The notes under the pieces were generated by a model. That model had not been told where the DNA came from. It did not search any database and saw only the letters and a list, made by a program, of their open reading frames with translations. This document shows positions 1 to 64,000 of a DNA stretch of 64,000 nt, piece after piece. The DNA is from a virus (Duplodnaviria > Caudoviricetes): positions 32,001 to 96,000 of IMG/VR virus record IMGVR_UViG_2867988698_000004; one strand, 5' to 3'. A program made the translations under genes and the position numbers. Every line of letters begins with the position of its first letter. Position 1 is the first letter of the stretch.

Positions 1-44
1 AGCTCGGTGATGGCCAATTCCAGCCGGGCTTCGGGAGTAGTCAT
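1..44 (-). CDS. Partial hypothetical protein (5' end, MTTPEARLELAITE...), runs off the window
   Basis: ATG at 44, open to the window edge, downstream of the tail-fibre cassettes. Confidence 0.5.
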   Translation of the reverse strand, partial: MTTPEARLELAITE

Positions 45-185
45 GGCGTCCAAGAGGGTCGTGTGGCCGGAAAGGGGCACGGGCGGAGGGTTGACCGTCC
101 GCCTTCTGCTCGGGGGGTGGAGGCGTAGCCGCCCAGCGCCGCACTTTCTCCGAGGTCGGCGACCCTCCGAGCCCGTCATAGCGCG

Positions 186-482
186 CTAGTCGTCGGCGCG
201 GTCATCGGGGACGTATCCGGTGAGGCGCTGGGCGGTCTCGGCCGGCAGTCCCAGCGCCACCAGCGCCTGATAGTCCTGTTCCTGACGCTGCCGGTCCTGC
301 TCGGCCACGCGCTGGTCCTGTTCGCTGTGGGCGGCGCGGATCTGCTCCAACGCGGCCTGGTATTCGTCGGCGGTGATCTCCGTTGCGTCCTCGGGGATCG
401 GCGGGGGCTCGGCGTGCGCGCCGGCCACGGACCGGGACGACACCGATCCGTCAGGCTGCCGGTAGTAGACGGTGTAGGACAC
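186..482 (-). CDS. Small tail-fibre-associated/assembly protein (cassette 3)
   Basis: YYRQPDGSV...EITADEY...YQALVALGLPAETAQRLTGY; paralog of 1749-2096 and 2697-3038; GTG directly after the fibre stop codon. Confidence 0.7.
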   Translation of the reverse strand: MSYTVYYRQPDGSVSSRSVAGAHAEPPPIPEDATEITADEYQAALEQIRAAHSEQDQRVAEQDRQRQEQDYQALVALGLPAETAQRLTGYVPDDRADD

Positions 483-487
483 GGCGT

Positions 488-1618
488 CTACAGGGCGAAG
501 ATCCACGCTGTCGCCCATGTGGTGACCTCCCGGTACTGGGAACCGCCGTTGCCGCGGCTGAGCTGGACGTTGAAGGTGTGCGTCACGGTCGCGCCGGGTG
601 GGACGGTGACGCGGTAGAACTTGACGACCTGACAGTGGACGCCGTTGACGGCGCTGGTGCCGTTGTTGAACAGGTACTGCAGCTCGTCGCCGTCCAGCCA
701 CACGGAGCCGGCGCTGCCGCCGCCCGGGAAGTTGAAGTAGACGTCCAGCTGGACGGAGATGATCGCCAGGGCGGGGCGGCAGGCGTCGGGGTTCTGGACG
801 TTGATGGTCCGCTGGGACTGCAGGGTCGGCGCGGTGCCCGTCGGCACCGGCTGCGGGGTGGGCAGCACATCCTGCTGGTCGGCCTGCACGATCGTGAACT
901 TGCCGCGGGGCTCGCTGCGGAGCTGCCCGGTGCCGTCGCAGTACACGCCGCCGGCGTTGGCGGCGATGTCGCACGCATAGGGCCAGGGGGCGACCTTGGC
1001 GGCCAAGGGGGCGGCGGCGGTGCCGTCGCCGGTCAGGCCACACGCCCCGGCCGTCAGCGCCGCCCGCATACCGGCCGGCCCGCACTGCAGCAGGTTTCCC
1101 GCGGCCGGGTCGACGATCGGGGTGGCCGACAGCGGCGTGCCAGCGCCGTCACCGTCCAGGGCGATGCAGGGGGTGTCGGAGGTGATGATCGTGGCGCCGC
1201 CGCCCTCTGGCGCGAACAGGCCGCCGTCTGGGCCGATGCTCAGGGAGTTGCCGGCCTGGGTGGAGACACGGGCTCTGATCTGGTTGGAGCCGTCGTCGTA
1301 CTCCAGGCCGTCCGCCACCGTCTGCCCGACGCAGTCCTGCACGTCCTCACACGTGACGGTCAGGCCGTCCGGTCCCTGGGTGAGGAGGTTGCCGGGTGCG
1401 GTCGACAGGCGGGCCTGGGCGGACAGGATGTGGGGGTCGGCGTCGGTGCCCGCCCCCAGCAGGGTCATGTCCACCGTGGGGGTGTCGTGAACCTGGAGGC
1501 CAGCGCCCTCGGCGGAGATGACGTAGGGGTTGCCGGGGGATCCTGTGCCCTCGATGGTCACTCCCGCGCCCGCGCTCATCGCGCAGGTGCACTGTGAGCT
1601 ACACCCACAACGTGCCAC
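488..1618 (-). CDS. Minor tail/tail-fibre protein (paralog of 3047-4171)
   Basis: Gly/Thr-rich beta repeats, GTGSPGNPYVIS motif; N-terminal about 135 aa nearly identical to 3047-4171, C-terminus divergent. Confidence 0.8.
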   Translation of the reverse strand: MARCGCSSQCTCAMSAGAGVTIEGTGSPGNPYVISAEGAGLQVHDTPTVDMTLLGAGTDADPHILSAQARLSTAPGNLLTQGPDGLTVTCEDVQDCVGQTVADGLEYDDGSNQIRARVSTQAGNSLSIGPDGGLFAPEGGGATIITSDTPCIALDGDGAGTPLSATPIVDPAAGNLLQCGPAGMRAALTAGACGLTGDGTAAAPLAAKVAPWPYACDIAANAGGVYCDGTGQLRSEPRGKFTIVQADQQDVLPTPQPVPTGTAPTLQSQRTINVQNPDACRPALAIISVQLDVYFNFPGGGSAGSVWLDGDELQYLFNNGTSAVNGVHCQVVKFYRVTVPPGATVTHTFNVQLSRGNGGSQYREVTTWATAWIFAL

Positions 1619-1643
1619 GCCGGGCCTCCCCTCCTGGGAGTCG

Positions 1644-1678
1644 CCCGGCCCCTGGCCAGCGGCTACATGATCAGGGTA
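1644..1678 (-). promoter_or_regulatory. Leader motif copy 1 (-10 TACCCT + GCCGCTGGCCAGGGGCCGGG)
   Basis: Repeated motif ending 25 nt before the start at 1618. Confidence 0.8.
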
Positions 1679-1748
1679 GCCGCTGCGCCGATGATCATCG
1701 CGTATCGGGCGGCCATGCTGACGGCCGTGGTGTCGGGGGCCGGTGGTG

Positions 1749-2096
1749 TCAGGGGCGGTGCCCGGTAAGCCGGGCGGCCAGGGCGGCGGGTATCCCGATA
1801 CCGGTCAGGGTGCGGTACCCCTCCTCTGCCTCCGCGGCGGCCTGGGCGGCTGCCGCGGAGGCGGCCTGCTCGGTCTCGCGCCGCGCCCGCTCCAGGAGCG
1901 CCTGCGCCTCCTCGGCGCTGATCTCCCGGCACCCGGCCGGGATCGACATCCGCACGCCGGCGGGATCGATGCCCGCCGCAGCCTGGAGGCAGCGGTGCAG
2001 TACCCGCCCGTCCGGATGGGCATACCAGCGTTCCCACACCGGCACCGGGCCGTCGCCTTGACCGCCGCCGCCGGTGGTGGGGGTGGGGGTGGTCAT
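1749..2096 (-). CDS. Small tail-fibre-associated protein (cassette 2)
   Basis: WYAHPDGRV...EISAEE...YRTLTGIGIPAALAARLTG; paralog family. Confidence 0.7.
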   Translation of the reverse strand: MTTPTPTTGGGGQGDGPVPVWERWYAHPDGRVLHRCLQAAAGIDPAGVRMSIPAGCREISAEEAQALLERARRETEQAASAAAAQAAAEAEEGYRTLTGIGIPAALAARLTGHRP

Positions 2097-2686
2097 GTCA
2101 GTCCCGCCAGCACCACGGCCTTGATCGTCCAGGCTGCTCGTGTCCATCGCGCACCTCCCGTGCCGCCGCCGAGCTCGATCGGATGGCTGAAGTTCGCCGA
2201 TCCCCCGGCGGGGATCACCGCGACCTGGAAGCTGGGTTCCACGAACTCCCAGTGGTTCTGCATGTTCGTGCCACCGGCCGGTGCGGCGTTGGTCACCCGC
2301 AGGAACTCGTTGGTGTCGACGCGGGCGGCCGCGGTGGCGTCCCCGTTCGGTGGCAGGTTCAGATCCACATCCACATGCACGAACTGCAGCACCGTCGCCG
2401 GGTAGCACGCAGACGGATTGGTGATGGTGATGGCCGCGGTCTCCACGATGGTGAACGCCGACGGCACGACGCTGTTGACGGTGCCGCTGCTGCCGCTGGC
2501 GGTCACCACCGCCAGCCTGGGCGGAGGCGGCGCCCACAGCCCCAGCGCCGGATCGATCCGCAGCGGGCTGGCGGCGGGGGCGCACGGGTAGGGCCATGCC
2601 TGCTCGGCCGGAGCCCCCGCCAGTGAGATCCGCAGCCGCCCCTGCTCGTCCGGCCGCATCTCCGGGCCGATGCACACGGTCGTCAT
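2093..2686 (-). CDS. Short tail-fibre C-terminal-domain protein (cassette 2)
   Basis: Shares AWPY and ITNPSACYPA..VDVDLNLP motifs with the C-terminal halves of both long fibres. Confidence 0.7.
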   Translation of the reverse strand: MTTVCIGPEMRPDEQGRLRISLAGAPAEQAWPYPCAPAASPLRIDPALGLWAPPPPRLAVVTASGSSGTVNSVVPSAFTIVETAAITITNPSACYPATVLQFVHVDVDLNLPPNGDATAAARVDTNEFLRVTNAAPAGGTNMQNHWEFVEPSFQVAVIPAGGSANFSHPIELGGGTGGARWTRAAWTIKAVVLAGLT

Positions 2687-2696
2687 CGGGGCGCCC

Positions 2697-3038
2697 CTAT
2701 CTGCCCTGCCCGGCGGCGTCCTGCGACTCCGGGTCCGGGGGGGTGTAGCCGGACAGGCGCCGGGCGATCTCCTCCGGGATACCGGCCGCGCGCAGCGCCT
2801 CATAGTCCGCCTTGGCGCGGGCGGCCTCGGCCTCGGCGACCTGGCGGCGCTGTTCCTCGATCGCCGCCTGGATGTCCGCGAGCGTCTGCTCGTACTCCTC
2901 GCGAGTGATCTCGACTGCGCCGGGCGGCAGCTGGTAGGGGGGCTCGTCGCCGGGCGGCTCGCCGGTCCAGTCGGGCCGCTCCACGGTCACCTGGCCCACC
3001 GAGCCATCGGGGTTGCGGTAGTACACCGTCGTCTGCAT
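2697..3038 (-). CDS. Small tail-fibre-associated protein (cassette 1)
   Basis: MQTTVYYRNPDGSV...EITREEY...YEALRAAGIPEEIARRLSGY; AGGAG RBS. Confidence 0.75.
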   Translation of the reverse strand: MQTTVYYRNPDGSVGQVTVERPDWTGEPPGDEPPYQLPPGAVEITREEYEQTLADIQAAIEEQRRQVAEAEAARAKADYEALRAAGIPEEIARRLSGYTPPDPESQDAAGQGR

Positions 3039-3046
3039 GGCGGCTC

Positions 3047-4171
3047 CTACAGGACGAAAACGAAAGCGCGGAGGAACGTCTGGATGCGGTTGTAGGTGGC
3101 GCCGCCGGCGCCGCGGCCCATCGTGATGTCGATGCTGAACGTTGCGCTGCCACCGGGCGGGATCGGCATCATGTTGGCCATCTTGGTGACCTGCACATGC
3201 CAGTCGCTGATGGCGCTGCTGCCGGTGTTGCGGTGGAACACCATCTCGTCGGTGGTGATCCCCATCGCTCCCGCTGCCCCGGCGGGCAGGTCGAAGTCGA
3301 CGTCGGCCTCGACCTCCAAGATCACGGCCGCCGGGCGGCATGGGTCGGGGTTGGTCACCGTCAGGGATCTGGTGGTCACCACGTTGTCGGCCCCGGAGGG
3401 GACGGCCGGGGAGGGGTAGGTGACGTTCTCCTGGGACTGCACGAAGTCGTAGCGCCCCCGCGGCTCAGACCGCAGGGCGCCGGCCGAGTCGCAGTACACG
3501 CCGCCGGCGTTGGCGTCCACCGGGCCCGCGTAGGGCCATGCCTGCGTCCGCGCCTGCAGGGGCGCGGCGGCCGTCCCATTACCGGTCAGGCCGCATGTCC
3601 CGGTCGTCACCGCCGCCCGCAGCCCACCCGGTCCACACGACAGCAGGTTCCCGGCCGCCGAGTCCAGCCGTGGGGACGCCGATAGGGGCGCCCCGGACCC
3701 GTCCCCCTCCATCTGGATGCAGTCGGTGTCCGCCGTGGTGACGGGGTTGCCGCCGCCCTGCGGCGCGAACAGGCCGCCGTCCGGGCCGATGCTCAGGGAG
3801 TTGCCGGCCTGGGTGGAGACACGGGCTCTGATCTGGTTGGCGCTGTCGTCGTACTCCAGGCCGTCCGCCAGCGCCTCACCGACGCAGTCCTGCACCGCCT
3901 CACAGGCGACGGTCAGCCCGTCCGGCCCCTGGGTGAGGAGGTTGCCGGGGGTGGTGGCGATGCGGACGGCGGCCGAGAGGATGTGCGGATCGGCGTCGGT
4001 GCCCGCCCCCAGCAGGGTCATGTCCACCGTGGGGGTGTCGTGAACCTGGAGGCCAGCGCCCTCGGCGGAGATGACGTAGGGGTTGCTGGGTGATCCCGTG
4101 CCCGCGACGGCTACTCCCGCACCTGCGGTCACCGCGCAGGTGCACTGTGAGCTACACCCACAACGTGCCAT
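3047..4171 (-). CDS. Minor tail/tail-fibre protein
   Basis: Paralog of 488-1618; follows the minor tail genes. Confidence 0.8.
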   Translation of the reverse strand: MARCGCSSQCTCAVTAGAGVAVAGTGSPSNPYVISAEGAGLQVHDTPTVDMTLLGAGTDADPHILSAAVRIATTPGNLLTQGPDGLTVACEAVQDCVGEALADGLEYDDSANQIRARVSTQAGNSLSIGPDGGLFAPQGGGNPVTTADTDCIQMEGDGSGAPLSASPRLDSAAGNLLSCGPGGLRAAVTTGTCGLTGNGTAAAPLQARTQAWPYAGPVDANAGGVYCDSAGALRSEPRGRYDFVQSQENVTYPSPAVPSGADNVVTTRSLTVTNPDPCRPAAVILEVEADVDFDLPAGAAGAMGITTDEMVFHRNTGSSAISDWHVQVTKMANMMPIPPGGSATFSIDITMGRGAGGATYNRIQTFLRAFVFVL

Positions 4172-4195
4172 GCCGGGCCTCCCTCCTGGGAGTCG

Positions 4196-4230
4196 CCCGG
4201 CCCCTGGCCAGCGGCTACATGATCAGGGTA
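4196..4230 (-). promoter_or_regulatory. Leader motif copy 2
   Basis: Identical to copy 1; 24 nt before the start at 4171. Confidence 0.8.
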
Positions 4231-4235
4231 GCCGT

Positions 4236-4436
4236 TCAGGGGGCGGCGATGATCGTGACGGCGCCGGTGGCCACATGCCGGGCGACCAGCCGCCCGGCCG
4301 CATCGACCTCCACCACCCACGCCCGGTCGCCGGCGCCCACCACTGTGCTGGTGCGGGCCTCCAGGCGGCGGATGCGGTCCTCCATCTGCCGCAGCACCTC
4401 CTCCAGGGTGCGGGGCCGGGGGTCGCGGACGACCAT
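4236..4436 (-). CDS. Small minor tail protein (coiled coil)
   Basis: 66 aa, LRQMEDRIRRLE; AGGAGG RBS; tail synteny. Confidence 0.7.
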   Translation of the reverse strand: MVVRDPRPRTLEEVLRQMEDRIRRLEARTSTVVGAGDRAWVVEVDAAGRLVARHVATGAVTIIAAP

Positions 4437-4463
4437 GGCGGGGCCTCCTGTTCAGACGGCTGC

Positions 4464-5522
4464 TCAGACGGTGGTGGTTTCGAGGCCGGCGGGGGCGAGG
4501 GTGACCTTGACGGCCTCGCCCGCGTTGCTGGTGTAGGTGACGGCCAGGCGGGTTAGCCGCAGGTCGGTGGCGACCTGCCGGCACCTCTGGGTGGCGGTGA
4601 CCGGGACGACCACGCCGGGCACCAGGTCCCGGATCGCCACGGGGGCCTGGGGGTCGAGCTGGGCTCCGTCCGGGACGTCCACGATCAGCGGCGCCGGGTT
4701 GCGGGAGGCGACCAGCGCGTCCGCCTCCGCCTGCGCCGACGCCTGGTCCTTGATGGAGTCCTCCTTGACGATCACCGTGAGCAGCCCGCACGGGCCGGGG
4801 CCGCCGGCGGTGGCGGTGATCCCTTCTCCGATGACGATCGCACGGGTGGCGGCGGCCAGGCCGTCCTCGATCACCCGGACGTCCCCCAGGAAGTCCTCAT
4901 CCGTCAGCGCCGGGAGGCGCGCGAACGGCATCTCCCCGGCGAGGATGATCCGCCGCCCCAGCGCCGTCCAGTCGATCCCGGTCCGGCCCAGCTCCCGCAG
5001 CTCATCCCCCGCGTAGGAGGTGTTCGGCTCGTATCTGCGTTCCCCGGTGACGCCGGACGGCAGCACGTACAGGTACGGCAGGATGTTCGGATCATCTGGT
5101 GCGAGGGCGGCGCGGATGACCTCCTCGGCGATCGCCGTCAGGTCGGCCGGGCCGGTGCCGGTAGCGGTGGTGCGGTCGATGAGGGTGGGGATCTCCCTGC
5201 GGGACAGCCAGGCGGACACGTCCCGCGCGGTCACCACCGTCTCCCCCGGCCCGTGGTCGAGGTGCACGACCGGTCCCTGCCAGACCAGCTCGCTGCCGTC
5301 CCGGTAGATGGACAGGTCGTTGCACCAGGTGCGGACGGCGGCGAGGGTGTCGCAGCACTCCACGTCCGCCACGGGGATGGTGACCTTGGCCTCGCTGGTG
5401 TCGTCCAGGATGCGGCCCCATTCCAGGGCGGATGGCTCCAGCGCGCCCCCGAACGGCACGCTGCCTGTGCGGTCGTGGAACGCCACTTCATACGTCTCGG
5501 CGCAGCCGAGCGGACCGGCCAT
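4464..5522 (-). CDS. Minor tail protein (tail-tip/hub type)
   Basis: LEWGRILDDTSEA, IYRDGSELVWQGPV motifs; second gene after tape measure. Confidence 0.75.
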   Translation of the reverse strand: MAGPLGCAETYEVAFHDRTGSVPFGGALEPSALEWGRILDDTSEAKVTIPVADVECCDTLAAVRTWCNDLSIYRDGSELVWQGPVVHLDHGPGETVVTARDVSAWLSRREIPTLIDRTTATGTGPADLTAIAEEVIRAALAPDDPNILPYLYVLPSGVTGERRYEPNTSYAGDELRELGRTGIDWTALGRRIILAGEMPFARLPALTDEDFLGDVRVIEDGLAAATRAIVIGEGITATAGGPGPCGLLTVIVKEDSIKDQASAQAEADALVASRNPAPLIVDVPDGAQLDPQAPVAIRDLVPGVVVPVTATQRCRQVATDLRLTRLAVTYTSNAGEAVKVTLAPAGLETTTV

Positions 5523-5525
5523 CGG

Positions 5526-6872
5526 TCAGACCTCCCGGGAGATGACGCGGATGGTGATCGTGGCGTCGGGGGCGATGGTGCCGCTGGCGGCTTCCACGCA
5601 CGCGATGTAGGGGACGCCGCAGTCCAGGACGGGCCAGGTGTACGGCATCCCTCCGGTGCCGGTGACCGCCGCCCCGGCGGGGGCTTCGGGGCTGCCGGGG
5701 CAGGTGACGGTGACTCGGCGGCGGGTGCCGTCGATCCGCAGGGTCGAGTACTCCGGGATGACGGTGACGTTGACCTCAGCGCACCACCCGCACTCCTCCA
5801 GCTCTTCGATCGTCCGGCCGAGGGGGTTGGGGTAGAACCGCACCCGCACGCTGCGGAGCGCGTTGCCGCCGGCGTAGATCTCGATGTCCGGAACCACGTC
5901 CGACCAGATGGGGGTGAGCACGCTGGAGGGGATGTCGATGCAATGCCGTCTGCGGGACAGCGGTTCGCAGGCGCACGGATTACCGGGCACCGGCAGGTCC
6001 GGCGGTGCGGTGGGCGCGCAGCCGAGCCCGGCCAGCGCGACATCCAGGCACGAGACCGTCACGGGCTCGCATCCGTCCTGGGTGGCCACGCAGTCCGGAT
6101 CGTTGGACCAGGTGACGCACGCGGCCTCCGGGTCCTCCTCGGTCCAGGTCTCCCCCGGCGCGGTGACGGTGATCGGATCCCGCAGCGCGTGCGGCCTGCC
6201 GGCGAGCAGGGTGAACTCGACCTGCTTGGGCGGGCAGGACTGGCAGCAGCCGCAGGACGCGCCCACGGCGCCGGTGACCTTCGGCCCGTCGATCAGCGTC
6301 ACGTCCCGCAGCGTCCGCCAGTGGGGGGCGGCGCAGTCCTCCACCGTGGTGAAGGCGGGGGCGTCCTCGCAGACCTCCGGGCAGCAGCTCAGGTATCGCA
6401 GGTCGTCTCCGGAGCAGCCGCCGCCCGGCCCGCACGCCATCGACCCCCGCAACGCGGAGGCGAGCCAGCGCATCCCGTAGTCGATGCCGCAGCAGGTCGA
6501 GCCGAGCAGGATGCCGGTCACAACGATCGTGCGGGGCCCGTACCGGCGGCGTCCGGCCACCGCGCCGTCCCCCAGCCGTTGCACGACAGGCCGTTCCACC
6601 GGTGCCGCGTCCAGACCCTCGACGCCGGTCACCAGCAGCCCGGCGAACTCGTAGCTTTCGGGGACGGCGTGGTCGAGCCATGGGGGCGGTGCGTGGGTGT
6701 CCAGGACGGGCAGCCGGTACTCCCCGTCTCCCAGGATCAGCGGCAGGTCCGAGCAGTAGCAGTCCCGCACCGTCATCGTGTGCGGTTTCAGCCCGTTGCG
6801 GGCGTAGGCGATGGTCCGGGCGGCATTGGCGATCTCCGTGCCGCCCAGGCAGAGCCAGTCCAACAGAGCCAA
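5526..6872 (-). CDS. Minor tail protein (distal-tail-like), Cys-rich
   Basis: First gene after tape measure; GDGAVAGRRRYGPRTIVVTG; 28 Cys in 448 aa. Confidence 0.75.
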   Translation of the reverse strand: MALLDWLCLGGTEIANAARTIAYARNGLKPHTMTVRDCYCSDLPLILGDGEYRLPVLDTHAPPPWLDHAVPESYEFAGLLVTGVEGLDAAPVERPVVQRLGDGAVAGRRRYGPRTIVVTGILLGSTCCGIDYGMRWLASALRGSMACGPGGGCSGDDLRYLSCCPEVCEDAPAFTTVEDCAAPHWRTLRDVTLIDGPKVTGAVGASCGCCQSCPPKQVEFTLLAGRPHALRDPITVTAPGETWTEEDPEAACVTWSNDPDCVATQDGCEPVTVSCLDVALAGLGCAPTAPPDLPVPGNPCACEPLSRRRHCIDIPSSVLTPIWSDVVPDIEIYAGGNALRSVRVRFYPNPLGRTIEELEECGWCAEVNVTVIPEYSTLRIDGTRRRVTVTCPGSPEAPAGAAVTGTGGMPYTWPVLDCGVPYIACVEAASGTIAPDATITIRVISREV

Positions 6873-6884
6873 CGTGGGTGCCTC

Positions 6885-9800
6885 CTATCGAGCCACGGCT
6901 GCGGCGATCCGGCGGGACACGGCGCCGCCCACGGCGTCCGGATCGGCGGTGGGCATGTGGACGGTGACCGGTGCGTGAACCTCCACCTGCCGCACCGGCC
7001 GCGACCGCCGATCCCCGCCCTGCCCGCCGCCGGTGGCGCGGGAGGCGGCGGCCGGCTGGAGCGCTTCCAGCGCCTGCCGGGAGCGCACCGGCAGCCGGTC
7101 GATGTCGGGGGCGGGCACCTGCAGCTGCGGTAGGGCCAGGGCCTGCTCCAGGCTGCGAGTGATCTGCGGTGCGAGCCGGTCCAGTCCGCGCAGGTAGCCG
7201 GCGAGGGTGTCCTCACCGAGGCCGGCCATCACCCGCGACGGCGACTTGATCTTGAGGGTGCGTTTGACGGTGGCGGCGACCTGCTCGGCGATTTGCCGCA
7301 TCAGCTTCTCGATGTCCTTCTGCTGGGCCTTGAGCCCCTCCAGGAACCCCGCCCCCGCCCGGCGGCCGGAGTCAAACAGCAGGTCGGCCGACTGCCGTCC
7401 CAGCGACTGGGCCGTCGTGGCGATCTCCTTGCTGGTGCGGTTGAGGTCCCGGATCACGCTGTCCGGTCCGGACAGCAGCGCATCGGCCAGCGCGGCGCCC
7501 TGTTCGGGTCCGGCGGCGATGATCTGGTCCAGCAGGTCCCGCGACAGCCCCCTCCTGGCCAGCGCCGCCACGTCGCTTTGGAACTCCTTGAGCAGGGCCA
7601 GCCGGTTCCGCAGGGCGGTGGCCAGCGCCTCGGCCGTGCGGGGGACACTGCTGCCCAGCGAGGAGAGCACCCCGGACAGGGACGCGAAGTCGCTGGCCTG
7701 GCGGGTGACCTCGGCGGCGCGTTCGTTGGCGGCCTTGATCAGGTCCGTGATCCGCGAGCGCTCGGCGGCCAGGGTCTGCAGCCGCCGGTTGGCGCCACGC
7801 AGCCGGGCGATGAGCTGGTCGTCCAGGCGGGTCCGGCGGCCGGCGAACGCGGTCTGGATCTTCTTGACCAGCGCGTTGATCGTCGATTCGATCTTGGACT
7901 GTTCGCCGGTCAGACCCTGGACGAAGCCCTGGCCAACGAACTTGCCGATGTCACGGAACACCTTCGACGGCGAGCCGATCCGCAGCAGCGACCGGGCCGC
8001 GTTGATGGCGTTGCGGATGGGGGCGGTCGCCGCGGCGACCATCCGCCCGGCCATGGACTGCACCCCGGAGATGAACCCCTGCATCGCCTGCACGCCCAGG
8101 GAGTAGAGGGCGGAGCCGAGGCCGGCGAGGGTGCCGGTGATGCGGCCCGGCAGTCCCCGCACTACCGACGCCGCCCGGGACACCCCGGAGGAGAACGCAG
8201 CGCCCATGCGGGCCATGGCGCTGGTGGCGAGGGAGCCCAGCCGTCCCGGCAGAGACGCGATCGCGGCCGCGGCCCGGCCGGGGAGCTGCGCCGCGAACGA
8301 CACCGCCCGCGACACCCCGGCCGAGATCGCGGCGCCCATGCGGGACATGGCGCCGGTCGCGATCGACCACATCCGCGCGGCCAGCGGTGCCAGGGCGGCG
8401 GCGAACCGCACCGGGATGGACGCGACCAGCGAGACCAGCCCGCCGAGCATCGACAAGATCCCACGCGACAGGGCGAGGATCGCCTGGACGCCCCACTGGA
8501 ACATCTGCGTGATCAGGGCCTGGGCCAGGGCCAGCAGGAGCCGCCCGACCGCGGCGAGGATGCCGGGTGCGGCGGCGGCGCCGGCCTGGATGACGGCAGC
8601 GCCGATGGTGGCGATGGCCTGCCCGATGACCGGCAGCAGCCGGGGGATCTGCTGCGCGAACGCGACCGCCACATCCAGGAGGAGGTCAACGAGGGACTGG
8701 CGGAGCTGCTGCCCGCCGGGTCCGGTGCGGGCGCCGGTGGCGGCCTGCCCCGCCGCCCGGTCCACCCCCTGGCCGAGCTGGGCGGCCATCTCATTGATGA
8801 CCTGTGGCAGGACCTCACCGGCCCGGCGGATCAGCGACGACAGGCCGTCTGCGATCCGCTGGGCCAGGCCGGGCAGGTGCGTGACCACGGCGTCCCCGGC
8901 CGAGCGGATGCCCTGGGCGACCATCGGCAGCAGCGCGCGTAGGGCCAGGTTCATGGCCCGGCCGATCTCCTGGCCGATCGCCGGCAGGTCCCGGGTGGCG
9001 AACTGGAACGCGGCTCGCAGCAGGTCCCGGATCCCGGCGGCGATCCGCGGCCCCTCGGTGCGCAGGGACGCCACCACCTGGGTGAACGCCTCCCGCAGCC
9101 CTTGGCCGATCTGCTGGCCGACGTCGGCCAGCCGGGCGAGCCCGGACCGCAGCGCGGAGATGAAGGAGGAGATCAGCCCCGGCAGGGCGGCCACCGCACG
9201 GGTGAACGCGCTGGTGAGGCCGGAGATGATGCGGGGTGCGAGGTCGGCTATGGCTGCGGGGATGCCGACCGCGATCCGCGCGAGCCCGGACAGGACGGCG
9301 GCGGCCAGCCCGGCGAGGGCGCGGGCGGCGACCGGGATCGCCTCCGCGGCGAAGTTCGCGATGCCGGAGCCGAGCTGCCGGAGCGCCGCCACGGCGCCCT
9401 CGGTCCGGAACGTCTGGACCAGGCTGGTGCCGAAGGCGCGCAGCCGTCCGAACAGGTCGGCGATGGTGTCTCGCAGCCGGCCCAGGAAGTTCCGGACGGT
9501 CTCCGACTGGGAGGCCAGCACTCCGAACGCCGCCGCCACGGCGAGGACGATGGCGGCGATCGGGTGCCGCGCCAGCGACGTCACCAGGGTGCGGCCCAGG
9601 CTGGCCGCGTCCCTGCTGGCGAACCGCAGGGCGGGCATGAGCGCGGTAAGCGCCGCCCCCCACGCGCCGGTGGCGATCCGCGCGGCGACCAGCGCCGCCA
9701 CCAGCGGGCCGAGGGCGGTGCCCAGCGGGGAGTCCGCCAGGGCGGCCAGCCCCTGGGCGACCACCGACAGGACCGGGGCCAGGAGCTGCGCGGCGACCGC

Positions 9801-11795
9801 CACCGACTGCAGGGCCGACACCAGCACGTTCGCCAGCGCCGGCAGCAGCGGGGAGACGGCCGACAGCAGCTCCCCGAACGCGCGGCCGAGCGCGCCCAGC
9901 GCCCCCGACGAGGCCAGCCGCTCCACGGCGAGGCGGACGCCCACGAGGACGTCGACCAGCCCGATCCCCAGCCCCTGGAGGGCGGGCACGATGCCCTCGA
10001 TCGCCGCGGTCAGGGTCGGGCCAATCTGCCGGGCCAGCGCGGCGACGGTCGGCCCCAAGGTGGCGAGCCCGCCGATCAGGGCCTCGATGACCGGGCCGGT
10101 CTGGCTCGCAATGGCGTTGACCGCGCGGAACACCTCGACCAGCTGCGCCTGGCCCCGTGCCGAGTTGGCGAAGTTCGCCAGCCGGTCCGCTAGGGCGGAG
10201 ATCGACCCGAGGGCGCTGCCGCTGGCCGACTGAATGGCGCGGACAACGCCGATGACGATCCGGCCGAGGTCGGCGAACAGGGCGCCGAGCTGCCGGACGG
10301 CGGCGGCGCCCTCCCGCACCCAGCGCAGCGCATCCCCGCTGGCGGCGGCGCGGTCCAGGAACCCGGTCAGTCGGCCGAGGGCCCCGTTGATGGCCGACCC
10401 GATCCCGTTGAACGCCGGCAGCGTCGCCCGCGTGAAGCGGGACAGGGCGCCGAGCAGGTTCTCGATCGAGTCCGACCGGACCTGCGCCAGGTTCCGGCGC
10501 AGGGTGCCGAAAACCCTGTCGACCAGGCGGACGGCCTCCGAGGACCGCCCGAACTGCAGCGCGGCATCGGCCAGCCGCCCGAACTCGGCGGCGGTCCCCG
10601 CCATGCCCTGGCGCAGGGGGCCGCCGAGGTTCCGCGCGACCGCAGTGATGTCGCCTTCGAGCTGCTGGAAGAAGGCGTCCTGGACGGTGTTGCGCAGCCG
10701 CTCAAACTCCGGCTGCAGCGCCCGCACCTCGCGGGCCACCCGCTGCGCGGCCGGGGAGAGGTTTTCGAGGGTCTTTTCGAACTCCTCCGCCGACCCGGTC
10801 AGGGCGGTGGAGAACGCCTCCCCCACCCCCAGCAGGGCTAGGCGGAGGGTGCCGAACGCGGCCCCGGCCAGCAGCACCGCCGCCGGCAGACCCGCCAGGA
10901 TCTCCACGGTGGGCGCCAGCACCCCGATCAGCCCGGCCGCGACCGCCGTCAGCCCGGCCAGCGCCGCCCCGAGGCCACCGACCGCGGCCGCGGCTCCGGC
11001 CAGTCCTAGGAAGATCCGGGCGAGCCCGGCGAGGTTGCGGCCCAGCCGGTCCGTGTCGACGTTCCGAAACGCCCGGCGGATCCGCTCCCCCGCCTCGGTC
11101 GCGCGTCGGACGATCTCCCGGAACCGGGTGTTGTCGATGCGGTCCAGCGCGCGGCGGGCGTCCTCGCTCGCACCGCGGAACGCGAACCAGATGGCCCGGC
11201 CCGCCTGGCGGGCCTCATGCTGGATCTGCTGCAGGCGGGTGCGGGACAGGCGTTCGGCCTCCCGCTGCGCCCGCTGCATCTCCTCGGCCAGGCGGCGGAC
11301 CTCGTCGCCGTCCGAGAAGCGGGCGATCTCGGAGGCGGCGCGGCGGGCCTGCTGCTCCAGCCGCTCCATGTCCCAGGCGGCCTCGCGGGCCTCCCGGGCG
11401 ATCCGCGCCAGCTCCTCCGGATCGAACGAGGAGAAGGCCCCATCGGCGTCGCGGGCGGCCCGCGCCAGGTCCGCCATCTCCGCGCGGGACCGGGCGGCCT
11501 CCTCGGCGACCCGCCGCAGCTCCTCCGGATCCAGGGAGTCGAACGCGGCGTCTGCGGCGCGGGCGACCTCCGCCAGCCGCTCGACCTGCTGGGAGGCGTC
11601 ATCGGCGCCGTCACCGATCGCATCAGCGAGCCGCCGTCCGGTGTCCTCGGCCTGCCGGGCGATCCGATCGAGATCATCACCGATCTCATCGACCGCGTCG
11701 TCGATCGCCTCCTGCAGGCGGCGGCGCAGGTCATCGTCGAACTCGCCGGTCTCGGCGATGATCTCGACGGCCGCCTCGCCGAGGGTGTTGGCCAC
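6885..11795 (-). CDS. Tape measure protein
   Basis: 1636 aa, Ala/Leu-rich helical; two I(G/K)SPS(K/R)V motifs; position after the chaperones. Confidence 0.95.
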   Translation of the reverse strand: MANTLGEAAVEIIAETGEFDDDLRRRLQEAIDDAVDEIGDDLDRIARQAEDTGRRLADAIGDGADDASQQVERLAEVARAADAAFDSLDPEELRRVAEEAARSRAEMADLARAARDADGAFSSFDPEELARIAREAREAAWDMERLEQQARRAASEIARFSDGDEVRRLAEEMQRAQREAERLSRTRLQQIQHEARQAGRAIWFAFRGASEDARRALDRIDNTRFREIVRRATEAGERIRRAFRNVDTDRLGRNLAGLARIFLGLAGAAAAVGGLGAALAGLTAVAAGLIGVLAPTVEILAGLPAAVLLAGAAFGTLRLALLGVGEAFSTALTGSAEEFEKTLENLSPAAQRVAREVRALQPEFERLRNTVQDAFFQQLEGDITAVARNLGGPLRQGMAGTAAEFGRLADAALQFGRSSEAVRLVDRVFGTLRRNLAQVRSDSIENLLGALSRFTRATLPAFNGIGSAINGALGRLTGFLDRAAASGDALRWVREGAAAVRQLGALFADLGRIVIGVVRAIQSASGSALGSISALADRLANFANSARGQAQLVEVFRAVNAIASQTGPVIEALIGGLATLGPTVAALARQIGPTLTAAIEGIVPALQGLGIGLVDVLVGVRLAVERLASSGALGALGRAFGELLSAVSPLLPALANVLVSALQSVAVAAQLLAPVLSVVAQGLAALADSPLGTALGPLVAALVAARIATGAWGAALTALMPALRFASRDAASLGRTLVTSLARHPIAAIVLAVAAAFGVLASQSETVRNFLGRLRDTIADLFGRLRAFGTSLVQTFRTEGAVAALRQLGSGIANFAAEAIPVAARALAGLAAAVLSGLARIAVGIPAAIADLAPRIISGLTSAFTRAVAALPGLISSFISALRSGLARLADVGQQIGQGLREAFTQVVASLRTEGPRIAAGIRDLLRAAFQFATRDLPAIGQEIGRAMNLALRALLPMVAQGIRSAGDAVVTHLPGLAQRIADGLSSLIRRAGEVLPQVINEMAAQLGQGVDRAAGQAATGARTGPGGQQLRQSLVDLLLDVAVAFAQQIPRLLPVIGQAIATIGAAVIQAGAAAAPGILAAVGRLLLALAQALITQMFQWGVQAILALSRGILSMLGGLVSLVASIPVRFAAALAPLAARMWSIATGAMSRMGAAISAGVSRAVSFAAQLPGRAAAAIASLPGRLGSLATSAMARMGAAFSSGVSRAASVVRGLPGRITGTLAGLGSALYSLGVQAMQGFISGVQSMAGRMVAAATAPIRNAINAARSLLRIGSPSKVFRDIGKFVGQGFVQGLTGEQSKIESTINALVKKIQTAFAGRRTRLDDQLIARLRGANRRLQTLAAERSRITDLIKAANERAAEVTRQASDFASLSGVLSSLGSSVPRTAEALATALRNRLALLKEFQSDVAALARRGLSRDLLDQIIAAGPEQGAALADALLSGPDSVIRDLNRTSKEIATTAQSLGRQSADLLFDSGRRAGAGFLEGLKAQQKDIEKLMRQIAEQVAATVKRTLKIKSPSRVMAGLGEDTLAGYLRGLDRLAPQITRSLEQALALPQLQVPAPDIDRLPVRSRQALEALQPAAASRATGGGQGGDRRSRPVRQVEVHAPVTVHMPTADPDAVGGAVSRRIAAAVAR

Positions 11796-11818
11796 CGGGC
11801 GCTCCCGACAGGGAGTGG

Positions 11819-11858
11819 CCCGGCCCCTGGCACAGACGGCGTCTAAATGATCAGGCTA
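11819..11858 (-). promoter_or_regulatory. Leader motif copy 3 (variant GCCGTCTGTGCCAGGGGCCGGG)
   Basis: -10 TAGCCT; 23 nt before the tape measure GTG. Confidence 0.72.
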
Positions 11859-12148
11859 GCCTCCCGACCAGCGGCAGCGCCGCCACTCGCCTTTGCCGTC
11901 TGCGGACCGGTGAGGGTGCGTAGCCGGGCAGCCGCCCGGCAATCCCGACACCAGCGTGGGCAGCCACGCCGCTGGAAGGCCGGCCCGGCTTCAAACAGGC
12001 CGTGTCCGTGCCACTCCGAGGCTGCCCGCGCACGGGTTGTCCGCGCCTTCGCCCACCCATCACCCATGGGAACGGGGGCAGGGCGTGGACAGCCCCGCCC
12101 CTGCGCAGATCAGGCCGGCCGGGCCCGTGGCAGGATCTCCTCGTGTCG

Positions 12149-12370
12149 ATGATCGTCCAGTGCAACGGGTGCGGGAACACGTTCAAGCCCGGCAGCAGCG
12201 ACCACGCCATCAGCGGGGAGCGCACCAACGGCTTGGGCGGCGGGGGCCTGCCCAACGGCCGGTTCGACTGGTGCATGCCCTGCGCCCAGGTCGCGTTTGA
12301 GGCCGTCGCCCAGTGCACGACCGACCGGCGGCTGCGGGAGGCCGGCTACGTGGGGCGGTTCGGCGGCTGA
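12149..12370 (+). CDS. Small zinc-ribbon protein
   Basis: CNGC...CMPC pairs; inserted antisense between chaperone and tape measure. Confidence 0.55.
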   Translation: MIVQCNGCGNTFKPGSSDHAISGERTNGLGGGGLPNGRFDWCMPCAQVAFEAVAQCTTDRRLREAGYVGRFGG

Positions 12371-12984
12371 CCTGGCGGCAGCCGCAGCGCTCCAGAGGAC
12401 TGCGCCGCGCCCATCGCGGCCATGAACGCCGCACCCTCCTCCTCGGCCAGCCACTGCTGGGTGCGGGGGCTAGCCGCCCGCAACTCCTGAACGGGCGGGC
12501 GGGTCAGCTTGGCGTCGAGCTTGTCCCGCTCTTTGCGGTCCGCGCCCTGAATGAGCCACGCGTACACCAGGTTGCAGGCGCGGGCGGGGGCGCGGTCCAC
12601 CATCTGCGCCAGGTCCACGCCCCGGCCGATCAGCTCCCCATCCAGCTCCGCCCACCGGGCCAGGGCGGTGGCCAGCAGACGGCCGGTCACCCACCAGGGG
12701 CGGCCGGTCGCCTGCAGCACCAGCGTCTCCGCAACCTGGTCCAGGTCCTCGGGTTCGAGGGGGTCGTCGGGGTCGTCCAGCCGCTCCACCAGGACCTCCC
12801 CGTCCTCAGGGTCGGTGAGCTCCAGCAAAAGCAGCAGCCGCCACCCGGTGACCTGCTCGATCAGGCGGCTGGTCAGCGGCCACCAGGAGCCGGTCAGCGC
12901 ATAGACCTCGTTGTCGAGGACGTAGGAGCGGGGCGGGCCGCTCCGGGCGATCTCGGCGAGCAGACCGGCCGGGCCGCCGGTCAC
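12346..12984 (-). CDS. Tail assembly chaperone-like protein 2
   Basis: Synteny upstream of tape measure; TGRPWW motif; overlaps the previous gene by GTGA. Confidence 0.7.
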   Translation of the reverse strand: MTGGPAGLLAEIARSGPPRSYVLDNEVYALTGSWWPLTSRLIEQVTGWRLLLLLELTDPEDGEVLVERLDDPDDPLEPEDLDQVAETLVLQATGRPWWVTGRLLATALARWAELDGELIGRGVDLAQMVDRAPARACNLVYAWLIQGADRKERDKLDAKLTRPPVQELRAASPRTQQWLAEEEGAAFMAAMGAAQSSGALRLPPGQPPNRPT

Positions 12985-13451
12985 CGCCGCCGGCGGGAAC
13001 CGGCGCGCTGCCGGGCCTTACCAGGCCGGGACGCCGCCGACCAGCGCTTCACCAGCGCCACCAGGACGCGGGTCAGATCCTCCAGCTCGAACGGGTCGTC
13101 CGGGTCCTCCAGCCGGTCCAGCAGCCGGTCCCGGCTTTCAGGGCTCAGGGTGCTGTCCAGGAACCGGGTGATGGCCGCCATCCGGTTCGGGGCGGACATG
13201 GTCCGCGCCCCGGCGGACATCACCAGCGCGAAGGAGGAGTCGGCGGGGCGGTGCGCAACGTACCGTTCCCCGTCGATCTCAAAGGGCAGCTCCCGGTCCC
13301 CCTCATCGGCGGCAGGCCGGTCCTTGGCGCTGGTGGTGAACACCAGCTCCTCGGGCACCGGCGGCAGCTCCAGATCGTCGTCCTGGAGATCATCGGCGGG
13401 AGCGGTGAGGGCGTCGTCCTCAAGGGCGTCGGGGGCGGCTGTGCCGGGCAT
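12981..13451 (-). CDS. Tail assembly chaperone 1
   Basis: FEIDGERY..RP and LLDRLEDPDDPF motifs; synteny. Confidence 0.72.
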   Translation of the reverse strand: MPGTAAPDALEDDALTAPADDLQDDDLELPPVPEELVFTTSAKDRPAADEGDRELPFEIDGERYVAHRPADSSFALVMSAGARTMSAPNRMAAITRFLDSTLSPESRDRLLDRLEDPDDPFELEDLTRVLVALVKRWSAASRPGKARQRAGSRRRR

Positions 13452-13472
13452 GGGGAGCCTCCGTACACAAGG

Positions 13473-13508
13473 CCCGGCCCCTGGCCAGCGGCGTCACCGA
13501 TCAGGCTA
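13473..13508 (-). promoter_or_regulatory. Leader motif copy 4
   Basis: -10 TAGCCT; 21 nt before the ATG at 13451. Confidence 0.8.
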
Positions 13509-13941
13509 GCCGCCCCGCCGGGGATCATCCCGCCCCAGGGGCCGGAGAAGATCAGCGTGGCCGTCCGCCGAGTAACGTTCGACGGAACAACAAATCCGCT
13601 ATTCCCACTCGTGGACCCGATTGCCGTATTTGCGGGTTTTGTCGCAGCAGGCGGCACCATGACATCCCTACCGGGTAAACGTGAGTTCCGAACGTCAAGA
13701 CCATTACAGCCAGGTTGCAGATTCTTAACTGCGCGCTTGTGACCTGCGGAAACTCCCCTGCACATGCAGGCGTACGATCGCCGTCTGCGATTCGCCCATC
13801 ATGTGGGCGTCTGGTGCCTTAGTCTCCGCATCGTCTGCGTCTTGTGACATGCCCGCCTGGTACCCCGCGCCAGGTGGTCATCGCCTGGCGCGGGCCGACC
13901 CGGACGCCCGTCAAGCGCCGGGGGAAGGGGGAACCGTCCGT

Positions 13942-14076
13942 ATGGGCGAGCCTCCCGACAAGAGGGAACCCGCTGACCCGGACGAGTGGCGATTCAGGCT
14001 GATCCTGGCCCTGCTGGAGCTTGTGCAGCTCCTGCTGTGGATCCTGGGTCTCTGGCTCGCCTCCGGGTGGCGGTAG
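13942..14076 (+). CDS. 44-aa single-helix membrane peptide
   Basis: MGEPPDKREPADPDEWRFRLILALLELVQLLLWILGLWLASGWR; purine-rich RBS. Confidence 0.5.
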   Translation: MGEPPDKREPADPDEWRFRLILALLELVQLLLWILGLWLASGWR

Positions 14077-14297
14077 CGGCCTCGTAAGGGGCCGCGGGGC
14101 CTGGTACCGCAGCAGGATGGCCACCCAGCGGGTACCAGGCCCCACTCTTTTCACCGACGGCCGACAGGGTGTGATTCTCAGCCGTCAGCGTGTTGCATGG
14201 TAGGCCGGTCACCCGGAACAGTGCGGGACAACGCCAAAGAACCGCAAAGGTTGTTTGTGTCATGTGACCTTGACGCTACCGCCTACCAGAGCGGTGC

Positions 14298-15089
14298 CTA
14301 CCGCATCAGCGCAGACGGCGCATCCGACACCACCAGCGCCGCCTCGGGCCGCAGACCCGCCTCACGGTCGGCGACGACCTCCTCCTGTGGGGGCTCCGTC
14401 CAGAAGGTTTGCAGCCCCGTGGGGACCCCGACCATCCGCCAGGTGGCCAGGGTGGTGCGCAGCAGACCCCGCAGCGCCGGGTCGATCCCGGCGTCCAGGG
14501 GAACATGGTGGGGCCAGCGGGCCGTGCGCAGGGAAACCTGGTCCCGGTAGAACAGCGGGCCGAAGACCTCCTGCAAGCCCCGGCTGCCGACCATGGCGGA
14601 CCAGGCCCCCGGCGCGTCCGCGTCCGCCTGCCGCCGGTAGAAGCGGCCCACCGCACGGATGTCCGCCCACCACACCACCCACAGGCCGGCCCCCTGGCAC
14701 GGCCCCCAGTGGCAGGCGACCAGCGGCACCTCCGGGTCGCTCTCCCCCACCCCGGAGGGGCCCTCCCAGACCAGGAAGCCGGTACGGGTGGGCGGCTCGA
14801 TACCGCCGGCGGTGTGCAGGTCGGCGCTGGCGGCGACGGCCCGCGCGGTGGCCTCGGGCCGTAGGACGTACAGGGCGGCGTCGGCGATCCGCCGCGCTTC
14901 CTGCCGCGCGTGCTGCTGGTAGCGGCGGGCGGGCGGCAGGTCCTCCAGATCGGGTGGGACGTCGATGAGCCACGCCTGGTCGCTGTAGCCGCTCAGCCAC
15001 GCGCGGGCGGCGTGGCTCCTCAAAAAGCCGTAGGCGCCGCGCCGGAGTGTCCAGACGTTTCGCGTGGCGTCCTGGGATGTGGTGGTCAC
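14298..15089 (-). CDS. Hypothetical protein
   Basis: GTGA-coupled to the upstream gene; globular composition. Confidence 0.65.
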   Translation of the reverse strand: MTTTSQDATRNVWTLRRGAYGFLRSHAARAWLSGYSDQAWLIDVPPDLEDLPPARRYQQHARQEARRIADAALYVLRPEATARAVAASADLHTAGGIEPPTRTGFLVWEGPSGVGESDPEVPLVACHWGPCQGAGLWVVWWADIRAVGRFYRRQADADAPGAWSAMVGSRGLQEVFGPLFYRDQVSLRTARWPHHVPLDAGIDPALRGLLRTTLATWRMVGVPTGLQTFWTEPPQEEVVADREAGLRPEAALVVSDAPSALMR

Positions 15090-16000
15090 AGGCCGCCGCC
15101 TCTCACGGCCTGCACGATCAGGAACCATGCGGCGTGCCCGGCCATGAGCGGGACCACCCTGCGGGTGCGCCAGTACAGCCAGACGTTGACGCAGGCCAGC
15201 GCCGCCATGGACAGCGCTGGCAGCCCCATGTAGCCGTGCGGTAGGACACGAATGACGGCGGCCAGCAGGTAGACCTGCCACAGCGGACGGTCGGCCGCGC
15301 CCAGCAGCAATACCACGGCGGCCAGGAGCATCTCCTCCCGGACCGCCGAGCCGATCGCCGTGACGACCAGCTCCGCCCCTTGGGAGAGGCCCAGGGCGGC
15401 GGCCTGGTCGCGGGCGGCGGTCAGGCCCGGTCCCGGCAGCAGCGACAGCCCGATGGCCAGCCACGCGGTGACCCCGGCCGCCAGGGCCGTGGTCATCCCT
15501 ACGGCCAGGGCCTGCAGGTGCCCGCCCGGCCCCGCCGCCCACCGCGGCCTGATCCCGACCATCTGGCGGGGCATGTGGTGGTGCTCGGCCACGTCCAGGC
15601 ATAGCCACACCGTGGCGACCGCCAGGGTGGCCGTGCCCACCACGCGGGCGGCCTCACCCGTGTGGGGCAGCAGCCCGGCCCCGAGCACGGCCAGCGCGAC
15701 CGCCGCCCAGATGCGGCGGCGTCCGTACAGCCACGCCAGATACGCCAGCCACAGGCCTGCGGCGATGAGGGACAGCGCGGCCGGGTTGACCGGCAGGGTG
15801 GGCATCTGCGCCCACCCGGCCAGGGCCGCGAACCGCAGGACGCCCTCCACCAGGTCCCAGCCGAGGAGGATGGTCAGCAGACCGGCCAACGGCGGCCACG
15901 CCAGCCGCAGGGACATCGGGGGCAGCCGCCGGTCCGGGGACGGCTGCAGCCACAGCAGCGGCTCCGGCGAGGCCGCCAGCCGAGGAGGAGATGCGGTCAA
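15086..16000 (-). CDS. CPBP/CAAX-family intramembrane metalloprotease-like protein
   Basis: Multiple TM segments; REEMLL, PHGY and GHAAWF motifs; TTGA coupling. Confidence 0.7.
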   Translation of the reverse strand: MTASPPRLAASPEPLLWLQPSPDRRLPPMSLRLAWPPLAGLLTILLGWDLVEGVLRFAALAGWAQMPTLPVNPAALSLIAAGLWLAYLAWLYGRRRIWAAVALAVLGAGLLPHTGEAARVVGTATLAVATVWLCLDVAEHHHMPRQMVGIRPRWAAGPGGHLQALAVGMTTALAAGVTAWLAIGLSLLPGPGLTAARDQAAALGLSQGAELVVTAIGSAVREEMLLAAVVLLLGAADRPLWQVYLLAAVIRVLPHGYMGLPALSMAALACVNVWLYWRTRRVVPLMAGHAAWFLIVQAVRGGGL

Positions 16001-16848
16001 CGGTCCTCTCCCGCCTTCACGGCCACCAGCCCGTACTGCAGGGTCGTGTTCCGCTGGGGCGTCTGCGCGTTCGGCCGCCACGCCCAGGTCGCGGTGACGC
16101 CCGGCTCCACCACGTGCACCCCGTCCGGGATCAGCCCTGCGACCTGCTCGTAGGTGCGGGGTTTGACCACCGGTCCGCCCCGGGCGACGAACTCCCGCGC
16201 CGCCTCCACCAGGCTGGGCTCGGGGGCGTCATGGGAGATCACCAGGGCGCTCCCCGGCGCAACGGCATCCATGTACTGCCACACGGTCCACGCCGCGTCC
16301 CCGTCGTCGGGGATGTGCGGCAGGACCGACGCCAGGATGACGGCGACCGGCTCCTCCAGGTCCAGGGTGCGCTCGGCCTGGTCTAGGACCCGCCGCGGGT
16401 CGGTCAGGTCCGCGTCGATGTACTGGCACACCCCGGGCGGGCTGCTGGTCAGCAACGCCCGCGCGTGGACCAGCACGACGGGGTCGTTGTCGACGTACAC
16501 CACCCGCGCGGTGGGGTTGACCTGCTGGGCGATCTGGTGGGTGTTGTCGTCGGTGGGCAGCCCGGTGCCCAGGTCCAGGAACTGGCGGATGCCGTGCTCG
16601 GCCGCCAGGCAGCGGACCGCGCGGCCGAGGAAGGCGCGGCCGTCCTGGGCCATGATCTGGATGTCGGGGAAGATCCGCTTGATCTTGTCGCCGGCCGCGC
16701 GGTCGACGGCGTAGTTGTCTTTGCCGCCCAGCCAGTAGTTCCAGATCCGCGCCGAATGCGGCACCGACGTGTCGATCCGCGGGGTGGGCGGCTGCTCCTC
16801 ACCGCCGGAGCCGCGGGGGATGTCATGGGGGATGTCGTGGGGGGTCAC
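15997..16848 (-). CDS. SAM-dependent methyltransferase (actinobacterial Methyltransf_19 type)
   Basis: PHSARIWNYWLGGKDNY, QFLDLGTGLPT, VVYVDNDP. Confidence 0.92.
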   Translation of the reverse strand: MTPHDIPHDIPRGSGGEEQPPTPRIDTSVPHSARIWNYWLGGKDNYAVDRAAGDKIKRIFPDIQIMAQDGRAFLGRAVRCLAAEHGIRQFLDLGTGLPTDDNTHQIAQQVNPTARVVYVDNDPVVLVHARALLTSSPPGVCQYIDADLTDPRRVLDQAERTLDLEEPVAVILASVLPHIPDDGDAAWTVWQYMDAVAPGSALVISHDAPEPSLVEAAREFVARGGPVVKPRTYEQVAGLIPDGVHVVEPGVTATWAWRPNAQTPQRNTTLQYGLVAVKAGEDR

Positions 16849-16859
16849 CGCGGGGTCCT

Positions 16860-17732
16860 TTACACGAAGTCGTAGGTCTGGGACAGGTCGATGTGCTCGG
16901 GGTGCAGCTCGCAGTACAGGGCCCAGTGGTCGCTGGCACCCTGCGGGTCCAAGGGGCGGAAATTGCGGACCCCCGGCACGACGGGCCGGGTGGCCAGCAT
17001 CCAGTCCACGCGGATCCCGCCGTGCCCGGTGGGGGCGCACAGCGACTTGTCTCCGGTCATGAGAGCGAAGTGCTCGGCCAGGTCGGTCAGCCGCCCCTGG
17101 TGGATGACCCGCCCGACGATCCGGTCTCCCACCGGCGGCTGGTGGCCGGGGTGGGTGCGGCCGGCCAGGTTGTGGTCCTGGGCCTGGGACCAGTCCGGGT
17201 CCGGGTCCAGCCTCCAGTCGCGGGGCATGTGGTTGCCGTCCAACCCCACCAGCCCGATCCGCCGGTTACGGGTCACCCGCCCCAGGATGTGCTGCATCTC
17301 TATCGCTGCTGCGGCGGCGCTGTAGGGGGTCAGGTGAGCGGAGCAGAACGAGATCGGGAAGTCCACCCCCGGCACCCGCACCGTGGCGACCCCGAACCCG
17401 TACAGGGTGGCGTGGGACAGGGTGGTGTCCCAGAACCGCAGCTCCCACTCCTGGGGAACGGCCACCACGTTCCCGCCGGTCGGGGAGTCCGGGCGCAGCA
17501 GCCTCTTGCCCGGCAGGTGCTCTGCGATCATCTCCAGCAGGTCCGGCCGGTTGGGATCGTGGACCTCCTGCAGCAGCAGCACATCGGGGATGCCGGGCCG
17601 GTCCGGGTCGCTCGGGGTGAGGGCCGCGCGGCTGATGACGTCCATCAGCAGCGGCCACCGGTCCTGGCGCTCTCCGTTGGGGCCGCGGGTGCCCGCCCGG
17701 CAGATGTTCCAGCTCAGCACAGTGATCGGCAC
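16860..17732 (-). CDS. Endonuclease/exonuclease/phosphatase (EEP) family protein
   Basis: SWNI, LLQE, SAHL, DGN, RVDW, ASDH motifs. Confidence 0.88.
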   Translation of the reverse strand: MPITVLSWNICRAGTRGPNGERQDRWPLLMDVISRAALTPSDPDRPGIPDVLLLQEVHDPNRPDLLEMIAEHLPGKRLLRPDSPTGGNVVAVPQEWELRFWDTTLSHATLYGFGVATVRVPGVDFPISFCSAHLTPYSAAAAAIEMQHILGRVTRNRRIGLVGLDGNHMPRDWRLDPDPDWSQAQDHNLAGRTHPGHQPPVGDRIVGRVIHQGRLTDLAEHFALMTGDKSLCAPTGHGGIRVDWMLATRPVVPGVRNFRPLDPQGASDHWALYCELHPEHIDLSQTYDFV

Positions 17733-17764
17733 AGATCACGCTCCGTTCTCGGGGTTGGGGTGTT

Positions 17765-18559
17765 TCATTTGCGGGCGACGGCGGCCCACTCGTCCACGTC
17801 ACCCGCCTGCAGCACGTGCCCGTCCTGCCGCCACCGGCAGGTGGGCACCAGCCCGGGTTCCACGACGGCCAGGCCGTCCAGGAACCGGCCGATGGTGCGG
17901 GGCAGCCGCAGCTTGATCAGGGGGCGGGCCCGCCGGTTCCACAGCCGCGCCACCTGCTGCATCAGCTCGGGCTTGCTGACGGCGGTGATGTGGCTCAACG
18001 CCAGGTGGCTGCCGGGCGGCATCCCGGCCATGACCTCCGCCACGACGCTGCGGGCCAGGGCGTCATCGCCGAGGTGCGGCAACACCCCGCACATCAGCAC
18101 CCCCACCGGCCGGTCCGCCTCCAGCAGCGGGACCGTCTCCTCCACCAGCACCCGGGGGGCGGCCAGATCGGCGGCCACCACATGGCAGCCGGCATCGGTC
18201 AGCAGCGCCCGGCCGTGCATGACCACCAGCGGGTCGTTGTCGACGTAGACCACCCGCGCGCCGGGCGCGTAATGCTGGGCGACCTCGTGCGTGTTGGTGA
18301 TGCACGGCAGCCCGGCCCCCACGTCCACGAACTGCCGTATCCCGGCCTCCTCCACCAGGTAGCGGACGGCGCGGATCATGAACTGCCGCCGCCAACGGCC
18401 CAGGTCGACCACACCGGGGAACACCTCGGCGATGCGCTTACCCAGAGCCCGGTCGGCCTCGTAGTGGTCTTTGCCACCCAGCCAGTAGTCCCACAACCGA
18501 GCCGGATGCGGCGTGACGGGATCGAACCCGTCCAGGTCCTCGTCTTCCTCGTAGCTCAT
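17765..18559 (-). CDS. SAM-dependent methyltransferase (Methyltransf_19 type), second copy
   Basis: PHPARLWDYWLGGKDHY, QFVDVGAGLP, VYVDNDP. Confidence 0.92.
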   Translation of the reverse strand: MSYEEDEDLDGFDPVTPHPARLWDYWLGGKDHYEADRALGKRIAEVFPGVVDLGRWRRQFMIRAVRYLVEEAGIRQFVDVGAGLPCITNTHEVAQHYAPGARVVYVDNDPLVVMHGRALLTDAGCHVVAADLAAPRVLVEETVPLLEADRPVGVLMCGVLPHLGDDALARSVVAEVMAGMPPGSHLALSHITAVSKPELMQQVARLWNRRARPLIKLRLPRTIGRFLDGLAVVEPGLVPTCRWRQDGHVLQAGDVDEWAAVARK

Positions 18560-18568
18560 GGTGCCCTT

Positions 18569-19153
18569 TCACCTGTCGGGGGATCGTCGTGTCTGCTCCA
18601 TGAGCCGCCGACGGACGGCCGCCCGCTGCGTCGGGGTGGCGTCCTCAGCCAGGGCGGCGACCACCGTGCTCCACAACCCGGGAGGCAACCCGGCGTCCTC
18701 CTCGGGGGTGGGGGGAGGGTCCGGCAGCTCCACCACGCCCTGGTCCTCTCCCAGGCCCGGGGGCAGCTCGACCGGCTCGGGGAGGGAAAGGTTCTCCAAC
18801 GCCGCCAGGACGTCCTGATCCCCCCAGCGGGTGTCGGGCACCTCGATCACCAGGCCGGGATCCGGGAGGCGGCCCAGCAGCCCCGGCAGGTCCTCGTCCT
18901 GGCCCTCGGTGGGCCACAGCCGGAACGCCCCGTACAGGGCCCGGCAGATGTCGCCGGCGACGGTGCCGCTGCCGCGCAGGTAGCCCAGCTGCAACGCGGT
19001 GATCCGCGTGATCTGCGGGCTGGCGAGATGCCGTTCGATGTCCTGACGCACCCGGGCCAGCACGTCCAGGGTGGCGTCGAACCCGGCCAGCAGCGCCGGG
19101 TGATCGTGGCGGGCCCGGTCACGGATGGCCTCGATGGTCTCACCGGATCTCAC
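18569..19153 (-). CDS. Hypothetical protein
   Basis: AAGGAG RBS, GTGA coupling. Confidence 0.6.
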   Translation of the reverse strand: MRSGETIEAIRDRARHDHPALLAGFDATLDVLARVRQDIERHLASPQITRITALQLGYLRGSGTVAGDICRALYGAFRLWPTEGQDEDLPGLLGRLPDPGLVIEVPDTRWGDQDVLAALENLSLPEPVELPPGLGEDQGVVELPDPPPTPEEDAGLPPGLWSTVVAALAEDATPTQRAAVRRRLMEQTRRSPDR

Positions 19154-19428
19154 CAGGGCTCCTTCTCGTCTATAGCCGGTTTCCAGGTGCCGTCCGTGCG
19201 CCGGCCCGTGTGCTCGGCCAGCTCGCGATGCGCCGCCGCCACCAGCTCGGCCGCCCACCGCCGCCAGGTCGCACCGACCGCATGGGAGGCGGTCCACGGC
19301 CCGAACACGGCGATCAGCGCCCGCAGCCACGCCACCCGCACCAGCACCATGTCGGCGGGGTTGGGAGGCGCGGCGGCCCCGGCGATGTCCAGGGGGTTGT
19401 GCTCAGGGCCGCCGCGCCGGCTCAGCAC
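19150..19428 (-). CDS. Hypothetical protein
   Basis: Coupled in the operon; FGPWTASH...WRRW; start uncertain. Confidence 0.5.
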   Translation of the reverse strand: MLSRRGGPEHNPLDIAGAAAPPNPADMVLVRVAWLRALIAVFGPWTASHAVGATWRRWAAELVAAAHRELAEHTGRRTDGTWKPAIDEKEPW

Positions 19429-19754
19429 CCCGCCGTGGGCGGGGAGGTCTCTCGCGGGTCGGAGGGGGTCAGCAACTGCTGAACGTGCCGGACGGCGTCC
19501 TGCAGGTCGCTGGCCGCGCACACCCAGAACGGGGCTCCGGGCTGACAGAGCCACACCCGCTGGTCGGATGTCCGGCAGAGCGCCCACAACTCCGCCGTTC
19601 TGCCGTCCCGGGCGGCGGTCAGACCCAACGGCCGGACGGTGACCTCATGGCCCCGCTCGCGCAGCAGCCGGGCCAGGTCCTCCACCACGGCCTGCCGCAG
19701 GTCGCCGTCCAGCCCCTCGGTGGGGGCCGGGCCCAGCACCCCCAGCCCGGTCAT
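19422..19754 (-). CDS. Hypothetical protein
   Basis: ATGA coupling to the upstream gene. Confidence 0.6.
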   Translation of the reverse strand: MTGLGVLGPAPTEGLDGDLRQAVVEDLARLLRERGHEVTVRPLGLTAARDGRTAELWALCRTSDQRVWLCQPGAPFWVCAASDLQDAVRHVQQLLTPSDPRETSPPTAGC

Positions 19755-20155
19755 GCGGCCATCCCGGCGGGCAGCCGCTTGATCTCGTCGTACAGGTCAC
19801 CGGCCGCGCCGGGCAGGCCACCGGCCCCCCACTCCTCCACCCGGAGAACGTCACCGTCCCGGCGCATCCCGGCCAGCAGCCGGTCGTAGTAGTAGGCGCC
19901 CCCCATGCCCAGATGGACGCGGTGCAGCACCCCGACCGCCCCGGCCGGGGAGTCCTGCATGGCCTCCACCAACCGGCGGACGGCGCGGTCACGGTCGTCG
20001 CAGACGCCCACCGCACCCAGACGCGGGGTCTCGCCGGGCTCAACGACCGTCCAGGAGAACATCCCGGTGGGACCCGGCAGGCCCGGCTGCCGGTTAAGGA
20101 CGGTGGTTGTCGCCGGGAGCAGGCCCGCGCCGGTTCCGCTGGTAGGTTCTGGCAT
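19751..20155 (-). CDS. Hypothetical protein
   Basis: GAAGGAG RBS before MPEPT; FSWTV..GVCDD motif. Confidence 0.65.
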   Translation of the reverse strand: MPEPTSGTGAGLLPATTTVLNRQPGLPGPTGMFSWTVVEPGETPRLGAVGVCDDRDRAVRRLVEAMQDSPAGAVGVLHRVHLGMGGAYYYDRLLAGMRRDGDVLRVEEWGAGGLPGAAGDLYDEIKRLPAGMAA

Positions 20156-20217
20156 AGCCACGGCTCCTTCGTGGTCAGGCCCCGGGGCCCCGGTGCGCGC
20201 ACACCGGGCCGGGGTCG

Positions 20218-20487
20218 CTAGCTGTCGGGGGACGTTCCGGGATCCGGCTGCTGGGCGGCCTGGAGCGCGTCGGCCAAGTCCTGGATGGTGTCGGCGGTCA
20301 GTTCGGCGCCGGGGTCGTTCCATTTACGGGCCTTCCATGGCCCGTGTTTTCCACCGGCCTCCAATACGCGCCATATATCCCATTCGTGCCCGTATTCGGC
20401 GATCAGCCGCTCGGCGGGGCTGGGCTGAGGTGCGTCCACTGCCATGACCAGCTCCATGACCGTCTCCGACTCCCCCGGCTTGTTCAA
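20218..20487 (-). CDS. Small hypothetical protein, first gene of the leftward XRE-linked operon
   Basis: EYGHEWDIWR...LTADTIQDLADAL; the start may be the ATG at 20458 (GGAG RBS). Confidence 0.65.
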   Translation of the reverse strand: MNKPGESETVMELVMAVDAPQPSPAERLIAEYGHEWDIWRVLEAGGKHGPWKARKWNDPGAELTADTIQDLADALQAAQQPDPGTSPDS

Positions 20488-20572
20488 TGCCGTTGAATGC
20501 CGTTGACGGTACGAAGCGTCACCGCCCCGTAACAGCGATGGGGCGTGGCCGTTTGGCCACGCCCCATCCGGA

Positions 20573-20593
20573 AGGGCTACGTTACGTATCCCT
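20573..20593. promoter_or_regulatory. Putative XRE operator, left copy (AGGGCTACGTTACGTATCCCT)
   Basis: Imperfect 21-bp palindrome repeated at 21912-21932. Confidence 0.65.
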
Positions 20594-21823
20594 TCACATG
20601 TTGATGCCCATGAAGTCGGCCAATTCCCGGGTGCGCTGGCTGGGCATCCGCGGCCGCGCGTCCATCAGCTCCCGTACCGCGTCGCGGGCGTACTGCTGGT
20701 AGCGCAGCCAGTGCGGGTGCTCCCGCCGGATGGCCGTCAGGATGTCCTCCGCCTTCTCCACGTTCCCCGTGCGCGCATGAGCGACGGCAAGGTCCAGGCG
20801 GTGCCGGTCCCACCCGGACGTGTTGCCCCGTCCCACGTCACGGGGGATTCCCGCGGCCAGCTCCAGGGCCTTGTCGGGGCGGTCGTCCAGCATCTCGATC
20901 TCCACGGCCAGCATGGGGCCGTTCATGGGGCCGAACGCCTTGTGCCCCGACAGGTCCTGGTACTGGCGTCCCAGCCGGGTGCCCGCAGTGGAGGCGATCG
21001 AGGCGTACTCCCGGGCCTCCTCCATGCGGTTGTTGCGGGCAGCTGCGGCGGCGGCGCGCAGGAACATGTAGCCCCACCCGCACAGCTCATCCGGGGTGGC
21101 CTTTGACATCTTGGGCTCGATCTGGTCGGCGGTGGCCACACACAGCTGCTCAACCTCCGACAGCCTTCCCTGCCGCATCATCGCCCATGCCTGGCTGCAC
21201 ACCGCCGCCGCCGCCAGCGGGGTGTGGCCGATCTCCAGGGCGTCCCGCAAAGAGGCGTGCAGCGCGATCAGCGCCAGGTCATGCGCGCGGATCTGGATGA
21301 GGTAGCGGCCGGTCAGCCCGGTGATGTCCGCCCGAAGCCGCAGCGCCTCCCGCCGGTCCGGCCCCTCGCTGTCGAAGTAGTCCACGTGGTGATGGGCGCT
21401 GCGCACGAGCGCCGGCATCATCTGCGCCAGGTCGTCATACCGGTCCCCGTGGTAGGCCGCCGCGACGGAGGAGATGGCCTGCTTCAAGCTGCGCAGGTCC
21501 ACCAGTTCCGCATCCGCCGTCCCGTACAGGGGCTTGCCCGCCAGCCCGATCGGGGGGTTGATGGCCGACCGCATGTCCGCCAGCACCGTGTCGTCCACGG
21601 CGGCCTCGACGGGTTCCGGGGAGGACGCGGACACGAACCAGACGGTCCGCACTCCTAGCGCCTTGGCCAGCTTGTGGTAGGTCTCCATCCGCGCCGTGCC
21701 GCCCTGCTCGATTTTCTTGATCACGGCGAGGCTGAGACCGCTGTGTTCAGCCAGCTCTTCCTGGGTCATCCCCCGGCTGCGCCGGAGGTTACGCACGCGG
21801 TCGGAAATGGTACCTTCCTCCAT
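20594..21823 (-). CDS. XRE-family HTH regulator with long helical (TPR-like) C-terminus
   Basis: VRNLRRSRGMTQEELAEHSGLSLAVIKKIEQG HTH; 409 aa. Confidence 0.92.
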   Translation of the reverse strand: MEEGTISDRVRNLRRSRGMTQEELAEHSGLSLAVIKKIEQGGTARMETYHKLAKALGVRTVWFVSASSPEPVEAAVDDTVLADMRSAINPPIGLAGKPLYGTADAELVDLRSLKQAISSVAAAYHGDRYDDLAQMMPALVRSAHHHVDYFDSEGPDRREALRLRADITGLTGRYLIQIRAHDLALIALHASLRDALEIGHTPLAAAAVCSQAWAMMRQGRLSEVEQLCVATADQIEPKMSKATPDELCGWGYMFLRAAAAAARNNRMEEAREYASIASTAGTRLGRQYQDLSGHKAFGPMNGPMLAVEIEMLDDRPDKALELAAGIPRDVGRGNTSGWDRHRLDLAVAHARTGNVEKAEDILTAIRREHPHWLRYQQYARDAVRELMDARPRMPSQRTRELADFMGINM

Positions 21824-21911
21824 AGGCCCTGCACCTTTCTTGATGTTCCGTCACCATCAGGCTACGGCGCAGGGCCTAATTACGTTAGGGATAGGCCATG
21901 ACTTCTCCTCA

Positions 21912-21932
21912 GGGGCTACGTTCCGTATCCCT
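21912..21932. promoter_or_regulatory. Putative XRE operator, right copy (GGGGCTACGTTCCGTATCCCT)
   Basis: 19/21 identical to the left copy; lies in the divergent intergenic region. Confidence 0.65.
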
Positions 21933-22044
21933 TTGGCGGGCGGCGTCCGCGAACGGCCACGAACCGCACCTTCACCCGTGGTGCGGCTCGGGTCACAGTG
22001 AAGGGCGTCGTAGGGAACCCCGAGCCCTCCCTGGGAGGCCGCCA

Positions 22045-23202
22045 GTGAAACGGCTGATCGTCGATACGCACGCCGCCTCGTGCTACTTCCGGACCTCGGT
22101 GCCCGGTGACGGCCGTAAGGCCCTGGTGCAGATCACCGAGCGCTGCAACCTGCATTGCGCGCACTGCTTCGTGTCCTCCACCCGGGAGGGCCTGGACATG
22201 GCCTATCAGGATCTGGTGGAGATGGTGGTGCCGCGGCTGCTGGCGGCCCGGGTGCGTCGCATCACCCTGACCGGCGGTGAGCCGTTCGCCCACCCGGACC
22301 TGCTGCGCCTCTGCCGACACCTGACCGGGCTGGGCCTGCCGGTGGGCATCTGCAGCAACGCCACCTTGATCAGCGACGAGCAGATCGCCGAGCTGGCCGC
22401 GCTGGGCGGCGTGCACGTCAACGTCAGCCTGGACGGCTTCTCTGCCGACAGCCACGGCAAGTTCCGCGGGAACCGCAGCTCCTTCCAGATCACCGTGGAC
22501 ACCATCCGCCGCCTGGCGGACGCCGGGCTGCTGCAGGGGCTGCTGTCGACCCCCAACGCCCTGACCTTCCCCCGGGAGTTCGAGGAGCTGTGCGCGTTCG
22601 CCGTCGAGGTCGGCGCGGAGTACGTGCTGATGAACCCGCTGTCGTCCATGGGGCGGGGGGTCAAGAGCAAGGACCGGATGGCGGCCGACACTGCCGTCAT
22701 GGACGAGATCCGCCGCCTCACCGACCGGTTCCGCGGCCAGGGCGTCGACGTGGTCCACATCCGCTTCCCCAACGGCGGCCAGGAGGGCAAGCCGCTGAGC
22801 GGCTGCGATGCCGGGAAGCTGATCTACGTGTTCGCCGACGGCGAGGTCGCCGTGTGCCCCTACCTGGTGTTCGCCGCCCGCACCCCCCACTCCCAGCATC
22901 CCGACAGCGACTTCCTGGTCGGCAACATCTTGGACCCCGCCATCGCGGACACGGCGGTGGCGGATGCGCTGGACGGCTACGACACCGGCCGTCTGGCCAT
23001 GGGCGTCAACCCCACCTGCACCTCCTGTGGCATGAACAGCCGGTGCGGGAAGGGCTGCCCGGCGGCCGTCATCGCCTCCGGCGGCCGCATCGGCGGCGTG
23101 GACACCGGCCAGTGCCCCGTCACCGGCCCTGCTCCCGCCGGTCCGCTGCTGCAGATCGGCCGCCCCCCGACCCGCCCGGCCCGACCGGCTGGGTCGGCAT
23201 GA
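22045..23202 (+). CDS. Radical SAM/SPASM protein
   Basis: CNLHCAHC, TGGEP, VSLDG; C-terminal CDAG..VC..CTSC..CGKGC; GGAGG RBS before GTG. Confidence 0.92.
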   Translation: MKRLIVDTHAASCYFRTSVPGDGRKALVQITERCNLHCAHCFVSSTREGLDMAYQDLVEMVVPRLLAARVRRITLTGGEPFAHPDLLRLCRHLTGLGLPVGICSNATLISDEQIAELAALGGVHVNVSLDGFSADSHGKFRGNRSSFQITVDTIRRLADAGLLQGLLSTPNALTFPREFEELCAFAVEVGAEYVLMNPLSSMGRGVKSKDRMAADTAVMDEIRRLTDRFRGQGVDVVHIRFPNGGQEGKPLSGCDAGKLIYVFADGEVAVCPYLVFAARTPHSQHPDSDFLVGNILDPAIADTAVADALDGYDTGRLAMGVNPTCTSCGMNSRCGKGCPAAVIASGGRIGGVDTGQCPVTGPAPAGPLLQIGRPPTRPARPAGSA

Positions 23203-23813
23203 CCGCGACCGGCCGGTTCCTGGTCCTGGAGGGCCCCAACGGCGTGGGCAAGACCACCACCGCCGCCGCGCTGGCCGACCTGCTGCGCAGCCGCGGGGAC
23301 CGCGTCCACGTGACCGGTGAGCCCTCGACCGCTCCGCTGGGCCGCCTGATCCGCGCCCACGAGGCCGAGCTGACCGGGCGGGCGCTGGCGCTGGCGGTGG
23401 CCGCCGACCGCAGCCACCACCTGGACACCGAAATCGTCCCCGCCCTGGCCGCCAGCGCCACGGTGATCTGCGACCGGTTCATCCCCTCCTCCCTGGTCCT
23501 CCAGCAGCTGGACGGCCTGGACCCGCGGGAGGTCTGGTCCTACAACGCCGCGCTGCGGCCGATCCCGGACATCACCGTCTACCTGATCACCGCCCCCGCT
23601 ACGATCGGGGCCCGGCTCGCCCAGCGGCCCCGCCGGTCCCGGCTGGAACAGGCCGGCAGCCCGGACCGGGAGCTGGCCCTGTACCAGCAGGCACGGCGCT
23701 TCCTGGACGGGCAGGGATGGCGGCAGATCACGATCGACTGCCGGGACCTGCCCGCAGATCAGGTGGCCGCGCGGATCCTCGCTCACCTGCCCCGAAAGGA
23801 CCCGGCACCATGA
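23199..23813 (+). CDS. tmk: Thymidylate kinase-like protein
   Basis: LEGPNGVGKTT P-loop, TGEPS, ADR, CDRF; ATGA coupling. Confidence 0.88.
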   Translation: MTATGRFLVLEGPNGVGKTTTAAALADLLRSRGDRVHVTGEPSTAPLGRLIRAHEAELTGRALALAVAADRSHHLDTEIVPALAASATVICDRFIPSSLVLQQLDGLDPREVWSYNAALRPIPDITVYLITAPATIGARLAQRPRRSRLEQAGSPDRELALYQQARRFLDGQGWRQITIDCRDLPADQVAARILAHLPRKDPAP

Positions 23814-24655
23814 CCCACGGCAGCACGCGGGACACGCGGGAGGTGTCGGTGCTGACCCTCAACATCGGCGCCGCCGCCCGCCCCCGCGCCGAGCAGCTCC
23901 TCACCTGGCTGGTCGACGCCGGCCACGATGCCGGCCACGACGTCGTCCTGCTGACCGAGACCAGCGCCGGACCCGGCACCGCCTACCTGCTGGACCACTT
24001 CGCCCGCGCCGGCTACACCATCGTCAACACCCCCGACCACGGTGACCGCGGCGCGGCGCTCATCACCCGCATCCCCGTCCTGGACCAGCCGGTGCAGTTC
24101 AAGACGGTGACCATCCCCGGGCGGGTGGCCGCCGCCGTGCTGGACACCCGGCCCCGGCTGTGCGTGGCCGCCGTGTACGTGCCCAGCCGCGACCGCAGCA
24201 CCGACAAGACCGACCGCAAACACCGGTTCCTGACCTCGCTGCAGGACGCGCTGGCGACGCTGCCGGACCACCAGCGGGACGGGCTGCTGCTGGGCGGGGA
24301 CTACAACGTCATCGCCCGCACCCACCAGCCGTCCCTGCCCGGATTCCTGCCGTTCGAGTACGACTTCCTCGACCACCTGCACGCCCTGGGGCTGGTGGAC
24401 GTCCACGACCACCATCACCCCGACGCCCCGCAGCCGCACTCCTGGATCGGGCGGACCGGCGACGGCTACCGCTACGACTACCTGCACCTCGCCCGGCCCC
24501 TCGCAGGCCGGATCACCGGCTGCGCCTACCTGCACACCACCCGCCAGAACCGGCTGACCGACCACGCCGCCGTCACCGCGACCCTGCGCCTGGACCAAGT
24601 CCAGCGGCTTCCGGTCCAGGCCGTCACCGCCGACGACGACCTCGCTCTGTTCTGA
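23810..24655 (+). CDS. EEP-family (ExoIII-like) phosphoesterase
   Basis: TLNI, LTE, YVPS, GDYN, YRYDY, TDH motifs. Confidence 0.88.
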   Translation: MTHGSTRDTREVSVLTLNIGAAARPRAEQLLTWLVDAGHDAGHDVVLLTETSAGPGTAYLLDHFARAGYTIVNTPDHGDRGAALITRIPVLDQPVQFKTVTIPGRVAAAVLDTRPRLCVAAVYVPSRDRSTDKTDRKHRFLTSLQDALATLPDHQRDGLLLGGDYNVIARTHQPSLPGFLPFEYDFLDHLHALGLVDVHDHHHPDAPQPHSWIGRTGDGYRYDYLHLARPLAGRITGCAYLHTTRQNRLTDHAAVTATLRLDQVQRLPVQAVTADDDLALF

Positions 24656-24693
24656 CCCTCCCCTGACCTCACCGAAACGGAAGTCCAGCTCGT

Positions 24694-25500
24694 ATGGCCG
24701 ATCGTGCTGCGCTGATGGAACAGTGGTTCGCCACCGCCGCCCGCGACCTGCACCTGACCGTCTGCGGGGAGGCGGTGCGCGGGGTCGGTGACCGGACCCT
24801 CAGCGGCCCCGCCGCCACTCCCCGCGGGGACGCCGTCTGGCTCCGCGTGCTGGCGGTCCCGGAAGACCTGGCACACGGCCCTGTGTGGGAGGGGCCGGTC
24901 ACCTCCCAGGAGGTCACTGGCGTGTACCGGCCACGGCTGATGCACTGCCTGACCTGGGCCGAGCACGGGCATGTGGTCCGGGCGGAGGTTTGGAAACGGA
25001 TCATCGAGCCGGCCTGTGCCGCGCACGAGACCCTGACGAACGATCCGCGGCTGCCCGCCGGATGGTGGGAGCGGCTGCACGCCTCCCTGGACCGGCTCGC
25101 CGAGCATCCCACCCAGCGGATGCCCCGCCCTCCGGAGCAGATCACCGTGGCGCTGCGGCAGGCGTACGGGCCGGACGTCCCCACGCGGGTGGAGCGGTGG
25201 GTGACGCAGCACGGGGACCTGCGCTGGTGCAACCTCACCCGTACCACCCCCTACCTGCTGGACTGGGAGTTGTGGGGGCTCGCCCCCGCCGGCACCGACG
25301 CCGCCACCCTGTACTGCACCAGCCTCCTGGTCCCCCACGTGGCCGCAGAGGTCTACCGGCAGTTCCGCCATGTGCTGGACAGCCCGGACGGCCGGATCGC
25401 GCAGCTGTGCGTGTGCATCCAGCTCACCCGGCACCCGGACTGCGGGCCGCTGCGGGAGCCGTTGACCCGGCTGGCGTATCGGCTCCTCACCTACGCCTGA
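24694..25500 (+). CDS. Aminoglycoside-phosphotransferase-like kinase
   Basis: HGDLRWCNL, LLDWELWGLAP, DAATL. Confidence 0.8.
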   Translation: MADRAALMEQWFATAARDLHLTVCGEAVRGVGDRTLSGPAATPRGDAVWLRVLAVPEDLAHGPVWEGPVTSQEVTGVYRPRLMHCLTWAEHGHVVRAEVWKRIIEPACAAHETLTNDPRLPAGWWERLHASLDRLAEHPTQRMPRPPEQITVALRQAYGPDVPTRVERWVTQHGDLRWCNLTRTTPYLLDWELWGLAPAGTDAATLYCTSLLVPHVAAEVYRQFRHVLDSPDGRIAQLCVCIQLTRHPDCGPLREPLTRLAYRLLTYA

Positions 25501-25515
25501 CCAGCCGCAGGGCGG

Positions 25516-26064
25516 TCAGGCGTGGGACAGGGCGGCGCGGACCAGGGAGTCGTAGGTGTCGCTGGTCCGCTCCAGCCCCACCTCCTCGCCCAGCGACCGC
25601 GCCCACTCGTCCAGCTCGGCCTGCACCGCCTCCCCCGACTCCTGCGGCCTGACCACCCGCTCCAGCTCCACGAAACAGCCGGCGTGCTCGACCTCGTCCA
25701 CGCAGATGCCGATCTCTCCCAGGCGGCCGGTGCGGCGCCGTTTGACGATCCGCACGGTCGGCCGCCAGCCCATCAGCTGTAGCGCCCGCGCCATCTCCTC
25801 CCGGTCGGCCACGGTGGTCTCGTGCTCCAGGCACGCCATCTCGTTGTCCACCGGCTGCTTGACCGTGAACAGGTGGACCCCGTCCTGGGTCCGCAGCCGC
25901 GCGAACGCGATCCCCACCTTGGAGTCCCCGTACGACCAGGACGCCGGCGCGAACGCCTGGTCGTCCTGCAGCACCGGGAGGGACAGCAGTACGCCGCGGG
26001 CCGCCAGCGCCTTCTCCAACGCCGCCACGTCACCGGCCCGGTATTTGACCTCGATCTCCTGCAC
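25516..26064 (-). CDS. CYTH-family (class IV adenylate cyclase/triphosphatase) protein
   Basis: EIEVKY N-terminal motif, RLR, TVK, EHET, KRRR, FVELE. Confidence 0.9.
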   Translation of the reverse strand: MQEIEVKYRAGDVAALEKALAARGVLLSLPVLQDDQAFAPASWSYGDSKVGIAFARLRTQDGVHLFTVKQPVDNEMACLEHETTVADREEMARALQLMGWRPTVRIVKRRRTGRLGEIGICVDEVEHAGCFVELERVVRPQESGEAVQAELDEWARSLGEEVGLERTSDTYDSLVRAALSHA

Positions 26065-26157
26065 CAGCCGCCTCCTTGTTCACAAGGACCACGGCAGCCT
26101 AACCAGCCTCACCGCCGGGGCGCGGCCTGTTCCGGCCATCCCACCCAAGACCTGGGG

Positions 26158-26574
26158 TCAGCGCTCGACCACCGGGTAGGGCACCGTTTGTCGCAGTGCC
26201 CGTACCAGCCACTGGTCTCCGGGCATCCCGCGGACCTGCCGGGCGTAGACGATCCGGCCGCCGACCTCGAACCGCAGGAACTGGGCGCGGACCGGGCGGA
26301 TGGGGCGGCCGCGCGGCCCGTAGATGCCGGTGCCCTCGTGCAGCCACCAGCCGACCTTCGAGGGTGTCCAGACCCGGCCGATCACGAGGGTGCCGCGGGT
26401 GCGGACGCTGCTGGTGATGCTGGCCCGGGTCGTCCCCGTGCGGACCCGGATGTTCAGCTTGGCCCGGGTCTCGGTGCGGCGGGTCAGGGCGGTGACGTGG
26501 TCGTGCACCGGGCCGCCGGGCTGCCGCAGCAGCCGATCGAGAGCGGCCCGGTCCAGCCGCACCCTGGCCGCCAT
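26158..26574 (-). CDS. HK97 gp10-like neck/tail completion protein
   Basis: VRTGTTRASI, HEGT, IRPVRAQFLRFEVGGRIVYARQV. Confidence 0.8.
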   Translation of the reverse strand: MAARVRLDRAALDRLLRQPGGPVHDHVTALTRRTETRAKLNIRVRTGTTRASITSSVRTRGTLVIGRVWTPSKVGWWLHEGTGIYGPRGRPIRPVRAQFLRFEVGGRIVYARQVRGMPGDQWLVRALRQTVPYPVVER

Positions 26575-26575
26575 C

Positions 26576-26968
26576 TCAGCCTCCTCGCCTGCCCGCACGG
26601 CCTGAGCGGGCGGGGCGGCGCGGCGCCGCTTGGGTGCGGGCGGCGTTCCTGGCGCTGGGCGGGTCCACCCGCCGCGCGGCGCTCGTTCGTACCACCCGCG
26701 GAATCGGGACGGGCTCCCCGTCCAGGGTGGCCAGGGAGAGTTTGCCGTCTGCGGCAGCGCCCAGCACGGCGGGGGTGACGTCCAGTTCCTCGACGTGCCC
26801 GCGGCGCTGGCCCAGGACGTTGGTCTGCCAGGTGGCGATGACCCGCTCCGGCATCCCCTCCCCGCTACCCGGCTCGGAAGCGGCGACGGTGGTGGCGGGA
26901 TCGGTGGGGGCGGTGGGGTCGGTGGAGCTGGCCGGGGCGGTGGGCTCACTGCTCATGATCATGAGCAT
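26576..26968 (-). CDS. Small virion-associated hypothetical protein
   Basis: Directly upstream of the neck gene; start uncertain (26968/26962/26956). Confidence 0.5.
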   Translation of the reverse strand: MLMIMSSEPTAPASSTDPTAPTDPATTVAASEPGSGEGMPERVIATWQTNVLGQRRGHVEELDVTPAVLGAAADGKLSLATLDGEPVPIPRVVRTSAARRVDPPSARNAARTQAAPRRPARSGRAGRRGG

Positions 26969-26998
26969 AGCCGCTGGTCAGCTCGCCGCCGGGGGAGG

Positions 26999-28393
26999 TC
27001 AGGTGATGCCGCAGCGGGCGGCCAGGCCCCGCAGTGGTGGGCTGGTGCGCCCGGACAGCAGCAGCCCGGACACCAGATCACGGACGGCGGGGCGGGCGTG
27101 GGTTTCCTCCGGTGCCGCGCGTTCGGCGGCCAGCAGCGCCCGCAGGCATTCCTCGCGGCGCCCCCACTGCGCGAACGCTCGGGCCATGTCGGTGTGGTAG
27201 CGGGCGCGGCGTTCGACGGTGGGCAGGCTGCCGGGGTGGATGGACCGGCCGGCGGCGATGGCGGCTCCGGGGTCCCCGGCGGAGTACTCGGCGGAGATCC
27301 GGTGCAAGGCGACTGCTGCGGCGCTGAATCCGCCGCCGTGGTCCCGCAGCAGGGTGCCGCCTCGGGCGGCCCCCAGGCGGCCGGCGATGGCGGCGGCGTC
27401 GTCGGTGAGTTCCCGCATCCCGGACCGGTCGCCCTGCTTGGCGAGGGTGTAGGCGGCCGACATGAGGAGCAGCCCCCGCTCAGCGGTGTGGGCGGGATCG
27501 TCGGCGCGTAGCCCGATCGTGTCGGCGGCCGACAGCACGAGCGAGGCGGCCTGGTCGTACCAGCCGGCGCGGCGAGCGAGGATGGCCAGGTTCCGGGCGG
27601 CCTCGGCGGCGGTCAGGGGCTGGTCGGCTGCGCTGGCCAGCAGCCGGGCCCGATCGGCGGCCATCCACCCCAGCTGCGGATCATCGAGTTTGATGAGCAT
27701 CCGGGTGGCCAGGATGTAGGTCTGCGCCAGCACGGCCGCCGCCTCGCGGTCATCGCGGTCATCGGCGGTGGTGGCGTGGGCGTGGGCGAGCAGGCGGGGC
27801 AGGACGTCGGCCAGCCGCCCGTACCGGCAGGCGTGAAAATCGCTCAGCGCTGTGGTGAGCAGCGCGCGCAGCCGGTCGACCGGCAGCGGCGCCGGCGGCT
27901 GGGGGTGCAGGCCGAGCATCGTGTCCCGCAGGCGGCCGACCAGCAGTTCCCCCGTGTCCACCGGCTGAACGGTCACCGGGGCGGGCAGGCAGGGCCCGAC
28001 CGCGGCAGCAGCCGTCACCGCCAGGTTGGCCAGCAACTGCCGTCGCCGCACCGGATCGTCACCGCCCTCCCGACCGCCGCCTCTGGCCACAGTAACCCCA
28101 CCGGCTGCCGCCGTCCCGGCGGCACCACCGGCAGGTCCCGGGGCGGGCGCCAGGCCCAGCAGATGCGGAGGGATCTGGAGGGCGTCGGCGAACCGCCGCA
28201 GCACCACCACATCGGTGAGCGGGGCCACGCCGCGTTCGTAGCGGGAGACCTGGGACGCCGAATACCCGCACAACGCGCCGAGCTGGGCCAGCGTGAGCCG
28301 TCGCGCCTGCCGTGTAAGCCGCACGATCGCGCCGACGTCCCCACTGGCCCGCGCCTGACGCATCTCTGGCGTCGACCACAGCTGATCGTCCAT
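26999..28393 (-). CDS. XRE-family HTH regulator with helical C-terminus (second)
   Basis: RQARRLTLAQLGALCGYSASQVSRYERG; C-terminal ERRARYHTDMARA. Confidence 0.9.
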   Translation of the reverse strand: MDDQLWSTPEMRQARASGDVGAIVRLTRQARRLTLAQLGALCGYSASQVSRYERGVAPLTDVVVLRRFADALQIPPHLLGLAPAPGPAGGAAGTAAAGGVTVARGGGREGGDDPVRRRQLLANLAVTAAAAVGPCLPAPVTVQPVDTGELLVGRLRDTMLGLHPQPPAPLPVDRLRALLTTALSDFHACRYGRLADVLPRLLAHAHATTADDRDDREAAAVLAQTYILATRMLIKLDDPQLGWMAADRARLLASAADQPLTAAEAARNLAILARRAGWYDQAASLVLSAADTIGLRADDPAHTAERGLLLMSAAYTLAKQGDRSGMRELTDDAAAIAGRLGAARGGTLLRDHGGGFSAAAVALHRISAEYSAGDPGAAIAAGRSIHPGSLPTVERRARYHTDMARAFAQWGRREECLRALLAAERAAPEETHARPAVRDLVSGLLLSGRTSPPLRGLAARCGIT

Positions 28394-28569
28394 CGCCGCC
28401 CCCCGGTGGGCAGACCGACTCCCCGGCCAACGTAGACCACCCCGTGATCATCGACCAGGGCCTTTGCATAACCGGCAAACCGTTTGCGCACCGGGACATG
28501 CGGCCTCGCTCGCGGCGGCGTGATGACGGTTCATAGGACTCATCAGCCCTCCGACATGAGGCAGTCGCC

Positions 28570-29298
28570 ATGACGATCACGCACCCCACCGCCACCGCTG
28601 CCGGCGAAGCCGCACCGACCGCCGAGATTCCCGCCGACCTGCGATCCCAGGGCGTGAGTCACCCGGTGCCGTGGACGACCACCGAAACCGCGCGTGAACT
28701 GGCCGGCCGGGTACTGGCCGACCACGCCGCCGCCCGGCGGGAGATCATCCGCAACCCCCACCTCGACATCGGCTGGTTCCGTGACGCGGCCGCCAGCCTG
28801 CTCGACGCCGTCCAGGCGGTCATCGGCCCGGCCGTGGCCATCGAGAACACCTTCCTGGTGATCAAGTGGCCCGGAACCGCGTTCGAGGTCCCCTGGCACC
28901 AGGACGGCATCGACCGGCGGATCGAGCTGGACCCCGGCCGGTCGGTGGCGGCGTGGCTGGCCCTCACCGACGCGACCCCCGCCAACGGCTGCCTGCACAT
29001 CGCCCCCGGCTCCCACCGCCTCGGGTACCTGCCGTACGAGCTGGAAGACGATCACGGGGCCGCGCGCGGCAGGGCAGGCCGCTCCGCAGGCTTCACCGGA
29101 GAGCACGAGGCGGTCGCGATCCCCGTCGCTGCGGGCGACGCCGTCCTCATGGACGTCCGCCTGCTGCACCGCTCCGGCAGCAACACCACCGACCAGGCCC
29201 GCGTCGGGCTCAACGTCCGCTACGTCGCCCCCGGCGGCCTGCGGATGCGCGACCACACGACCCCCAGCCTCACCCCGCTCACGGGAACCGGCTGGTGA
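28570..29298 (+). CDS. PhyH-family Fe(II)/2OG dioxygenase
   Basis: PWHQD, WLALTDATPANGCL, PGSH, LHRSGSN..R. Confidence 0.9.
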   Translation: MTITHPTATAAGEAAPTAEIPADLRSQGVSHPVPWTTTETARELAGRVLADHAAARREIIRNPHLDIGWFRDAAASLLDAVQAVIGPAVAIENTFLVIKWPGTAFEVPWHQDGIDRRIELDPGRSVAAWLALTDATPANGCLHIAPGSHRLGYLPYELEDDHGAARGRAGRSAGFTGEHEAVAIPVAAGDAVLMDVRLLHRSGSNTTDQARVGLNVRYVAPGGLRMRDHTTPSLTPLTGTGW

Positions 29299-29327
29299 CC
29301 ACCCACCTCAACCCAAGGGAGCAGCCC

Positions 29328-29780
29328 ATGCACACGCCCACCACCACGGCGACGGGCGCCGTCGACCTCGACCACCTCGACGGCCTGCCGATCCGCATCC
29401 GCGTCCTGGTCGGCGCCGACGCCGACCCCGTACGGCTGGCCGGCAAGACCCCGATCGCCAAGTCCGACTGCCGCTACTACTGCCCGGACAAGGCCACCGC
29501 CCAGCGCGTCATCACCGCCCTGCAGGCCTCCGACGAGCGGCTGCGGAACCGCCCCGAGGAACTGATGCTCTGGGACTGGGAGTGCACCTGGTGGGAGCCC
29601 GAGCCCGGCAACCCCAACGGCGGCGGGACCGTCCACCTGGGCGTCGCTTGGTTCGACCCCGCGTTCTTCGCCGACCGCCGCGACGCCTGGTTCGGCGCCA
29701 TGCACACCCGCATCTACCAGGAGCTGGGCGTGCCGCTGGAGAACATCACGGTCACCCACTGGACCGCCCTCACCAACTGA
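29328..29780 (+). CDS. Hypothetical protein (Trp-rich)
   Basis: AAGGGAG RBS, 150 aa, followed by a hairpin. Confidence 0.7.
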   Translation: MHTPTTTATGAVDLDHLDGLPIRIRVLVGADADPVRLAGKTPIAKSDCRYYCPDKATAQRVITALQASDERLRNRPEELMLWDWECTWWEPEPGNPNGGGTVHLGVAWFDPAFFADRRDAWFGAMHTRIYQELGVPLENITVTHWTALTN

Positions 29781-29800
29781 CCCCACCCCACCCCACCGGA

Positions 29801-29831
29801 CACCCTCCGGCCGGAACACGGCCGGAGGGTG
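29801..29831 (+). terminator. Stem-loop terminator
   Basis: CACCCTCCGGCC / GGCCGGAGGGTG 12-bp stem followed by a pyrimidine tract. Confidence 0.7.
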
Positions 29832-29926
29832 CTCGCTTTCCTGTATCTTCGGTCGCCTGGCCTCTCCCAGACCTTCCACCGGCCACACTGGTCACTGCAC
29901 TGTCGCCGTGACCGAAGGGGCCGCTC

Positions 29927-30721
29927 GTGAACCCGATCCTCACCCGTCTCGGGCTCGCCGACCACGACCCGCAGCTCCTGCACGACCGCAGAGGCACCAC
30001 CCTCTACCGGGCCGGCGACACCGCCGTGAAGATCACCAGCGGGCTCATGGCCGGCAGGGAGGGCGAGATCCTGCGAGTCCTGGGCGCCGAGCCCTACCGC
30101 GACCACGGCTGGGACGGCGAACGGTCCTGGCTGGCCCTCCGCTGGATCGACGGCATCAGCCTGTGGGACGCACTGGACCCCGCCCACCAGGACGTCACCC
30201 CCGCCACCCGGCACCGGATACTCACCAAAGTCGGCGCGGCCGTACGCGCCCTGGCCGACCTGCACGCAGTGGGCTGGACCCACGGAGACCTGCAACCAGA
30301 CCACATCATCTTCGAGGGCGACACCACCCACCTCATCGACCTGGCCTGCGCCCAAGGCCCGGCCGACGTGCCGTTCTACGTCCACCGAGGCGGCCTGGCC
30401 CACACCACCGCACCCGAGATCGCCACGGCGATCCTGACCTCCGACGACCACGTCGCCACCACCCCCCAGGCCGACATCTGGTCCCTGGGGGCCTCGCTCT
30501 GGTGGTCCTGGACCCGTACCACGCCGATCGCCTACACCGACCCGGCCGCCCGGCGCCCGCAGCTACTGGCCGACGTCGCCGCCGCCCGCCGCGCCGACCT
30601 GACCTCCACCCGGCCGTGGCCGTTCCCCCAACTCGAAGAACTCATCATGGCGTGCCTGGCGGCCGACCCCGGCAGCCGGCCCACCGCCAAGGAGCTGGCC
30701 TCCCGATTCCCCCGGGCCTGA
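29927..30721 (+). CDS. Ser/Thr protein kinase-like protein
   Basis: AVKI, HGDLQPDH, IDL, APE, ADIWSLG. Confidence 0.85.
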   Translation: MNPILTRLGLADHDPQLLHDRRGTTLYRAGDTAVKITSGLMAGREGEILRVLGAEPYRDHGWDGERSWLALRWIDGISLWDALDPAHQDVTPATRHRILTKVGAAVRALADLHAVGWTHGDLQPDHIIFEGDTTHLIDLACAQGPADVPFYVHRGGLAHTTAPEIATAILTSDDHVATTPQADIWSLGASLWWSWTRTTPIAYTDPAARRPQLLADVAAARRADLTSTRPWPFPQLEELIMACLAADPGSRPTAKELASRFPRA

Positions 30722-31078
30722 GCGGGATGCCTCAAGCGCTCGTCGGAGGGCGTTGTTGCGGACCTCGGCGGCGGAGGTGAGGGCGGCGGCCAGGTCCTCG
30801 CTGGTGTAGCCGGCGGGCAGCAGCAGGGGACTCGGCTCCTCCCGGCCCGGGTCCTCGTCGTGCCACCAGGGATAGCCGAGCGGGCACCGGTACCGCAGCA
30901 CCCCACCACGCAGCAGCTCCGGCATCGGCAGCGTCCTGACGGGCAGCGGCTCCTGGACGTCCCGGCGCCGTGCGGCCAGGACGTCGTCCATCCAGTCCGG
31001 TTCCAGACGAGCCAGAGGGGAGACCAGGACGGCGTCCAGCGGATCATCGCCCTGGTCCGGCGTCCTACGGTGGGTCAC
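30563..31078 (-). CDS. Hypothetical protein (possibly degenerate 3' end)
   Basis: ORF after the lipoprotein; overlaps the kinase 3' end antisense. Confidence 0.35.
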   Translation of the reverse strand: MTHRRTPDQGDDPLDAVLVSPLARLEPDWMDDVLAARRRDVQEPLPVRTLPMPELLRGGVLRYRCPLGYPWWHDEDPGREEPSPLLLPAGYTSEDLAAALTSAAEVRNNALRRALEASRSGPGESGGQLLGGGPAAGVGRQARHDEFFELGERPRPGGGQVGAAGGGDVGQ

Positions 31079-31097
31079 GTCGGGCAGCCTACGCGGG

Positions 31098-31619
31098 TCA
31101 GCCGCACTCGCCCCGCTGCTTCTTCTGGGCGGCGAGCTTGTCGACCCCGAGCCGATACCCGTCGAGGGTCTTCTTGTCCGGCATGAACCCCCACCGGCCG
31201 CCCTCGTACACGTACCGATAGGAGAACTTGAAGCCCAGCCGGTCGATCCGCACCGTCGCGGTGGTCTTGTCCGCCGACAGCCGCACCGCCTCAACCTTCA
31301 TCGGCACGTTCTGCGCCGGCTGCGGGCACAGCTCGAACAGCCGCACATAGTTCTGCTGGCTGAGAACCTTCTGTGCCTCGGGGGCCCACAGCTGCCAGGT
31401 GCCCTCATAGTCACCGGCAGCGTAGGCGTCGGCGTGCTCCTGGGCGGCCTGGCGGGCGGCGGCCTCCGTCTGCGGCTGCTGCGGCGCCGACGAGGCCGGC
31501 GCCGGGGCGGCCTTGGACGGGGCGGCAGCAGCGTCCCCTCCGCCGGAGCCGTTCCCGCCGCACCCCACGGTGACGACGGCAAGAACCGGCAGCAAGACAG
31601 CAGACAGCACCCGACGCAT
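31098..31619 (-). CDS. Lipoprotein (NTF2-like domain likely)
   Basis: MRRVLSAVLLPVLAVVTVGC signal peptide/lipobox, Ala/Pro linker, YVYEGGRW. Confidence 0.8.
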   Translation of the reverse strand: MRRVLSAVLLPVLAVVTVGCGGNGSGGGDAAAAPSKAAPAPASSAPQQPQTEAAARQAAQEHADAYAAGDYEGTWQLWAPEAQKVLSQQNYVRLFELCPQPAQNVPMKVEAVRLSADKTTATVRIDRLGFKFSYRYVYEGGRWGFMPDKKTLDGYRLGVDKLAAQKKQRGECG

Positions 31620-32103
31620 CAAGAACCCCCACAGGTTTCGGACGCCCAGACAGGGCGCCGACTCGACGGCCCGCACGCTAACAACAGCCGCACCCGCCGC
31701 ACCGCCGGAACGCCCGAACACGAGCGTGGCTGGGACAGGACAGCAGAGCCAGGGACTTTCCAATGAAAGTGACACAAATCCCTGCAATACGGACAACTCT
31801 TGCGTTTGCGCCATTAACACCTTGTGAAAGCCTTCGCAAGGCCTGTTGCCACAAGAAGCGGTAAGCACTTGTGCAAGCACATCAAAGTTGTGGCACTCTT
31901 GGTCGACACAAGATATAGCCCCGCGCGGTAGGCGCCGCCGGGGCCGTGGTTCGTTCCTTGTGTGGAAGGAAGAACGTGGCTGAGCGTAGCAACGCCTTGT
32001 GGCGCGTGCAGCGATACCGCCCACACGGCTTCCCTGCGTGTCTTCTCTGCAAGATCACCGAGCGCGGCGACCGCCTCAAGGTAAAGATCATCCGGAGAGT
32101 GGA

Positions 32104-33963
32104 TTGAGCCGCCGCCGGTTCAGCGGCTCCGAGCGCGTTGCCTTGTACCTGGCGGCCGGCGGAGCATGCACGTCTTGCGGCACCGAGCTACTCCCGGGCT
32201 GGCATGCCGATCATGTTCATCCATACTCGCGCGACGGCGAGACCGACGTGATCAACGGTCAGGCTCTCTGCCCCGCCTGCAATCTCAAGAAAGGCAGCTC
32301 AGTGACCGAATTGCGCAGGTGGCAGGCCGATGCTCTGGTCGACCTGCTCCGCAACCCTTCCGACTTCCTGTGCGTCGCCACCCCGGGGGCGGGCAAGACC
32401 ACCTGGGCGCTTACCGCGGCCCGCAAGCTGATCGAACGAGGAGAGATCACCGGCATCATCGTCGTTGTTCCCACCTCGCACCTGCGTCGCCAGTGGGCCA
32501 CCGCAGCCGCGCGTATGGGCATCCAGTTGGACCACCGCTTCACCAACGGCAACACGGTCGTGGCCAAGGACTTCGATGGCGTCGCCGTCACCTACCAGAC
32601 CGTGGCGGCCAGTCCTCTGCTGTGGCGACGCATCTGCACCACTAAGCCCACTCTGGTCATCCTGGACGAGGTGCACCACGCCGGCGACGACGACCACTTG
32701 ACGTGGGGTCCGGCACTCAAGAACGCGTTCGAGGAGGCCGCCCGGCGCATCTTGCTGTCGGGGACCCCGTTCCGCTCAGACCGCAAGGCCATCCCCTTTG
32801 TACGCTACGACGAGGAACGGAAGGCGGTCCCCAGCTACAACTACGACTATGGGCAGGCCCTCATGGACAGAGAGGTTGTACGGCCCATCGCCTTCCCCGC
32901 CTTGACAGGCCAGGTTCGCTACCGCGAAGCCGGCGCCACGGTCTCCCTCGACCTCGCCGATGCCGATGACGAGAGGCTCAGCAAGGCGCTGGCATCCGCG
33001 CTCAACCCGACCGGAGAGTGGATCCCTTCGGTCCTGCGACGTGCCGACGAGGAGTTGACCCGCCAGCGTAGTGAGGTGCCCGATGCCGGCGGCCTGGTAG
33101 TCGCCGCCGACCAGGGCAAGGCCCGAGCCTACGCGCAGATCCTCGCCAGGATCACCGGAGAGGAGCCGACGGTGGCGATCTCCGATGACCCGGACGCTTC
33201 CGAGCTGATCAGCCGGTTCGCCAAGGACAGCACGCGTTGGATCGTCGCCGTCCAGATGGTCTCCGAAGGCGTCGACATCCCACGCCTGGCGGTTGGTGTC
33301 TACGCCTCCCGCATCCGGACGGAGATGTTCTTTCGCCAAGTTGTCGGGCGCTTCGTTCGCATGCGTGGTACCGAGGACGAAACGGTCGCGACCCTGTTCA
33401 TCCCCTCCGTCCAGCCTCTGTACGGGTACGCCCAGGAGATCGAGAAGACCGTCAACATCGCCCTGGCCGAAGAAGAGGAGCGTGTGCGGCAGGAGCTCAA
33501 AGAAGGCGGAGTTCAAACCTCCCTGCAAGTCGACCTCGTTGAGCCGCTCGACTCCTCCGAGGCCGTCCACCACGCCACGATCCTGTCGGGCGAGGAGTTC
33601 ACCGAGGCTGAGCTGCAACGCGCTAGCGCCGCAGCCGAGCAGGTCGGGCTCCCCTCCAGCGTCTCTCCCGCCCAGGTCGCTCAGCTGCTGCGGATGGGAG
33701 GCGCCGGGCGAGTCATCGGTACAGCCACCGTGCAAGCCCCTCATTCCGGGTCCGATCAGGGTCGCACGCTGGCGGACCAGAAGGCCACGCTCCGACGCCT
33801 CATCAATAAGAAGGTCGGCAGGCTCGTGTACGCCACTGGCCAACAGCACTCTCACGTGCACGCCACCCTGAACCGGATCTTCGGCGATGACGCCAAGACC
33901 GCAACCGTTCAGACGCTGACCGGGCGTCTGGACCAGCTCGACAAGTGGCTGGAGCAGGCATGA
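32104..33963 (+). CDS. HNH endonuclease-SF2 (DEAD/ResIII-like) helicase fusion
   Basis: CTSC..HADHVHP..NGQALCPACN HNH; ATPGAGKT, LDEVHH, SGTP, SEGVDIP, QVVGRFVR; TTG with GGAG RBS. Confidence 0.88.
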   Translation: MSRRRFSGSERVALYLAAGGACTSCGTELLPGWHADHVHPYSRDGETDVINGQALCPACNLKKGSSVTELRRWQADALVDLLRNPSDFLCVATPGAGKTTWALTAARKLIERGEITGIIVVVPTSHLRRQWATAAARMGIQLDHRFTNGNTVVAKDFDGVAVTYQTVAASPLLWRRICTTKPTLVILDEVHHAGDDDHLTWGPALKNAFEEAARRILLSGTPFRSDRKAIPFVRYDEERKAVPSYNYDYGQALMDREVVRPIAFPALTGQVRYREAGATVSLDLADADDERLSKALASALNPTGEWIPSVLRRADEELTRQRSEVPDAGGLVVAADQGKARAYAQILARITGEEPTVAISDDPDASELISRFAKDSTRWIVAVQMVSEGVDIPRLAVGVYASRIRTEMFFRQVVGRFVRMRGTEDETVATLFIPSVQPLYGYAQEIEKTVNIALAEEEERVRQELKEGGVQTSLQVDLVEPLDSSEAVHHATILSGEEFTEAELQRASAAAEQVGLPSSVSPAQVAQLLRMGGAGRVIGTATVQAPHSGSDQGRTLADQKATLRRLINKKVGRLVYATGQQHSHVHATLNRIFGDDAKTATVQTLTGRLDQLDKWLEQA

Positions 33964-34517
33964 GCCCGAAGGCCAACGCGGTCTTGGTCGAAGCGCTCAG
34001 TTCATCCCTCAGGTACGGAGGAAACGCCCTGAAGCAGGTCCCGGACCTGGTCAAGCAGATCCTTGCCGAAGGGGCTTGGCGAGAGTTCGTGACACCACGC
34101 GGCGAGCTTGTCCGTCATGACCGGTTCGTGGACTTCGTCACCGCTCCGCCGACAAGAGGTATCGGCGCGACGGTGGACCTGGTGCGTCGGCTCGTGGCGG
34201 ACGACACGCAAGCGCTCGACCTTCTCGATCAGGCGTTGCAGAATCCATCATCTCACCATGCCGGTAATAATATACCCAGCAGGCCAGAGGGGACCTCGCA
34301 GGCGAAGGCGCTTCGGCGCCTACGCAAGGACAGGCCAGACCTTCACGCCCAAGTCCTCGCCGGAGAACTCTCCGCACACGCAGCCATGATCAAGGCTGGG
34401 TTCCGCCCCAAGACCTTCACCGTCCGCGGCGATCGCCCCGATTCGATCGCCCGCACCCTCCGCAAGAACCTGTCACCCGAGCAGCTCGCAGAGCTTCGGC
34501 AACTGCTGGATGAATGA
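33960..34517 (+). CDS. Hypothetical protein coupled to the helicase
   Basis: ATGA overlap; LRRLRKDRPDL..V.AGELSAHAA. Confidence 0.8.
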   Translation: MSPKANAVLVEALSSSLRYGGNALKQVPDLVKQILAEGAWREFVTPRGELVRHDRFVDFVTAPPTRGIGATVDLVRRLVADDTQALDLLDQALQNPSSHHAGNNIPSRPEGTSQAKALRRLRKDRPDLHAQVLAGELSAHAAMIKAGFRPKTFTVRGDRPDSIARTLRKNLSPEQLAELRQLLDE

Positions 34518-34580
34518 CCTTCGGTTTTGGGGGTTCCAACGATCTGACTGCGGACTACCCCTGTGCGGCAGCCCGGTGGG

Positions 34581-35129
34581 TCAAGGGGTGTCCTCCGGGT
34601 CGGGGCAGCACTCGGTGAAACGCACGTACACGGTCTGCTGGCCGCCGGCGCAGCCGCCGTCCGGACCCATCGGCGTATACTCCCCCGCCATCACGTCCAG
34701 GCCGTCGTTGCCAGTGTAGGGGAAACAGCAGGCCAGGGCCTGCCGCATCGCAGCCGCGTCCGACAGGAGCTTCTCCGCGTCATCGAAAACGTCGGCGCAG
34801 CTGGGCGGATTGCCCTGGTCGTCCAGCACCGACACGCACCGGTAGACGCCCATCACCAGCTCCATACCCCAGCCGCCGGCAGCGTCGCAGGGCTCCAGGG
34901 TGGTGGACGGCTGCGGAAACCGGGCAGCGGTCGTCGGGTAGATCCTCCGCACCTGCACCCACGCCTGCCCCTCCCCCTCCTCACAGCCGCAGCAGTGGTC
35001 GACGGGAACCGTGGCGCCCGGATACACGCAGCAGCGGCAGGCCGCCCCGCCCACCGTCCCGGGCAGCTGCGCGCACAAGCAGTTCAGCAGCCGCTCCGCG
35101 AGCGGCATCACGGCATCGGTCACGGCCAC
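34581..35129 (-). CDS. Tail terminator-like protein
   Basis: GQAWVQV, GVYRC, GPDGGCAGG; 16 Cys in 182 aa; follows the adaptor. Confidence 0.7.
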   Translation of the reverse strand: MAVTDAVMPLAERLLNCLCAQLPGTVGGAACRCCVYPGATVPVDHCCGCEEGEGQAWVQVRRIYPTTAARFPQPSTTLEPCDAAGGWGMELVMGVYRCVSVLDDQGNPPSCADVFDDAEKLLSDAAAMRQALACCFPYTGNDGLDVMAGEYTPMGPDGGCAGGQQTVYVRFTECCPDPEDTP

Positions 35130-35917
35130 GTGGTTCTCCTCGGGGGCCGGTAGTCGGGGCTGTAGACGCGGGAGCGGCCGGTCAGCCGGTGAGGGTTGAC
35201 GGCCTTCACCCAGGTGTCAACCTCAGGGATCCCGGTCAGGCCCTGCTCCAGGAAGTCCATCGGGTCCACGACGGTCATCTGCACGCCGTCGCGGGTGATC
35301 TGCTGGACCCGCTTCGGAAGCTGGCACGGCCCACCTGTGCAGGCTTTGAGGAGTTCGCAGGCGTAGACGCCGGCGGCGTACTGTCCGGCCGGAGGGACCG
35401 GGACGCCCCAGGTGTAGGTGACGGCGAACGCGCCCGGCGCGTCGTGCGGCATCTCCAAGTCCTGGCAGTCCGGCCAGCACTCCCCGTCCGTGCGGATGAG
35501 GAGGCGGTGGTCGTCCACCCGGTAGCCGCCCGGGTCCACCAGCTGCCCGTCCACCCATACCTCGGTCACGTCATGGACCGGTGCCGGGAGCAGGACCTCG
35601 CACAGCGGGGAGCAGCCGCATTCGGTGGTGCAGGTGCCGCAGCGGGCGTTGCACCAGACGCCGTCCCGCATGTACGGGATGAAGGGCGGCGCGGCGGGGC
35701 TGCCCGCCCATACCGGCAGCGCGGCCTGGTCGGCGCACTTGCGGCGGCACGGCCGGACGGTCACCGGGCACAGGCCGAAGCGCATTCCGGTCAGCCGCCA
35801 CAGGATCTCGGTGGCGACGCGGCGGGCGAACTCCCGGTCCTCCTCCGAGGCGTCCTCCCATGCGTCGCAGCAGCCGGCGTCGATCGGCCACTGGCAGGGT
35901 TCGACCCGGATCGCCAC
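35120..35917 (-). CDS. Head-to-tail adaptor
   Basis: ATEILWRLTG..FG.C..TVRP, CQLP.RV..ITRDGV, TGIPEVD.W..AVNP. Confidence 0.8.
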   Translation of the reverse strand: MAIRVEPCQWPIDAGCCDAWEDASEEDREFARRVATEILWRLTGMRFGLCPVTVRPCRRKCADQAALPVWAGSPAAPPFIPYMRDGVWCNARCGTCTTECGCSPLCEVLLPAPVHDVTEVWVDGQLVDPGGYRVDDHRLLIRTDGECWPDCQDLEMPHDAPGAFAVTYTWGVPVPPAGQYAAGVYACELLKACTGGPCQLPKRVQQITRDGVQMTVVDPMDFLEQGLTGIPEVDTWVKAVNPHRLTGRSRVYSPDYRPPRRTTWP

Positions 35918-35943
35918 GCCGCCCTCCTCTCCGTGATGTGTGG

Positions 35944-35990
35944 TGGTGCGCCCGCCCCGCACACGCCCGAGCCCTCGGGCGGGCGCACCA
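35944..35990 (-). terminator. Long stem-loop between the major tail block and the adaptor
   Basis: TGGTGCGCCCGCCC / GGGCGGGCGCACCA 14-bp inverted repeat. Confidence 0.6.
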
Positions 35991-35994
35991 CGCC

Positions 35995-36717
35995 TTACCG
36001 CCGCCCCGGATACCTGCGGGGCGGGACCGGCGGCGGGGTCTGCTCGTACGGGCTGGGGCGGGTGAACCGGCCACGAACGAACCGCCCCGCAGCCCCCCGC
36101 CAGCTGGTGGGCATCGTGCTCAGGAACGTCCCGCTGGTGGGGAACCCGCCGGCGTGGATGACCTTGACGTCCGGGGCCCGCCAGCCGCCCAGCCCGGCGA
36201 GGTTGCCGTACAGGGTCCGTTTGTGCACCACGTCCAGGCCCTTGCCGACCTCCAGGGCGGCGAGCATCCCTGCCTTGTCCACCGGCATTGGGACGTGCAG
36301 CTCATACGACAGCGGATCCGGGCAGCCGAGGCTGGCCAGCAGGTCCCGGGTCTCCCGCATCCCCCGCAGGTACGCCCCAGAGGAGCGGCGCGCGTAGTAC
36401 ACCTCCACGTCGCGCACCGGCCCGCGGTGCAGCACCGGCACCCGATCGATGGGCCGCATGACGTAGATGTCGTCGTTGCTGAGGATGAACGGGTCGCTGA
36501 TGTCGGGGTGCTCGCACGCCACCCGGACCGCGAGGGTGCTGTTCTGGTACTTGGTGCCGGTCTGGCGGGTGGGGATGTGCTCCACCCCCACCGCCCAGGA
36601 CGGCCGGTACCCCACCAGCCAGATCCGGTCATGCGGCGCGTGCGCGGCAATGCTGCGCAGCGCGAACCGCAGCTCCTCGGCGGGCTCCCCGACCCGGACC
36701 GGGATCACCCAGTCCAT
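35995..36717 (-). CDS. Stealth/glycosyltransferase-like protein
   Basis: MDWVIP..EELRFALRSI, FILSNDDIY, YELHVPM. Confidence 0.6.
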   Translation of the reverse strand: MDWVIPVRVGEPAEELRFALRSIAAHAPHDRIWLVGYRPSWAVGVEHIPTRQTGTKYQNSTLAVRVACEHPDISDPFILSNDDIYVMRPIDRVPVLHRGPVRDVEVYYARRSSGAYLRGMRETRDLLASLGCPDPLSYELHVPMPVDKAGMLAALEVGKGLDVVHKRTLYGNLAGLGGWRAPDVKVIHAGGFPTSGTFLSTMPTSWRGAAGRFVRGRFTRPSPYEQTPPPVPPRRYPGRR

Positions 36718-36722
36718 GGCCG

Positions 36723-37415
36723 TTAGGACTCGTCCACGGTCAGCGGCTGGCACCCGCACAGCACCGGCGGAGGCGCGATGGTCGTCAGGTGCATGTCCAT
36801 GTGGTCCTTCGGCCCAATCGGGGTCAGCAGCGGCCCCGCGGTGTTCGTGGCGTTGACGGCGTCAACGTTGTACGGGCCGACGCCCCATCCGCTGCCGGCC
36901 TTCGTCCGGCCGCTGAATGTGAATGTCGTGGCGTCGTTTTCGATGGTGAAATCACCGATGACCCCGGACGCGACCCAGGGCAGCAGGAAATACCCCCAGG
37001 GCTTGGCGCCGGTCACGCCGCACGCCTGCCCGGGAATATCCGACCAGAGCTCCAGCGCGAACCCCTCGTCGCACTGGACCTCACTGCTGATGCGGTTACC
37101 GACCGCCTCGCCCGCATGGTCGAGCACCGTCTCGTACCCGGTCATCAGGCTGAACAGGTCGGGATCCACGGCACAGAACTGGGCCTCGATGTTGATCCAC
37201 CGCAGCTCCGGGCACCCCTGGTCCGAGATGCACAGGGTCCCGTCGGCCTTGCGGACCTCGATGTCCTCGCCCTCGGCGATCTCCGGGCTGAACTCGATGG
37301 ACACGAACCCATCGGTCACGACCTGAGAGCACTGGCCGGGGACGGGGACGCCACATACGTCGACCCTGGTGGCGCGCAGGCGCCGGCCGCGGACGCTGTT
37401 CCAGCAGACAGTCAT
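36723..37415 (-). CDS. Major tail protein
   Basis: VRGRRLRATRVDVCG, FCAVDPDL, FALELWS, WGVGPY; synteny. Confidence 0.85.
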   Translation of the reverse strand: MTVCWNSVRGRRLRATRVDVCGVPVPGQCSQVVTDGFVSIEFSPEIAEGEDIEVRKADGTLCISDQGCPELRWINIEAQFCAVDPDLFSLMTGYETVLDHAGEAVGNRISSEVQCDEGFALELWSDIPGQACGVTGAKPWGYFLLPWVASGVIGDFTIENDATTFTFSGRTKAGSGWGVGPYNVDAVNATNTAGPLLTPIGPKDHMDMHLTTIAPPPVLCGCQPLTVDES

Positions 37416-37437
37416 GGGGCTGGACCTCTTCTGGAGA

Positions 37438-37471
37438 CCCGGCCCCTGGCCAGCGGCTCAATGCCAGATTA
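37438..37471 (-). promoter_or_regulatory. Leader motif copy 5
   Basis: -10 TAATCT; 22 nt before the major tail ATG. Confidence 0.8.
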
Positions 37472-37596
37472 TCGCCCCGGCCCGCCTATTCCACGGACCC
37501 GCTACCGGCGCACTTTATGCTTTATCGTGTTGCGTTCTGCACGCTATGCACGGCGTTTCATGTTCGCTATTTATCGCCGTGTTGCATTGTGTGCTT

Positions 37597-37633
37597 TAGA
37601 CTGCTGTCAGATAGCTGCTGGCCAGGGGCCGAG
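37597..37633 (+). promoter_or_regulatory. Leader motif copy 6, plus strand (TAGACT...GCTGCTGGCCAGGGGCCGAG)
   Basis: Divergent copy, 23 nt before the ATG at 37657. Confidence 0.72.
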
Positions 37634-37656
37634 CCCACACCGGGGAGGACCCCGCG

Positions 37657-37848
37657 ATGGCCAGCCCACCCCCACCCGAGTTCTGGACGGTCGCCGAGGT
37701 CGCCGCGCAGCTGCGGGTCCACCCCGTCACCGTCCGGCGCCTGGCCGCCGCCGGACAGTTCGCCGGCGCCGTCAAGGTCGGTCGGCAGTGGCGTATCCCC
37801 GCCGGCTCCGTCCCCGCCACGAACGCCACGGGGGTGGCGGATGGATGA
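37657..37848 (+). CDS. Excisionase-like HTH_17 DNA-binding protein
   Basis: FWTVAEVAAQLRVHPVTVRR..AVKVGRQWRIP. Confidence 0.88.
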   Translation: MASPPPPEFWTVAEVAAQLRVHPVTVRRLAAAGQFAGAVKVGRQWRIPAGSVPATNATGVADG

Positions 37849-38227
37849 CGTCCGGCGACGTCTCGCCCAGGCCGCCCGGGTGTGGCTGCGCGCCGATGAG
37901 GATGCGGCCCGGCAGGTGACCACCCACGGCGTCTGGCAGGCGCCCATGCCCGCCGTCCCGCTGGCCGGGGAGGAGCCGGAGATGGTCGCCGTCTATGGGA
38001 AGGACTGGCCCTGGCTGGAGGCCGCCCGCTGCATCAGCCCCGGCGACGCCCGGCACATCGCACGTCACCACCCCGCCAGGGTGCTGGCCGACGTGGAAGC
38101 CCTGCGACAGGTGGTCGCGCTGTGCGAGACGGAGACGGCGGAGACGGATGGGCTGCCGCTGGCGATGCGGATCCTGGAACTGCTGGCCCGGGACAACACG
38201 GCCCGCCAGGAGCAGCCGGTCCGGTAG
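37841..38227 (+). CDS. DUF6221-like hypothetical protein
   Basis: HIARHHPARVLADVEA motif. Confidence 0.65.
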   Translation: MDDVRRRLAQAARVWLRADEDAARQVTTHGVWQAPMPAVPLAGEEPEMVAVYGKDWPWLEAARCISPGDARHIARHHPARVLADVEALRQVVALCETETAETDGLPLAMRILELLARDNTARQEQPVR

Positions 38228-38387
38228 CGATGGTGGCGCATCCATAGGCGGCGCAACCGGTAGCCGCAGCCCTCAGTCGCTCCCGTGCCGAAGAACTGCT
38301 CCCGGCCACATGGGGCTCGAGTCGCAGGTATGAGGCCCCTGCGCAGGTGTCCGCCCCCAGGTCTGTATAGGAGAGGCTGGGCGCGGG

Positions 38388-38744
38388 CTACTCCTCGCTG
38401 TCCGGGTGTGCCTGGCGCTGGTGGGAGCGGAGGGCGCGTTCACTGCCGAAGTCGCGGGTGCAGACGCCGCACACCAGCCGACCGTCGTCCTGGACGCTGG
38501 CCGTCTCCTCCCGGACGGCCTCCTGTGGCTCCGACTGGGGCTCCGGCTGGGGTGCGGGTACATACGGCTGGCCCTCGACGCGGGCGTCGAGCAGCAGTTC
38601 CTCCGGAACGTGCTCGAACAGGTCGGCGGGGACGGCGAACTCGTGCGGTGAGACGGTGCGGATCTTGGGGGTCTGGGAGACGGCCCAGCGGGCGAAGTCG
38701 CGGCGCCGCTGGGCGGCGGGCTGGACGCGGATCACCGCAGCCAC
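38388..38744 (-). CDS. Small protein with C-terminal C2H2 zinc finger
   Basis: CGVCTRDFGSERALRSHQRQAH; GGAGG RBS. Confidence 0.7.
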   Translation of the reverse strand: MAAVIRVQPAAQRRRDFARWAVSQTPKIRTVSPHEFAVPADLFEHVPEELLLDARVEGQPYVPAPQPEPQSEPQEAVREETASVQDDGRLVCGVCTRDFGSERALRSHQRQAHPDSEE

Positions 38745-38760
38745 GGCATCCTCCATGTCA

Positions 38761-39618
38761 TCAGGGGCGGACAGAGACGCGAATGGCGCAGACGGTGCAG
38801 GTCGTGGCGGGGACGTAGGTGCGCTCGGCCAGGACACGCCGGTCGTTGTACCTGCGGTCGATGGAGGCGCCGGGACGGTCGGGGATGACATCGATCGGGC
38901 CGCGCCGCACCACCACCGGCCCGGAGGCATACAGCCACACCTCCCCCGCCGGTGCCGGTGTCCCGTCCGGCCCGCTGTTGACGGCGGAGTAGCCGGAGCC
39001 GACGATCACGCAGTTCCCCGCCAGCGTCCGCAGGCTGGCGCCGTCGCGGTGGGCGAGGTTGCAGCAGCCCAGCAGCGCCGCCGCCCCCGCCGGCACATGC
39101 AGGGTCCCGATACCGCCGTACAGCTCGGCCAGGCAGCCCTCCAGCGCGGCGACGCCCTCCGCCAGGGACACCGCCCCCGCGGCGGGGGTCAGGTCCGCGG
39201 CGCGGGGGGCGAGGTGGTAACGCCAGAACGCGGACTCGACCGCCTGCTGCTCGCCCAGCTCCAGGGCGGCGCGGACATGAGCGACGGCCTCCTCATAGGA
39301 CCAGCCGGGGGTGGAGCACTCCACCCCCGTATAGACCGTGACCGGCTGGGCCGCCTCGGGGAGGGGACGGCAGAAATGCTTGCCCCCCGGCGGAGCGCCG
39401 GGCGACTCCGCCCCCGGGGACTCCTCCCCCGGGGATTCCTCGGGCGGGCACCAGTCGGTGTCCAGGACCGGGCAGCACCCGAGCGCCATCCACTCCACGC
39501 CGAGCAGCTCGTGCGGGTCGGTGACGTCGAGCACTGTGGTGCAGCCGCCGAGGATCCCGTACGGCAGCGGCCTGCCGCCGATGGCCTCGACCCGGCGCTG
39601 CATACCGGCCGGTGGCAT
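38761..39618 (-). CDS. Second capsid protein (pentamer-type)
   Basis: PLPYGIL, GEQQAVE, YASGPVVVRR, LAERTY; directly after the large capsid gene. Confidence 0.7.
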   Translation of the reverse strand: MPPAGMQRRVEAIGGRPLPYGILGGCTTVLDVTDPHELLGVEWMALGCCPVLDTDWCPPEESPGEESPGAESPGAPPGGKHFCRPLPEAAQPVTVYTGVECSTPGWSYEEAVAHVRAALELGEQQAVESAFWRYHLAPRAADLTPAAGAVSLAEGVAALEGCLAELYGGIGTLHVPAGAAALLGCCNLAHRDGASLRTLAGNCVIVGSGYSAVNSGPDGTPAPAGEVWLYASGPVVVRRGPIDVIPDRPGASIDRRYNDRRVLAERTYVPATTCTVCAIRVSVRP

Positions 39619-39646
39619 CCGCCCACCTCCTCACATGGGGATTTGG

Positions 39647-39678
39647 CGCCGGGGCACGGGGCGGTCCGCGCCCCGGCG
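39647..39678 (-). terminator. 13-bp stem-loop between the two capsid genes
   Basis: Minus strand CGCCGGGGCGCGG-accgcc-CCGTGCCCCGGCG (one G-U pair). Confidence 0.65.
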
Positions 39679-39698
39679 TTCCTGAGGGTCACGGGGGG

Positions 39699-41393
39699 TC
39701 AGGCGATGGGGCAGGTGATGCCGATCTGCTCCCCGGTACGACCGTCGGGGCAGACCGGGACGGTGACGATCCGCGCCTCGTCGTTGCGGGCGATCAGGGC
39801 CACGCACTCCTCGCTGAACAGCGCGGTGTAGTCGTTGGTGGAGAACTTGGCGCTGTCGTGGATCACGCCCAGGCTGATCTCGCCACCGCGGCCGGCCTCG
39901 AAGGTCCCGGCCGGGTAGATGAGGAACCGCATCTGCGCCGGCCAGTCCGCCGCGGGGGTGGCGCCGCCGATGTCGGTGGGCACGGCCGGGCCCAGGCCCC
40001 GCGCCCACTGGACGGACACGCCCAGGCGGGCGAACGCGTCGATGATGCACTGCGGGGAGACGTCGCAGGCGGAGACGCCGTTCTGCCGGGCGATGTCGGC
40101 GAGCATCAGGCCGCGGCTCCACCAGGGGAAGACGACCTCGATGTTGATCGACTCGCACAGCGACAGCCGCTCGGTCATGTCGGCGGCCTGCAGCGCGACC
40201 GCCGCGAAGATCGCGGAGAACGCCCCGAACGTCGCGGGGATCGTGACCGCTGTGGACTGGGCGACGGCCTTGGTGAACAGCTCCTGCTTGATCCGCATCT
40301 CGTGCGCGATCATCGCGAGCCGCTGGTAGTGGGCGACCAGCTCCGGGAAGTGCCGCTGCGTCAGGATGCCGGACTCCAGGCAGACGCCGACCGCGTCGCA
40401 GCGGACCTCGACGGGGTCCGGGCAGGGAATCTGAAAGCACGGCTTGGTCGCGCCGGAGATGTCGTCGGCCTCGGTGTGCACCCAGGTCATCGCCCCGACG
40501 TCCAAGCTGGGCATCGGAAAGAACCGCAGGCCGCCGCGGGCGAGCTGAATCTCCGGCAGGTCCCACAGCATCTCCGGGCACGCCATCGACGTGAGGCTGT
40601 AGACGGTCTCGGAGGGGGCGCACCAGCCGCCGGAGGCGACCAGGTCGCCCTGCGGCAGGCGGGACTGGTCCGCGGCCAGCACCACCGCGCGGGTGCCCTC
40701 CGTGCCCGAGCTGGAGTCGTTGATGATCAGGGACTTGTCGAACGGCAGCCGGTAGGAGGCCGTCAAGCCCACACCGCCGCCAGCGGTCTTGAGGGCGTTG
40801 GCGCGGCGGATGATGCCCTCGGTGACGCCCTCCATGTCCAGGGGCTGACCGGGCTGGTAGCCGGGCACGTCCACCGACGCGGTGATCTCCGGCCCGGCTG
40901 GGGTCGGCTCGGGCAGGACGCGGGGCTGGCGGGCGCGGACGCGGGACAGGTCCAGGACGGCGCGGCGCGGCCCCCCGGTGGAGGCGACGACGGTGCCTTC
41001 CTTGACCTCTCCCTCCGGCTGCGGCTCCTGTGCGGTGGTCTCGCCGCCCTCGGCCTCGCCGGTGCCGTCGCCGGCGTCGCCGTCGTTCTCACCCTCGACG
41101 TCGTTCTCGCCCTCGGGTTCGGTGGCGTCGCCGGGGTCGTCCTCGCCGCGGACCTCTGCCGCCAGCTCGTCGATCTCGGCGGCGGCCGCGGCGGCGGCCT
41201 CCAGGCGGGCCTTCTTCTCGGCGCGGATGGCCTTGACGGCGGCGGTGAGCTGCCGCATGTCGGCCAGATCGCGGTCGCTGATGGTGGTGGCGCTGGCCTT
41301 GGCGTCGAACTGCTGGACGGCGCTGGCGAGGAGCGCGTCCAGCTCCTCGTCCGTCAGGGTGGTGTAGTCGTCGGGGAGTTCGAAGCGATCCAT
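39699..41393 (-). CDS. Major capsid protein (hexamer-type, N-terminal scaffold-like extension)
   Basis: Acidic coiled-coil N-terminus; LVASGGWCAPSET, LPEI..RGG, KPCFQIPCP, NDYTALFSEE. Confidence 0.88.
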   Translation of the reverse strand: MDRFELPDDYTTLTDEELDALLASAVQQFDAKASATTISDRDLADMRQLTAAVKAIRAEKKARLEAAAAAAAEIDELAAEVRGEDDPGDATEPEGENDVEGENDGDAGDGTGEAEGGETTAQEPQPEGEVKEGTVVASTGGPRRAVLDLSRVRARQPRVLPEPTPAGPEITASVDVPGYQPGQPLDMEGVTEGIIRRANALKTAGGGVGLTASYRLPFDKSLIINDSSSGTEGTRAVVLAADQSRLPQGDLVASGGWCAPSETVYSLTSMACPEMLWDLPEIQLARGGLRFFPMPSLDVGAMTWVHTEADDISGATKPCFQIPCPDPVEVRCDAVGVCLESGILTQRHFPELVAHYQRLAMIAHEMRIKQELFTKAVAQSTAVTIPATFGAFSAIFAAVALQAADMTERLSLCESINIEVVFPWWSRGLMLADIARQNGVSACDVSPQCIIDAFARLGVSVQWARGLGPAVPTDIGGATPAADWPAQMRFLIYPAGTFEAGRGGEISLGVIHDSAKFSTNDYTALFSEECVALIARNDEARIVTVPVCPDGRTGEQIGITCPIA

Positions 41394-41416
41394 GAGGCGG
41401 GTTCCCTCACATCGAA

Positions 41417-41450
41417 CCCGGCCCCTGGCCAGCGGCTACGGATCATGGTA
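41417..41450 (-). promoter_or_regulatory. Leader motif copy 7
   Basis: -10 TACCAT; 23 nt before the capsid ATG. Confidence 0.8.
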
Positions 41451-42058
41451 GCCGCAGGTGTCCGCCCGTGGCCGGATGCTGCGCCGACGCGCCTGGGCCG
41501 ACGTCCCTGCGGCGCGTGACGGGACCGGGGCGTCCCGGCGAGGGCCGGCGGGGAGGACGCCGGGGCTCCTCAAGGGCGTCGAAGCCTCGGGCGTCGTCAC
41601 CTACCGGCAGGCCCATGACCTGCGGTGACAGCAGCAACCTGGAGGATGGCTAATTTACAGGGGCGTAGGAGAACCACAAGGAAAGACCTACCAGGTTGCT
41701 ACTCCCCAGGGGGAGGGGGCACCTATTCCTGGAGGTGGGGAGGCAACCATTCCCCGGGAACGGAAAGGTCGCTATTCTCCGGGGGTGGGGATGCGCCCTA
41801 TAGGAAACGGGTCCCCCTCGACCATTACTTGCATAATCCCCCAGACGCATATTGCCGAATACGACCGGAGGGGGATGTGGGGAACTGTGCGGTGTTCAGA
41901 GCATGTAGATAACGCCAGTGCTAGCATCGAAGCGCGCAGGTGAACACCGTCAAGGCTCTGACCTGCGCAAACACGAAGCCGGCCCCGTGCCCCGGCATGG
42001 ACAGTGGGGAGCACGGAGCCGACCGCGTGGGGCGTTGGGTGGCCTGCCGGCTCGCCGG

Positions 42059-42190
42059 TCAGGCCCCCAGCGCCCTCAGGAGGATCTCGATCACCCTCAA
42101 TCCGGTGTCGATGGCCGCAACCCACAGGGTCAGCAGCGCCACGTCCCGCCACCAGGGCTGATCTCGTCCTCCCTCAGGCGACCTCTGCAT
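42059..42190 (-). CDS. 43-aa hydrophobic peptide (below the ORF-track cutoff)
   Basis: MQRSPEGGRDQPWWRDVALLTLWVAAIDTGLRVIEILLRALGA; GAGGAG about 14 nt upstream. Confidence 0.4.
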   Translation of the reverse strand: MQRSPEGGRDQPWWRDVALLTLWVAAIDTGLRVIEILLRALGA

Positions 42191-42777
42191 CTGGGACACG
42201 CCCAGCTCCTCTCTGGCCAGGGGTGCCAGTGGACGGCACCCGGTCTGCCGACGCCATCCAGCCCACAGGTCGAATGACGTCGGCCCGGCCCTCCCTCGGG
42301 CATGCGCTCAAGGGGCGGACCGAGATCAGCTGCCAGTCGAGGTCGCCTCACCGCGTGAGTCTAGCGACCGATCCCATCGATATCTGTCTCTACTCGAGAA
42401 GATTCGTGGCGCATACATGGGCCGTCCTGCAGCAGTTATGCACTTGGGTTAGCAATTAACGCGCAATGCAGGGAGGGCGGCGATGGACGAACCACCGATC
42501 CACCTGCGGAAACCGTCCAGGCTGGCGCCGGGAGGACCGGGGCACCTCCTCCCTGCGCCGACACGCTCAGATGTTGACCGGCTCGCAGGACAGGGTGCGG
42601 CTGCCGCCAGCGATGAGGCCGGGATGCCCCAGACGAGCACCGCAGCAGAGAGCACCCGGGCCGTACGCGGCACCGGATGCCCTCCAGATGGCTGCTGTTG
42701 TGGACGGGCGGCCGGGGGCGTGCTCTTCTCCCGGAAGGTCGCACCCTCGTGGCAGGTGCGTCGCGCCTCACCGCATC

Positions 42778-44118
42778 TCAGTCGCCGTCCTGTTCAGCCT
42801 CCCCATGGCCTTGCTCGTGCCTATCTCCCCTGCGGTCCTGCTCGCCGTCGTCGCCGGAGTCAGGCCGGGTCTGCCACATCTGCCGCAGGTACTTCTGCAT
42901 GGCTGGGGAGTCGGGGTTCTCCAGGAGCTGCTGACGCCGCATCATCGCAACCTGCTGTACGAGATCCCTCCAGGGCATGGTCATCTCGTTGTACGCCCGT
43001 ACGCCCTCAAGCGCCTTCTTGAAGATGGAGAGGGTATGCGCGATGTCCTCCATGTCAACGGAGGCGTTCAAGTGGCCAGTCACGGCGGCAATCATGAAGC
43101 CTGCGTCCCTCAGAGCGTCACTGTCGATGCCCATGGTGAACGCCCACCCGTGCGGGGCATCTATGGCGCTGATCTCGTGGTCAGTGATGCGGTCCCGCTC
43201 ATCGGTGGTGACCAGCCCGGACACCTGAACAGGCCGGGGGGCCTGGATGGCCTGGGGCTCGTCGGCGGGCTCGGGCACCAGCAGGTCGATGGTGGCGGTG
43301 AACGTCCAGACAGTGCCGCGGTCGACGCGCCCCTGCTCCTCCACGGTGACCTTCGTGTGGTCGAACCTGACCACGGCCCCCCGACGCTCCAAAGCAGAGC
43401 CGACGCTGTCCAGGAACGCCGGCAGCACCGTGTCGATGACGTACTGACTGATCGTCTTCGTGCACAGCTCCAAGCGGCCCTGGGACAGGTCGCCGTGGAT
43501 GCCGTTCTCGGCGAGGAGATCGAGGGCGAGCCGGACCTCGCTGGGGTAGAGGTTGATCCGGTCCACGACGCCGGCGGCCTCGGCCTCCCGGAGCAGGTCC
43601 GGGTGGAACGACCTCTTGCCTTCCTTGCCGTCGCCGCAGAAGTCGCCGTCATCGGAAACCCAAACGATCCGGCGGTCGGGGTTGGCGCGGGCGGTCTCCA
43701 GGATGGTCAGCCAGTTGAGGGTGTCGCGGTAGCCATTGCCGTCCTTCTTGCAGGGCTTGCGGCGCTCGACCTGGCGCCGCACCAGCTCCAGGTGGGGCAC
43801 CGGGACGGGGTCGATGAGGGTCGCGCCGGCGGCGGCGATGGCGTCCGTGACCTCTTGGACGAGCTGTTCGGCGCGTTCCCGGAGGTCGTCGGCGGCGCGG
43901 CGGAGCGCCCTGCTCCTGCGTTCCTTGGCCAGCTCCTCGACGGCTGCGGCGTCGTCACGGTAGCGGCGGCGTAGACGGCCGGTGGCCTCCAGCAGCGATA
44001 CCTGGGGCACGCGCAGCTCGATCCCCCATGGCTCGGCCTGCCCGAGGATGATCTTCCAGGAGACGGAGTCCAGCCACGGATTCTGTACGAGGGCGTTGGC
44101 GTCCAGCAGCACTATCAC
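42778..44118 (-). CDS. PIN-domain protein (PIN_12/DUF4935-like)
   Basis: VLLDANAL, SLLE, GYRDTLNW, VSDDGDF; GGGAGGAG RBS. Confidence 0.82.
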   Translation of the reverse strand: MIVLLDANALVQNPWLDSVSWKIILGQAEPWGIELRVPQVSLLEATGRLRRRYRDDAAAVEELAKERRSRALRRAADDLRERAEQLVQEVTDAIAAAGATLIDPVPVPHLELVRRQVERRKPCKKDGNGYRDTLNWLTILETARANPDRRIVWVSDDGDFCGDGKEGKRSFHPDLLREAEAAGVVDRINLYPSEVRLALDLLAENGIHGDLSQGRLELCTKTISQYVIDTVLPAFLDSVGSALERRGAVVRFDHTKVTVEEQGRVDRGTVWTFTATIDLLVPEPADEPQAIQAPRPVQVSGLVTTDERDRITDHEISAIDAPHGWAFTMGIDSDALRDAGFMIAAVTGHLNASVDMEDIAHTLSIFKKALEGVRAYNEMTMPWRDLVQQVAMMRRQQLLENPDSPAMQKYLRQMWQTRPDSGDDGEQDRRGDRHEQGHGEAEQDGD

Positions 44119-44192
44119 GACCGTGGATTCTCCTCCCCCAGCGGGGGGCGTGGAGGGCGAACACGCGAACCTGCATGGCGGCGTGGACGTGG

Positions 44193-44230
44193 CGACGACC
44201 CCCGCCCGTCAGATGGGGCAGGGGCCGTCG
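44193..44230 (-). terminator. Stem-loop after the head operon
   Basis: CGACG-CCCC-GCCC / GGGC-GGGG-CGTCG inverted repeat. Confidence 0.55.
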
Positions 44231-44246
44231 AGGCTGCGGCGTGGGG

Positions 44247-44438
44247 TTAGCTCGTGGCGGTCGGCCGGGCGGGCTGGGCGGCGGGGGTGGTCTTGCCCTT
44301 CTCCCGGACGACCGCGCCCGGGTACCGCTTGGCGACCGCGTCGGCGGCGGGCTTGCTGGGGCTGGTCAGCTTGACCGCGCCATCGGGGGTGACGACCTCG
44401 TACTGGGTGCGGTTGCGCTGGCTGCAGGAACAGGCCAT
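44247..44438 (-). CDS. Small head-module protein (MACSC...)
   Basis: AAGGAG RBS; MACSC start and YEVVTPDG. Confidence 0.75.
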   Translation of the reverse strand: MACSCSQRNRTQYEVVTPDGAVKLTSPSKPAADAVAKRYPGAVVREKGKTTPAAQPARPTATS

Positions 44439-44439
44439 C

Positions 44440-47400
44440 TCAGACTCCTTCGTGGATCTCGGCCGCCAGGGAGGCGACCAGTTCGGCTCGGACCGGCTGC
44501 AGGGAGGCCTCCAGCTCGGCGATCTCCCGGCGGGCCTGCTCGCGGCGTTCCAGCTCGTCGGCCACCGCGGGGACCAGCGTGGGCATGAGCGCGGCCACTA
44601 GCTCCGGCGCCAGGGCGGCGGCCAGCCCCTCCACTCCCGCCGGCGTCCCGGCCGAGGCTCCGGCCGGTTCCTGGGTGGGGGCGCTGGAGGCGGTCAGCGC
44701 GAGGTTCGAGCGGGAGATCACCGCGCCGATCGCGGAGGCGGCCAGCGGGGTCGGGTAGCCGGGGACGGGCACCGACAGGACGGCCCGCAGGGACCAGCGG
44801 CCGTCCGCGTTCTGCCGCCAATGCCCGGAGGGCGCGCACGCCTGGAAGACGGCCCGGTCCCACTCCGACAGCCAGGGGGCGGCGGCTCCGGAGAACCACA
44901 TGCCGCGGTCGTTGGTGCCGACCGTGACCAGCCCGGCGACCGTCCGGGTGTTGTCGAACAGCGCGCGGACGCTGGGGGTGTCGGTGCCGTCGTTGTCGTG
45001 GCCGGTGTTCATGGTGAACACCCCGACCCGGATGGTCTGCCCGTCATCGAGCTGGATCCGGGACCGCAGGAAGTGCGTGGTGTCGACGTCCCCCAGGGAG
45101 TCGATGGTCAGGCACTGGCCGGAGTAGCCGTCATGGCACACCCCCTTGCGGGCGACCCAGCCGAAGATGCGGCCCTCGGGGGTGACGTGCACCGGGCCGT
45201 CGTCGGTGGGCAGCTCCTCCGGCGACGGCTCGGCGAACCATGCGGCCGGCAGCGGCGGAAGCTGCTGGAACTGCGCCCACGCCGAGGCCATCACCTCGTC
45301 CATCCCGTCCCCCTCCTCGTCCTCATCACGGTCCTCATCGCGGTCCTCGTTTTGGTCCCAGGGGGCGCGCAGGCTCGGGTCGTCGAACTCCTCGGCCAGC
45401 CGCTCGTACAGGTCCTCCACCCGGTCCCGCAGCCGCTCAACGTCCTGGTCGGGGATGTCGACGCCGCCGCGGCCGCCCTGCAGCACGTTCGCGACGGCGA
45501 ACACGCTGCGGGGGATGATGCGGAGCTGGTCGTCGTCCCACACGTCGGCGACGCCGAGCTTGTAGGCCGCCAGCGTCGCCGGGTCGGCGGACTCGTCCCG
45601 CCACAGGAACGCCCGTCCCAGCGCGTCCGGGTCCACCTCGCCATCCGGGCCGGTGGCGTACTCCAGGACGCGGGAGGCGGCAGCGTCCCCATCCCAGGGG
45701 TGGTCGCGGTCGGGGTGGATCGGCAGGTCCAGGTCCCCGCTCATGGCCGCCACCACCTCCCCCGGCCGGGCGGCGGCGGTGGTCTCCCCCTCCTCGGGGA
45801 ACGTGGCGGCGCCGGTGTAGCGGCCCGGGGAGACGCGGGTGATCCATCCGGCCTGTGCCGCGCGGGCCAGGTAGCCGCGGGCGCTGGCCACGCTCAGGCC
45901 GGTGTAGCGGGCGACGTAGGCGGCGCCGACCGGGGCCGGCGCGGAGGTCACCAGTTCCACGACGCTGCGCATGGTCTCGCCGCGCGGCCCGGCCGCTGCG
46001 GTCACCTCCTCGTCGAGGACGATGCGGGCCCGGTCGAACGCCGGCATCGCCACGAGGGTGGCGCCGCGGACGCGGGCGCGGGTGATCCGCATGACGTAGT
46101 CCCCGGCGCCCTCGCTGAACAGCACCTCACCCTCGCCGCTGTCCCGGTCCCCGGCCGCTGCGGACAGGGCGGCGGCGGGGAGTCCGGCGGCGGACAGGGC
46201 GGCGGACAGGCCGGTGGGGGTGACGTCTCCGGCCTCGCCTGTGGTCCACTCGACGGTGCGGGTGGCGCGGATGGTCCAGGTGCCGTCCGGCCGCTGCAGC
46301 ACCTGCGCGCTGGCCAGGGACGCCAGCAGCACCGGCGCCCCCTCCCCCTCCTCCTGTTGCTGTTCGTCGTGCTGGGTGGGGGTGCGGCGGTCGATGACCT
46401 CCACGTCCACGTCGTCCAGGTCCACCGACACCCCCAGCGGGGCGCCCCGCCGCAGCAGGGCGAGGGCAGCGGCTCCGGCGTCCCGGTCCGGGTACAGCAC
46501 GCCCGCGCCGGTGATGCGGGCGCCGTCGCGGCCCAAGGACTCGATCGACCCGGCGAGGACGGCGCCCTGGTGGCCGCCGAGCATCTCGTCGGCGAACTGC
46601 AGCGGCCACGGCCCCTCCGCCCAGTAGAGGGCTCCGGGGGCGAACAGGCGGCCGTCGCCGGTCTCCTCGTCCTCGAACGCCAGGGCGGTGCCGTCGGGGG
46701 TGGACCAGCGCACCGCCCCCGCCATGGCGGGCAGGTCGAGGTCGAGGCGGCCGGTGAGGGGGATGTCGGTGGCCTCGCCGGCGAACGCCACCCGCACCCG
46801 GTCGAAGGTGACGTCCCCGACCCGCTGGGCGACCTCGGCCAGCCGGGACAGGTCGGGGCTGTAGGCGAGGGTGACGTGCGGGATCCACGGCTCGTACTGT
46901 TCCGGCAGGCCGTCCGGTCCGTACTCCCCGACCGCCTCGCAGACGGCGTCGTGGACCATCGCCAGGCCGGTGCCGGACAGGCCCAGCACCAGCGCCGTCT
47001 CCTGCTCTGAGTCGCCGCCGGGGTTGAACGCGGACGCGGCGAAGGCGCGGGCCTGCACGGGCGGGTGGGTGGCGGTGTAGGCGGTGACGAGGTCGATGAG
47101 CCGGTCCCGCTCCTCGGGGGTGAAGTCGTCGCCGTTGCCGAGGTAGTAGAGGGTGGCGTGCAGCTGCTCGGGCGGCTCCCCGCCGTCGAGGGCCAGGCGG
47201 GCGAGGTCGTCGTCGCTGGGGATGAGCGCGATCATCGCCCCGCTGTAGGAGCCGGCGGCGGTCACCTCCTGGCCGTCGTCGGGTGTGGCTGCTGCGGTAT
47301 GGGCGGTACGCACGGTCCCTCGCTCCTCGTAGTGCTTGATGACCTCGGCGATCTGCTGGTCGGTCAGGTACTGGCGGCCCGCGTCGGGCGGTGGCCATGA

Positions 47401-48246
47401 GCCGTCCGCGTCGGAGATGAGCAGGACGCAGCGGCAGTTGATGACCAGGTCGGGGGGTGCGGTGGGGTCGCCGGGGCAGTCCATCGCCACACCGCCCACC
47501 GTGAACGTCTCGCCCAGGGCGACGCGCTGGCCGTCTGCGGCGAAGTGCGCGTCCCTGGTGCGGGTGTCGAGGGTGGCGAGCCAGCCTTTCACCAGCTCCA
47601 CGCCGACCTGCTCGGCCTGGGCGCGGGCGGCGGCCAGGGCGGCGCGGTTCCATGCGGCCACGGTCTCGGTTCGGGCGATGCGCGCGGCGCGGGCCTCCCC
47701 CAGCTGCACGCCCCCGGCGCGGAAGGCGTCCCGCACGCGGTCGCGTAGCTCGTTCGGGGTGTCGCCGGTGGCGATGCCGTCCGCGAGGGCCCGGCGGGCG
47801 GCGTCCCACAGGGCGTCGCCGACACCGGCGAGCCGGTTCTCCGCCTCCAGGACGTAGCGGCGGGCCAGCTCCGGGACCTCGATGGGCTCGGCGGGGGTTG
47901 CGGGGTCGGCGGGGTCGTGCGGGTCGTCCAGGTAGCGGCCGGGCAGGTCGTCCGCCCCCGCCGGTGGGGGCGTCCGCATCCACCTGTATAGGGCTTTATA
48001 GGCGGCCTCGTAGACGGCCAGGAGCGGCGCCACCACCTGTTTGATGCGGGCGGTCCACCAGTCCCGCAGCCGGCGTAGCGCGCCCGGGTCGGACGGATCA
48101 GCCGCCGCCAGGGCGGCGGCGGTGAACTCGCGTTCGAACAGCGCGGCGATCTCCTCCAGGGCGGCGGAGACCTGCCGTTCGATCATCGCCTCCAGGCCGG
48201 TCAGCGTGCGCTCGGCCGCCCGCCGCGCGGTGTCCAGCTCAGCCAC
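44440..48246 (-). CDS. MuF-like head morphogenesis / 2H phosphoesterase / capsid maturation protease fusion
   Basis: MuF (IARTE, KGWLAT.D.RTRDAH, INCRC); 2H pair HATL/HVTL; protease-like DGRLFAPGAL and GATLVAMPAF. Confidence 0.85.
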   Translation of the reverse strand: MAELDTARRAAERTLTGLEAMIERQVSAALEEIAALFEREFTAAALAAADPSDPGALRRLRDWWTARIKQVVAPLLAVYEAAYKALYRWMRTPPPAGADDLPGRYLDDPHDPADPATPAEPIEVPELARRYVLEAENRLAGVGDALWDAARRALADGIATGDTPNELRDRVRDAFRAGGVQLGEARAARIARTETVAAWNRAALAAARAQAEQVGVELVKGWLATLDTRTRDAHFAADGQRVALGETFTVGGVAMDCPGDPTAPPDLVINCRCVLLISDADGSWPPPDAGRQYLTDQQIAEVIKHYEERGTVRTAHTAAATPDDGQEVTAAGSYSGAMIALIPSDDDLARLALDGGEPPEQLHATLYYLGNGDDFTPEERDRLIDLVTAYTATHPPVQARAFAASAFNPGGDSEQETALVLGLSGTGLAMVHDAVCEAVGEYGPDGLPEQYEPWIPHVTLAYSPDLSRLAEVAQRVGDVTFDRVRVAFAGEATDIPLTGRLDLDLPAMAGAVRWSTPDGTALAFEDEETGDGRLFAPGALYWAEGPWPLQFADEMLGGHQGAVLAGSIESLGRDGARITGAGVLYPDRDAGAAALALLRRGAPLGVSVDLDDVDVEVIDRRTPTQHDEQQQEEGEGAPVLLASLASAQVLQRPDGTWTIRATRTVEWTTGEAGDVTPTGLSAALSAAGLPAAALSAAAGDRDSGEGEVLFSEGAGDYVMRITRARVRGATLVAMPAFDRARIVLDEEVTAAAGPRGETMRSVVELVTSAPAPVGAAYVARYTGLSVASARGYLARAAQAGWITRVSPGRYTGAATFPEEGETTAAARPGEVVAAMSGDLDLPIHPDRDHPWDGDAAASRVLEYATGPDGEVDPDALGRAFLWRDESADPATLAAYKLGVADVWDDDQLRIIPRSVFAVANVLQGGRGGVDIPDQDVERLRDRVEDLYERLAEEFDDPSLRAPWDQNEDRDEDRDEDEEGDGMDEVMASAWAQFQQLPPLPAAWFAEPSPEELPTDDGPVHVTPEGRIFGWVARKGVCHDGYSGQCLTIDSLGDVDTTHFLRSRIQLDDGQTIRVGVFTMNTGHDNDGTDTPSVRALFDNTRTVAGLVTVGTNDRGMWFSGAAAPWLSEWDRAVFQACAPSGHWRQNADGRWSLRAVLSVPVPGYPTPLAASAIGAVISRSNLALTASSAPTQEPAGASAGTPAGVEGLAAALAPELVAALMPTLVPAVADELERREQARREIAELEASLQPVRAELVASLAAEIHEGV

Positions 48247-48466
48247 GGCGGGCCTCCCTGGGGACGGCGTCGGCGCTGGTGTCCGGGGGGCCGGGGGTCC
48301 ATGCGCAGCGGGAGCACAGCGCCCAGCCGCCCACCGTCAGCGTCCCGGACGGGCCGAGCATGGTGATCTCGCTCGTCGCCAGGACCTCCGGGGCGCGGCA
48401 GGCGGGGCAGGCCATCCAGCGGACCTCCGATACCGAGGCGACCGGCGCCACGAACTCGGCGCTCAT
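48239..48466 (-). CDS. Small zinc-ribbon protein
   Basis: CPAC...CSRC; ATGA-coupled to the portal. Confidence 0.6.
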   Translation of the reverse strand: MSAEFVAPVASVSEVRWMACPACRAPEVLATSEITMLGPSGTLTVGGWALCSRCAWTPGPPDTSADAVPREARRG

Positions 48467-49821
48467 GCCGCCGGCTCCTCGGGCGGCCTGGTGGTCTCCT
48501 CGACCGGCAGGCCCTCACCATCCCCGCCGCGGCGGCCAGCGGTCGCCCGCGCCTGGGCGGCCTCGGCGGCGGTGGGGGCGTCGGCCTCATCGAACCCGGT
48601 CTCCCGGCGGGCGGCGGCTCCGGAGATCAGGCCCAGCCCGAACGCCTCCAGCGCCACCTGCGCCCGGTTGGTGCGGACCCGCAGCGGCGCGGTGTCGTAC
48701 CAGACCAGCCACTCGTGGGCGTCCGGGACGTTCTCGGCCTCGAGGATGGGGCGGAGCCACTGGGTGGTCAGGGCGTCGGCGACGGTGGCGAGCTTGGGTT
48801 CCACGCCCAGGCGGATCGCCTCCTCCTGCAGCGCCCAGGCGGACCAGTGGTTGGCGTCGCCCAGGCCCAGCAGGATCTCCGCGGGGACCTCCAGGCCGGT
48901 CGCGAACCGGCGGATGGCCTCCTCCCGCAGCCGGATCGCCGTATCGTCGAACGCGCTTTCGAAGGTGAGGCGCTGGATCTGCCCGATCGTCTCCGGGGGG
49001 ACCTCCAGCAGGATCGGCACCGCCGCGGCCGCGGACTCCGGATCGCGGATGGCGGCCTGCGCGACCTCCAAGAACACCTCCATCAGGTCGTCCTCGTCGC
49101 CGCCCGGCTCTCCCGAGGAGGGGAACCGCGCCCCCTGCGGCAGCAGCAGGACACCGCGGCCAGCGAGGCGGGACCGGGCGATGGCGATCACCGACGCCGA
49201 CAGCACCCGCAGCTCCTCCAGCAGGCCGAGGGAGGCGCGGACGGGTGAGTCGGCTTCCAGATGCTTGCGGGGGTGCGGGTCCCAGACCCGGATCGCGACC
49301 GGCCCCTCGGGGTCGATGCGATCGGGGTCGCCAGCGGGGATCTTGACCTCCTCCCCGTCGATCTCGGCGGTCAGGTCGTTGCCCTGCCGGCGCATCTCCA
49401 GCACCGACAGCACCCGCCATTCCTGGCCGTCCCCGTCGCCGGTGGGGGTCTCGGTGGGGCGGATGAGGATCCAGCCCTCCCCCGCGACCACTAGGTGCGG
49501 GCCGAACGCGGCCAGGAGCTGGGACTGGCCGAGGGGTCCTCCGGCGATGGCGGCGACGATCTCGGTGGCGCGGTGGCCGTCCGGGGCGGGCTCGATGCTG
49601 GTGCCGTCCGCTGACCGGCGGCCCGCGTACAGGCGGGCGCCGCCCATGGCGTTGCCCGCCCAGGTCGCGGCGAAGCGGACCTCGGGGGTGGTGGAGTAGT
49701 ACTCCCAGGCCGCTTCCTGCCAGGACTGGTTGGGTTCCTTGGCGCGGCTGAGGCGGCGCTCGACGAACCGGGCCGCCGCGGCGGTGAGCTCCCGGGGGCC
49801 GCGCCTGCGGCGGCTGGTCAT
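48463..49821 (-). CDS. Portal protein
   Basis: WQEAAWEYY..PEVRF, VWDPHP, SRLAGRGVL, NHWSAW; position after terminase. Confidence 0.88.
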   Translation of the reverse strand: MTSRRRRGPRELTAAAARFVERRLSRAKEPNQSWQEAAWEYYSTTPEVRFAATWAGNAMGGARLYAGRRSADGTSIEPAPDGHRATEIVAAIAGGPLGQSQLLAAFGPHLVVAGEGWILIRPTETPTGDGDGQEWRVLSVLEMRRQGNDLTAEIDGEEVKIPAGDPDRIDPEGPVAIRVWDPHPRKHLEADSPVRASLGLLEELRVLSASVIAIARSRLAGRGVLLLPQGARFPSSGEPGGDEDDLMEVFLEVAQAAIRDPESAAAAVPILLEVPPETIGQIQRLTFESAFDDTAIRLREEAIRRFATGLEVPAEILLGLGDANHWSAWALQEEAIRLGVEPKLATVADALTTQWLRPILEAENVPDAHEWLVWYDTAPLRVRTNRAQVALEAFGLGLISGAAARRETGFDEADAPTAAEAAQARATAGRRGGDGEGLPVEETTRPPEEPAA

Positions 49822-50144
49822 CGGGAGTCGTCCCACCGGTTGGCGAGGACGGCGGCGCCGGCGACCGCCAGCCACTCGATCCCGTGCACCAGCAGCGGGG
49901 CGTCGTCCCATCTGCCTGCGGCGAGGAGGTAGGTGGCGAGGATGGCGCCGGACAGCCACCAGCCGGTGCAGTACACGCAGCCGATCAGCATCACCGCGGC
50001 CGTGCGCACCCTGGATTCGGGGCGGCGGGCGTGCCAGGCGTGAACGGCGCCGCGGGCGGGGTCGAGAATGCTGTCGTGGACGGCCAGCTGGGTGGCACGG
50101 TACCCGGCCAGGGCTAGGACGAGGAGTTCGAGCAGGCTGAGCAA
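49818..50144 (-). CDS. DUF1360-like membrane protein
   Basis: LAGYRATQLAVHDSI, LIGCVYCTGWW. Confidence 0.75.
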   Translation of the reverse strand: MLSLLELLVLALAGYRATQLAVHDSILDPARGAVHAWHARRPESRVRTAAVMLIGCVYCTGWWLSGAILATYLLAAGRWDDAPLLVHGIEWLAVAGAAVLANRWDDSR

Positions 50145-50166
50145 GGGGCGCTCCCCCGCAGTGATG

Positions 50167-50201
50167 CCCGGCCCCTGGCCAGCGGCTCCATGATCAGACT
50201 A
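50167..50201 (-). promoter_or_regulatory. Leader motif copy 8
   Basis: -10 TAGTCT; 22 nt before the TTG at 50144. Confidence 0.8.
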
Positions 50202-50366
50202 GCCCGCAACACCAGCGGCAGCCTGCGCCCACCACACACCCTGGTAGGGGCCGCCCGGATCAGAAGGAACGGGTAGCCGAAACACCCATGCCGGGAACGG
50301 CCATGCGGCACCTGGCGATCCAACCCGGGACAACACTGGGTGCTGCGAGAAAGGCGGGAGCGGCCC

Positions 50367-52019
50367 ATGGCCACCGATATCGGCGTTGAGCGCTGCGGGG
50401 AGCCCCGTACCGATGATCCGTCGCAGGCGTGCGGGGCCGTCTGCCTGCCCGGCGGCGACCGGTGCCTGGCCCATGCCGGCGAGCAGGCCCGAGAGGAGTT
50501 CCTGGCCGGCTTGGCCCCCGGTGCGGCCATCGACATGCGTGGGGTGCCCTTCACCGCGGACCTGCTGAACCGGCTCCTTGAAGCCGTCCGTGACCCCCAG
50601 GCCGACGCCCGCCCCTGCTTTGGCCGGGCCCGTTTCGACGGGGCGTCGTTCTCCGGGGACGCCCGCTTCTCTTCGACGTCGTTCTCCGGGGACGCTGAAT
50701 TCGGCGGAGCGTCGTTCTTCGGGGATGTCGGCTTCCTCAGGGCGTCGTTCTCCGGAGCCGCTGGCTTCGGCGGAGCGTCGTTCTCCGGGGACGTTCACTT
50801 CGGCGGGACGTCGTTCTCCGGGGACGTCCGCTTCCATTGGGCGTCGTTCTCCGGGGACGCCCGCTTCTCTTCGACGTCGTTCTCTGGAGACGCCCACTTC
50901 ATGGGGGCGTCGTTCTCCGGGGACGCCTACTTCGGCGGGGTGTCGTTCTCCGGGAACGCCGACTTTGTCGGGGCGAGGTTTGCCGGTGATGCACGGTGGC
51001 TCTCCTGCCGGATCGGGGTCCTGTCCTTGGATGGCGTGGTGGCCGAGGGGGAGGTATGGGTGGAGGCGGCGGCCGGCCAGGTGTCGGCCCGGCGGCTGCG
51101 GTCGACAGGCCGGGTCGCGTTGCGGCTGAGGTCGGCGCGGGTGAACCTGACCGAGCTGGTGTGCAGCGGGCCGGTGAGCGTGCACGCCCTGGCCCAGCCG
51201 ATCCCCAACGTGCCGGACCTGGACGGCCCCACCAGGGTGATGGCGATCTCGTTGCGCGGGGTGGACGCCGAGTCGCTGACGTTGACGGATGTGGAGCTGA
51301 GCGAGTGCCTGTTCGCAGGTCTGCACCGGGCCGATCAGATCCAGCTGGACGGCCACTGCCGCTTCGCGCCCGGCCCGAGGGGACGGCGGCGGGTGCTGGC
51401 CGAGGAGCACCACTGGCGGGCCGAACGCCGCACCGCCCGCCGCGGTGATCCCGGCCCCTGGCGGCCCGCTCCCGACGGGGTGGAGGTGATCGGGCCGCGG
51501 CGGATCGAGGTGATCTACCGGCAGCTCCGCAAAGCCCTCGAGGAGGGCAAAAACGAGCCGGGCGCGGCCCACTTCTACTACGGCGAGATGCAGATGCGCC
51601 GCGCCTCGGCCCGCGGCGCCGATCGGGCGCTGCTGTGGCTGTACTGGGCGATCTCCGGGTACGGGCTGCGCGCCCGCCGCGCCCTGGCCTGGGTGGCGGT
51701 CGTGGCGGTGCTGAGCATCGCCGGGATGGCCGCCTTCGGGTTCCCGCAGACCGCCAAGACCCAGCAGGCCACCGGCACCGTCACCACCCCTACCGGGCCG
51801 CAGAACATCCGCCTGACCATCCAGCAGTCCAAACCAGTCAAGCCCCTGCCCGAGCGGTTGGAGAAGGCGGTCGAGGTCACCGTCAACGCCGTCATCTTCC
51901 GCAGCCCCGACGCCGAGCTGACCACCGCCGGCCGCTACCTCAACATCACCGTGCGGATCCTGGGGCCGATCCTGCTGGGTCTGGCGATCCTGGCGATCCG
52001 CAATCAGGTCAAACGCTGA
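50367..52019 (+). CDS. Pentapeptide-repeat membrane protein
   Basis: N-terminal C..C..CLAH; 11-aa xASFSGDAxF repeats; FYYGEM, SGYGLRA, C-terminal TM segments. Confidence 0.9.
   Translation: MATDIGVERCGEPRTDDPSQACGAVCLPGGDRCLAHAGEQAREEFLAGLAPGAAIDMRGVPFTADLLNRLLEAVRDPQADARPCFGRARFDGASFSGDARFSSTSFSGDAEFGGASFFGDVGFLRASFSGAAGFGGASFSGDVHFGGTSFSGDVRFHWASFSGDARFSSTSFSGDAHFMGASFSGDAYFGGVSFSGNADFVGARFAGDARWLSCRIGVLSLDGVVAEGEVWVEAAAGQVSARRLRSTGRVALRLRSARVNLTELVCSGPVSVHALAQPIPNVPDLDGPTRVMAISLRGVDAESLTLTDVELSECLFAGLHRADQIQLDGHCRFAPGPRGRRRVLAEEHHWRAERRTARRGDPGPWRPAPDGVEVIGPRRIEVIYRQLRKALEEGKNEPGAAHFYYGEMQMRRASARGADRALLWLYWAISGYGLRARRALAWVAVVAVLSIAGMAAFGFPQTAKTQQATGTVTTPTGPQNIRLTIQQSKPVKPLPERLEKAVEVTVNAVIFRSPDAELTTAGRYLNITVRILGPILLGLAILAIRNQVKR
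50633..50990 (+). repeat. Coding tandem repeat, 33-bp unit (core GTCGTTCTCCGGGGACG), about 10 copies
   Basis: Encodes the 11-aa pentapeptide units. Confidence 0.85.
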
Positions 52020-52314
52020 CCGGCGGTCCCGGAGGGTGTGCACAAGGGAATAGGACGCGCCCCCAGGGGGTCGGGGGGCGCGTCCTGCCGGGGGCGGGGG
52101 TCAGCTTCTCGATGTACTTGCCGGTCAGCTCGCGGTGCTGGTCGTTGAGCTTGGTCATGACGTCGATCACGGCCAGGATCGCCTCGGCGGTGCCGTTGTT
52201 GTCGCGGAGCTTGTTGGCCAGGTCGCGGGCGGCCAGGTAGTCGCGGCGCAGGGCGGCGGCGCGGTAGCCGTTGCCGGTGGTGGCGGTGCTAATGGCGGTG
52301 GTGGCGGTGGTCAT
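52009..52314 (-). CDS. Small hypothetical protein
   Basis: AGGAGG RBS and own promoter; the 3' end runs through a hairpin. Confidence 0.6.
   Translation of the reverse strand: MTTATTAISTATTGNGYRAAALRRDYLAARDLANKLRDNNGTAEAILAVIDVMTKLNDQHRELTGKYIEKLTPAPGRTRPPTPWGRVLFPCAHPPGPPVSV
52052..52086. terminator. Bidirectional stem-loop
   Basis: AGGACGCGCCCCC / GGGGGCGCGTCCT between convergent genes. Confidence 0.7.
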
Positions 52315-52348
52315 CGGGGTGTCCCTCCTGGTCGTTACTCCGTCCTTA

Positions 52349-52386
52349 TGGCATACATGTTAGGCCAAACATGTCTGGCACATCAA
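52349..52386 (-). promoter_or_regulatory. SigA/HrdB-like promoter with overlapping palindrome, copy A
   Basis: TTGATG-18-TAACAT; ACATGTTAGGCCAAACATGT near-palindrome. Confidence 0.72.
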
Positions 52387-52410
52387 GGGGGTTGGCAGAG
52401 TCCGGCGGGA

Positions 52411-52770
52411 TCACTCCCACCAGATCCAGCGCCGGCAGCCGGGCGGGACGTCGCGGAAACGGCGGCCGTAGCCGACCACGCACAGCAGCTCCGCCAGCGC
52501 CCGGTGGACGTCCGGGTCCGGATGGCCGTCCGGCCAGCGCGCGAGCCGGGCGGCGAAGTCCTCCAGCGGGCTCTCCCCACCCCAGGCGACCTCCTCGAAC
52601 CAGCCGGTGAGGTTCAGGGCCTCCCCGACCCGGTTGGCCAGCTCGGGCGGGACGGACACACAGGGGGCGGTGTCGACATGGTGGGGCATGTTGCCGTCGT
52701 ACACCCCGAAGTACCACTCGACCGTTGTCGGCCGGGTGGGGATGGGCGGGTCGCCGGGACGCCACAACAT
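52411..52770 (-). CDS. Hypothetical protein
   Basis: GGAGAGG RBS before MLWRPG. Confidence 0.55.
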   Translation of the reverse strand: MLWRPGDPPIPTRPTTVEWYFGVYDGNMPHHVDTAPCVSVPPELANRVGEALNLTGWFEEVAWGGESPLEDFAARLARWPDGHPDPDVHRALAELLCVVGYGRRFRDVPPGCRRWIWWE

Positions 52771-52852
52771 GACGGCCTCTCCTTCCGTTCGCATCGCCCA
52801 CGGGAGCGGGGACGCGCCCGGCGGCGGGCCGGGGGCGTCCCCTCGGGGCGGC

Positions 52853-53224
52853 TCAGTAGCACTCACCCGCGTGCACGGTGAAGCAGCTCCCGCACGTCTT
52901 CGCGCGGATCGCGCGAGCCTGAGCGGCGTTCTCACGCTCCTGCCGAGCGGCCTTGACCTTCGCGTTGATCGCGCGGATGTGCTCATTGGCCCGGCGGCGC
53001 AGCTCCTCGCCCTTTCGCCAGTACTCGTCCAGCCGCGGTCCGGCGGCGGCGAGCGCACCGGAGACCTTGACCAGCGCGGCGGCGGCCTCGGCGGCGTCGG
53101 CGGCCAGGGCGGCGTCGGCGTGGTCGCGGGCGCCCTCCAGGGCGTTCATCCCGTACTCCCGGCGCAGCGCGGCCATCTGGGCCTTGATCTCGGCGAGGGC
53201 CTTGCGGTGCTGGTCGATGGTCAT
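52853..53224 (-). CDS. Coiled-coil protein with C-terminal CxxC/H/C motif
   Basis: KTCGSCFTVHAGECY; own promoter. Confidence 0.7.
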   Translation of the reverse strand: MTIDQHRKALAEIKAQMAALRREYGMNALEGARDHADAALAADAAEAAAALVKVSGALAAAGPRLDEYWRKGEELRRRANEHIRAINAKVKAARQERENAAQARAIRAKTCGSCFTVHAGECY

Positions 53225-53268
53225 CTCGGTCACCAGGGGTTTCCTTCCGGGTCGCCGTTCCGCCCTCA

Positions 53269-53306
53269 TGCCATACATGTTAGGCCCAACACGTTTTGCA
53301 TATCAA
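53269..53306 (-). promoter_or_regulatory. SigA/HrdB-like promoter, copy B
   Basis: TTGATA-18-TAACAT; shares CATACATGTTAGGCC with copy A. Confidence 0.72.
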
Positions 53307-53339
53307 GGTGGTGGCATACCAGCGGGAACAGCGACCGCC

Positions 53340-54965
53340 CTACCGGCCGAGCGAGCGGGAGTACCGGGACGCCGCGCTCGACCCCGCCCCCGCCCCAGAG
53401 GTCTGGCGGGCCGGAGAGTGAACACGCCGGGTGACCGCCAGCAGCTCCGCGGCCAGCCCCATCACCACCGCGTCCCCCCGGTCCGGGGACCGGCCGAGCC
53501 GCGCCTGCACGTCCTCCTTCGGCTCGATCTTGATCTTCGGGGGGATGCCGGTGGTGATGCTCCAGGTCGGTGTCGTCAGATCCGCCAGCAGCAGGTCATC
53601 CGGCGGCAGCATGACCTCCGAGTCGAACGCCGGGTCCAGCAGCTCCCGCAGCCGCCAGTACCCGGCGGACCGCAGGTTGACGAACCCGTACTCCCGGTCG
53701 CGGGTGCGGGCCTGGGTCTTGGCGGAGCCGGTGTAGGCGACGACCGGAACCCCCAGCTCCCGCAGCCGGTCCACCACACCGCCGCCGACCCCGACCGAGT
53801 CCACCACCGGCACCGCCTCCTCGTCCTCCCCCAGGGCGGCCTGGACGCGGGCGGTGGTCTGCATCGTGTCCTCCCGGTCCTGGATGTCCAGCCGGGTGAT
53901 CGCCACGCCGACGCGGTGCGCCAGGACGGTGGAGTCCCCGCCCGCACGCGCCACGTCCACGCCCAGGACCCGCTTGCCGGTCAGCCGAGGGCGGCCGGCC
54001 TGATCCCAGACGTGCCAGCGCTCCACCGCCGCCTCAACCCACGCCAGCGGGATCACCGAGTCCTCATCCGAGGCGTGGAACTCCCCCAGCACACGGTTCG
54101 CGTACAGGGCGGAGTCCGCGCCCCACTGCCGGCGGCGCTGCTCCGCCCAGGTCCGGGAGATGCGCCCGGCCTCGATCGCCTCGGCGAGGGTGACGTGCCG
54201 GACCCACCAGTCCTCCAGCCCTGGGGCACGCCGGTGGATGTCGTAGAACCGGCCCGCGGGCGGCCCCGGGGTTGAGATCGCCAGCGCCAGCGCCTCCGGA
54301 TAGCCGGTCTCCCGGCCGCCGGAGAACGCGCCCTCGATCGCGTCCCAGGTGCCGTTCGGGACGATCTTCGCCTCATCGATCAGGTAGAACAGGCTGTCGG
54401 CGTGGGCGCCCTCGATCAGCTCCGGCTTGTTCGACGCCACCGCGGAGGCGGCGCCGTGGGACAGCTTGAGGTTGTAGGCCAGCAGCTCCCGGATATCGCT
54501 GAACGGCGGCCGCCCCAGCACCTCCCACTTGATGCGGCGTGCCCACTTGTGGATCTCCGGCCACAGGTACACCGACAGATGCCGCCAGGCGGAGGCGGTC
54601 GTCAGGACCTTCCAGTCCAGCCCGGCCGCCTCCCTGGTGGTCGCGAACCACAGGACCGCGATCGCCGCCACACCCGTCTTGCCGAGACCATGGGGTCCGC
54701 GGACCGCCACCCGCCGTTTGACGGGCAGCGCCCCGATGACCTCTTCCTGGTAGGAGGCCAGCGCCTGCCCGTCCGGCCAGTCGATGACGTCCCGCGCCCA
54801 CCCGACCGGGTCCCGCAGATAGCGGACGGCCCGGTGGGCGTTGCGGCGGGCCTGCTCCTGCCGCAGCCGCTCCCGCAGCTCCCGGAGCGTCTTCACGTCC
54901 CCGGCGCGGACCAGCTCCTGCACCTGGGCGCGGATGCGCTCCGGGTCAGGACTCCGGCTCGACAT
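53340..54965 (-). CDS. terL: Terminase large subunit
   Basis: GPHGLGKT Walker A, LIDEA Walker B, GVDVAR, SPDRGDA. Confidence 0.93.
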   Translation of the reverse strand: MSSRSPDPERIRAQVQELVRAGDVKTLRELRERLRQEQARRNAHRAVRYLRDPVGWARDVIDWPDGQALASYQEEVIGALPVKRRVAVRGPHGLGKTGVAAIAVLWFATTREAAGLDWKVLTTASAWRHLSVYLWPEIHKWARRIKWEVLGRPPFSDIRELLAYNLKLSHGAASAVASNKPELIEGAHADSLFYLIDEAKIVPNGTWDAIEGAFSGGRETGYPEALALAISTPGPPAGRFYDIHRRAPGLEDWWVRHVTLAEAIEAGRISRTWAEQRRRQWGADSALYANRVLGEFHASDEDSVIPLAWVEAAVERWHVWDQAGRPRLTGKRVLGVDVARAGGDSTVLAHRVGVAITRLDIQDREDTMQTTARVQAALGEDEEAVPVVDSVGVGGGVVDRLRELGVPVVAYTGSAKTQARTRDREYGFVNLRSAGYWRLRELLDPAFDSEVMLPPDDLLLADLTTPTWSITTGIPPKIKIEPKEDVQARLGRSPDRGDAVVMGLAAELLAVTRRVHSPARQTSGAGAGSSAASRYSRSLGR

Positions 54966-55404
54966 CGCCGCCGTCACCGTCACCGGCGTCGCCGTCGTTG
55001 TGGGGGCGGGACACGCCCAGCAGCTCCAGGATCTCGTCCCCGAGCTGCTGGGCCTCCACGCTCACCCTCGTCGGCGCCTCCAGCCCCTCCAGGCGGGCGC
55101 GCTGCGCCATCACCCGCAGGATCACCTCCGCCGACCGGTGGTCGCCCTTGAGCGCCGGCGCCCAGTAGGCGGCCTGCAGACGGTCCAGCCGCTGGCCCTC
55201 GATGTCGCGGAGCAGCTCGACCTCCTGGGCCTCGGCGCGCCGGTTGGCCTTGAGGGCGCGGGTGACGTCGGTGCAGGCGGCGCCGCGGGAGGCGTAGCCG
55301 AGCTGGTCGGCGATGCTCTGCCAGTCGACGCCGGCGATGCGCATCGCGATCGCCTTGCGGCGTCGCTCGGCGGTGGCCGCCTGCTGGGCTTTGGAGGCGC
55401 TCAT
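54946..55404 (-). CDS. terS: Terminase small subunit
   Basis: HTH (MRIAGVDWQSIADQLGY), RARLEGLEAP; overlaps the terL start. Confidence 0.8.
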   Translation of the reverse strand: MSASKAQQAATAERRRKAIAMRIAGVDWQSIADQLGYASRGAACTDVTRALKANRRAEAQEVELLRDIEGQRLDRLQAAYWAPALKGDHRSAEVILRVMAQRARLEGLEAPTRVSVEAQQLGDEILELLGVSRPHNDGDAGDGDGGDVEPES

Positions 55405-55476
55405 GTTTGCACGTCCCTATTGGTTCGCACGTGTCCGATTCATGCCGGTGTGGACATGACCTAGTGTGCGGGCCGT

Positions 55477-56898
55477 TCAGGCTGCGGTGATCTTGGTTTC
55501 TGTGAAGGCCAGCAGCCCCTCGGGGCCGAGTTCGCGGCCGATGCCGGAGCGTTTGAATCCGCCGATGGGGGCGTGGATGCCGGTCGGGGCGCCGTTGATA
55601 CGGACGGTTCCTGTGCGCAGGCGTGCGGCGATCTGGCGGGCCCGGTCGGGATCGCCCCAGACAGAGCCGTCGAGACCGTAGGCGGTGCCGTTGGCGTATT
55701 CGATCGCCTGTTCGATCGTGGTGTAGGGGGTGAGGGCCAGGACGGGGGCGAACACCTCCGTCTGGAAGAGGCGGGATGCGGGGTGGACGTCGGTGAAGAG
55801 GGTCGGGGCCACGTACCAGCCGGGACGGAAGAGGGGCAGGCCGCCGACCTCCAGGCGGGCGCCGTCCTCGTGGGCGGCGTGGATGTGGCGGAGGGCCTGG
55901 TCGCGCTGGTGGCGGGTGACGAGCGGGCCGATGACCGTGGCGGGGTCGGTGGGGTCACCGACCGGCAGCGAGGCGAGCAGGTCGGTCAGCTGCCGGGTGG
56001 CCTGGGCGTAGTCGCTGGTGTGGACGAGGATGCGGGTCTGGTTCGAACAGATCTGCCCGCTGTTGGCGAGGCTGGCGTCCGGGACGGTGGCGACCGCGGC
56101 GGTGACATCGGCGCCGGGCAGCAGCAGCATCGCCGATTTGCCGCCGAGTTCCAGGGAGATGCGGCGGATCGAGGTCGCGGCGATGCGGGCCAGGTGCGCG
56201 CCGACCCGGGTGGAGCCGGTGAAGGCGATCTTGTCGACGTCCGGGTGGGCGGCGAGGTGTTCGGCGACCGTGTTGTCCGCGGGCACCACGGACAGGACCC
56301 CGGGCGGCAGGTTCAGGTGTTCGAACGCCTCCGCCAGGGCGAGCGCGTCCAGGGTGGTCTGCGGGGCGGGTTTGACGATGACGGTGCAGCCGGCGACGAG
56401 CGCCGGGATGACCTTCATCAGGATCGTCTTGTGCGGCATGTTCCACGGGGTGATCACCGCCAGGACGCCGGCGGGCTCGTGGGTGAGGGTGAAGCCGTCG
56501 CGGGGCTCGGGGTTCAGCGGCGTCAGGTTCCCCGGATCGCTGTAGTAGTCGATGATCTGGCGGGGATGCTCGGTCTGCGCGGTGAACGCGGCCGGGGAGC
56601 CCATCTCCGCGGTGATCAGCCGCGCGTAGTCCGGTGCCAGCTCGGCGTAGAGCCGGGCGAGGGGGGCGAGGGCGGCGGCCCGCTCGGCGGGGGTCATCCG
56701 CGGCCAGGGGCCGGTGTCGAACGCGGTCCGGGCGGCGTGGACGGCGCGGTCGATGTCGCGGGAGGTGGCGGCCGGGCAGGACCCGACCGGTTCCTCGGTG
56801 GCGGGGTTGATGACCGTGATGCGGCCCCCGCCGGTCGCGGGGGTCCAGGTCCCGCCGATGTAGAGGTGGTCGTAGGTGAGCGTGGGGGTGCTGGACAT
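55477..56898 (-). CDS. Aldehyde dehydrogenase
   Basis: ITPWN, FTGST, LELGGKS, NSGQIC, EVFAPV, GGFKRSGIGRE. Confidence 0.95.
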   Translation of the reverse strand: MSSTPTLTYDHLYIGGTWTPATGGGRITVINPATEEPVGSCPAATSRDIDRAVHAARTAFDTGPWPRMTPAERAAALAPLARLYAELAPDYARLITAEMGSPAAFTAQTEHPRQIIDYYSDPGNLTPLNPEPRDGFTLTHEPAGVLAVITPWNMPHKTILMKVIPALVAGCTVIVKPAPQTTLDALALAEAFEHLNLPPGVLSVVPADNTVAEHLAAHPDVDKIAFTGSTRVGAHLARIAATSIRRISLELGGKSAMLLLPGADVTAAVATVPDASLANSGQICSNQTRILVHTSDYAQATRQLTDLLASLPVGDPTDPATVIGPLVTRHQRDQALRHIHAAHEDGARLEVGGLPLFRPGWYVAPTLFTDVHPASRLFQTEVFAPVLALTPYTTIEQAIEYANGTAYGLDGSVWGDPDRARQIAARLRTGTVRINGAPTGIHAPIGGFKRSGIGRELGPEGLLAFTETKITAA

Positions 56899-57401
56899 CA
56901 GGCGACCGTCCAGCCCTGGTTGAAGGTGTCGGGGGCGTGCCGCTTGATCATGTTGCCGCGGTCGGCCAGCCGCTCGACCTCCTCGTCGTCCATCTCCAGC
57001 CGACGGCCGATCTCCTCCGGCGACAGGCCCTCGGCGAGGAGGTCCGCGACGATCTCGGCCATGCCGAGGACGTGGTGGGTGCCGCGAGCGCGGTTGTGGC
57101 GGATGGTGGCCATGCGGGCGGTCGCCGGATCGGTCGGCGGCAGGACGACGACGGGAACCTTTCCATCGGTGAGGGCGTAGACCTGGCGGTCCTCGCTGAC
57201 GGTCCAGCGGTGGTAGCCGTCCACGATCTCCAGCTCCCCGTCGATCTCCCGGGCGACGATCGGCTGAGTCCAGCCGTTTTCGAGAATGCTCGTCTTTAGC
57301 AGGCGGTGCTCAGGCGGCGCCTGCCGGTTGGGATTCCAGAGATTTTTGGACAGTAGCGTCCTGTCGATCCACTGGACGTTCCACAGGGGCTGGTTTTCCA
57401 C
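56898..57401 (-). CDS. ParB/Srx-like (IbrB-type) protein
   Basis: WNPNRQAPPE..LKTSILENGWTQPIV, IVDGYHRW, ATIRHNRARG; GTG start at 57401 inferred from domain extent. Confidence 0.85.
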   Translation of the reverse strand: MENQPLWNVQWIDRTLLSKNLWNPNRQAPPEHRLLKTSILENGWTQPIVAREIDGELEIVDGYHRWTVSEDRQVYALTDGKVPVVVLPPTDPATARMATIRHNRARGTHHVLGMAEIVADLLAEGLSPEEIGRRLEMDDEEVERLADRGNMIKRHAPDTFNQGWTVA

Positions 57402-57870
57402 GCCGGGTGAGGCGCGAAAGCTGGTCTGCGAGTTCGAGTTCTCGGTCACTGTAGGGAACCCACCATCCTGGTTTGCCGCCCTTCCGGAGGCGGCCCTGGT
57501 CGTCAAGACCCATCCGCCCGACGCGAATCTCACAGAACTCCTTGATGAGAGTCCAGTGTTCCCGCTTGGTGACCGCGTACGGGAGGAGGAGGGTAGCCAT
57601 CCGCAGCACGTAGCCGGTACGCGAGATGTTGTAGCCCCACATGTCCTTGTGGTGGGCCTTGCGCTCGCGCCAGGTGTACGCGGTGGCCGTGAGCCCCATC
57701 TCCCGAAGGATCTCCACGGTCTTCACGACGGTCGGTTCATGGGTCATCTGGATTTGCACCTGGGGCGCGATGACCTGGTTGACGTTTCCCGGCCTCCTAT
57801 ACCGGCTCACGCCAACCGACCCTTCACCGTCCCAGATACCCGCAAGCCAAGCCAATTCAGTCTCTTTCAT
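57310..57870 (-). CDS. Free-standing LAGLIDADG homing endonuclease
   Basis: ELAWLAGIWDGEGSV motif, LLPYAVTK; lower GC than its neighbours. Confidence 0.88.
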   Translation of the reverse strand: MKETELAWLAGIWDGEGSVGVSRYRRPGNVNQVIAPQVQIQMTHEPTVVKTVEILREMGLTATAYTWRERKAHHKDMWGYNISRTGYVLRMATLLLPYAVTKREHWTLIKEFCEIRVGRMGLDDQGRLRKGGKPGWWVPYSDRELELADQLSRLTRRGKPAPVERPVDRQDATVQKSLESQPAGAA

Positions 57871-57929
57871 GAGCGAAAGGCTAACTCATCACACAGGGAC
57901 CTATTTAGGCTTGGGCTGTGCGCTTAATC

Positions 57930-59336
57930 TCACTCGCGCATATCTGACTCCTTGATCTCGCTGGGGATGAGGGCGTACGGGTCGGCAGGAAGCGGCCGCG
58001 GGTGGCCCAGCTCTTGGCCGGTGCCGGCGGTGAGGATCTGCTCCAGCTCGGCGGCGTAGTTCCGCCAGAGCGTCGCCTTGTCGGCGTGCATGAGCTGGTT
58101 GGACTCCTGGCGGCGTTCCTTGAAGTCACCGCGCATCGCCAGCGTGAGCAGGAACCGCCAGCTCAGCCCCGTGACCGGATGCGGGGCCGTGGGCAGAATC
58201 GGGTGGGTGGTCTTGCGGTAGTGGCGGGCGATGACGTCGCGGATCCGCTCGGCGATCTTGGCCTGGGCCTTGCCGCCGTGCTTGGACAGGTAGTGGGTGA
58301 TGAAGTCCGGCCAGGTCACCCCCTCCGGCTTGGGGGGTTTCTTGCCGTAGCCGTACAGCTCGGTGCGGGCGTACCGGTACGCCGCGCCGATGCCGGGGAC
58401 GCGCTCGGCCATCCGCGCCCACACGTCGGGGAAGCACTGGGCGTAGACGTGGATCTTCTGCAGGGGCTCCTCACCGAACGCCGGAGAGCACCGCTGCGAG
58501 GAGGGGCCGATGCCGGCCATTTCCATGAGGTCGTAGGCGCGGTTGTAGTCCCAGCCGTGCACGCGGACGGCGGCCCAGACGTCCTCGGTCCGCCAGTCGT
58601 AGATCGGGTACGCCTTCCAGAGGTTCCCGCCGTTGAACGCCGCCGCCTGCTTGCCCTGGCTGGCCAGGTCGTACTTGACGATGTAGTTGTCGACGCTGCG
58701 GACCCGGACGGCGTGGGCGCGGATCAGGGACTCCTGCGCCCGGATGCCCATCAACATGGCCGTGGTGTGCGGGGGCGGGGCGAGCAGCCCGTTGGTGTTC
58801 GGGATGGTCAGCCGCTCCTCGGGCGGCCAGAGCGGAAACCCCGGGAGCGTGGTCAGGGCCTCCGGCGGCATCGGGCGGCACCACTTCGCCTCATCCTCCG
58901 GCGCCCACGGCCACCAGTACGGATACCGGCGCGAGCAGGCGTTGCGGTGCTGGACGGGCAGGCAGTACCACTCCAGGGCGACGTCATCGCGTTGGGAGAC
59001 GCGGCGGACGTACTCCTCCGTCTCCTGCGGGATCGCCTCCTCATCGAAGAACACGACCCGCAGCGGCAGATGCCGGCGTAGGTGCGGCTCCCGGTTGGCG
59101 ACCTCCAGGGCGATGTTCAGCACGGCGGTGGAGTCCTTGCCGCCGGAGAACGCGACAGCGACGCGGTCATGGGTGTCCATGACGTAGGCCATGCGTTCGC
59201 AGGCCAGCGTGTAGACGTCGGCTCCGGCGGCGATGCGCGGCCGGTTCTGCTTGGCGATGTAGCCGCGGACATGCTCGCCGTCGAGAGGCGTGCCCTCCGG
59301 CAGCCAGCCCTCGCGGGACGTGGTGGTGTCGGTCAT
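57930..59336 (-). CDS. IbrA-like PAPS-reductase/PP-loop protein, paralog C
   Basis: FSGGKDS, DEE, WYCLP..RNACS, GIRAQES, YPIYDW, YNRAYD. Confidence 0.88.
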   Translation of the reverse strand: MTDTTTSREGWLPEGTPLDGEHVRGYIAKQNRPRIAAGADVYTLACERMAYVMDTHDRVAVAFSGGKDSTAVLNIALEVANREPHLRRHLPLRVVFFDEEAIPQETEEYVRRVSQRDDVALEWYCLPVQHRNACSRRYPYWWPWAPEDEAKWCRPMPPEALTTLPGFPLWPPEERLTIPNTNGLLAPPPHTTAMLMGIRAQESLIRAHAVRVRSVDNYIVKYDLASQGKQAAAFNGGNLWKAYPIYDWRTEDVWAAVRVHGWDYNRAYDLMEMAGIGPSSQRCSPAFGEEPLQKIHVYAQCFPDVWARMAERVPGIGAAYRYARTELYGYGKKPPKPEGVTWPDFITHYLSKHGGKAQAKIAERIRDVIARHYRKTTHPILPTAPHPVTGLSWRFLLTLAMRGDFKERRQESNQLMHADKATLWRNYAAELEQILTAGTGQELGHPRPLPADPYALIPSEIKESDMRE

Positions 59337-60730
59337 GGTGCTTCCTGGCGGAGATGCGGAGGGATGAGGGCGTACGGGTCGGCGGGGAGCGGGCGAGGGT
59401 GGCCGAGTTCGGCCGGGGTGACGCCATCGGCGAGGACCTGGGCCAGCTCGGTGGCGTAGCGGTGCCAGTAGGTGACCTCGTCGTCATCGATGAGCTGGTT
59501 CCGCTCCTGGCGGCGTTTCTTGAAGTCCCCGCGCATCGCCAGCGTGAGCAGGAACCTCCAGCTCAGCCCCGTGACCGGATGCGGGGCCGTGGGCAGGATC
59601 GGCTGGGTGGTCTTGCGGTAGTGGCGGGCGATGGCGTCGCGGATCCGCTCGGCGATGGTGGGCTGCACCTTCGGGTCGTGTTTGGACAGGAAGTGCAGGA
59701 TGAAGTCCCGCCATGCCATCCCCGCCGGCTTGTTGGGGCGGCTGTTGAACCCGTACAGCTCCGTGCGGGCGTACCGGTATGCCGCGCCGATGCCGGGGAC
59801 GCGCTCGGCCATGCGCGCCCACACGTCGGGGAAGCATTCGGCGTAGACGTGGATCTTCTGCAGCGGCTCCTCACCGAACGCCGGGGAACACCGCTGCCCG
59901 GAGACTCCGACGCCGGCCATCTCCATCAGGTCGTAGGCGCGGTTGTAGTCCCAGCCGCGGACCCGTACGGCGGCCCACACGTCGGCGGTGAGCCAGTCGT
60001 AGATCGGGTAGGCCTTCCAGAGGTTGCCGTGATCGACGGCGGCGGCCTGCCGGCCCTGGGCGGCGACGTCGTACTTGACGATGTAGTTGTCGACGGCGCG
60101 GCGGCGGACCGCCATCGCTCGGATCCGGGACTCCTGCGCGCGGATCCCCATGAGCATCGCCGTCGTGTGCGGGGGCGGGGCGAGCAGCCCGTTGGTGTTC
60201 GGGATGGTCAGCCGCTCCTCGGGCGGCCAGAGCGGGAACCCGGGCAGCGTGGTCAGGGCCTCCGGCGGCAGCGGACGGCACCATCGCTCCTGGTCCTCCG
60301 GCGCCCAGGGCCACCAGTACGGATACCGGCGCGAGCAGGCGTTGCGGTGCTGCACCGGCAGGCAGTACCACTCCAGCGCGACGTCGGGACGCTGGGCGAT
60401 ACGGCGGACGTACTCCTCGGTCTCCTGCGGGATCGCCTCCTCATCGAAATGCACCACCCGCAGCGGCAGGTGCCGCTCGAAGCGGGGGTCGCTGTGGGCG
60501 ACCTCCAGCGCGACGTTCAGCACCGCGGTGGAGTCCTTGCCGCCGGAGAATGCCACGAACACCCGGTCGTGGGTGTCCATCACGTAGGCGGTCCGCTCAC
60601 AGGCGAGGGTGTAGACGTCCGAGCCGGCGGCGACGCGCGGCAGCGTGGCCTTCAGCTCGTAGGCGTCGTCATGCCGGTCGATCGGGGTGCCCTCCGGCAC
60701 CCAGCCGTCCGGCAGAGCAGCGTCGGTCAC
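59333..60730 (-). CDS. IbrA-like PAPS-reductase/PP-loop protein, paralog B
   Basis: Same motifs; ATGA/GTGA coupling. Confidence 0.88.
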   Translation of the reverse strand: MTDAALPDGWVPEGTPIDRHDDAYELKATLPRVAAGSDVYTLACERTAYVMDTHDRVFVAFSGGKDSTAVLNVALEVAHSDPRFERHLPLRVVHFDEEAIPQETEEYVRRIAQRPDVALEWYCLPVQHRNACSRRYPYWWPWAPEDQERWCRPLPPEALTTLPGFPLWPPEERLTIPNTNGLLAPPPHTTAMLMGIRAQESRIRAMAVRRRAVDNYIVKYDVAAQGRQAAAVDHGNLWKAYPIYDWLTADVWAAVRVRGWDYNRAYDLMEMAGVGVSGQRCSPAFGEEPLQKIHVYAECFPDVWARMAERVPGIGAAYRYARTELYGFNSRPNKPAGMAWRDFILHFLSKHDPKVQPTIAERIRDAIARHYRKTTQPILPTAPHPVTGLSWRFLLTLAMRGDFKKRRQERNQLIDDDEVTYWHRYATELAQVLADGVTPAELGHPRPLPADPYALIPPHLRQEAP

Positions 60731-62115
60731 GGGCGCTCCTGGTGGGCGTACTCGGCGGGGATGAGGGCGTACGGATCGGACGGCAGCGCGCGCGGGTGGC
60801 CCAGCTCCGCGCCGGTGCCGGCGGTGAGGATCTGCGCCAGCTCCTGGGTGTACTTGCGCCAGTACGCGGCGGCGGTGGCGTCCATGAGCTGGGTGACCTC
60901 CTGGCGGCGTTTCTTGAAGTCACCGCGCATCGCCAGGTTCAGCAGGAAGTTCCAGTTCAGCCCGGTCGCCGGATGTGGGGACTTGGGGAGGATCGGATGG
61001 GTCGTCTGCCGGTAGTGGCGGGCGATGGCCTCGCGGATCCGCTCGGCGATCTGGGGCTGCGCTCGCGGGTCGTGCTTGGACAGGTAGTGGGTGATGAAGT
61101 CCGGCCAGGTCATCCCGTCCGGCTTGGGCGGCTTGGCGAGGAACCCGTACAGCTCGGTGCGGGCGTAGCGGTAGGCGGCGCCGACACCGGGCACCCGCTC
61201 GGCCATCCGCGCCCACACGTCCGGGAAGCACTGGGCGTACATGTGGAGTTTCTGCAGCGGCTCCTCACCGACCGCCGGTGAGCAGCGCTGCTGGTAGGGG
61301 GTGACGCCGGCCATTTCCATGAGGTCGTAGGCGCGGTTGTAGTCCCAGCTGTGCACCCGGGCGGCGGCCCAGACGTCCTCGGTCCGCCAGTCGTAGATCG
61401 GGTATGCCTTCCAGATGTTGCCCTGGGCGGTCAGGCCCTCCCCGTAGGGGACGATGTAGTTGTCGATGGGGCGGCGGCGGACGGCCATCGCGCGGATCCG
61501 GGACTCTTGCGCGCGGATGCCCATGAGCATCGCCGTCGTGTGGGGCGGTGGGCAGAGCGGCCCGTTGAACTGCGGGATGGACATGCGCGCGGACGGCGGC
61601 CAGACCGGGAAGGCGGGGTGGCTGGTGATCGCCTCCGGCGGGAGCGGCCGGCACCATCGCTCCTGGTCCTCCGGCGCCCAGGGCCACCAGTACGGATGGC
61701 GGCGGGAGCAGGCGTTGCGGTGCTTGACCGGTAGGCAGTACCACTCCAGGGCGACGTCGGGTCGCTGGGCGACGCGGCGGACGTACTCCTCGGTCTCGAT
61801 GGGGATGGCCTCCTCATCGAAATGCACCACCCGCAGCGGCAGGTGCCGCTCGAAGCGGGGATCGCTGTGGGCGACCTGCAGGGCGATGTTCAGCACGGCG
61901 GTGGAGTCCTTGCCGCCGGAGAAGGAGACGGCGACCCGGTCGTGGTTGTCCATCACGTAGGCGATGCGCTCACACGCCAGGGTGTAGACGTCCGCGCTGG
62001 CGGCGACGCGGGGCCGGTTGTTCTTGGCGACGTAGCCGCGGACGTGTTCCTCGCCCTGGATGACGGTGCCCTCCGGCAGCCAGCCGTCCGGCAGGGCGCT
62101 GCTGGTGTCGGTCAT
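60727..62115 (-). CDS. IbrA-like PAPS-reductase/PP-loop protein, paralog A
   Basis: Same motifs. Confidence 0.88.
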   Translation of the reverse strand: MTDTSSALPDGWLPEGTVIQGEEHVRGYVAKNNRPRVAASADVYTLACERIAYVMDNHDRVAVSFSGGKDSTAVLNIALQVAHSDPRFERHLPLRVVHFDEEAIPIETEEYVRRVAQRPDVALEWYCLPVKHRNACSRRHPYWWPWAPEDQERWCRPLPPEAITSHPAFPVWPPSARMSIPQFNGPLCPPPHTTAMLMGIRAQESRIRAMAVRRRPIDNYIVPYGEGLTAQGNIWKAYPIYDWRTEDVWAAARVHSWDYNRAYDLMEMAGVTPYQQRCSPAVGEEPLQKLHMYAQCFPDVWARMAERVPGVGAAYRYARTELYGFLAKPPKPDGMTWPDFITHYLSKHDPRAQPQIAERIREAIARHYRQTTHPILPKSPHPATGLNWNFLLNLAMRGDFKKRRQEVTQLMDATAAAYWRKYTQELAQILTAGTGAELGHPRALPSDPYALIPAEYAHQERP

Positions 62116-62699
62116 GGGTGTTCCTGGCAGATCGTGTCCTCGGGGACGGGGGCGGCGTCGGGGTGGAACCGGCGGGACGCCAGGTACAGGCCGGTCGGAT
62201 GCCGGTGCTGCCAGAGCGGCAGTCCCCGCCGCCAGACGACGAGACTCCCGTCAACGTCGAGGACGAGCAGCGCCCAGGCGGCGGTGTCCGCATCGGCGAG
62301 GGCCGCCCGGAGCGCGTGCGGCCCGTCGAGCTGCCGGCGGTGGTGGGCGTACAGCTCCGCCAGGGCGACGCTGTCCGACGCCGCGTCGGGGGTGAGGGTC
62401 CGCCAGTTGCGGACGGTGCCGTTGTGGGCGAGCCAGTGCCCGCCGGCCGCGACCGGCTGCAGGCCGGTGCGGTCGCGGTAGTCGCCGGTGGTGGCCAGGC
62501 GGGCGTGGCCGATCACCGCGCGGTCGGTCAGATCGCGCACCGCCGCCGGCGGGAGGGGCCCGAACTCGTGGCGGGTGGTGCTGGCGCTGGTGGCCCAGCC
62601 GTGCCCGTGCGGCCCCCTGGAGGCGGCCGCGGTGGCGGCCGCCTCCAGCAGGTCCGGATCGGGCCTGGCGGGGCCGAGGTAGGCGAAGATCCCGCACAT
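62112..62699 (-). CDS. Class II (Ntn) glutamine amidotransferase, stand-alone
   Basis: MCGIF N-terminus, RGPH, GHARLAT, HNG, SDS. Confidence 0.88.
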   Translation of the reverse strand: MCGIFAYLGPARPDPDLLEAAATAAASRGPHGHGWATSASTTRHEFGPLPPAAVRDLTDRAVIGHARLATTGDYRDRTGLQPVAAGGHWLAHNGTVRNWRTLTPDAASDSVALAELYAHHRRQLDGPHALRAALADADTAAWALLVLDVDGSLVVWRRGLPLWQHRHPTGLYLASRRFHPDAAPVPEDTICQEHP

Positions 62700-63487
62700 C
62701 ACTGCCTGCCGGTGCGGCGCATCCAGTCCGCGGCCGCGGGCAGGTCGGGAGCGGCGGCGCGGATGACGTCGGGGTCGATCTCCCAGACCTCCTCGAACCC
62801 GTGATCGCGGTCGCGGGTCCACTGGCGGGCGGGCCAGGAGCCGGTGCCGACCTGGTAGCCGCGGGGCCAGTCGTAGCAGGGCGGCATCGGGAGCTGTTCG
62901 CGGTCGATGAGGGCGAAGACGGCCTCGTGCGGCCAGGCCGCGAGGGGGCTGTAGCGGGTGATGCCCTCCTTGTTGGTGTAGATGTGCTGGCCCTTGGGGC
63001 CGGTGTAGTTGCCGTCCGCAGTCCGGCGGCCGAGCAGCAGCAGATCGAGGTTGTTCTGCCGGTAGTAGCGGGCCTGGCCGCGGTGGTTGACGATGCTGAA
63101 CCAGCGGGTCCCGTAGGAGCCCTGGGGGAACAGCATCTCGGGGTGCTGGGCGAGCCAGGCGAGGTCCTGGCCGGTGTTGATGACGGTGAGGCCGCCCGGC
63201 ATGTGGTCGGTGACCCAGGTCAGGAACGCCGGGAACTCCAGGTTGGAGATCGCCAGGCAGCAGTCTTCGACGCCGGCGAGCTCAGCCACATGGCCGAGGG
63301 CGATGGAGTCCTTGCCGCCGGACCAGGCGTAGGCGGCCCGCTTGCCGCGGGTCTGCGCGCGGATCGCCTCGACGGTCTGGTCGATGAGCTGGTCCAGCCG
63401 CTCGTCCGGCCACTCGGCGCGGGCCTGGGCGCGTGCCCGCCGCCAGGTCTCGGAGTCGGGGAGGGTCTGCTTACGTGGAATCGCCAC
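62699..63487 (-). CDS. Short PP-loop/PAPS-reductase-family protein
   Basis: AWSGGKDS, LGRRTADGN, SPLAAW. Confidence 0.82.
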   Translation of the reverse strand: MAIPRKQTLPDSETWRRARAQARAEWPDERLDQLIDQTVEAIRAQTRGKRAAYAWSGGKDSIALGHVAELAGVEDCCLAISNLEFPAFLTWVTDHMPGGLTVINTGQDLAWLAQHPEMLFPQGSYGTRWFSIVNHRGQARYYRQNNLDLLLLGRRTADGNYTGPKGQHIYTNKEGITRYSPLAAWPHEAVFALIDREQLPMPPCYDWPRGYQVGTGSWPARQWTRDRDHGFEEVWEIDPDVIRAAAPDLPAAADWMRRTGRQ

Positions 63488-63502
63488 GAGCGTGGTCCCC
63501 GA

Positions 63503-63934
63503 TCAGGCGAACAGCGGGAGGTCGCTGACGGTGCCGGCCCAGTCGGTGAAGGACATCCGTTCCGGGGAGTCGACCGGCTTGTGGGGGGCGCCGATGGCCA
63601 GGAGCGTGTGCCCGGCCTCTCCGGCGCCGACCGCGTGCGGAACCTGGCCGGGCACCATGTAGATGTCGCCCGGCCGGACCTGGTAGGTGCGTTCGTCGAT
63701 GCTGATGGTGCCCTCCCCCTCCAGGCACAGCAGCAGGTGGTCGCCGGGGTGGACGTGGATGGGGAACCGGGCGTGCGGCGGGACCTTGAGCAGGTCGGCG
63801 CCGAGGTGGCCGTTGGTGTGCAGGGCCAGGCCGAGGGCGTCGGCGCCGTGTACCGGGACGCCCTGCTCGGCGACCGCCAGGGTGGCGGCGCGGAGGTTGA
63901 TGATCGACAGGTCGCTGCTGGTCTGGCGGGTCAC
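63503..63934 (-). CDS. Cupin-domain protein
   Basis: PIHVHPGDH..EGEG..PGD...VPHAV. Confidence 0.88.
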   Translation of the reverse strand: MTRQTSSDLSIINLRAATLAVAEQGVPVHGADALGLALHTNGHLGADLLKVPPHARFPIHVHPGDHLLLCLEGEGTISIDERTYQVRPGDIYMVPGQVPHAVGAGEAGHTLLAIGAPHKPVDSPERMSFTDWAGTVSDLPLFA

Positions 63935-64000
63935 TGGTTTTCCTCGCTGACGGTGGACAGGTACTGCTGGCAGATGTCGGTCAGGGCCTCGGCGGCGGTC
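63931..64000 (-). CDS. Partial CDS (3' end, ...TAAEALTDICQQYLSTVSEENQ)
   Basis: Open frame ending in a GTGA overlap with the cupin gene. Confidence 0.6.
   Translation of the reverse strand, partial: TAAEALTDICQQYLSTVSEENQ

Follow-up and report, generated by a model that had tools for sequence, protein, structure and literature searches.

Lambda nut/boxB, with the N protein, and the put RNA of HK022 are promoter-proximal antitermination RNAs. The lambda N/nut system comprises a boxB hairpin, a boxA nearby, an arginine-rich N-type protein and terminators downstream; put consists of two adjacent stem-loops (~65-70 nt) that act on RNA polymerase without a protein factor. The 5' UTR of E. coli ompA and the phi10 leader of T7 are 5'-terminal stabiliser stem-loops, for which the stem is all that is needed, and the coat-protein operators of MS2 and PP7 are bulged protein-binding hairpins, those of the MS2 type enclosing the start codon. 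The start-associated sequences of cluster K mycobacteriophages are a 13-bp motif that abuts the start codon and includes the ribosome site, and the stoperators of cluster A mycobacteriophages and R4-like Streptomyces phages are duplex-DNA sites for repressors. To our knowledge, late-gene control in phages of Actinobacteria is poorly understood.

The stretch of DNA analysed here (the window, 64,000 nucleotides) comprises bases 32001-96000 of a 118,999-bp provirus record, an integrated actinobacterial phage, in which an earlier note had described eight copies of a short motif ahead of virion genes. All eight were recovered. A search with GCCGCTGGCCAGGGGCCGGG, allowing up to three mismatches, gave seven matches in the window (0.27 expected by chance, sd 0.55; none of 100 shuffles gave seven): six exact copies, all on the minus strand (1644, 4196, 13473, 37438, 41417 and 50167), and a plus-strand copy with two mismatches at 37614. 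The eighth copy, on the minus strand (hairpin 11818-11840), carries two 1-nt insertions (GCCG-T-CTG-T-GCCAGGGGCCGGG). The remainder of the 119-kb provirus, outside the window, contains no extra copy of the motif, and weaker model matches elsewhere in the provirus lie within coding sequence, away from any promoter or ribosome site. Every copy is oriented in the same direction as the gene that it leads. The eight cassettes, each with its -10 hexamer, hairpin and CM match, are as follows.

Cassette 1, 1643..1678, minus strand: -10 TACCCT 1673-1678; hairpin 1643-1663; CM match 32.3 bits; leads a fibre-like gene (488-1618).
Cassette 2, 4195..4230, minus strand: -10 TACCCT 4225-4230; hairpin 4195-4215; CM match 32.3 bits; leads a fibre-like paralogue (3047-4171).
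Cassette 3, 11818..11858, minus strand: -10 TAGCCT 11853-11858; hairpin variant with two 1-nt insertions 11818-11840; CM match 19 bits; leads the tape measure (6885-11795) and minor tail genes (5526-6872, 4464-5522, 4236-4436).
Cassette 4, 13472..13508, minus strand: -10 TAGCCT 13503-13508; hairpin 13472-13492; CM match 33.6 bits; leads the tail assembly chaperone (12981-13451) and 12346-12984.
Cassette 5, 37437..37471, minus strand: -10 TAATCT 37466-37471; hairpin 37437-37457; CM match 33.7 bits; leads the major tail protein (36723-37415), 35995-36759, the head-tail adaptor (35120-35962) and 34581-35129.
Cassette 6, 37597..37634, plus strand: -10 TAGACT 37597-37602; hairpin variant GCUG...CGAG 37614-37634; CM match 32.3 bits; leads a 63-aa HTH_17 gene (37657-37848), divergent from cassette 5.
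Cassette 7, 41416..41450, minus strand: -10 TACCAT 41445-41450; hairpin 41416-41436; CM match 31.4 bits; leads the major capsid protein (39699-41393) and 38761-39618.
Cassette 8, 50166..50201, minus strand: -10 TAGTCT 50196-50201; hairpin 50166-50186; CM match 32.2 bits; leads a DUF1360 gene (49818-50144), the portal (48463-49959), a MuF/2'-5' RNA ligase fusion (44440-48246) and a small ORF (44247-44438).

The promoter context reported for these copies was reproduced in full: the hexamers (TACCCT and TAGCCT twice each, TAATCT, TACCAT, TAGTCT and TAGACT) and their gap of 8-12 nt to the first base of the motif are exactly as stated in all eight copies, GATC follows the hexamer in six of the eight (it had been called usual), and the distances from motif to start codon are 25, 24, 23, 21, 22, 23, 23 and 22 nt, the reported range being 21-25 nt. 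No shared -35 element, likewise as reported, is visible in the upstream sequences, and a consensus promoter scan found none either. In the wider family, 49 of 56 leader copies have a TAnnnT hexamer whose end lies 3-18 nt (median 8) upstream of the hairpin, and four of the seven copies without a hexamer at this spacing are second copies of tandem pairs; the hexamer accompanies none of 11 regex matches outside leaders. In relatives, the hairpin lies anywhere from about 20 to 68 nt ahead of the start codon. Since the gap to the hexamer is kept while the distance to the start codon varies, the 5' end is what stays fixed; the fixed position claimed for the motif thus holds family-wide relative to the -10 hexamer, but relative to the start codon it is a peculiarity of this genome. 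Both sets of gaps (8-12 nt here, 3-18 nt in the family) fit a transcription start site 0-5 nt before the stem, given what we take to be the spacing of -10 element and start site in Actinobacteria. Judged from this spacing, the motif would be the start of the transcript, and the claim that the conserved part is transcribed rather than upstream of the promoter agrees with its location downstream of a -10-type hexamer, with its RNA-like behaviour (below) and with the predicted start site.

The hairpin consists of an outer helix (positions 1-3 with 19-21) whose pairs covary (G1-N21, C2-G20, C3-G19), an invariant two-base bulge (G4 C5), an inner helix (U6.G18, G7-C17, G8-C16, Y9-G15, N10-G14) and a loop of 3-5 nt that varies among relatives. 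In a first covariation test, on a sequence-only MAFFT alignment of 29 copies, this bulged model pairs 94.7% of cells, with changes on both sides of three pairs (13 cells); the covariation score of 0.357 (0.207 +/- 0.018 in shuffles) was equalled by none of 500 shuffles, and it collapses when the partners are slid by one column. A larger alignment, selected by and fitted to the model, comprises 78 model hits; 51 of them are distinct copies, taken from 12 phage or prophage genomes, and 96.6% of their cells pair. Pair 1-21 is there GC in 35, GU in 8, AU in 4, CG in 3 and other in 1; pair 2-20 is CG in 47, AU in 2 and UA in 2; and pair 3-19 is CG in 32, UG in 14 and UA in 5. Double-sided changes are seen in these three outer pairs; since the copies share ancestry, cell counts exaggerate the number of independent events, put at roughly eight. 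The G-U pairs exist on the sense strand only and are thus evidence of RNA. Covariation across related actinophages and prophages, which had been proposed as a check, is present and of RNA type in both the 29- and the 51-copy sets. G4, C5, U6, G7, G8, G15, C16, C17 and G18 are without variation in the 29-copy alignment, and an invariant core with a covarying outer helix is typical of a hairpin recognised by a protein.

The stem drawn in the earlier note (CUGGCC/GGCCGG) keeps its inner five pairs in this model but loses its closing pair C5-G19, and no covariation was found for it: a G-to-A variant disrupts C5-G19, whereas under the bulged model a C3-to-U change compensates. In tape-measure copies the insertions land in the bulge or make a second bulge, leaving the helices unbroken. 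The palindrome CTGGCCAG, put forward as a possible DNA site, is missing in relatives, which carry CTGGTTGT, CTGGCGTT or CTGGTGAT in its place. On this comparative evidence the motif is an RNA hairpin rather than a DNA palindrome, and the conserved part behaves as RNA. Of the functions suggested for it, a DNA site for downstream activation is disfavoured; it may be a signal for antitermination, processing or stability. In 56 modelled leaders, the hairpin alone folds at -4.2 to -12.0 kcal/mol; when folded from the hairpin through codon 5, merely four of the 56 have a G7-C17 probability of at least 0.5, and in the rest longer-range pairing of GGGCCGGG with downstream C-rich sequence is favoured over the hairpin. 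In nine capsid leaders examined with RNAalifold, the 5' hairpin is the sole conserved structure.

The hairpin is a family signal that does not depend on the cassette of this genome: preceded by a TAnnnT hexamer, it recurs ahead of capsid, major tail and tape-measure genes in the phages TurkishDelight, YDN12, Xkcd426, phiSAJS1 and Mischief19, in Gordonia phage Gaea, in a prophage of Actinomadura meyerae and in three IMG/VR records that have 8-11 copies each. With a model built from 29 copies, the tape-measure copy scores 19 bits and the other seven copies in the window 31-34 bits, and copies are found ahead of the major tail and capsid genes of Gaea; tandem copies precede some genes in relatives. 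The carriers are related phages of Streptomyces, Actinomadura and Gordonia; their capsids share merely 34-67% identity and the flanks are unrelated, while the hairpin is kept with compensatory changes. In two Actinomadura genomes (8.6 and 10.7 Mb), leader-type copies are confined to prophage DNA. Of 151 sampled class-level genomes, 135 have no match at E<=0.01 and 15 have a single marginal match each; only the A. meyerae genome, the centre of the sampling, has several. The hairpin is thus not a host feature. A cmscan of both strands of the whole window against Rfam 15 gave no match at family gathering scores, a text search of the literature found no account of such an element, and the hairpin is an uncatalogued expression signal.

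The observed copies, their positions, the RNA-type covariation and the family-wide distribution are explained, in the reading that we favour tentatively, by a 5'-terminal tag on virion mRNAs that a conserved factor would read and that would stabilise or boost them. The start site, the existence of a reader and stabilisation as the way in which the tag acts are what we infer. Each virion block would be driven by a host sigma-A-type promoter consisting of a -10 element only (G-n-TAnnnT, without a -35), placing the 21-nt bulged hairpin, 8-12 nt past the -10, at the extreme 5' end of the mRNA, where it would act in cis after initiation. The bulge and inner helix would be bound by a conserved reader with sequence specificity, be it a host component or one of the few proteins common to all carriers, and the bound hairpin would protect the transcript from 5'-end-dependent decay, giving high, joint expression of the virion genes. 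As in ompA and phi10, the hairpin would lie a few nucleotides from the predicted 5' end of strongly expressed mRNAs, fixed to the promoter and free in its distance from the start codon. Unlike them, it has about ten bases, the GC bulge and the U.G pair among them, that are invariant in phages of three host genera, and a specific reader is thereby implied. With the MS2 and PP7 operators it shares its shortness, an unpaired bulge, an invariant upper part above a covarying lower helix, and its position on genes for abundant virion proteins, so that feedback by a structural protein is conceivable; however, there is no likeness in sequence, the GC bulge is on the 5' strand, the loop is variable, and the hairpin lies 21-25 nt upstream of the start codon instead of enclosing it.

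Several points count against the favoured 5' tag: a passive 5' stabiliser would need no invariant bulge or inner helix; second copies of tandem pairs would be internal to the transcript, where 5' protection is inapplicable; and longer-range pairing outcompetes the hairpin in most modelled leaders. When the proteins were compared with six records, those with matches in three or more were virion and packaging proteins and a WhiB-like factor, for which TurkishDelight and YDN12 are among the matches; this comparison singled out no reader. It is possible, though doubtful, that the hairpin serves as RNA operator for a regulon of late genes conserved in actinophages of at least three host genera. One reader would then bind the invariant GC bulge and the U.G-G-C-G-C helix at the 5' end of each major virion mRNA and switch these mRNAs on or keep them alive; it would be a virion or packaging protein, since hardly any other proteins are common to all carriers, or a universal component of the host, for instance RNA polymerase. 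Such a regulon would work in the manner of the MS2 operator or of put, a mechanism not known from Actinobacteria.

The nascent hairpin might instead, alone as in put or with a factor as in N-boxB, make RNA polymerase resistant to termination and pausing, so that long virion operons are read through (e.g. the 4.9-kb tape-measure gene and the 6-kb portal-MuF block). Like nut and put, it is a small, multi-copy RNA structure just past a phage promoter, cis-acting (as proposed here) and with a conserved recognition surface. It is promoter-proximal in the same orientation as its gene, in Woodruffvirus phages the long tape-measure gene and the genes with the highest expression always have it in front, tandem copies would fit a dose of binding sites, and the invariance of bulge and helix hints at a specific reader. 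We nevertheless consider antitermination rather unlikely. The hairpin shows no apparent boxA/boxB consensus and has no Rfam match, and neither an N-like gene nor a known antiterminator family was found in the ORFs scanned (Pfam, 76; PHROGs, 62). It sits at the extreme predicted 5' end, to which nut and put require no tight link, and is separated from the gene by a leader of merely 21-25 nt here, with no terminator between; a terminator scan, which needs a T-run and may miss actinobacterial terminators, found no site in 1-15000; in 34000-53000 it found 5 (3.8 expected), none within a leader. One bulged stem of 21 nt, to which RNAalifold on the nine capsid leaders adds nothing further, is also much smaller than put. 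A translational switch, in which the 3' strand of the hairpin (GGGGCCGGG) would pair instead with the C-rich stretch before the start codon, and hairpin formation or factor binding would free or occlude the ribosome site, is distinctly improbable, even though this pairing is used by most whole-leader minimum-energy folds and, in this genome, complementarity to GGGGCCGGG is higher in the 30 nt around the starts of the eight hairpin-led genes than around the starts of 67 other ribosome-site genes (median duplex energy -13.35 vs -9.4 kcal/mol; one-sided Mann-Whitney p=0.0005; effective n=7, the fibre leaders being duplicated). In five other genomes the complementarity fails to reach significance (p=0.05-0.40, 1-4 hairpin-led genes each), chance G-rich/C-rich pairing is easy at 72% GC, the distance from hairpin to start varies in relatives, and the structure conserved among the nine capsid leaders is the 5' hairpin alone. 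The likeness that had been drawn to start-associated sequences extends to a short repeated motif ahead of many actinophage genes, but fails in that this one is structured RNA tied to the promoter, lies 20-68 nt ahead of the start codon and stays clear of the ribosome site, which belongs to the variable part.

Recognition of the 20 bp at +1 to +20 as duplex DNA by a phage repressor or activator, keeping virion genes off in the lysogen in the manner of stoperators or of an operator overlapping the start site, would suit an asymmetric multi-copy intergenic site oriented with transcription, its overlap with the predicted start site, its roughly ten invariant bases and the palindrome CTGGCCAG in this genome's version. 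This is nonetheless highly improbable: compensatory and G-U changes in three pairs are meaningless for a duplex DNA site, insertions of one and two bases between the conserved halves are tolerated, and the palindrome is absent from relatives. Woodruffvirus phages also carry the element, among them Geonosis, which PMC11536984 describes as virulent, and no integrase or repressor is annotated in the record of YDN12. That the motif has no function of its own, being a recently duplicated promoter fragment carried along as insertions broke up the virion module, is hardly credible and is disfavoured by the comparative data. The ~40-nt cassette (GGCTAnnCTGATCATGTA plus hairpin) is indeed almost identical among the copies of this genome, with the loop CCAGG in all eight, but compensatory changes keep the hairpin in relatives as divergent as those above, and in TurkishDelight, where the virion module is contiguous, it precedes the same genes nonetheless.

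A compact, covariation-supported RNA element thus marks capsid, tail and tape-measure mRNAs. It is present in the laboratory phages YDN12, Xkcd426, phiSAJS1, TurkishDelight and Gaea as well as in prophages, so its role is directly testable with existing phage-host pairs. If a specific reader exists, the element would open a new way to handle late expression of phages, supply Streptomyces engineering with a portable high-expression leader, and mark virion operons in scattered or degraded prophages like the present one.

Family assignments of the led genes include Phage_TAC_16, major tail phrog_792, major head phrog_777, portal phrog_776 and HTH_17, and one led block has the gene order DUF1360, portal (phrog_776), MuF fusion. 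The identities given in the earlier note stand for the tape measure, chaperone, major tail, capsid, DUF1360-portal-MuF and HTH_17 genes, but the two genes called fibres have no family match. Both weakly resemble the annotated tailspike of Streptomyces phage TurkishDelight (36% over 112 aa and 45% over 62 aa), and their leaders are duplicates of each other.

The record, classed by IMG/VR as a provirus, is 118,999 bp long, and the window (bases 32001-96000 of it) has 72% G+C. Pfam and PHROGs scans of the ORFs called in the window found a siphovirus virion module on the minus strand, split by blocks of non-virion genes of which the largest lies at about 13.5-34.5 kb.

Virion genes of the window (from Pfam and PHROGs scans, except the fibre-like paralogues, which are from ORF calls)
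54946-55404, minus strand, small terminase-like protein
53340-54983, minus strand, large terminase
44440-50144, minus strand, DUF1360, portal, and MuF / 2'-5' RNA ligase fusion (1268 aa)
39699-41393, minus strand, major capsid
34581-37415, minus strand, major tail, adaptor and connector genes
4236-13451, minus strand, tail chaperone, tape measure and minor tail genes
488-1618 and 3047-4171, minus strand, two fibre-like paralogues

By its capsid protein the phage is closest, among named relatives, to Streptomyces phage TurkishDelight (67.5% over 74% of the query) and to the Woodruffvirus (cluster BG) phages, and by its major tail protein to a prophage of Actinomadura meyerae (85%); these nearest relatives point to an Actinomadura-like actinomycete as the probable host.

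Eight cassettes, each consisting of a -10 hexamer and a bulged hairpin of 21 nt, head gene blocks in the window. The repeated 20-mer occurs in six exact copies and one copy with two mismatches, versus 0.27 expected in the window; the eighth copy, ahead of the tape-measure gene, has two single-base insertions. No further leader-type copy was found in the whole 119 kb by a covariance model built from the alignment. Re-reading the sequence gave exactly the eight TAnnnT hexamers named in the earlier note, and the distances that it reported were reproduced: the motif begins 8-12 nt after the hexamer, which is followed by GATC in six of the eight copies, and ends 21-25 nt before the start codon. There is also a G two bases 5' of the hexamer in seven of eight (G-n-TAnnnT). 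As had been claimed, no common -35 was found in the upstream sequences of the eight copies or by a consensus promoter scan, consensus sigma-70 and terminator scans being uninformative at the GC content of the window. Actinobacterial sigma-A promoters have the form TANNNT, with transcription starting about 6-8 nt downstream; given this spacing, transcripts should begin 0-5 nt 5' of the motif. The cassettes are about 40 nt long and nearly identical to each other, and their start-codon spacing, GATC and uniform CCAGG loop are peculiar to this genome. Those of the two fibre-like paralogues are identical, as nearly are the first ~35 coding bases, which encode a Cys-rich N-terminus (M-A-R-C-G-C-S-S-Q-C...); TurkishDelight gp33, the A. 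meyerae prophage and three IMG/VR comparison records (G004-G006) have comparable Cys-rich starts downstream of the hairpin.

Two models of the stem were compared on a MAFFT alignment of 29 copies. The stem proposed earlier, from C5-G19 to C10-G14, has no pairs with changes on both sides and three broken cells; its inner pairs (6-18 to 10-14) were retained, but the C5-G19 register was not. In the bulged model, an outer helix (1-21, 2-20, 3-19) is separated by a bulge (G4 C5) from an inner helix (6-18, 7-17, 8-16, 9-15, 10-14); 94.7% of cells pair, double changes occur in three pairs (13 cells), and the covariation score is 0.357 versus 0.207 +/- 0.018 for shuffles, none of 500 reaching it. Shifting the partners by one column drops pairing to 51-55%. 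G4, C5, U6, G7, G8, G15, C16, C17 and G18 are invariant in this alignment and the outer helix covaries, while the loop varies both between and within genomes. The model from this alignment recovered 78 matches (51 distinct) in 12 genomes, and 96.6% of cells pair in this set, which was chosen by and fitted to the model and whose copies are related by descent. Here pair 2-20 is C-G, A-U or U-A, and pair 3-19 is C-G, U-G or U-A with no mismatches. We estimate about eight independent compensatory events, among them the change of G19 to A together with C3 to U in the HTH_17 copy of the window. Where tape-measure copies have insertions, these enlarge the bulge or separate G7 from G8.

The hairpin extends to relatives in other sequence forms. 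TurkishDelight has GCCGCTGGTTNTGGGCCGGG 3' of a TAnnnT hexamer ahead of its capsid, major tail (two tandem copies), chaperone, tape-measure (two copies), gp30, gp32 and gp33 genes, and the Woodruffvirus phages YDN12, Xkcd426, phiSAJS1 and Mischief19 have GCYGCTGGCGKTAGGCCGRG or variants ahead of the capsid, major tail and tape-measure genes. Because these motif sequences differ, the palindrome CTGGCCAG, noted earlier in the DNA of the motif, is confined to this genome. The exact motif is also private to this phage, since an exact 15-mer matched 95 loci in IMG/VR, one per contig and without leader context, except for one in comparison record G001; relatives with the hairpin were instead found through their proteins. 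There are 8-11 copies in each of G004, G005 and G006, and four in the A. meyerae prophage contig, ahead of fibre-like, tape-measure, chaperone-region and major tail genes; the remaining matches in two Actinomadura genomes are within coding sequence. An IMG/VR pattern scan gave at least 129 loci, and 22 of the matches listed passed a leader filter (G before the pattern, TAnnnT upstream, ribosome site and start codon downstream). In Gordonia phage Gaea, whose capsid protein is 34% identical, copies of the hairpin stand 35 nt ahead of the major tail gene (28.6 bits) and 47 nt ahead of the capsid gene (20.2 bits). Among 151 sampled class-level genomes, 135 had no match at E<=0.01 and 15 had one marginal match each, several matches being found only in A. 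meyerae, the genome used as centre. No conclusion here depends on two of the single-match genomes, G048 and G020, which are unpublished. In four Woodruffvirus genomes (L114, L128, L129, L113), many other rightward genes have, 25-40 nt ahead of them, a promoter of another class (TAGACTGG / TAAGCTGG), which is commoner than the first and lacks the hairpin; thus, only some of the late promoters of these phages bear the hairpin.

Position relative to the hexamer is constrained across the family: of 56 leader copies, 49 have a hexamer 3-18 nt (median 8) ahead of the hairpin, and four of the seven that do not are second members of tandem pairs. The distance from the hairpin to the start codon varies from 20 to 68 nt. 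The tape-measure copy of the window has the same extra bulge base as that of TurkishDelight, and a bulge between G7 and G8 in common with Woodruffvirus copies, which argues that the copies are old and orthologous by gene rather than recent duplicates. That the loop evolves in concert with a genome-specific reader was hinted at by CCAGG in all eight copies here and TTNTG in TurkishDelight; it was set aside as weakened by A. meyerae, of which the prophage has three loops in four copies (TGATG twice, CGATG, CGTTG) and the genome five different loops in six listed matches, two of the six being coding-sequence noise. The central loop base varies within the TTNTG genomes.

Position and conservation together suggest a 5'-end element that is read sequence-specifically. 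Such an element must occupy the very 5' end of the RNA, where a putative factor would recognize the hairpin by its sequence, and the bound hairpin would then protect and mark late mRNAs, a tentative reading to which we give a little less than an even chance. Against it, whole-leader folding predicts that in 52 of the 56 leaders modelled the hairpin gives way to longer-range pairings, the second copies of tandem pairs lie within the transcript and not at its end, and the search for a reader gave none. An antitermination or processivity signal is doubtful; the consensus scan placed no terminator in the leaders, and no known antiterminator gene was found. A duplex-energy test (p=0.0005) in this genome only would favour a translational switch, which is nevertheless unlikely, as the result was not replicated in other genomes and RNAalifold gave no conserved second structure, nor a second hairpin conserved across capsid leaders.

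As for DNA, the G-U pairs exist on the sense strand only, which argues strongly against a duplex reading, and a DNA operator seems very unlikely. A palindromic or direct-repeat DNA site (GCYGG, 11-bp spacing) was dropped given the covariation, as was a Chi-like site (GCTGGTG-like core), because the motif is confined to leaders and its flanks covary. That the hairpin is a functionless duplicate is extremely improbable.

A search for genes shared with six comparison records found no reader for the hairpin; apart from virion and packaging proteins, what was matched in at least three of the six was a WhiB-like factor. This protein (97 aa; 110551-110844 of the whole record, beyond the window) also occurs in TurkishDelight (gp66) and YDN12 (gp37), and hardly any other non-structural protein is shared by phages that carry the hairpin. 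It would plausibly act with the -35-less promoter and not with the RNA. Nothing that points to a reader came from the small basic ORFs (HTH_17 and a 63-aa ORF at 44250-44438).

The element matches nothing in Rfam 15, and literature searches with motif sequence strings returned only unrelated papers; keyword searches (Streptomyces phage, cluster BG and promoter, among others) returned nothing on it. It goes unmentioned in the matched passages of PMC5511901, PMC11536984, PMC11302927, PMC13722658 and PMC10986025. It belongs with the promoter-proximal cis-acting phage leader RNAs, but has neither sequence nor shape in common with nut, put or the T7 leaders. A phiC31 late promoter, reportedly described by Howe and Smith in 1996, could bear on its novelty.

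In TurkishDelight and G005, where a tandem pair of hairpins precedes the major tail gene, the second copy is a GCUG...CGAG variant. In the window (37437-37634 region) this variant is inverted and lies 156 bp from the major-tail copy, heading the 63-aa HTH_17 gene on the other strand; a YDN12 HTH gene of the same length has the -10 hexamer and no hairpin. In the modelled folds, tape-measure leaders (window 11795-11840; L112 22929-22982; G004, G005 and G006) have in common a second strong hairpin, GGGC(A/G)ACC...GGUUGCCC, which overlaps the 5' hairpin by the final bases of the latter, takes in the ribosome site and runs up to the start codon; the window version has CUCCC-UGUC-GGGAG between GCCGGGCC and GCCCGG.

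The non-virion DNA within the tail module (13500-34580; ~21 kb) lies between chaperone genes and head-tail connector genes, the corresponding virion genes being contiguous in TurkishDelight. It encodes two Methyltransf_19 proteins, a radical SAM enzyme, an EEP nuclease, CYTH, a PhyH dioxygenase, a protein kinase, an HNH-helicase fusion and two ~410-460-aa HTH_3/HTH_31 regulators (phrog_5823). Lone accessory genes between virion operons (42778-44118, 50340-52019 and 55477-56898; Pfam) encode a PIN_12 protein, a 559-aa pentapeptide-repeat protein (opposite strand) and a full-length aldehyde dehydrogenase adjoining the terminase genes. The MuF fusion (44440-48246; head morphogenesis) combines Phage_Mu_F and 2'-5' RNA ligase superfamily domains, and its relatives are annotated as capsid maturation protease and MuF-like fusions. 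At 56898-63487, the genes run from a ParB_N protein through three ~465-aa PAPS_reduct + DUF3440 paralogues and a GATase_6 protein to a shorter PAPS_reduct protein, possibly a DNA-modification module; the arrangement resembles IbrB/IbrA-type pairs. ParB-like, methyltransferase and amidotransferase genes are at a similar position at the end of the TurkishDelight genome.

Follow-up and report, generated by a model that had tools for sequence, protein, structure and literature searches.

An elaborated ParB-fold/PP-loop enzyme cassette ahead of the terminase genes of an actinomycete prophage

Gene content and organisation of the cassette

The genes directly upstream of the terminase genes in the window (the whole 64,000-nt stretch of DNA analysed) make up an elaborated member of a widespread phage cassette with two pairs of ParB-like and PP-loop genes, and not a novel operon as proposed in the preliminary description. 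The core itself is widespread and uncharacterised; new here is its enlargement by an amidotransferase, an IbrA triplication, a cupin and an aldehyde dehydrogenase (ALDH). Taken as a whole, the locus is best, if tentatively, explained as a single late-operon enzyme module co-transcribed with the terminase genes, and modification of DNA is the reading of its function that we provisionally prefer.

The source record of the window is a 118,999-base IMG/VR provirus, an actinomycete prophage. All eight genes listed in the preliminary description were confirmed on the minus strand by family matches in Pfam, PHROGs and NCBIfam. The order on this strand begins with ParB2, a ParB-like gene of 310 aa (63931-64863; phrog_723, E 2e-47) that extends beyond the window end, so that the in-window part is its 3′ end (63931..64000). 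It is followed by a small metal-binding cupin (63503..63934, 143 aa), by sPAPS, a short PP-loop ATP pyrophosphatase of the PAPS-reductase family (62699..63487, 262 aa; PF01507 and phrog_424, motif WSGGKDS), by a stand-alone class-II (Ntn) glutamine amidotransferase (62112..62699, 195 aa; PF13522) and by three IbrA-like paralogues, namely 1 (60727..62115, 462 aa) and 2 (59333..60730, 465 aa), both PAPS_reduct plus DUF3440, and the IbrB-proximal 3 (57930..59336, 468 aa; phrog_2302, E 1.5e-81). Next come a free-standing LAGLIDADG-type homing-endonuclease-like ORF (57310..57870, 186 aa; PF14528 E 1.7e-6, PF05204), which the earlier gene list had missed, an IbrB-like ParB-fold protein (56898..57401, 167 aa) and an NAD(P)-dependent ALDH (55477..56898, 473 aa; PF00171, E 2.4e-135). 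The downstream boundary is a small-terminase-like gene, terS (54946..55404), ahead of the large terminase subunit gene terL (53340..54983; phrog_2, E 7.6e-39); the name terS rests on this position, since the PHROGs match is only to phrog_645, and its homologues hold the same place in relatives.

Three starts were refined. The amidotransferase begins at ATG 62699 (MCGIF) and not at the first start codon of its ORF as first assumed, which places its cysteine at residue 2; in the long ORF, alignment to the profiles of AsnB and GlmS begins only at residue 42-43. The cupin starts at GTG 63934 and overlaps the stop of ParB2. IbrB most likely starts at GTG 57401.

The junctions support the earlier view of a single coupled run immediately ahead of terS. 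ParB2 and the cupin overlap in GTGA, a 15-nt gap separates the cupin from sPAPS, sPAPS and the amidotransferase overlap by 1 nt, and overlaps of ATGA, GTGA and ATGA join the amidotransferase to IbrA paralogue 1, paralogue 1 to 2 and paralogue 2 to 3, respectively. The junction of paralogue 3 and IbrB is occupied by the endonuclease ORF, IbrB and ALDH overlap by 1 nt, and ALDH lies 72 nt from the terS-like gene. A consensus scan of 54000-64000 for minus-strand terminator-like sites gave a single weak one, within IbrA paralogue 3. For the cupin, sPAPS, all three IbrA genes and ALDH, GC3 values of 0.82-0.96 back the frame on the minus strand; two frames, those of the amidotransferase and of the endonuclease ORF, failed the GC3 filter.

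The endonuclease ORF is an insertion between IbrA paralogue 3 and IbrB that lies outside the pathway. An ORF 72% identical to it occupies the same site in the related loci L019 and L020, and none is present in L018, L021 or L022. The GC content falls to 0.677 at 56-58 kb of the window.

A core conserved across phyla

The genes of this cassette are co-conserved in other genomes, where lack of such conservation had been named as grounds for abandoning the proposal. A neighbourhood survey found sPAPS, IbrA and IbrB together in 84/89 distinct related loci from at least five phyla (Actinomycetota, Bacillota, Deinococcota, Bacteroidota and Acidobacteriota), and these three genes are the core of the cassette. 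ParB2 homologues accompany 83 of the 84 complete cassettes. In at least 45 of the 79 loci with enough flank, TerL is no more than 4 kb away from IbrB, a lower bound since only relatives of the TerL of this phage were sought. The full set (ParB-like gene, cupin, sPAPS, amidotransferase, IbrA, IbrB and ALDH) recurs in four further distinct loci, in Streptomyces, Actinomadura and Actinoallomurus prophages or viral contigs; in two of them, the IMG/VR loci L018 and L019, amino acid identity is 46-77%.

sPAPS has 869 relatives, and identity is still 50-57% in Bacillota and Deinococcus; no cysteine is invariant across its homologues. The pairing of a glutamine amidotransferase with a PP-loop enzyme, noted before, is borne out by the survey: the amidotransferase gene directly follows sPAPS in 19/84 loci, with stop and start coinciding or a few nucleotides apart, in at least five phyla (Actinomycetota, Deinococcota, Bacillota, Bacteroidota and Acidobacteriota), and is absent from the other 65. 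Its residues M1, C2, G3, R67, N93, G94 and D109 do not vary among 17 homologues, and the cysteine nucleophile is present in 20/20 aligned full-length homologues.

Each of the three IbrA-like proteins carries PF01507, PF11922 and an SGGKDS motif. Amino acid identity to the first copy is 77% and nucleotide identity 82-84%, with dN/dS of 0.37-0.43 and every motif retained. A quick tree makes paralogue 3 an orthologue of the copies next to IbrB in L006, L007 and L008 (SH-aLRT 97); the triplication is restricted to this phage, and is old. An AF2 model of paralogue 3 (pLDDT 81) has an N-terminal domain with the fold of FMN adenylyltransferase, APS/PAPS reductase and CysD, to which Foldseek matched it at E 2.5e-6 to 4e-5. 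IbrB matches PF02195 at 29.9 bits (cut-off 26.3) and phrog_2159 at E 3.7e-56, and conservation of its motifs DGYHRW and HNRARG reaches 90% or more among 78 homologues.

Proposed chemistry on phage DNA

From what was directly observed (gene content, intact catalytic motifs, coupling, a conserved core, co-variation of cupin and ALDH, and the IbrA fold) we infer a DNA target and each chemical step that follows. The module is an elaborated form of the cassette with two ParB-fold/PP-loop pairs, ParB2 with sPAPS and IbrB with IbrA. Using ATP, the PP-loop enzymes would adenylate an oxygen function (carboxylate, carbonyl or phosphate) of the phage DNA itself or of a group bound for it. sPAPS and the adjacent amidotransferase may constitute a split, asparagine-synthetase-like amidotransferase in which glutamine-derived ammonia would displace AMP. 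The ParB-fold partners would bring the enzymes onto double-stranded DNA or activate them there, a step modelled on the phage ParB that works with a thymine dioxygenase and on DpdB with DpdA. The cupin and ALDH could be a lineage-specific pair preparing a small-molecule precursor, with the cupin making or rearranging an aldehyde and ALDH oxidising it to an acid that would then be activated, and the three IbrA paralogues might provide three specificities. A modification of this kind may protect the packaged DNA, as suggested in the preliminary description.

The proposed amidation follows the logic of AsnB, GMP synthetase, NAD synthetase and phage Gat-QueC, in which a glutaminase feeds ammonia to an adenylating PP-loop (SGGxDS) ATP pyrophosphatase. 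The glutaminase motifs and the PP-loop are likewise intact here and the genes are coupled, but the two halves are separate proteins and the PP-loop half falls within the PAPS-reductase family rather than the AsnB, GuaA, NadE or QueC families. The asparagine synthetase model TIGR01536 scored 19.7 bits (cut-off 267), and the Pfam scan gave no QueC match. Known DNA-hypermodification clusters show variable tailoring enzymes, and the variation seen among the present cassettes was counted, by analogy, in favour of DNA modification.

ParB-fold partners of DNA-modifying enzymes provide the nearest precedent. According to PMC13229309, a thymine dioxygenase that works post-replicatively on dsDNA depends on a phage ParB homologue, and the thymidine-hypermodification machinery includes GATases; DpdB is described in PMC12839542 as a ParB-like ATPase supporting the insertion of preQ0 into DNA by DpdA. 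As in 5mYOX176/ParB176 and DpdA/DpdB, a small ParB-fold gene stands here beside a putative DNA-modifying enzyme, and GATases and other tailoring enzymes accompany the ParB-dependent clusters as they do here (PMC13229309, PMC12839542); the partners in the cassette are, however, PP-loop ATP pyrophosphatases and not dioxygenases or transglycosylases. No N6_N4 methyltransferase was matched in the provirus, and a TET/JBP search of the provirus gave no match, with a search control that gave no signal either. The provirus thus shows no sign of a handle installed beforehand, such as 5hmU, which counts against the DNA reading.

The same enzymes could instead make or destroy a small molecule or free nucleotide, for instance to counter a host defence signal or rebuild a depleted cofactor, which we regard as not very likely but worth serious weight. 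The ParB-fold proteins would then be NTP-dependent kinases or nucleotidases, the PP-loop proteins adenylating ligases or amidotransferases, and the cupin and ALDH would supply further steps. The ParB-CTPase fold binds ATP, GTP or CTP and includes the free-serine kinase SerK and sulfiredoxin (PMC12704722), and ParB domains can be nucleotidases (PMC5512222), so the partners in the cassette could be enzymes acting on metabolites. The solved enzymes structurally nearest to IbrA use small molecules (FMN, sulfate, APS/PAPS), and the accessories (ALDH, cupin, PF01658-like protein, amidoligase, GNAT/HAD) are ordinary metabolite enzymes. Against this stand the constancy with which the cassette opens the packaging operon across many phyla, the experimentally known ParB-fold partners of DNA-modifying enzymes (PMC13229309, PMC12839542), and a PADLOC search that yielded only weak similarity to DndC/BrxP.

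Cupin and aldehyde dehydrogenase as lineage-specific accessories

The cupin (PF07883, E 1.8e-14) has HxHxxxH...H motifs that are invariant in five homologues, and its best PDB profile match is 9ug7_A, a "Cupin type-2 domain-containing protein" (E 2.9e-27). The catalytic motifs of ALDH are intact, namely ELGGKS (Glu250), GQIC (Cys284) and PWN (Asn153). As previously remarked, no described system of this kind is known to include an ALDH, and a literature search likewise found no paper reporting one.

ALDH and cupin are lineage-specific accessories of the core cassette. We consider it unlikely that only the core (sPAPS, ParB2, IbrA, IbrB and perhaps the amidotransferase) is the system, with the cupin and ALDH as unrelated morons at its edges. 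The two genes do occur together in only 5/84 cassettes and are absent from 78/84, they flank the core and lie 6.6 kb apart, and ALDH descends from ordinary host-type enzymes, with hundreds of ordinary actinobacterial ALDHs at about 50% identity to it; the locus L108, moreover, has a cupin and no ALDH in its 19 kb. Both genes are nevertheless start/stop-coupled to core genes. The small cupin is accompanied by ALDH in 5/5 distinct survey loci from three actinomycete genera, and these ALDHs form their own small clade at 52-74% identity, with ordinary actinobacterial ALDHs at 47-50%. In the divergent metagenome locus L102, an orthologous cupin (59% identity) is joined by an independently recruited, non-orthologous ALDH (28% identity), along with Amidoligase_2 and GNAT/HAD genes ahead of IbrA/IbrB.

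The pair is also lost jointly where phrog_28683 appears, in two distinct lineages of the IbrA tree, and never occurs together with it (0/13). In related cassettes the same slots are taken by phrog_28683, by an inositol-phosphate-synthase-like protein of PF01658 or by a bicupin, and in others by the amidoligase with GNAT/HAD. For phrog_28683 as a putative alternative cupin, the model was poor (pLDDT 59) and the fold matches were non-significant.

Relation to IbrA/IbrB pairs and phosphorothioation systems

The closest relatives in architecture are the IbrA/IbrB pairs (the ECOR-9 island, K-12 YbdN/YbdM, and phrog_2302 with phrog_2159), in which the same PAPS_reduct plus DUF3440 protein stands beside a small ParB-fold protein, also in a prophage context. 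The present cassette adds two further IbrA copies, a second PP-loop/ParB pair, the Ntn amidotransferase, the cupin and ALDH. Its IbrA is 27-30% identical to deposited-phage genes annotated as IbrA (H1, H4/H5) and at most 32% identical to the remaining phage genes of PAPS-reductase type among the matches listed. We know of no biochemical function for this family, so the comparison says little on mechanism.

Regulation of late expression or packaging by IbrA/IbrB-type proteins, through ParB-like binding near pac/cos and with the extra enzymes incidental, appears quite improbable. It draws on the location immediately upstream of terS/terL and on the ECOR-9 IbrAB island, where IbrA and IbrB are said to activate the prophage eib genes of E. 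coli, a regulatory phenotype attributed to Sandt et al. 2002; no other experimental data on IbrA/IbrB are known to us, and this phenotype counts against the DNA reading. The catalytic motifs of the four PP-loop proteins, the amidotransferase and ALDH are, however, strictly conserved, which argues for enzymes; the IbrA paralogues are kept under purifying selection, and the metabolic accessories vary between cassettes.

Thio transfer of the Dnd/Ssp type had also been suggested before, and is not upheld. DndABCDE and SspABCD likewise combine a PP-loop enzyme of this superfamily with a ParB-superfamily protein (DndC/DndB; SspD/SspE) acting on DNA (PMC10853773), so that IbrA or sPAPS would be the DndC/SspD equivalent and IbrB that of DndB. 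Weak local DndC similarity was indeed detected (PADLOC E 1.6e-7 to 8.9e-9; TIGR03183 25-26 bits), and IbrB has a DGxHR motif resembling that of DndB. The DndB motif is DGQHR. The TIGR03183 cut-off is, however, 290 bits, and against the three-Cys 4Fe-4S site and Cys dyad of DndC (PMC10853773), IbrA has one family-invariant cysteine and sPAPS none. The nine cassette proteins gave no DndA, DndD or DndE match in PADLOC, and the glutamine amidotransferase points to a nitrogen donor in place of a sulfur donor, all of which makes phosphorothioation very improbable.

A role as auxiliary genes of host sulfate assimilation, with a true PAPS reductase, is hardly credible: it accords with the automatic source names "PAPS reductase/FAD synthetase" and with a prophage survey in which genes of phrog_424 and phrog_2302 are classed as "host metabolism" (PMC11318856), but the CysH model NF002537 scored 19 bits (cut-off 154), sPAPS lacks a conserved cysteine as catalytic nucleophile, and the pairing of these genes with ParB-fold genes is obligate.

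Organization of the gene run upstream of the terminase genes

The provirus record comprises 118,999 bases with a G+C content of 72%, the window corresponding to its bases 32001-96000. The gene set that the preliminary description had listed upstream of terS was found on the minus strand, start/stop-coupled and with catalytic motifs intact throughout, and the observation therefore stands; the gene starts were corrected, an overlooked endonuclease ORF was added, and the unit was found to start beyond the window end. From upstream to downstream, all on the minus strand, it contains a ParB-like gene (ParB2, 63931-64863, crossing the window end; phrog_723, E 2e-47), a cupin (63503-63934; PF07883), a short PP-loop protein of the PAPS-reductase family (sPAPS, 62699-63487; PF01507, WSGGKDS), a stand-alone Ntn glutamine amidotransferase (GATase, 62112-62699; PF13522), three IbrA-like paralogues matching PF01507 and PF11922 (IbrA1, 60727-62115; IbrA2, 59333-60730; IbrA3, 57930-59336), a LAGLIDADG-type endonuclease ORF (57310-57870; PF14528, PF05204), a small IbrB-like ParB protein (IbrB, 56898-57401; PF02195, phrog_2159) and an aldehyde dehydrogenase (ALDH, 55477-56898; PF00171). 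A terS-like gene, terL and the portal gene lie downstream of ALDH.

Neighbouring genes overlap by 1 or 4 nt at their start and stop codons; sPAPS is instead preceded by a 15-nt gap and terS by one of 72 nt, and the endonuclease ORF interrupts the run between IbrA3 and IbrB. SGGKDS is intact in all four PP-loop proteins, as are the Cys, Arg, Asn-Gly and Asp of the GATase, Glu250 and Cys284 of ALDH and the His ligands of the cupin. Between 55.4 and 64 kb, the minus-strand GC3 filter was passed by ALDH, the three IbrA genes, sPAPS and the cupin (0.82-0.96). A scan of 54-64 kb gave no sigma-70-type promoter site, the consensus being little informative for an actinomycete of 72% GC, and no near-identical DNA was found among deposited phages.

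The free-standing LAGLIDADG_3/Hom_end ORF (186 aa) separates IbrA3 from IbrB, with a 92-nt overlap of the likely IbrB start. An ORF 72% identical to it occupies the same junction in L019/L020 (L numbers denote related loci of the survey below), and there is none in L018, L021 or L022; the ORF has the appearance of a homing endonuclease gene targeting the IbrA3-IbrB intergenic site. Upstream of ParB2, beyond the window end (G000 96868-99094, window-type 64868-67093; L005 1869-4094), a gene for a GP88-family protein (PF17338, E 3e-58) is accompanied by one for another ParB-like paralogue (phrog_723, E 1.2e-40). This ParB-like/GP88/ParB-like trio is retained in L006-L008, and L018, L019 and L020 retain GP88 followed by ParB2.

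A core cassette widespread in prophages

Related loci were gathered from IMG/VR via IbrA (12) or ALDH (2) and from one-genome-per-species bacterial contigs via an sPAPS profile (80); sampling is thus anchored on sPAPS or IbrA. After their ORFs were classed with jackhmmer from the window proteins and identical loci were merged, 89 remained. sPAPS, IbrA and IbrB were found together in 84 of these 89, with IbrA adjacent to its small ParB-fold partner in the same proportion (84/89), and ParB2 accompanied them in 83 of the 84. Counting only relatives of the window's TerL, one lay within 4 kb of IbrB in 45 of the 79 loci with enough flank. The hosts include Streptomyces, Actinomadura, Actinoallomurus, many Lachnospiraceae/Oscillospiraceae, Clostridioides, Deinococcus, Bacteroidales and a Pyrinomonadaceae MAG, and sPAPS is unusually conserved, its actinomycete and clostridial copies being 50-57% identical and about 50% identity being retained across the phyla. 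By its core, the window's set is thus an elaborated member of a widespread cassette, in which two ParB-fold/PP-loop pairs precede the terminase. The operon had been put forward as novel, which does not hold for the run as a stand-alone entity: the uncharacterised IbrA/IbrB-type cassette was already known, and the window carries a variant of it with lineage-specific ALDH and cupin accessories. sPAPS has 869 relatives in a metagenome-scale protein set versus a single match in 50,697 deposited phage records; prophages commonly carry the cassette, cultured phages hardly ever.

Other proteins accompany the core elsewhere. In L006-L008, which are close relatives, a myo-inositol-1-phosphate-synthase-domain protein (PF01658; phrog_33138; L006 5370-7760, L007 6668-7777, L008 7079-9187) lies directly upstream of sPAPS, replacing cupin and amidotransferase. 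A 241-aa protein of phrog_28683 (L006 11990-12715 and 12 other loci) occurs in 13 cassettes, none of them with the small cupin; its actinomycete and Deinococcus prophage versions share 65-80% identity, and it contains cupin-like HLH and PRGVSHQFN motifs. It gave no Pfam or PDB profile match, its Atlas leads to Asp/Arg-hydroxylase/cupin clusters were sub-threshold (0.80-0.82), and the best Foldseek matches of its poor AF2 model (pLDDT 59) were cupins at E >= 0.019. That phrog_28683 may be an alternative cupin is a lead only.

IbrA, IbrB and the IbrA triplication

IbrA1-3 each passed the cut-offs of both PF01507 and PF11922 (phrog_2302, E 1.5e-81), and IbrB scored 29.9 bits against a PF02195 cut-off of 26.3 (phrog_2159, E 3.7e-56), with DGxHRW and HNRARG as conserved motifs. 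Foldseek aligned residues 1-~240 of the AlphaFold2 model of IbrA3 (mean pLDDT 81) with FMN adenylyltransferase (FAD synthase), APS/PAPS reductases and CysD at E 2.5e-6 to 4e-5, and gave no match for the helical C-terminal half. Single-sequence PDB searches with IbrA, sPAPS, IbrB and the GP88-family protein returned no matches, and profile searches of the PDB returned distant PP-loop relatives only. To our knowledge, the sole reported phenotype of an IbrA/IbrB pair is activation of prophage gene expression. We found no paper that gives IbrA/IbrB-type cassettes a biochemical function; Iyer et al. 2013 (NAR), cited by others for ParB homologues directing DNA-modification machinery, lies outside this comparison and may hold an earlier ParB/PP-loop prediction.

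One IbrA copy is present in 80 of the 84 cassettes, two in 3 and three in the window only. IbrA2 and IbrA3 share 77% protein identity with the first copy and retain every family-invariant residue, and pairwise dN/dS among the paralogues is 0.37-0.43 at a dS of about 0.39. In a quick IQ-TREE search, the IbrB-proximal IbrA clustered with its counterparts at the same position in L006, L007 and L008 (SH-aLRT 97), and a second group (SH-aLRT 99) was formed by the upstream IbrA copies from L006 and L007. This grouping by position across phages argues that the IbrA duplication predates the window phage and L006-L008 and that the copies have been maintained. Divergence of the paralogues is focused on the N-terminal 30 residues and on residues ~151-180, 211-235, 331-360 and 411-430.

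The stand-alone amidotransferase

The start codon of the GATase is an ATG that places Cys at position 2, and the class-II residues M1, C2, G3, R67, N93, G94 and D109 are invariant among 17 homologues (PF13522, 37.1 bits vs cut-off 27). In asparagine synthetase B and Gat-QueC, the GATase is fused to an AsnB- or QueC-type synthetase domain, whereas the window's GATase is an unfused protein of 195 aa (TIGR01536, 19.7 bits vs cut-off 267) and its partner sPAPS belongs to PF01507 rather than to the QueC or Asn_synthase families. The preliminary pairing of a GATase with a PP-loop protein was borne out by the survey: of the 84 cassettes, 19, drawn from five phyla, have the gene directly after sPAPS, its start codon coinciding with the sPAPS stop or lying a few nt from it. 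No GATase match was obtained among the 50,697 deposited phage records. The two proteins may share the working logic of fused AsnB/Gat-QueC, and on the basis of gene adjacency and coupling we propose that they could form a two-subunit enzyme with an ammonia channel.

Cupin and aldehyde dehydrogenase accessories

PF00171 covers 460 of the 461 positions of ALDH, with Glu250 in ELGGKS and Cys284 in GQIC. No substrate-specific NCBIfam equivalog scored above its cut-off, the best being TIGR04284 (352 vs 775). The cupin (PF07883, 53.6 bits) has a two-motif metal site in which H59, H61, H65 and H99 are invariant among five homologues, and its nearest solved structure is 9ug7.

A neighbourhood survey for co-conservation of ALDH, IbrA and GATase had been suggested, and it showed that ALDH and the small cupin recur together in 5 distinct loci: the window, L018, L019 (identical to L020 of S. 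cavernae), L021 and L022. Proteins of L018 and L019 are about 47-77% identical to those of the window, depending on the gene. Cupin and ALDH are accessories, because they are absent from 78 of the 84 cassettes. In line with the preliminary statement that no ALDH was known in a described system of this kind, we found no paper describing an ALDH or cupin within an IbrA/IbrB-type cassette.

Cupin-profile scans added two loci. L108 encodes the cupin, sPAPS, GATase, two IbrA proteins and IbrB, and ALDH is absent from its 19 kb. L102, a metagenome contig, encodes in one direction (9932-16217) an orthologous cupin (59% identity), Amidoligase_2, a GNAT/HAD phosphatase protein, an ALDH 28% identical to the window's, a 282-aa protein, IbrA and IbrB, with DUF932 downstream; it is another accessory set on the same core. 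By its position the 282-aa protein was a candidate sPAPS, which was rejected (23% identity, no SGGxDS motif).

The cassette ALDHs form a small clade of 52-74% identity, and hundreds of ordinary actinobacterial ALDHs stand at 47-50%. In a FastTree phylogeny, read with support values not considered, the L022 ALDH falls near the ordinary enzymes and that of L102 far outside. Most ALDH matches in the deposited-phage collection were host-type genes from records that were mislabelled or lacked annotation, and their context was uninformative. On the quick IbrA tree the cupin/ALDH type is interleaved with the phrog_28683 type, and cupin and ALDH would therefore have been lost, or gained, together at least twice. 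In our reading of the sequences, the cassette probably acquired its ALDH from an actinomycete host and has retained it ever since, and ALDH activity was probably recruited again, independently, beside the same cupin in L102. Such retention and second recruitment would argue that cupin and ALDH cooperate with each other and also with the cassette.

Proposed function of the cassette

The cassette supplies four ATP pyrophosphatase-type enzymes, an ammonia-supplying glutaminase, an NAD(P)-dependent aldehyde-to-acid oxidiser and a metal-binding cupin. The ParB fold is represented several times, by ParB2 and IbrB within the cassette and by another ParB-like gene lying upstream. That it is a DNA modification machinery, as the preliminary description claimed, is a reading to which we would give slightly less than an even chance. 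A role of ParB proteins of this sort has precedent in experiments: one report states that the action of a thymine dioxygenase on double-stranded DNA needs a phage ParB homologue and that the clusters also hold GATases (PMC13229309), and another describes DpdB as a ParB-like ATPase supporting DpdA (PMC12839542). In known hypermodification clusters, small-molecule enzymes are swapped round a fixed core, and window-type cassettes display the same pattern. The handle in thymidine/5hmC hypermodification clusters is installed by a 5-methylpyrimidine dioxygenase or a hydroxymethylase; a PF12851 (TET/JBP) profile search gave no match in the provirus and likewise none in any control genome. N6_N4 methyltransferase was not matched in the provirus, the control having worked.

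Small-molecule kinases and nucleotidases have the ParB fold as well (PMC12704722, PMC5512222), and the same enzymes might instead serve a small-molecule or nucleotide pathway, which we consider rather unlikely. Thio transfer of the DndC/SspD type, part of the preliminary proposal, was rejected: the DndC model TIGR03183 gave 25-26 bits vs a cut-off of 290.4, and PADLOC matches to DndC were partial. DndC has a three-Cys 4Fe-4S site plus a Cys dyad (PMC10853773), whereas IbrA has one invariant Cys (C125, across 22 and across 87 sequences) and sPAPS none that is conserved; DndA, DndD and DndE partners were not found by PADLOC among the nine cassette proteins scanned. Routine annotation takes the cassette for a sulfur-metabolism gene, and one survey filed such genes under host metabolism (PMC11318856). 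The fold is indeed common with CysH, but the C-terminal catalytic Cys of CysH PAPS/APS reductase is not conserved in sPAPS, and NF002537 gave 19 bits vs a cut-off of 154, which dismisses a sulfur AMG. QueC and Gat-QueC were rejected since no such domain is present.

If the cassette modifies DNA, sPAPS and the amidotransferase would constitute a split asparagine-synthetase-like enzyme, IbrB and ParB2 would load or activate their PP-loop partners on DNA, and cupin and ALDH would build an acid that becomes activated. We tentatively extend this to a proposal that is itself doubtful, namely that IbrA/IbrB and sPAPS/ParB2 represent a new class of post-replicative DNA hypermodification machinery, ParB-guided, driven by ATP and PP-loop chemistry, expressed with the packaging genes and equipped with swappable donor-building enzymes. 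In the window, the cupin/ALDH acid would be adenylated and coupled to DNA, with glutamine-derived ammonia serving for its amidation, and the three diverged IbrA paralogues would each write the mark in another context.

Prophages from at least five bacterial phyla have the core cassette at the start of their packaging operon, those of many human- and mouse-gut Clostridia included. The actinomycete variant is the richest in recognisable chemistry, combining an ammonia donor with an aldehyde oxidiser, a metal enzyme and the IbrA paralogues, three in number, and is therefore likeliest to reveal the role of the family. Full-cassette relatives exist in the culture-collection strains Streptomyces cavernae SYSU K10008, Actinomadura miaoliensis JCM 16702 and Actinoallomurus vinaceus JCM 17939, which makes the question directly accessible to experiment. 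Should its product be a DNA mark, the cassette would provide a new enzyme class for phage DNA modification, with bearing on restriction evasion, sequencing artefacts and enzyme tools.

Other genes in the window

A 446-aa ORF among the structural genes (42778-44118, minus strand) has an N-terminal PIN_12 domain (E 1.8e-18). In a 1268-aa ORF (44440-48246, minus strand), a phage Mu F-like head-morphogenesis domain (PF04233) is joined to a 2',5' RNA ligase/LigT-type 2H phosphoesterase domain (PF13563), and the protein may be a virion-delivered effector fusion.
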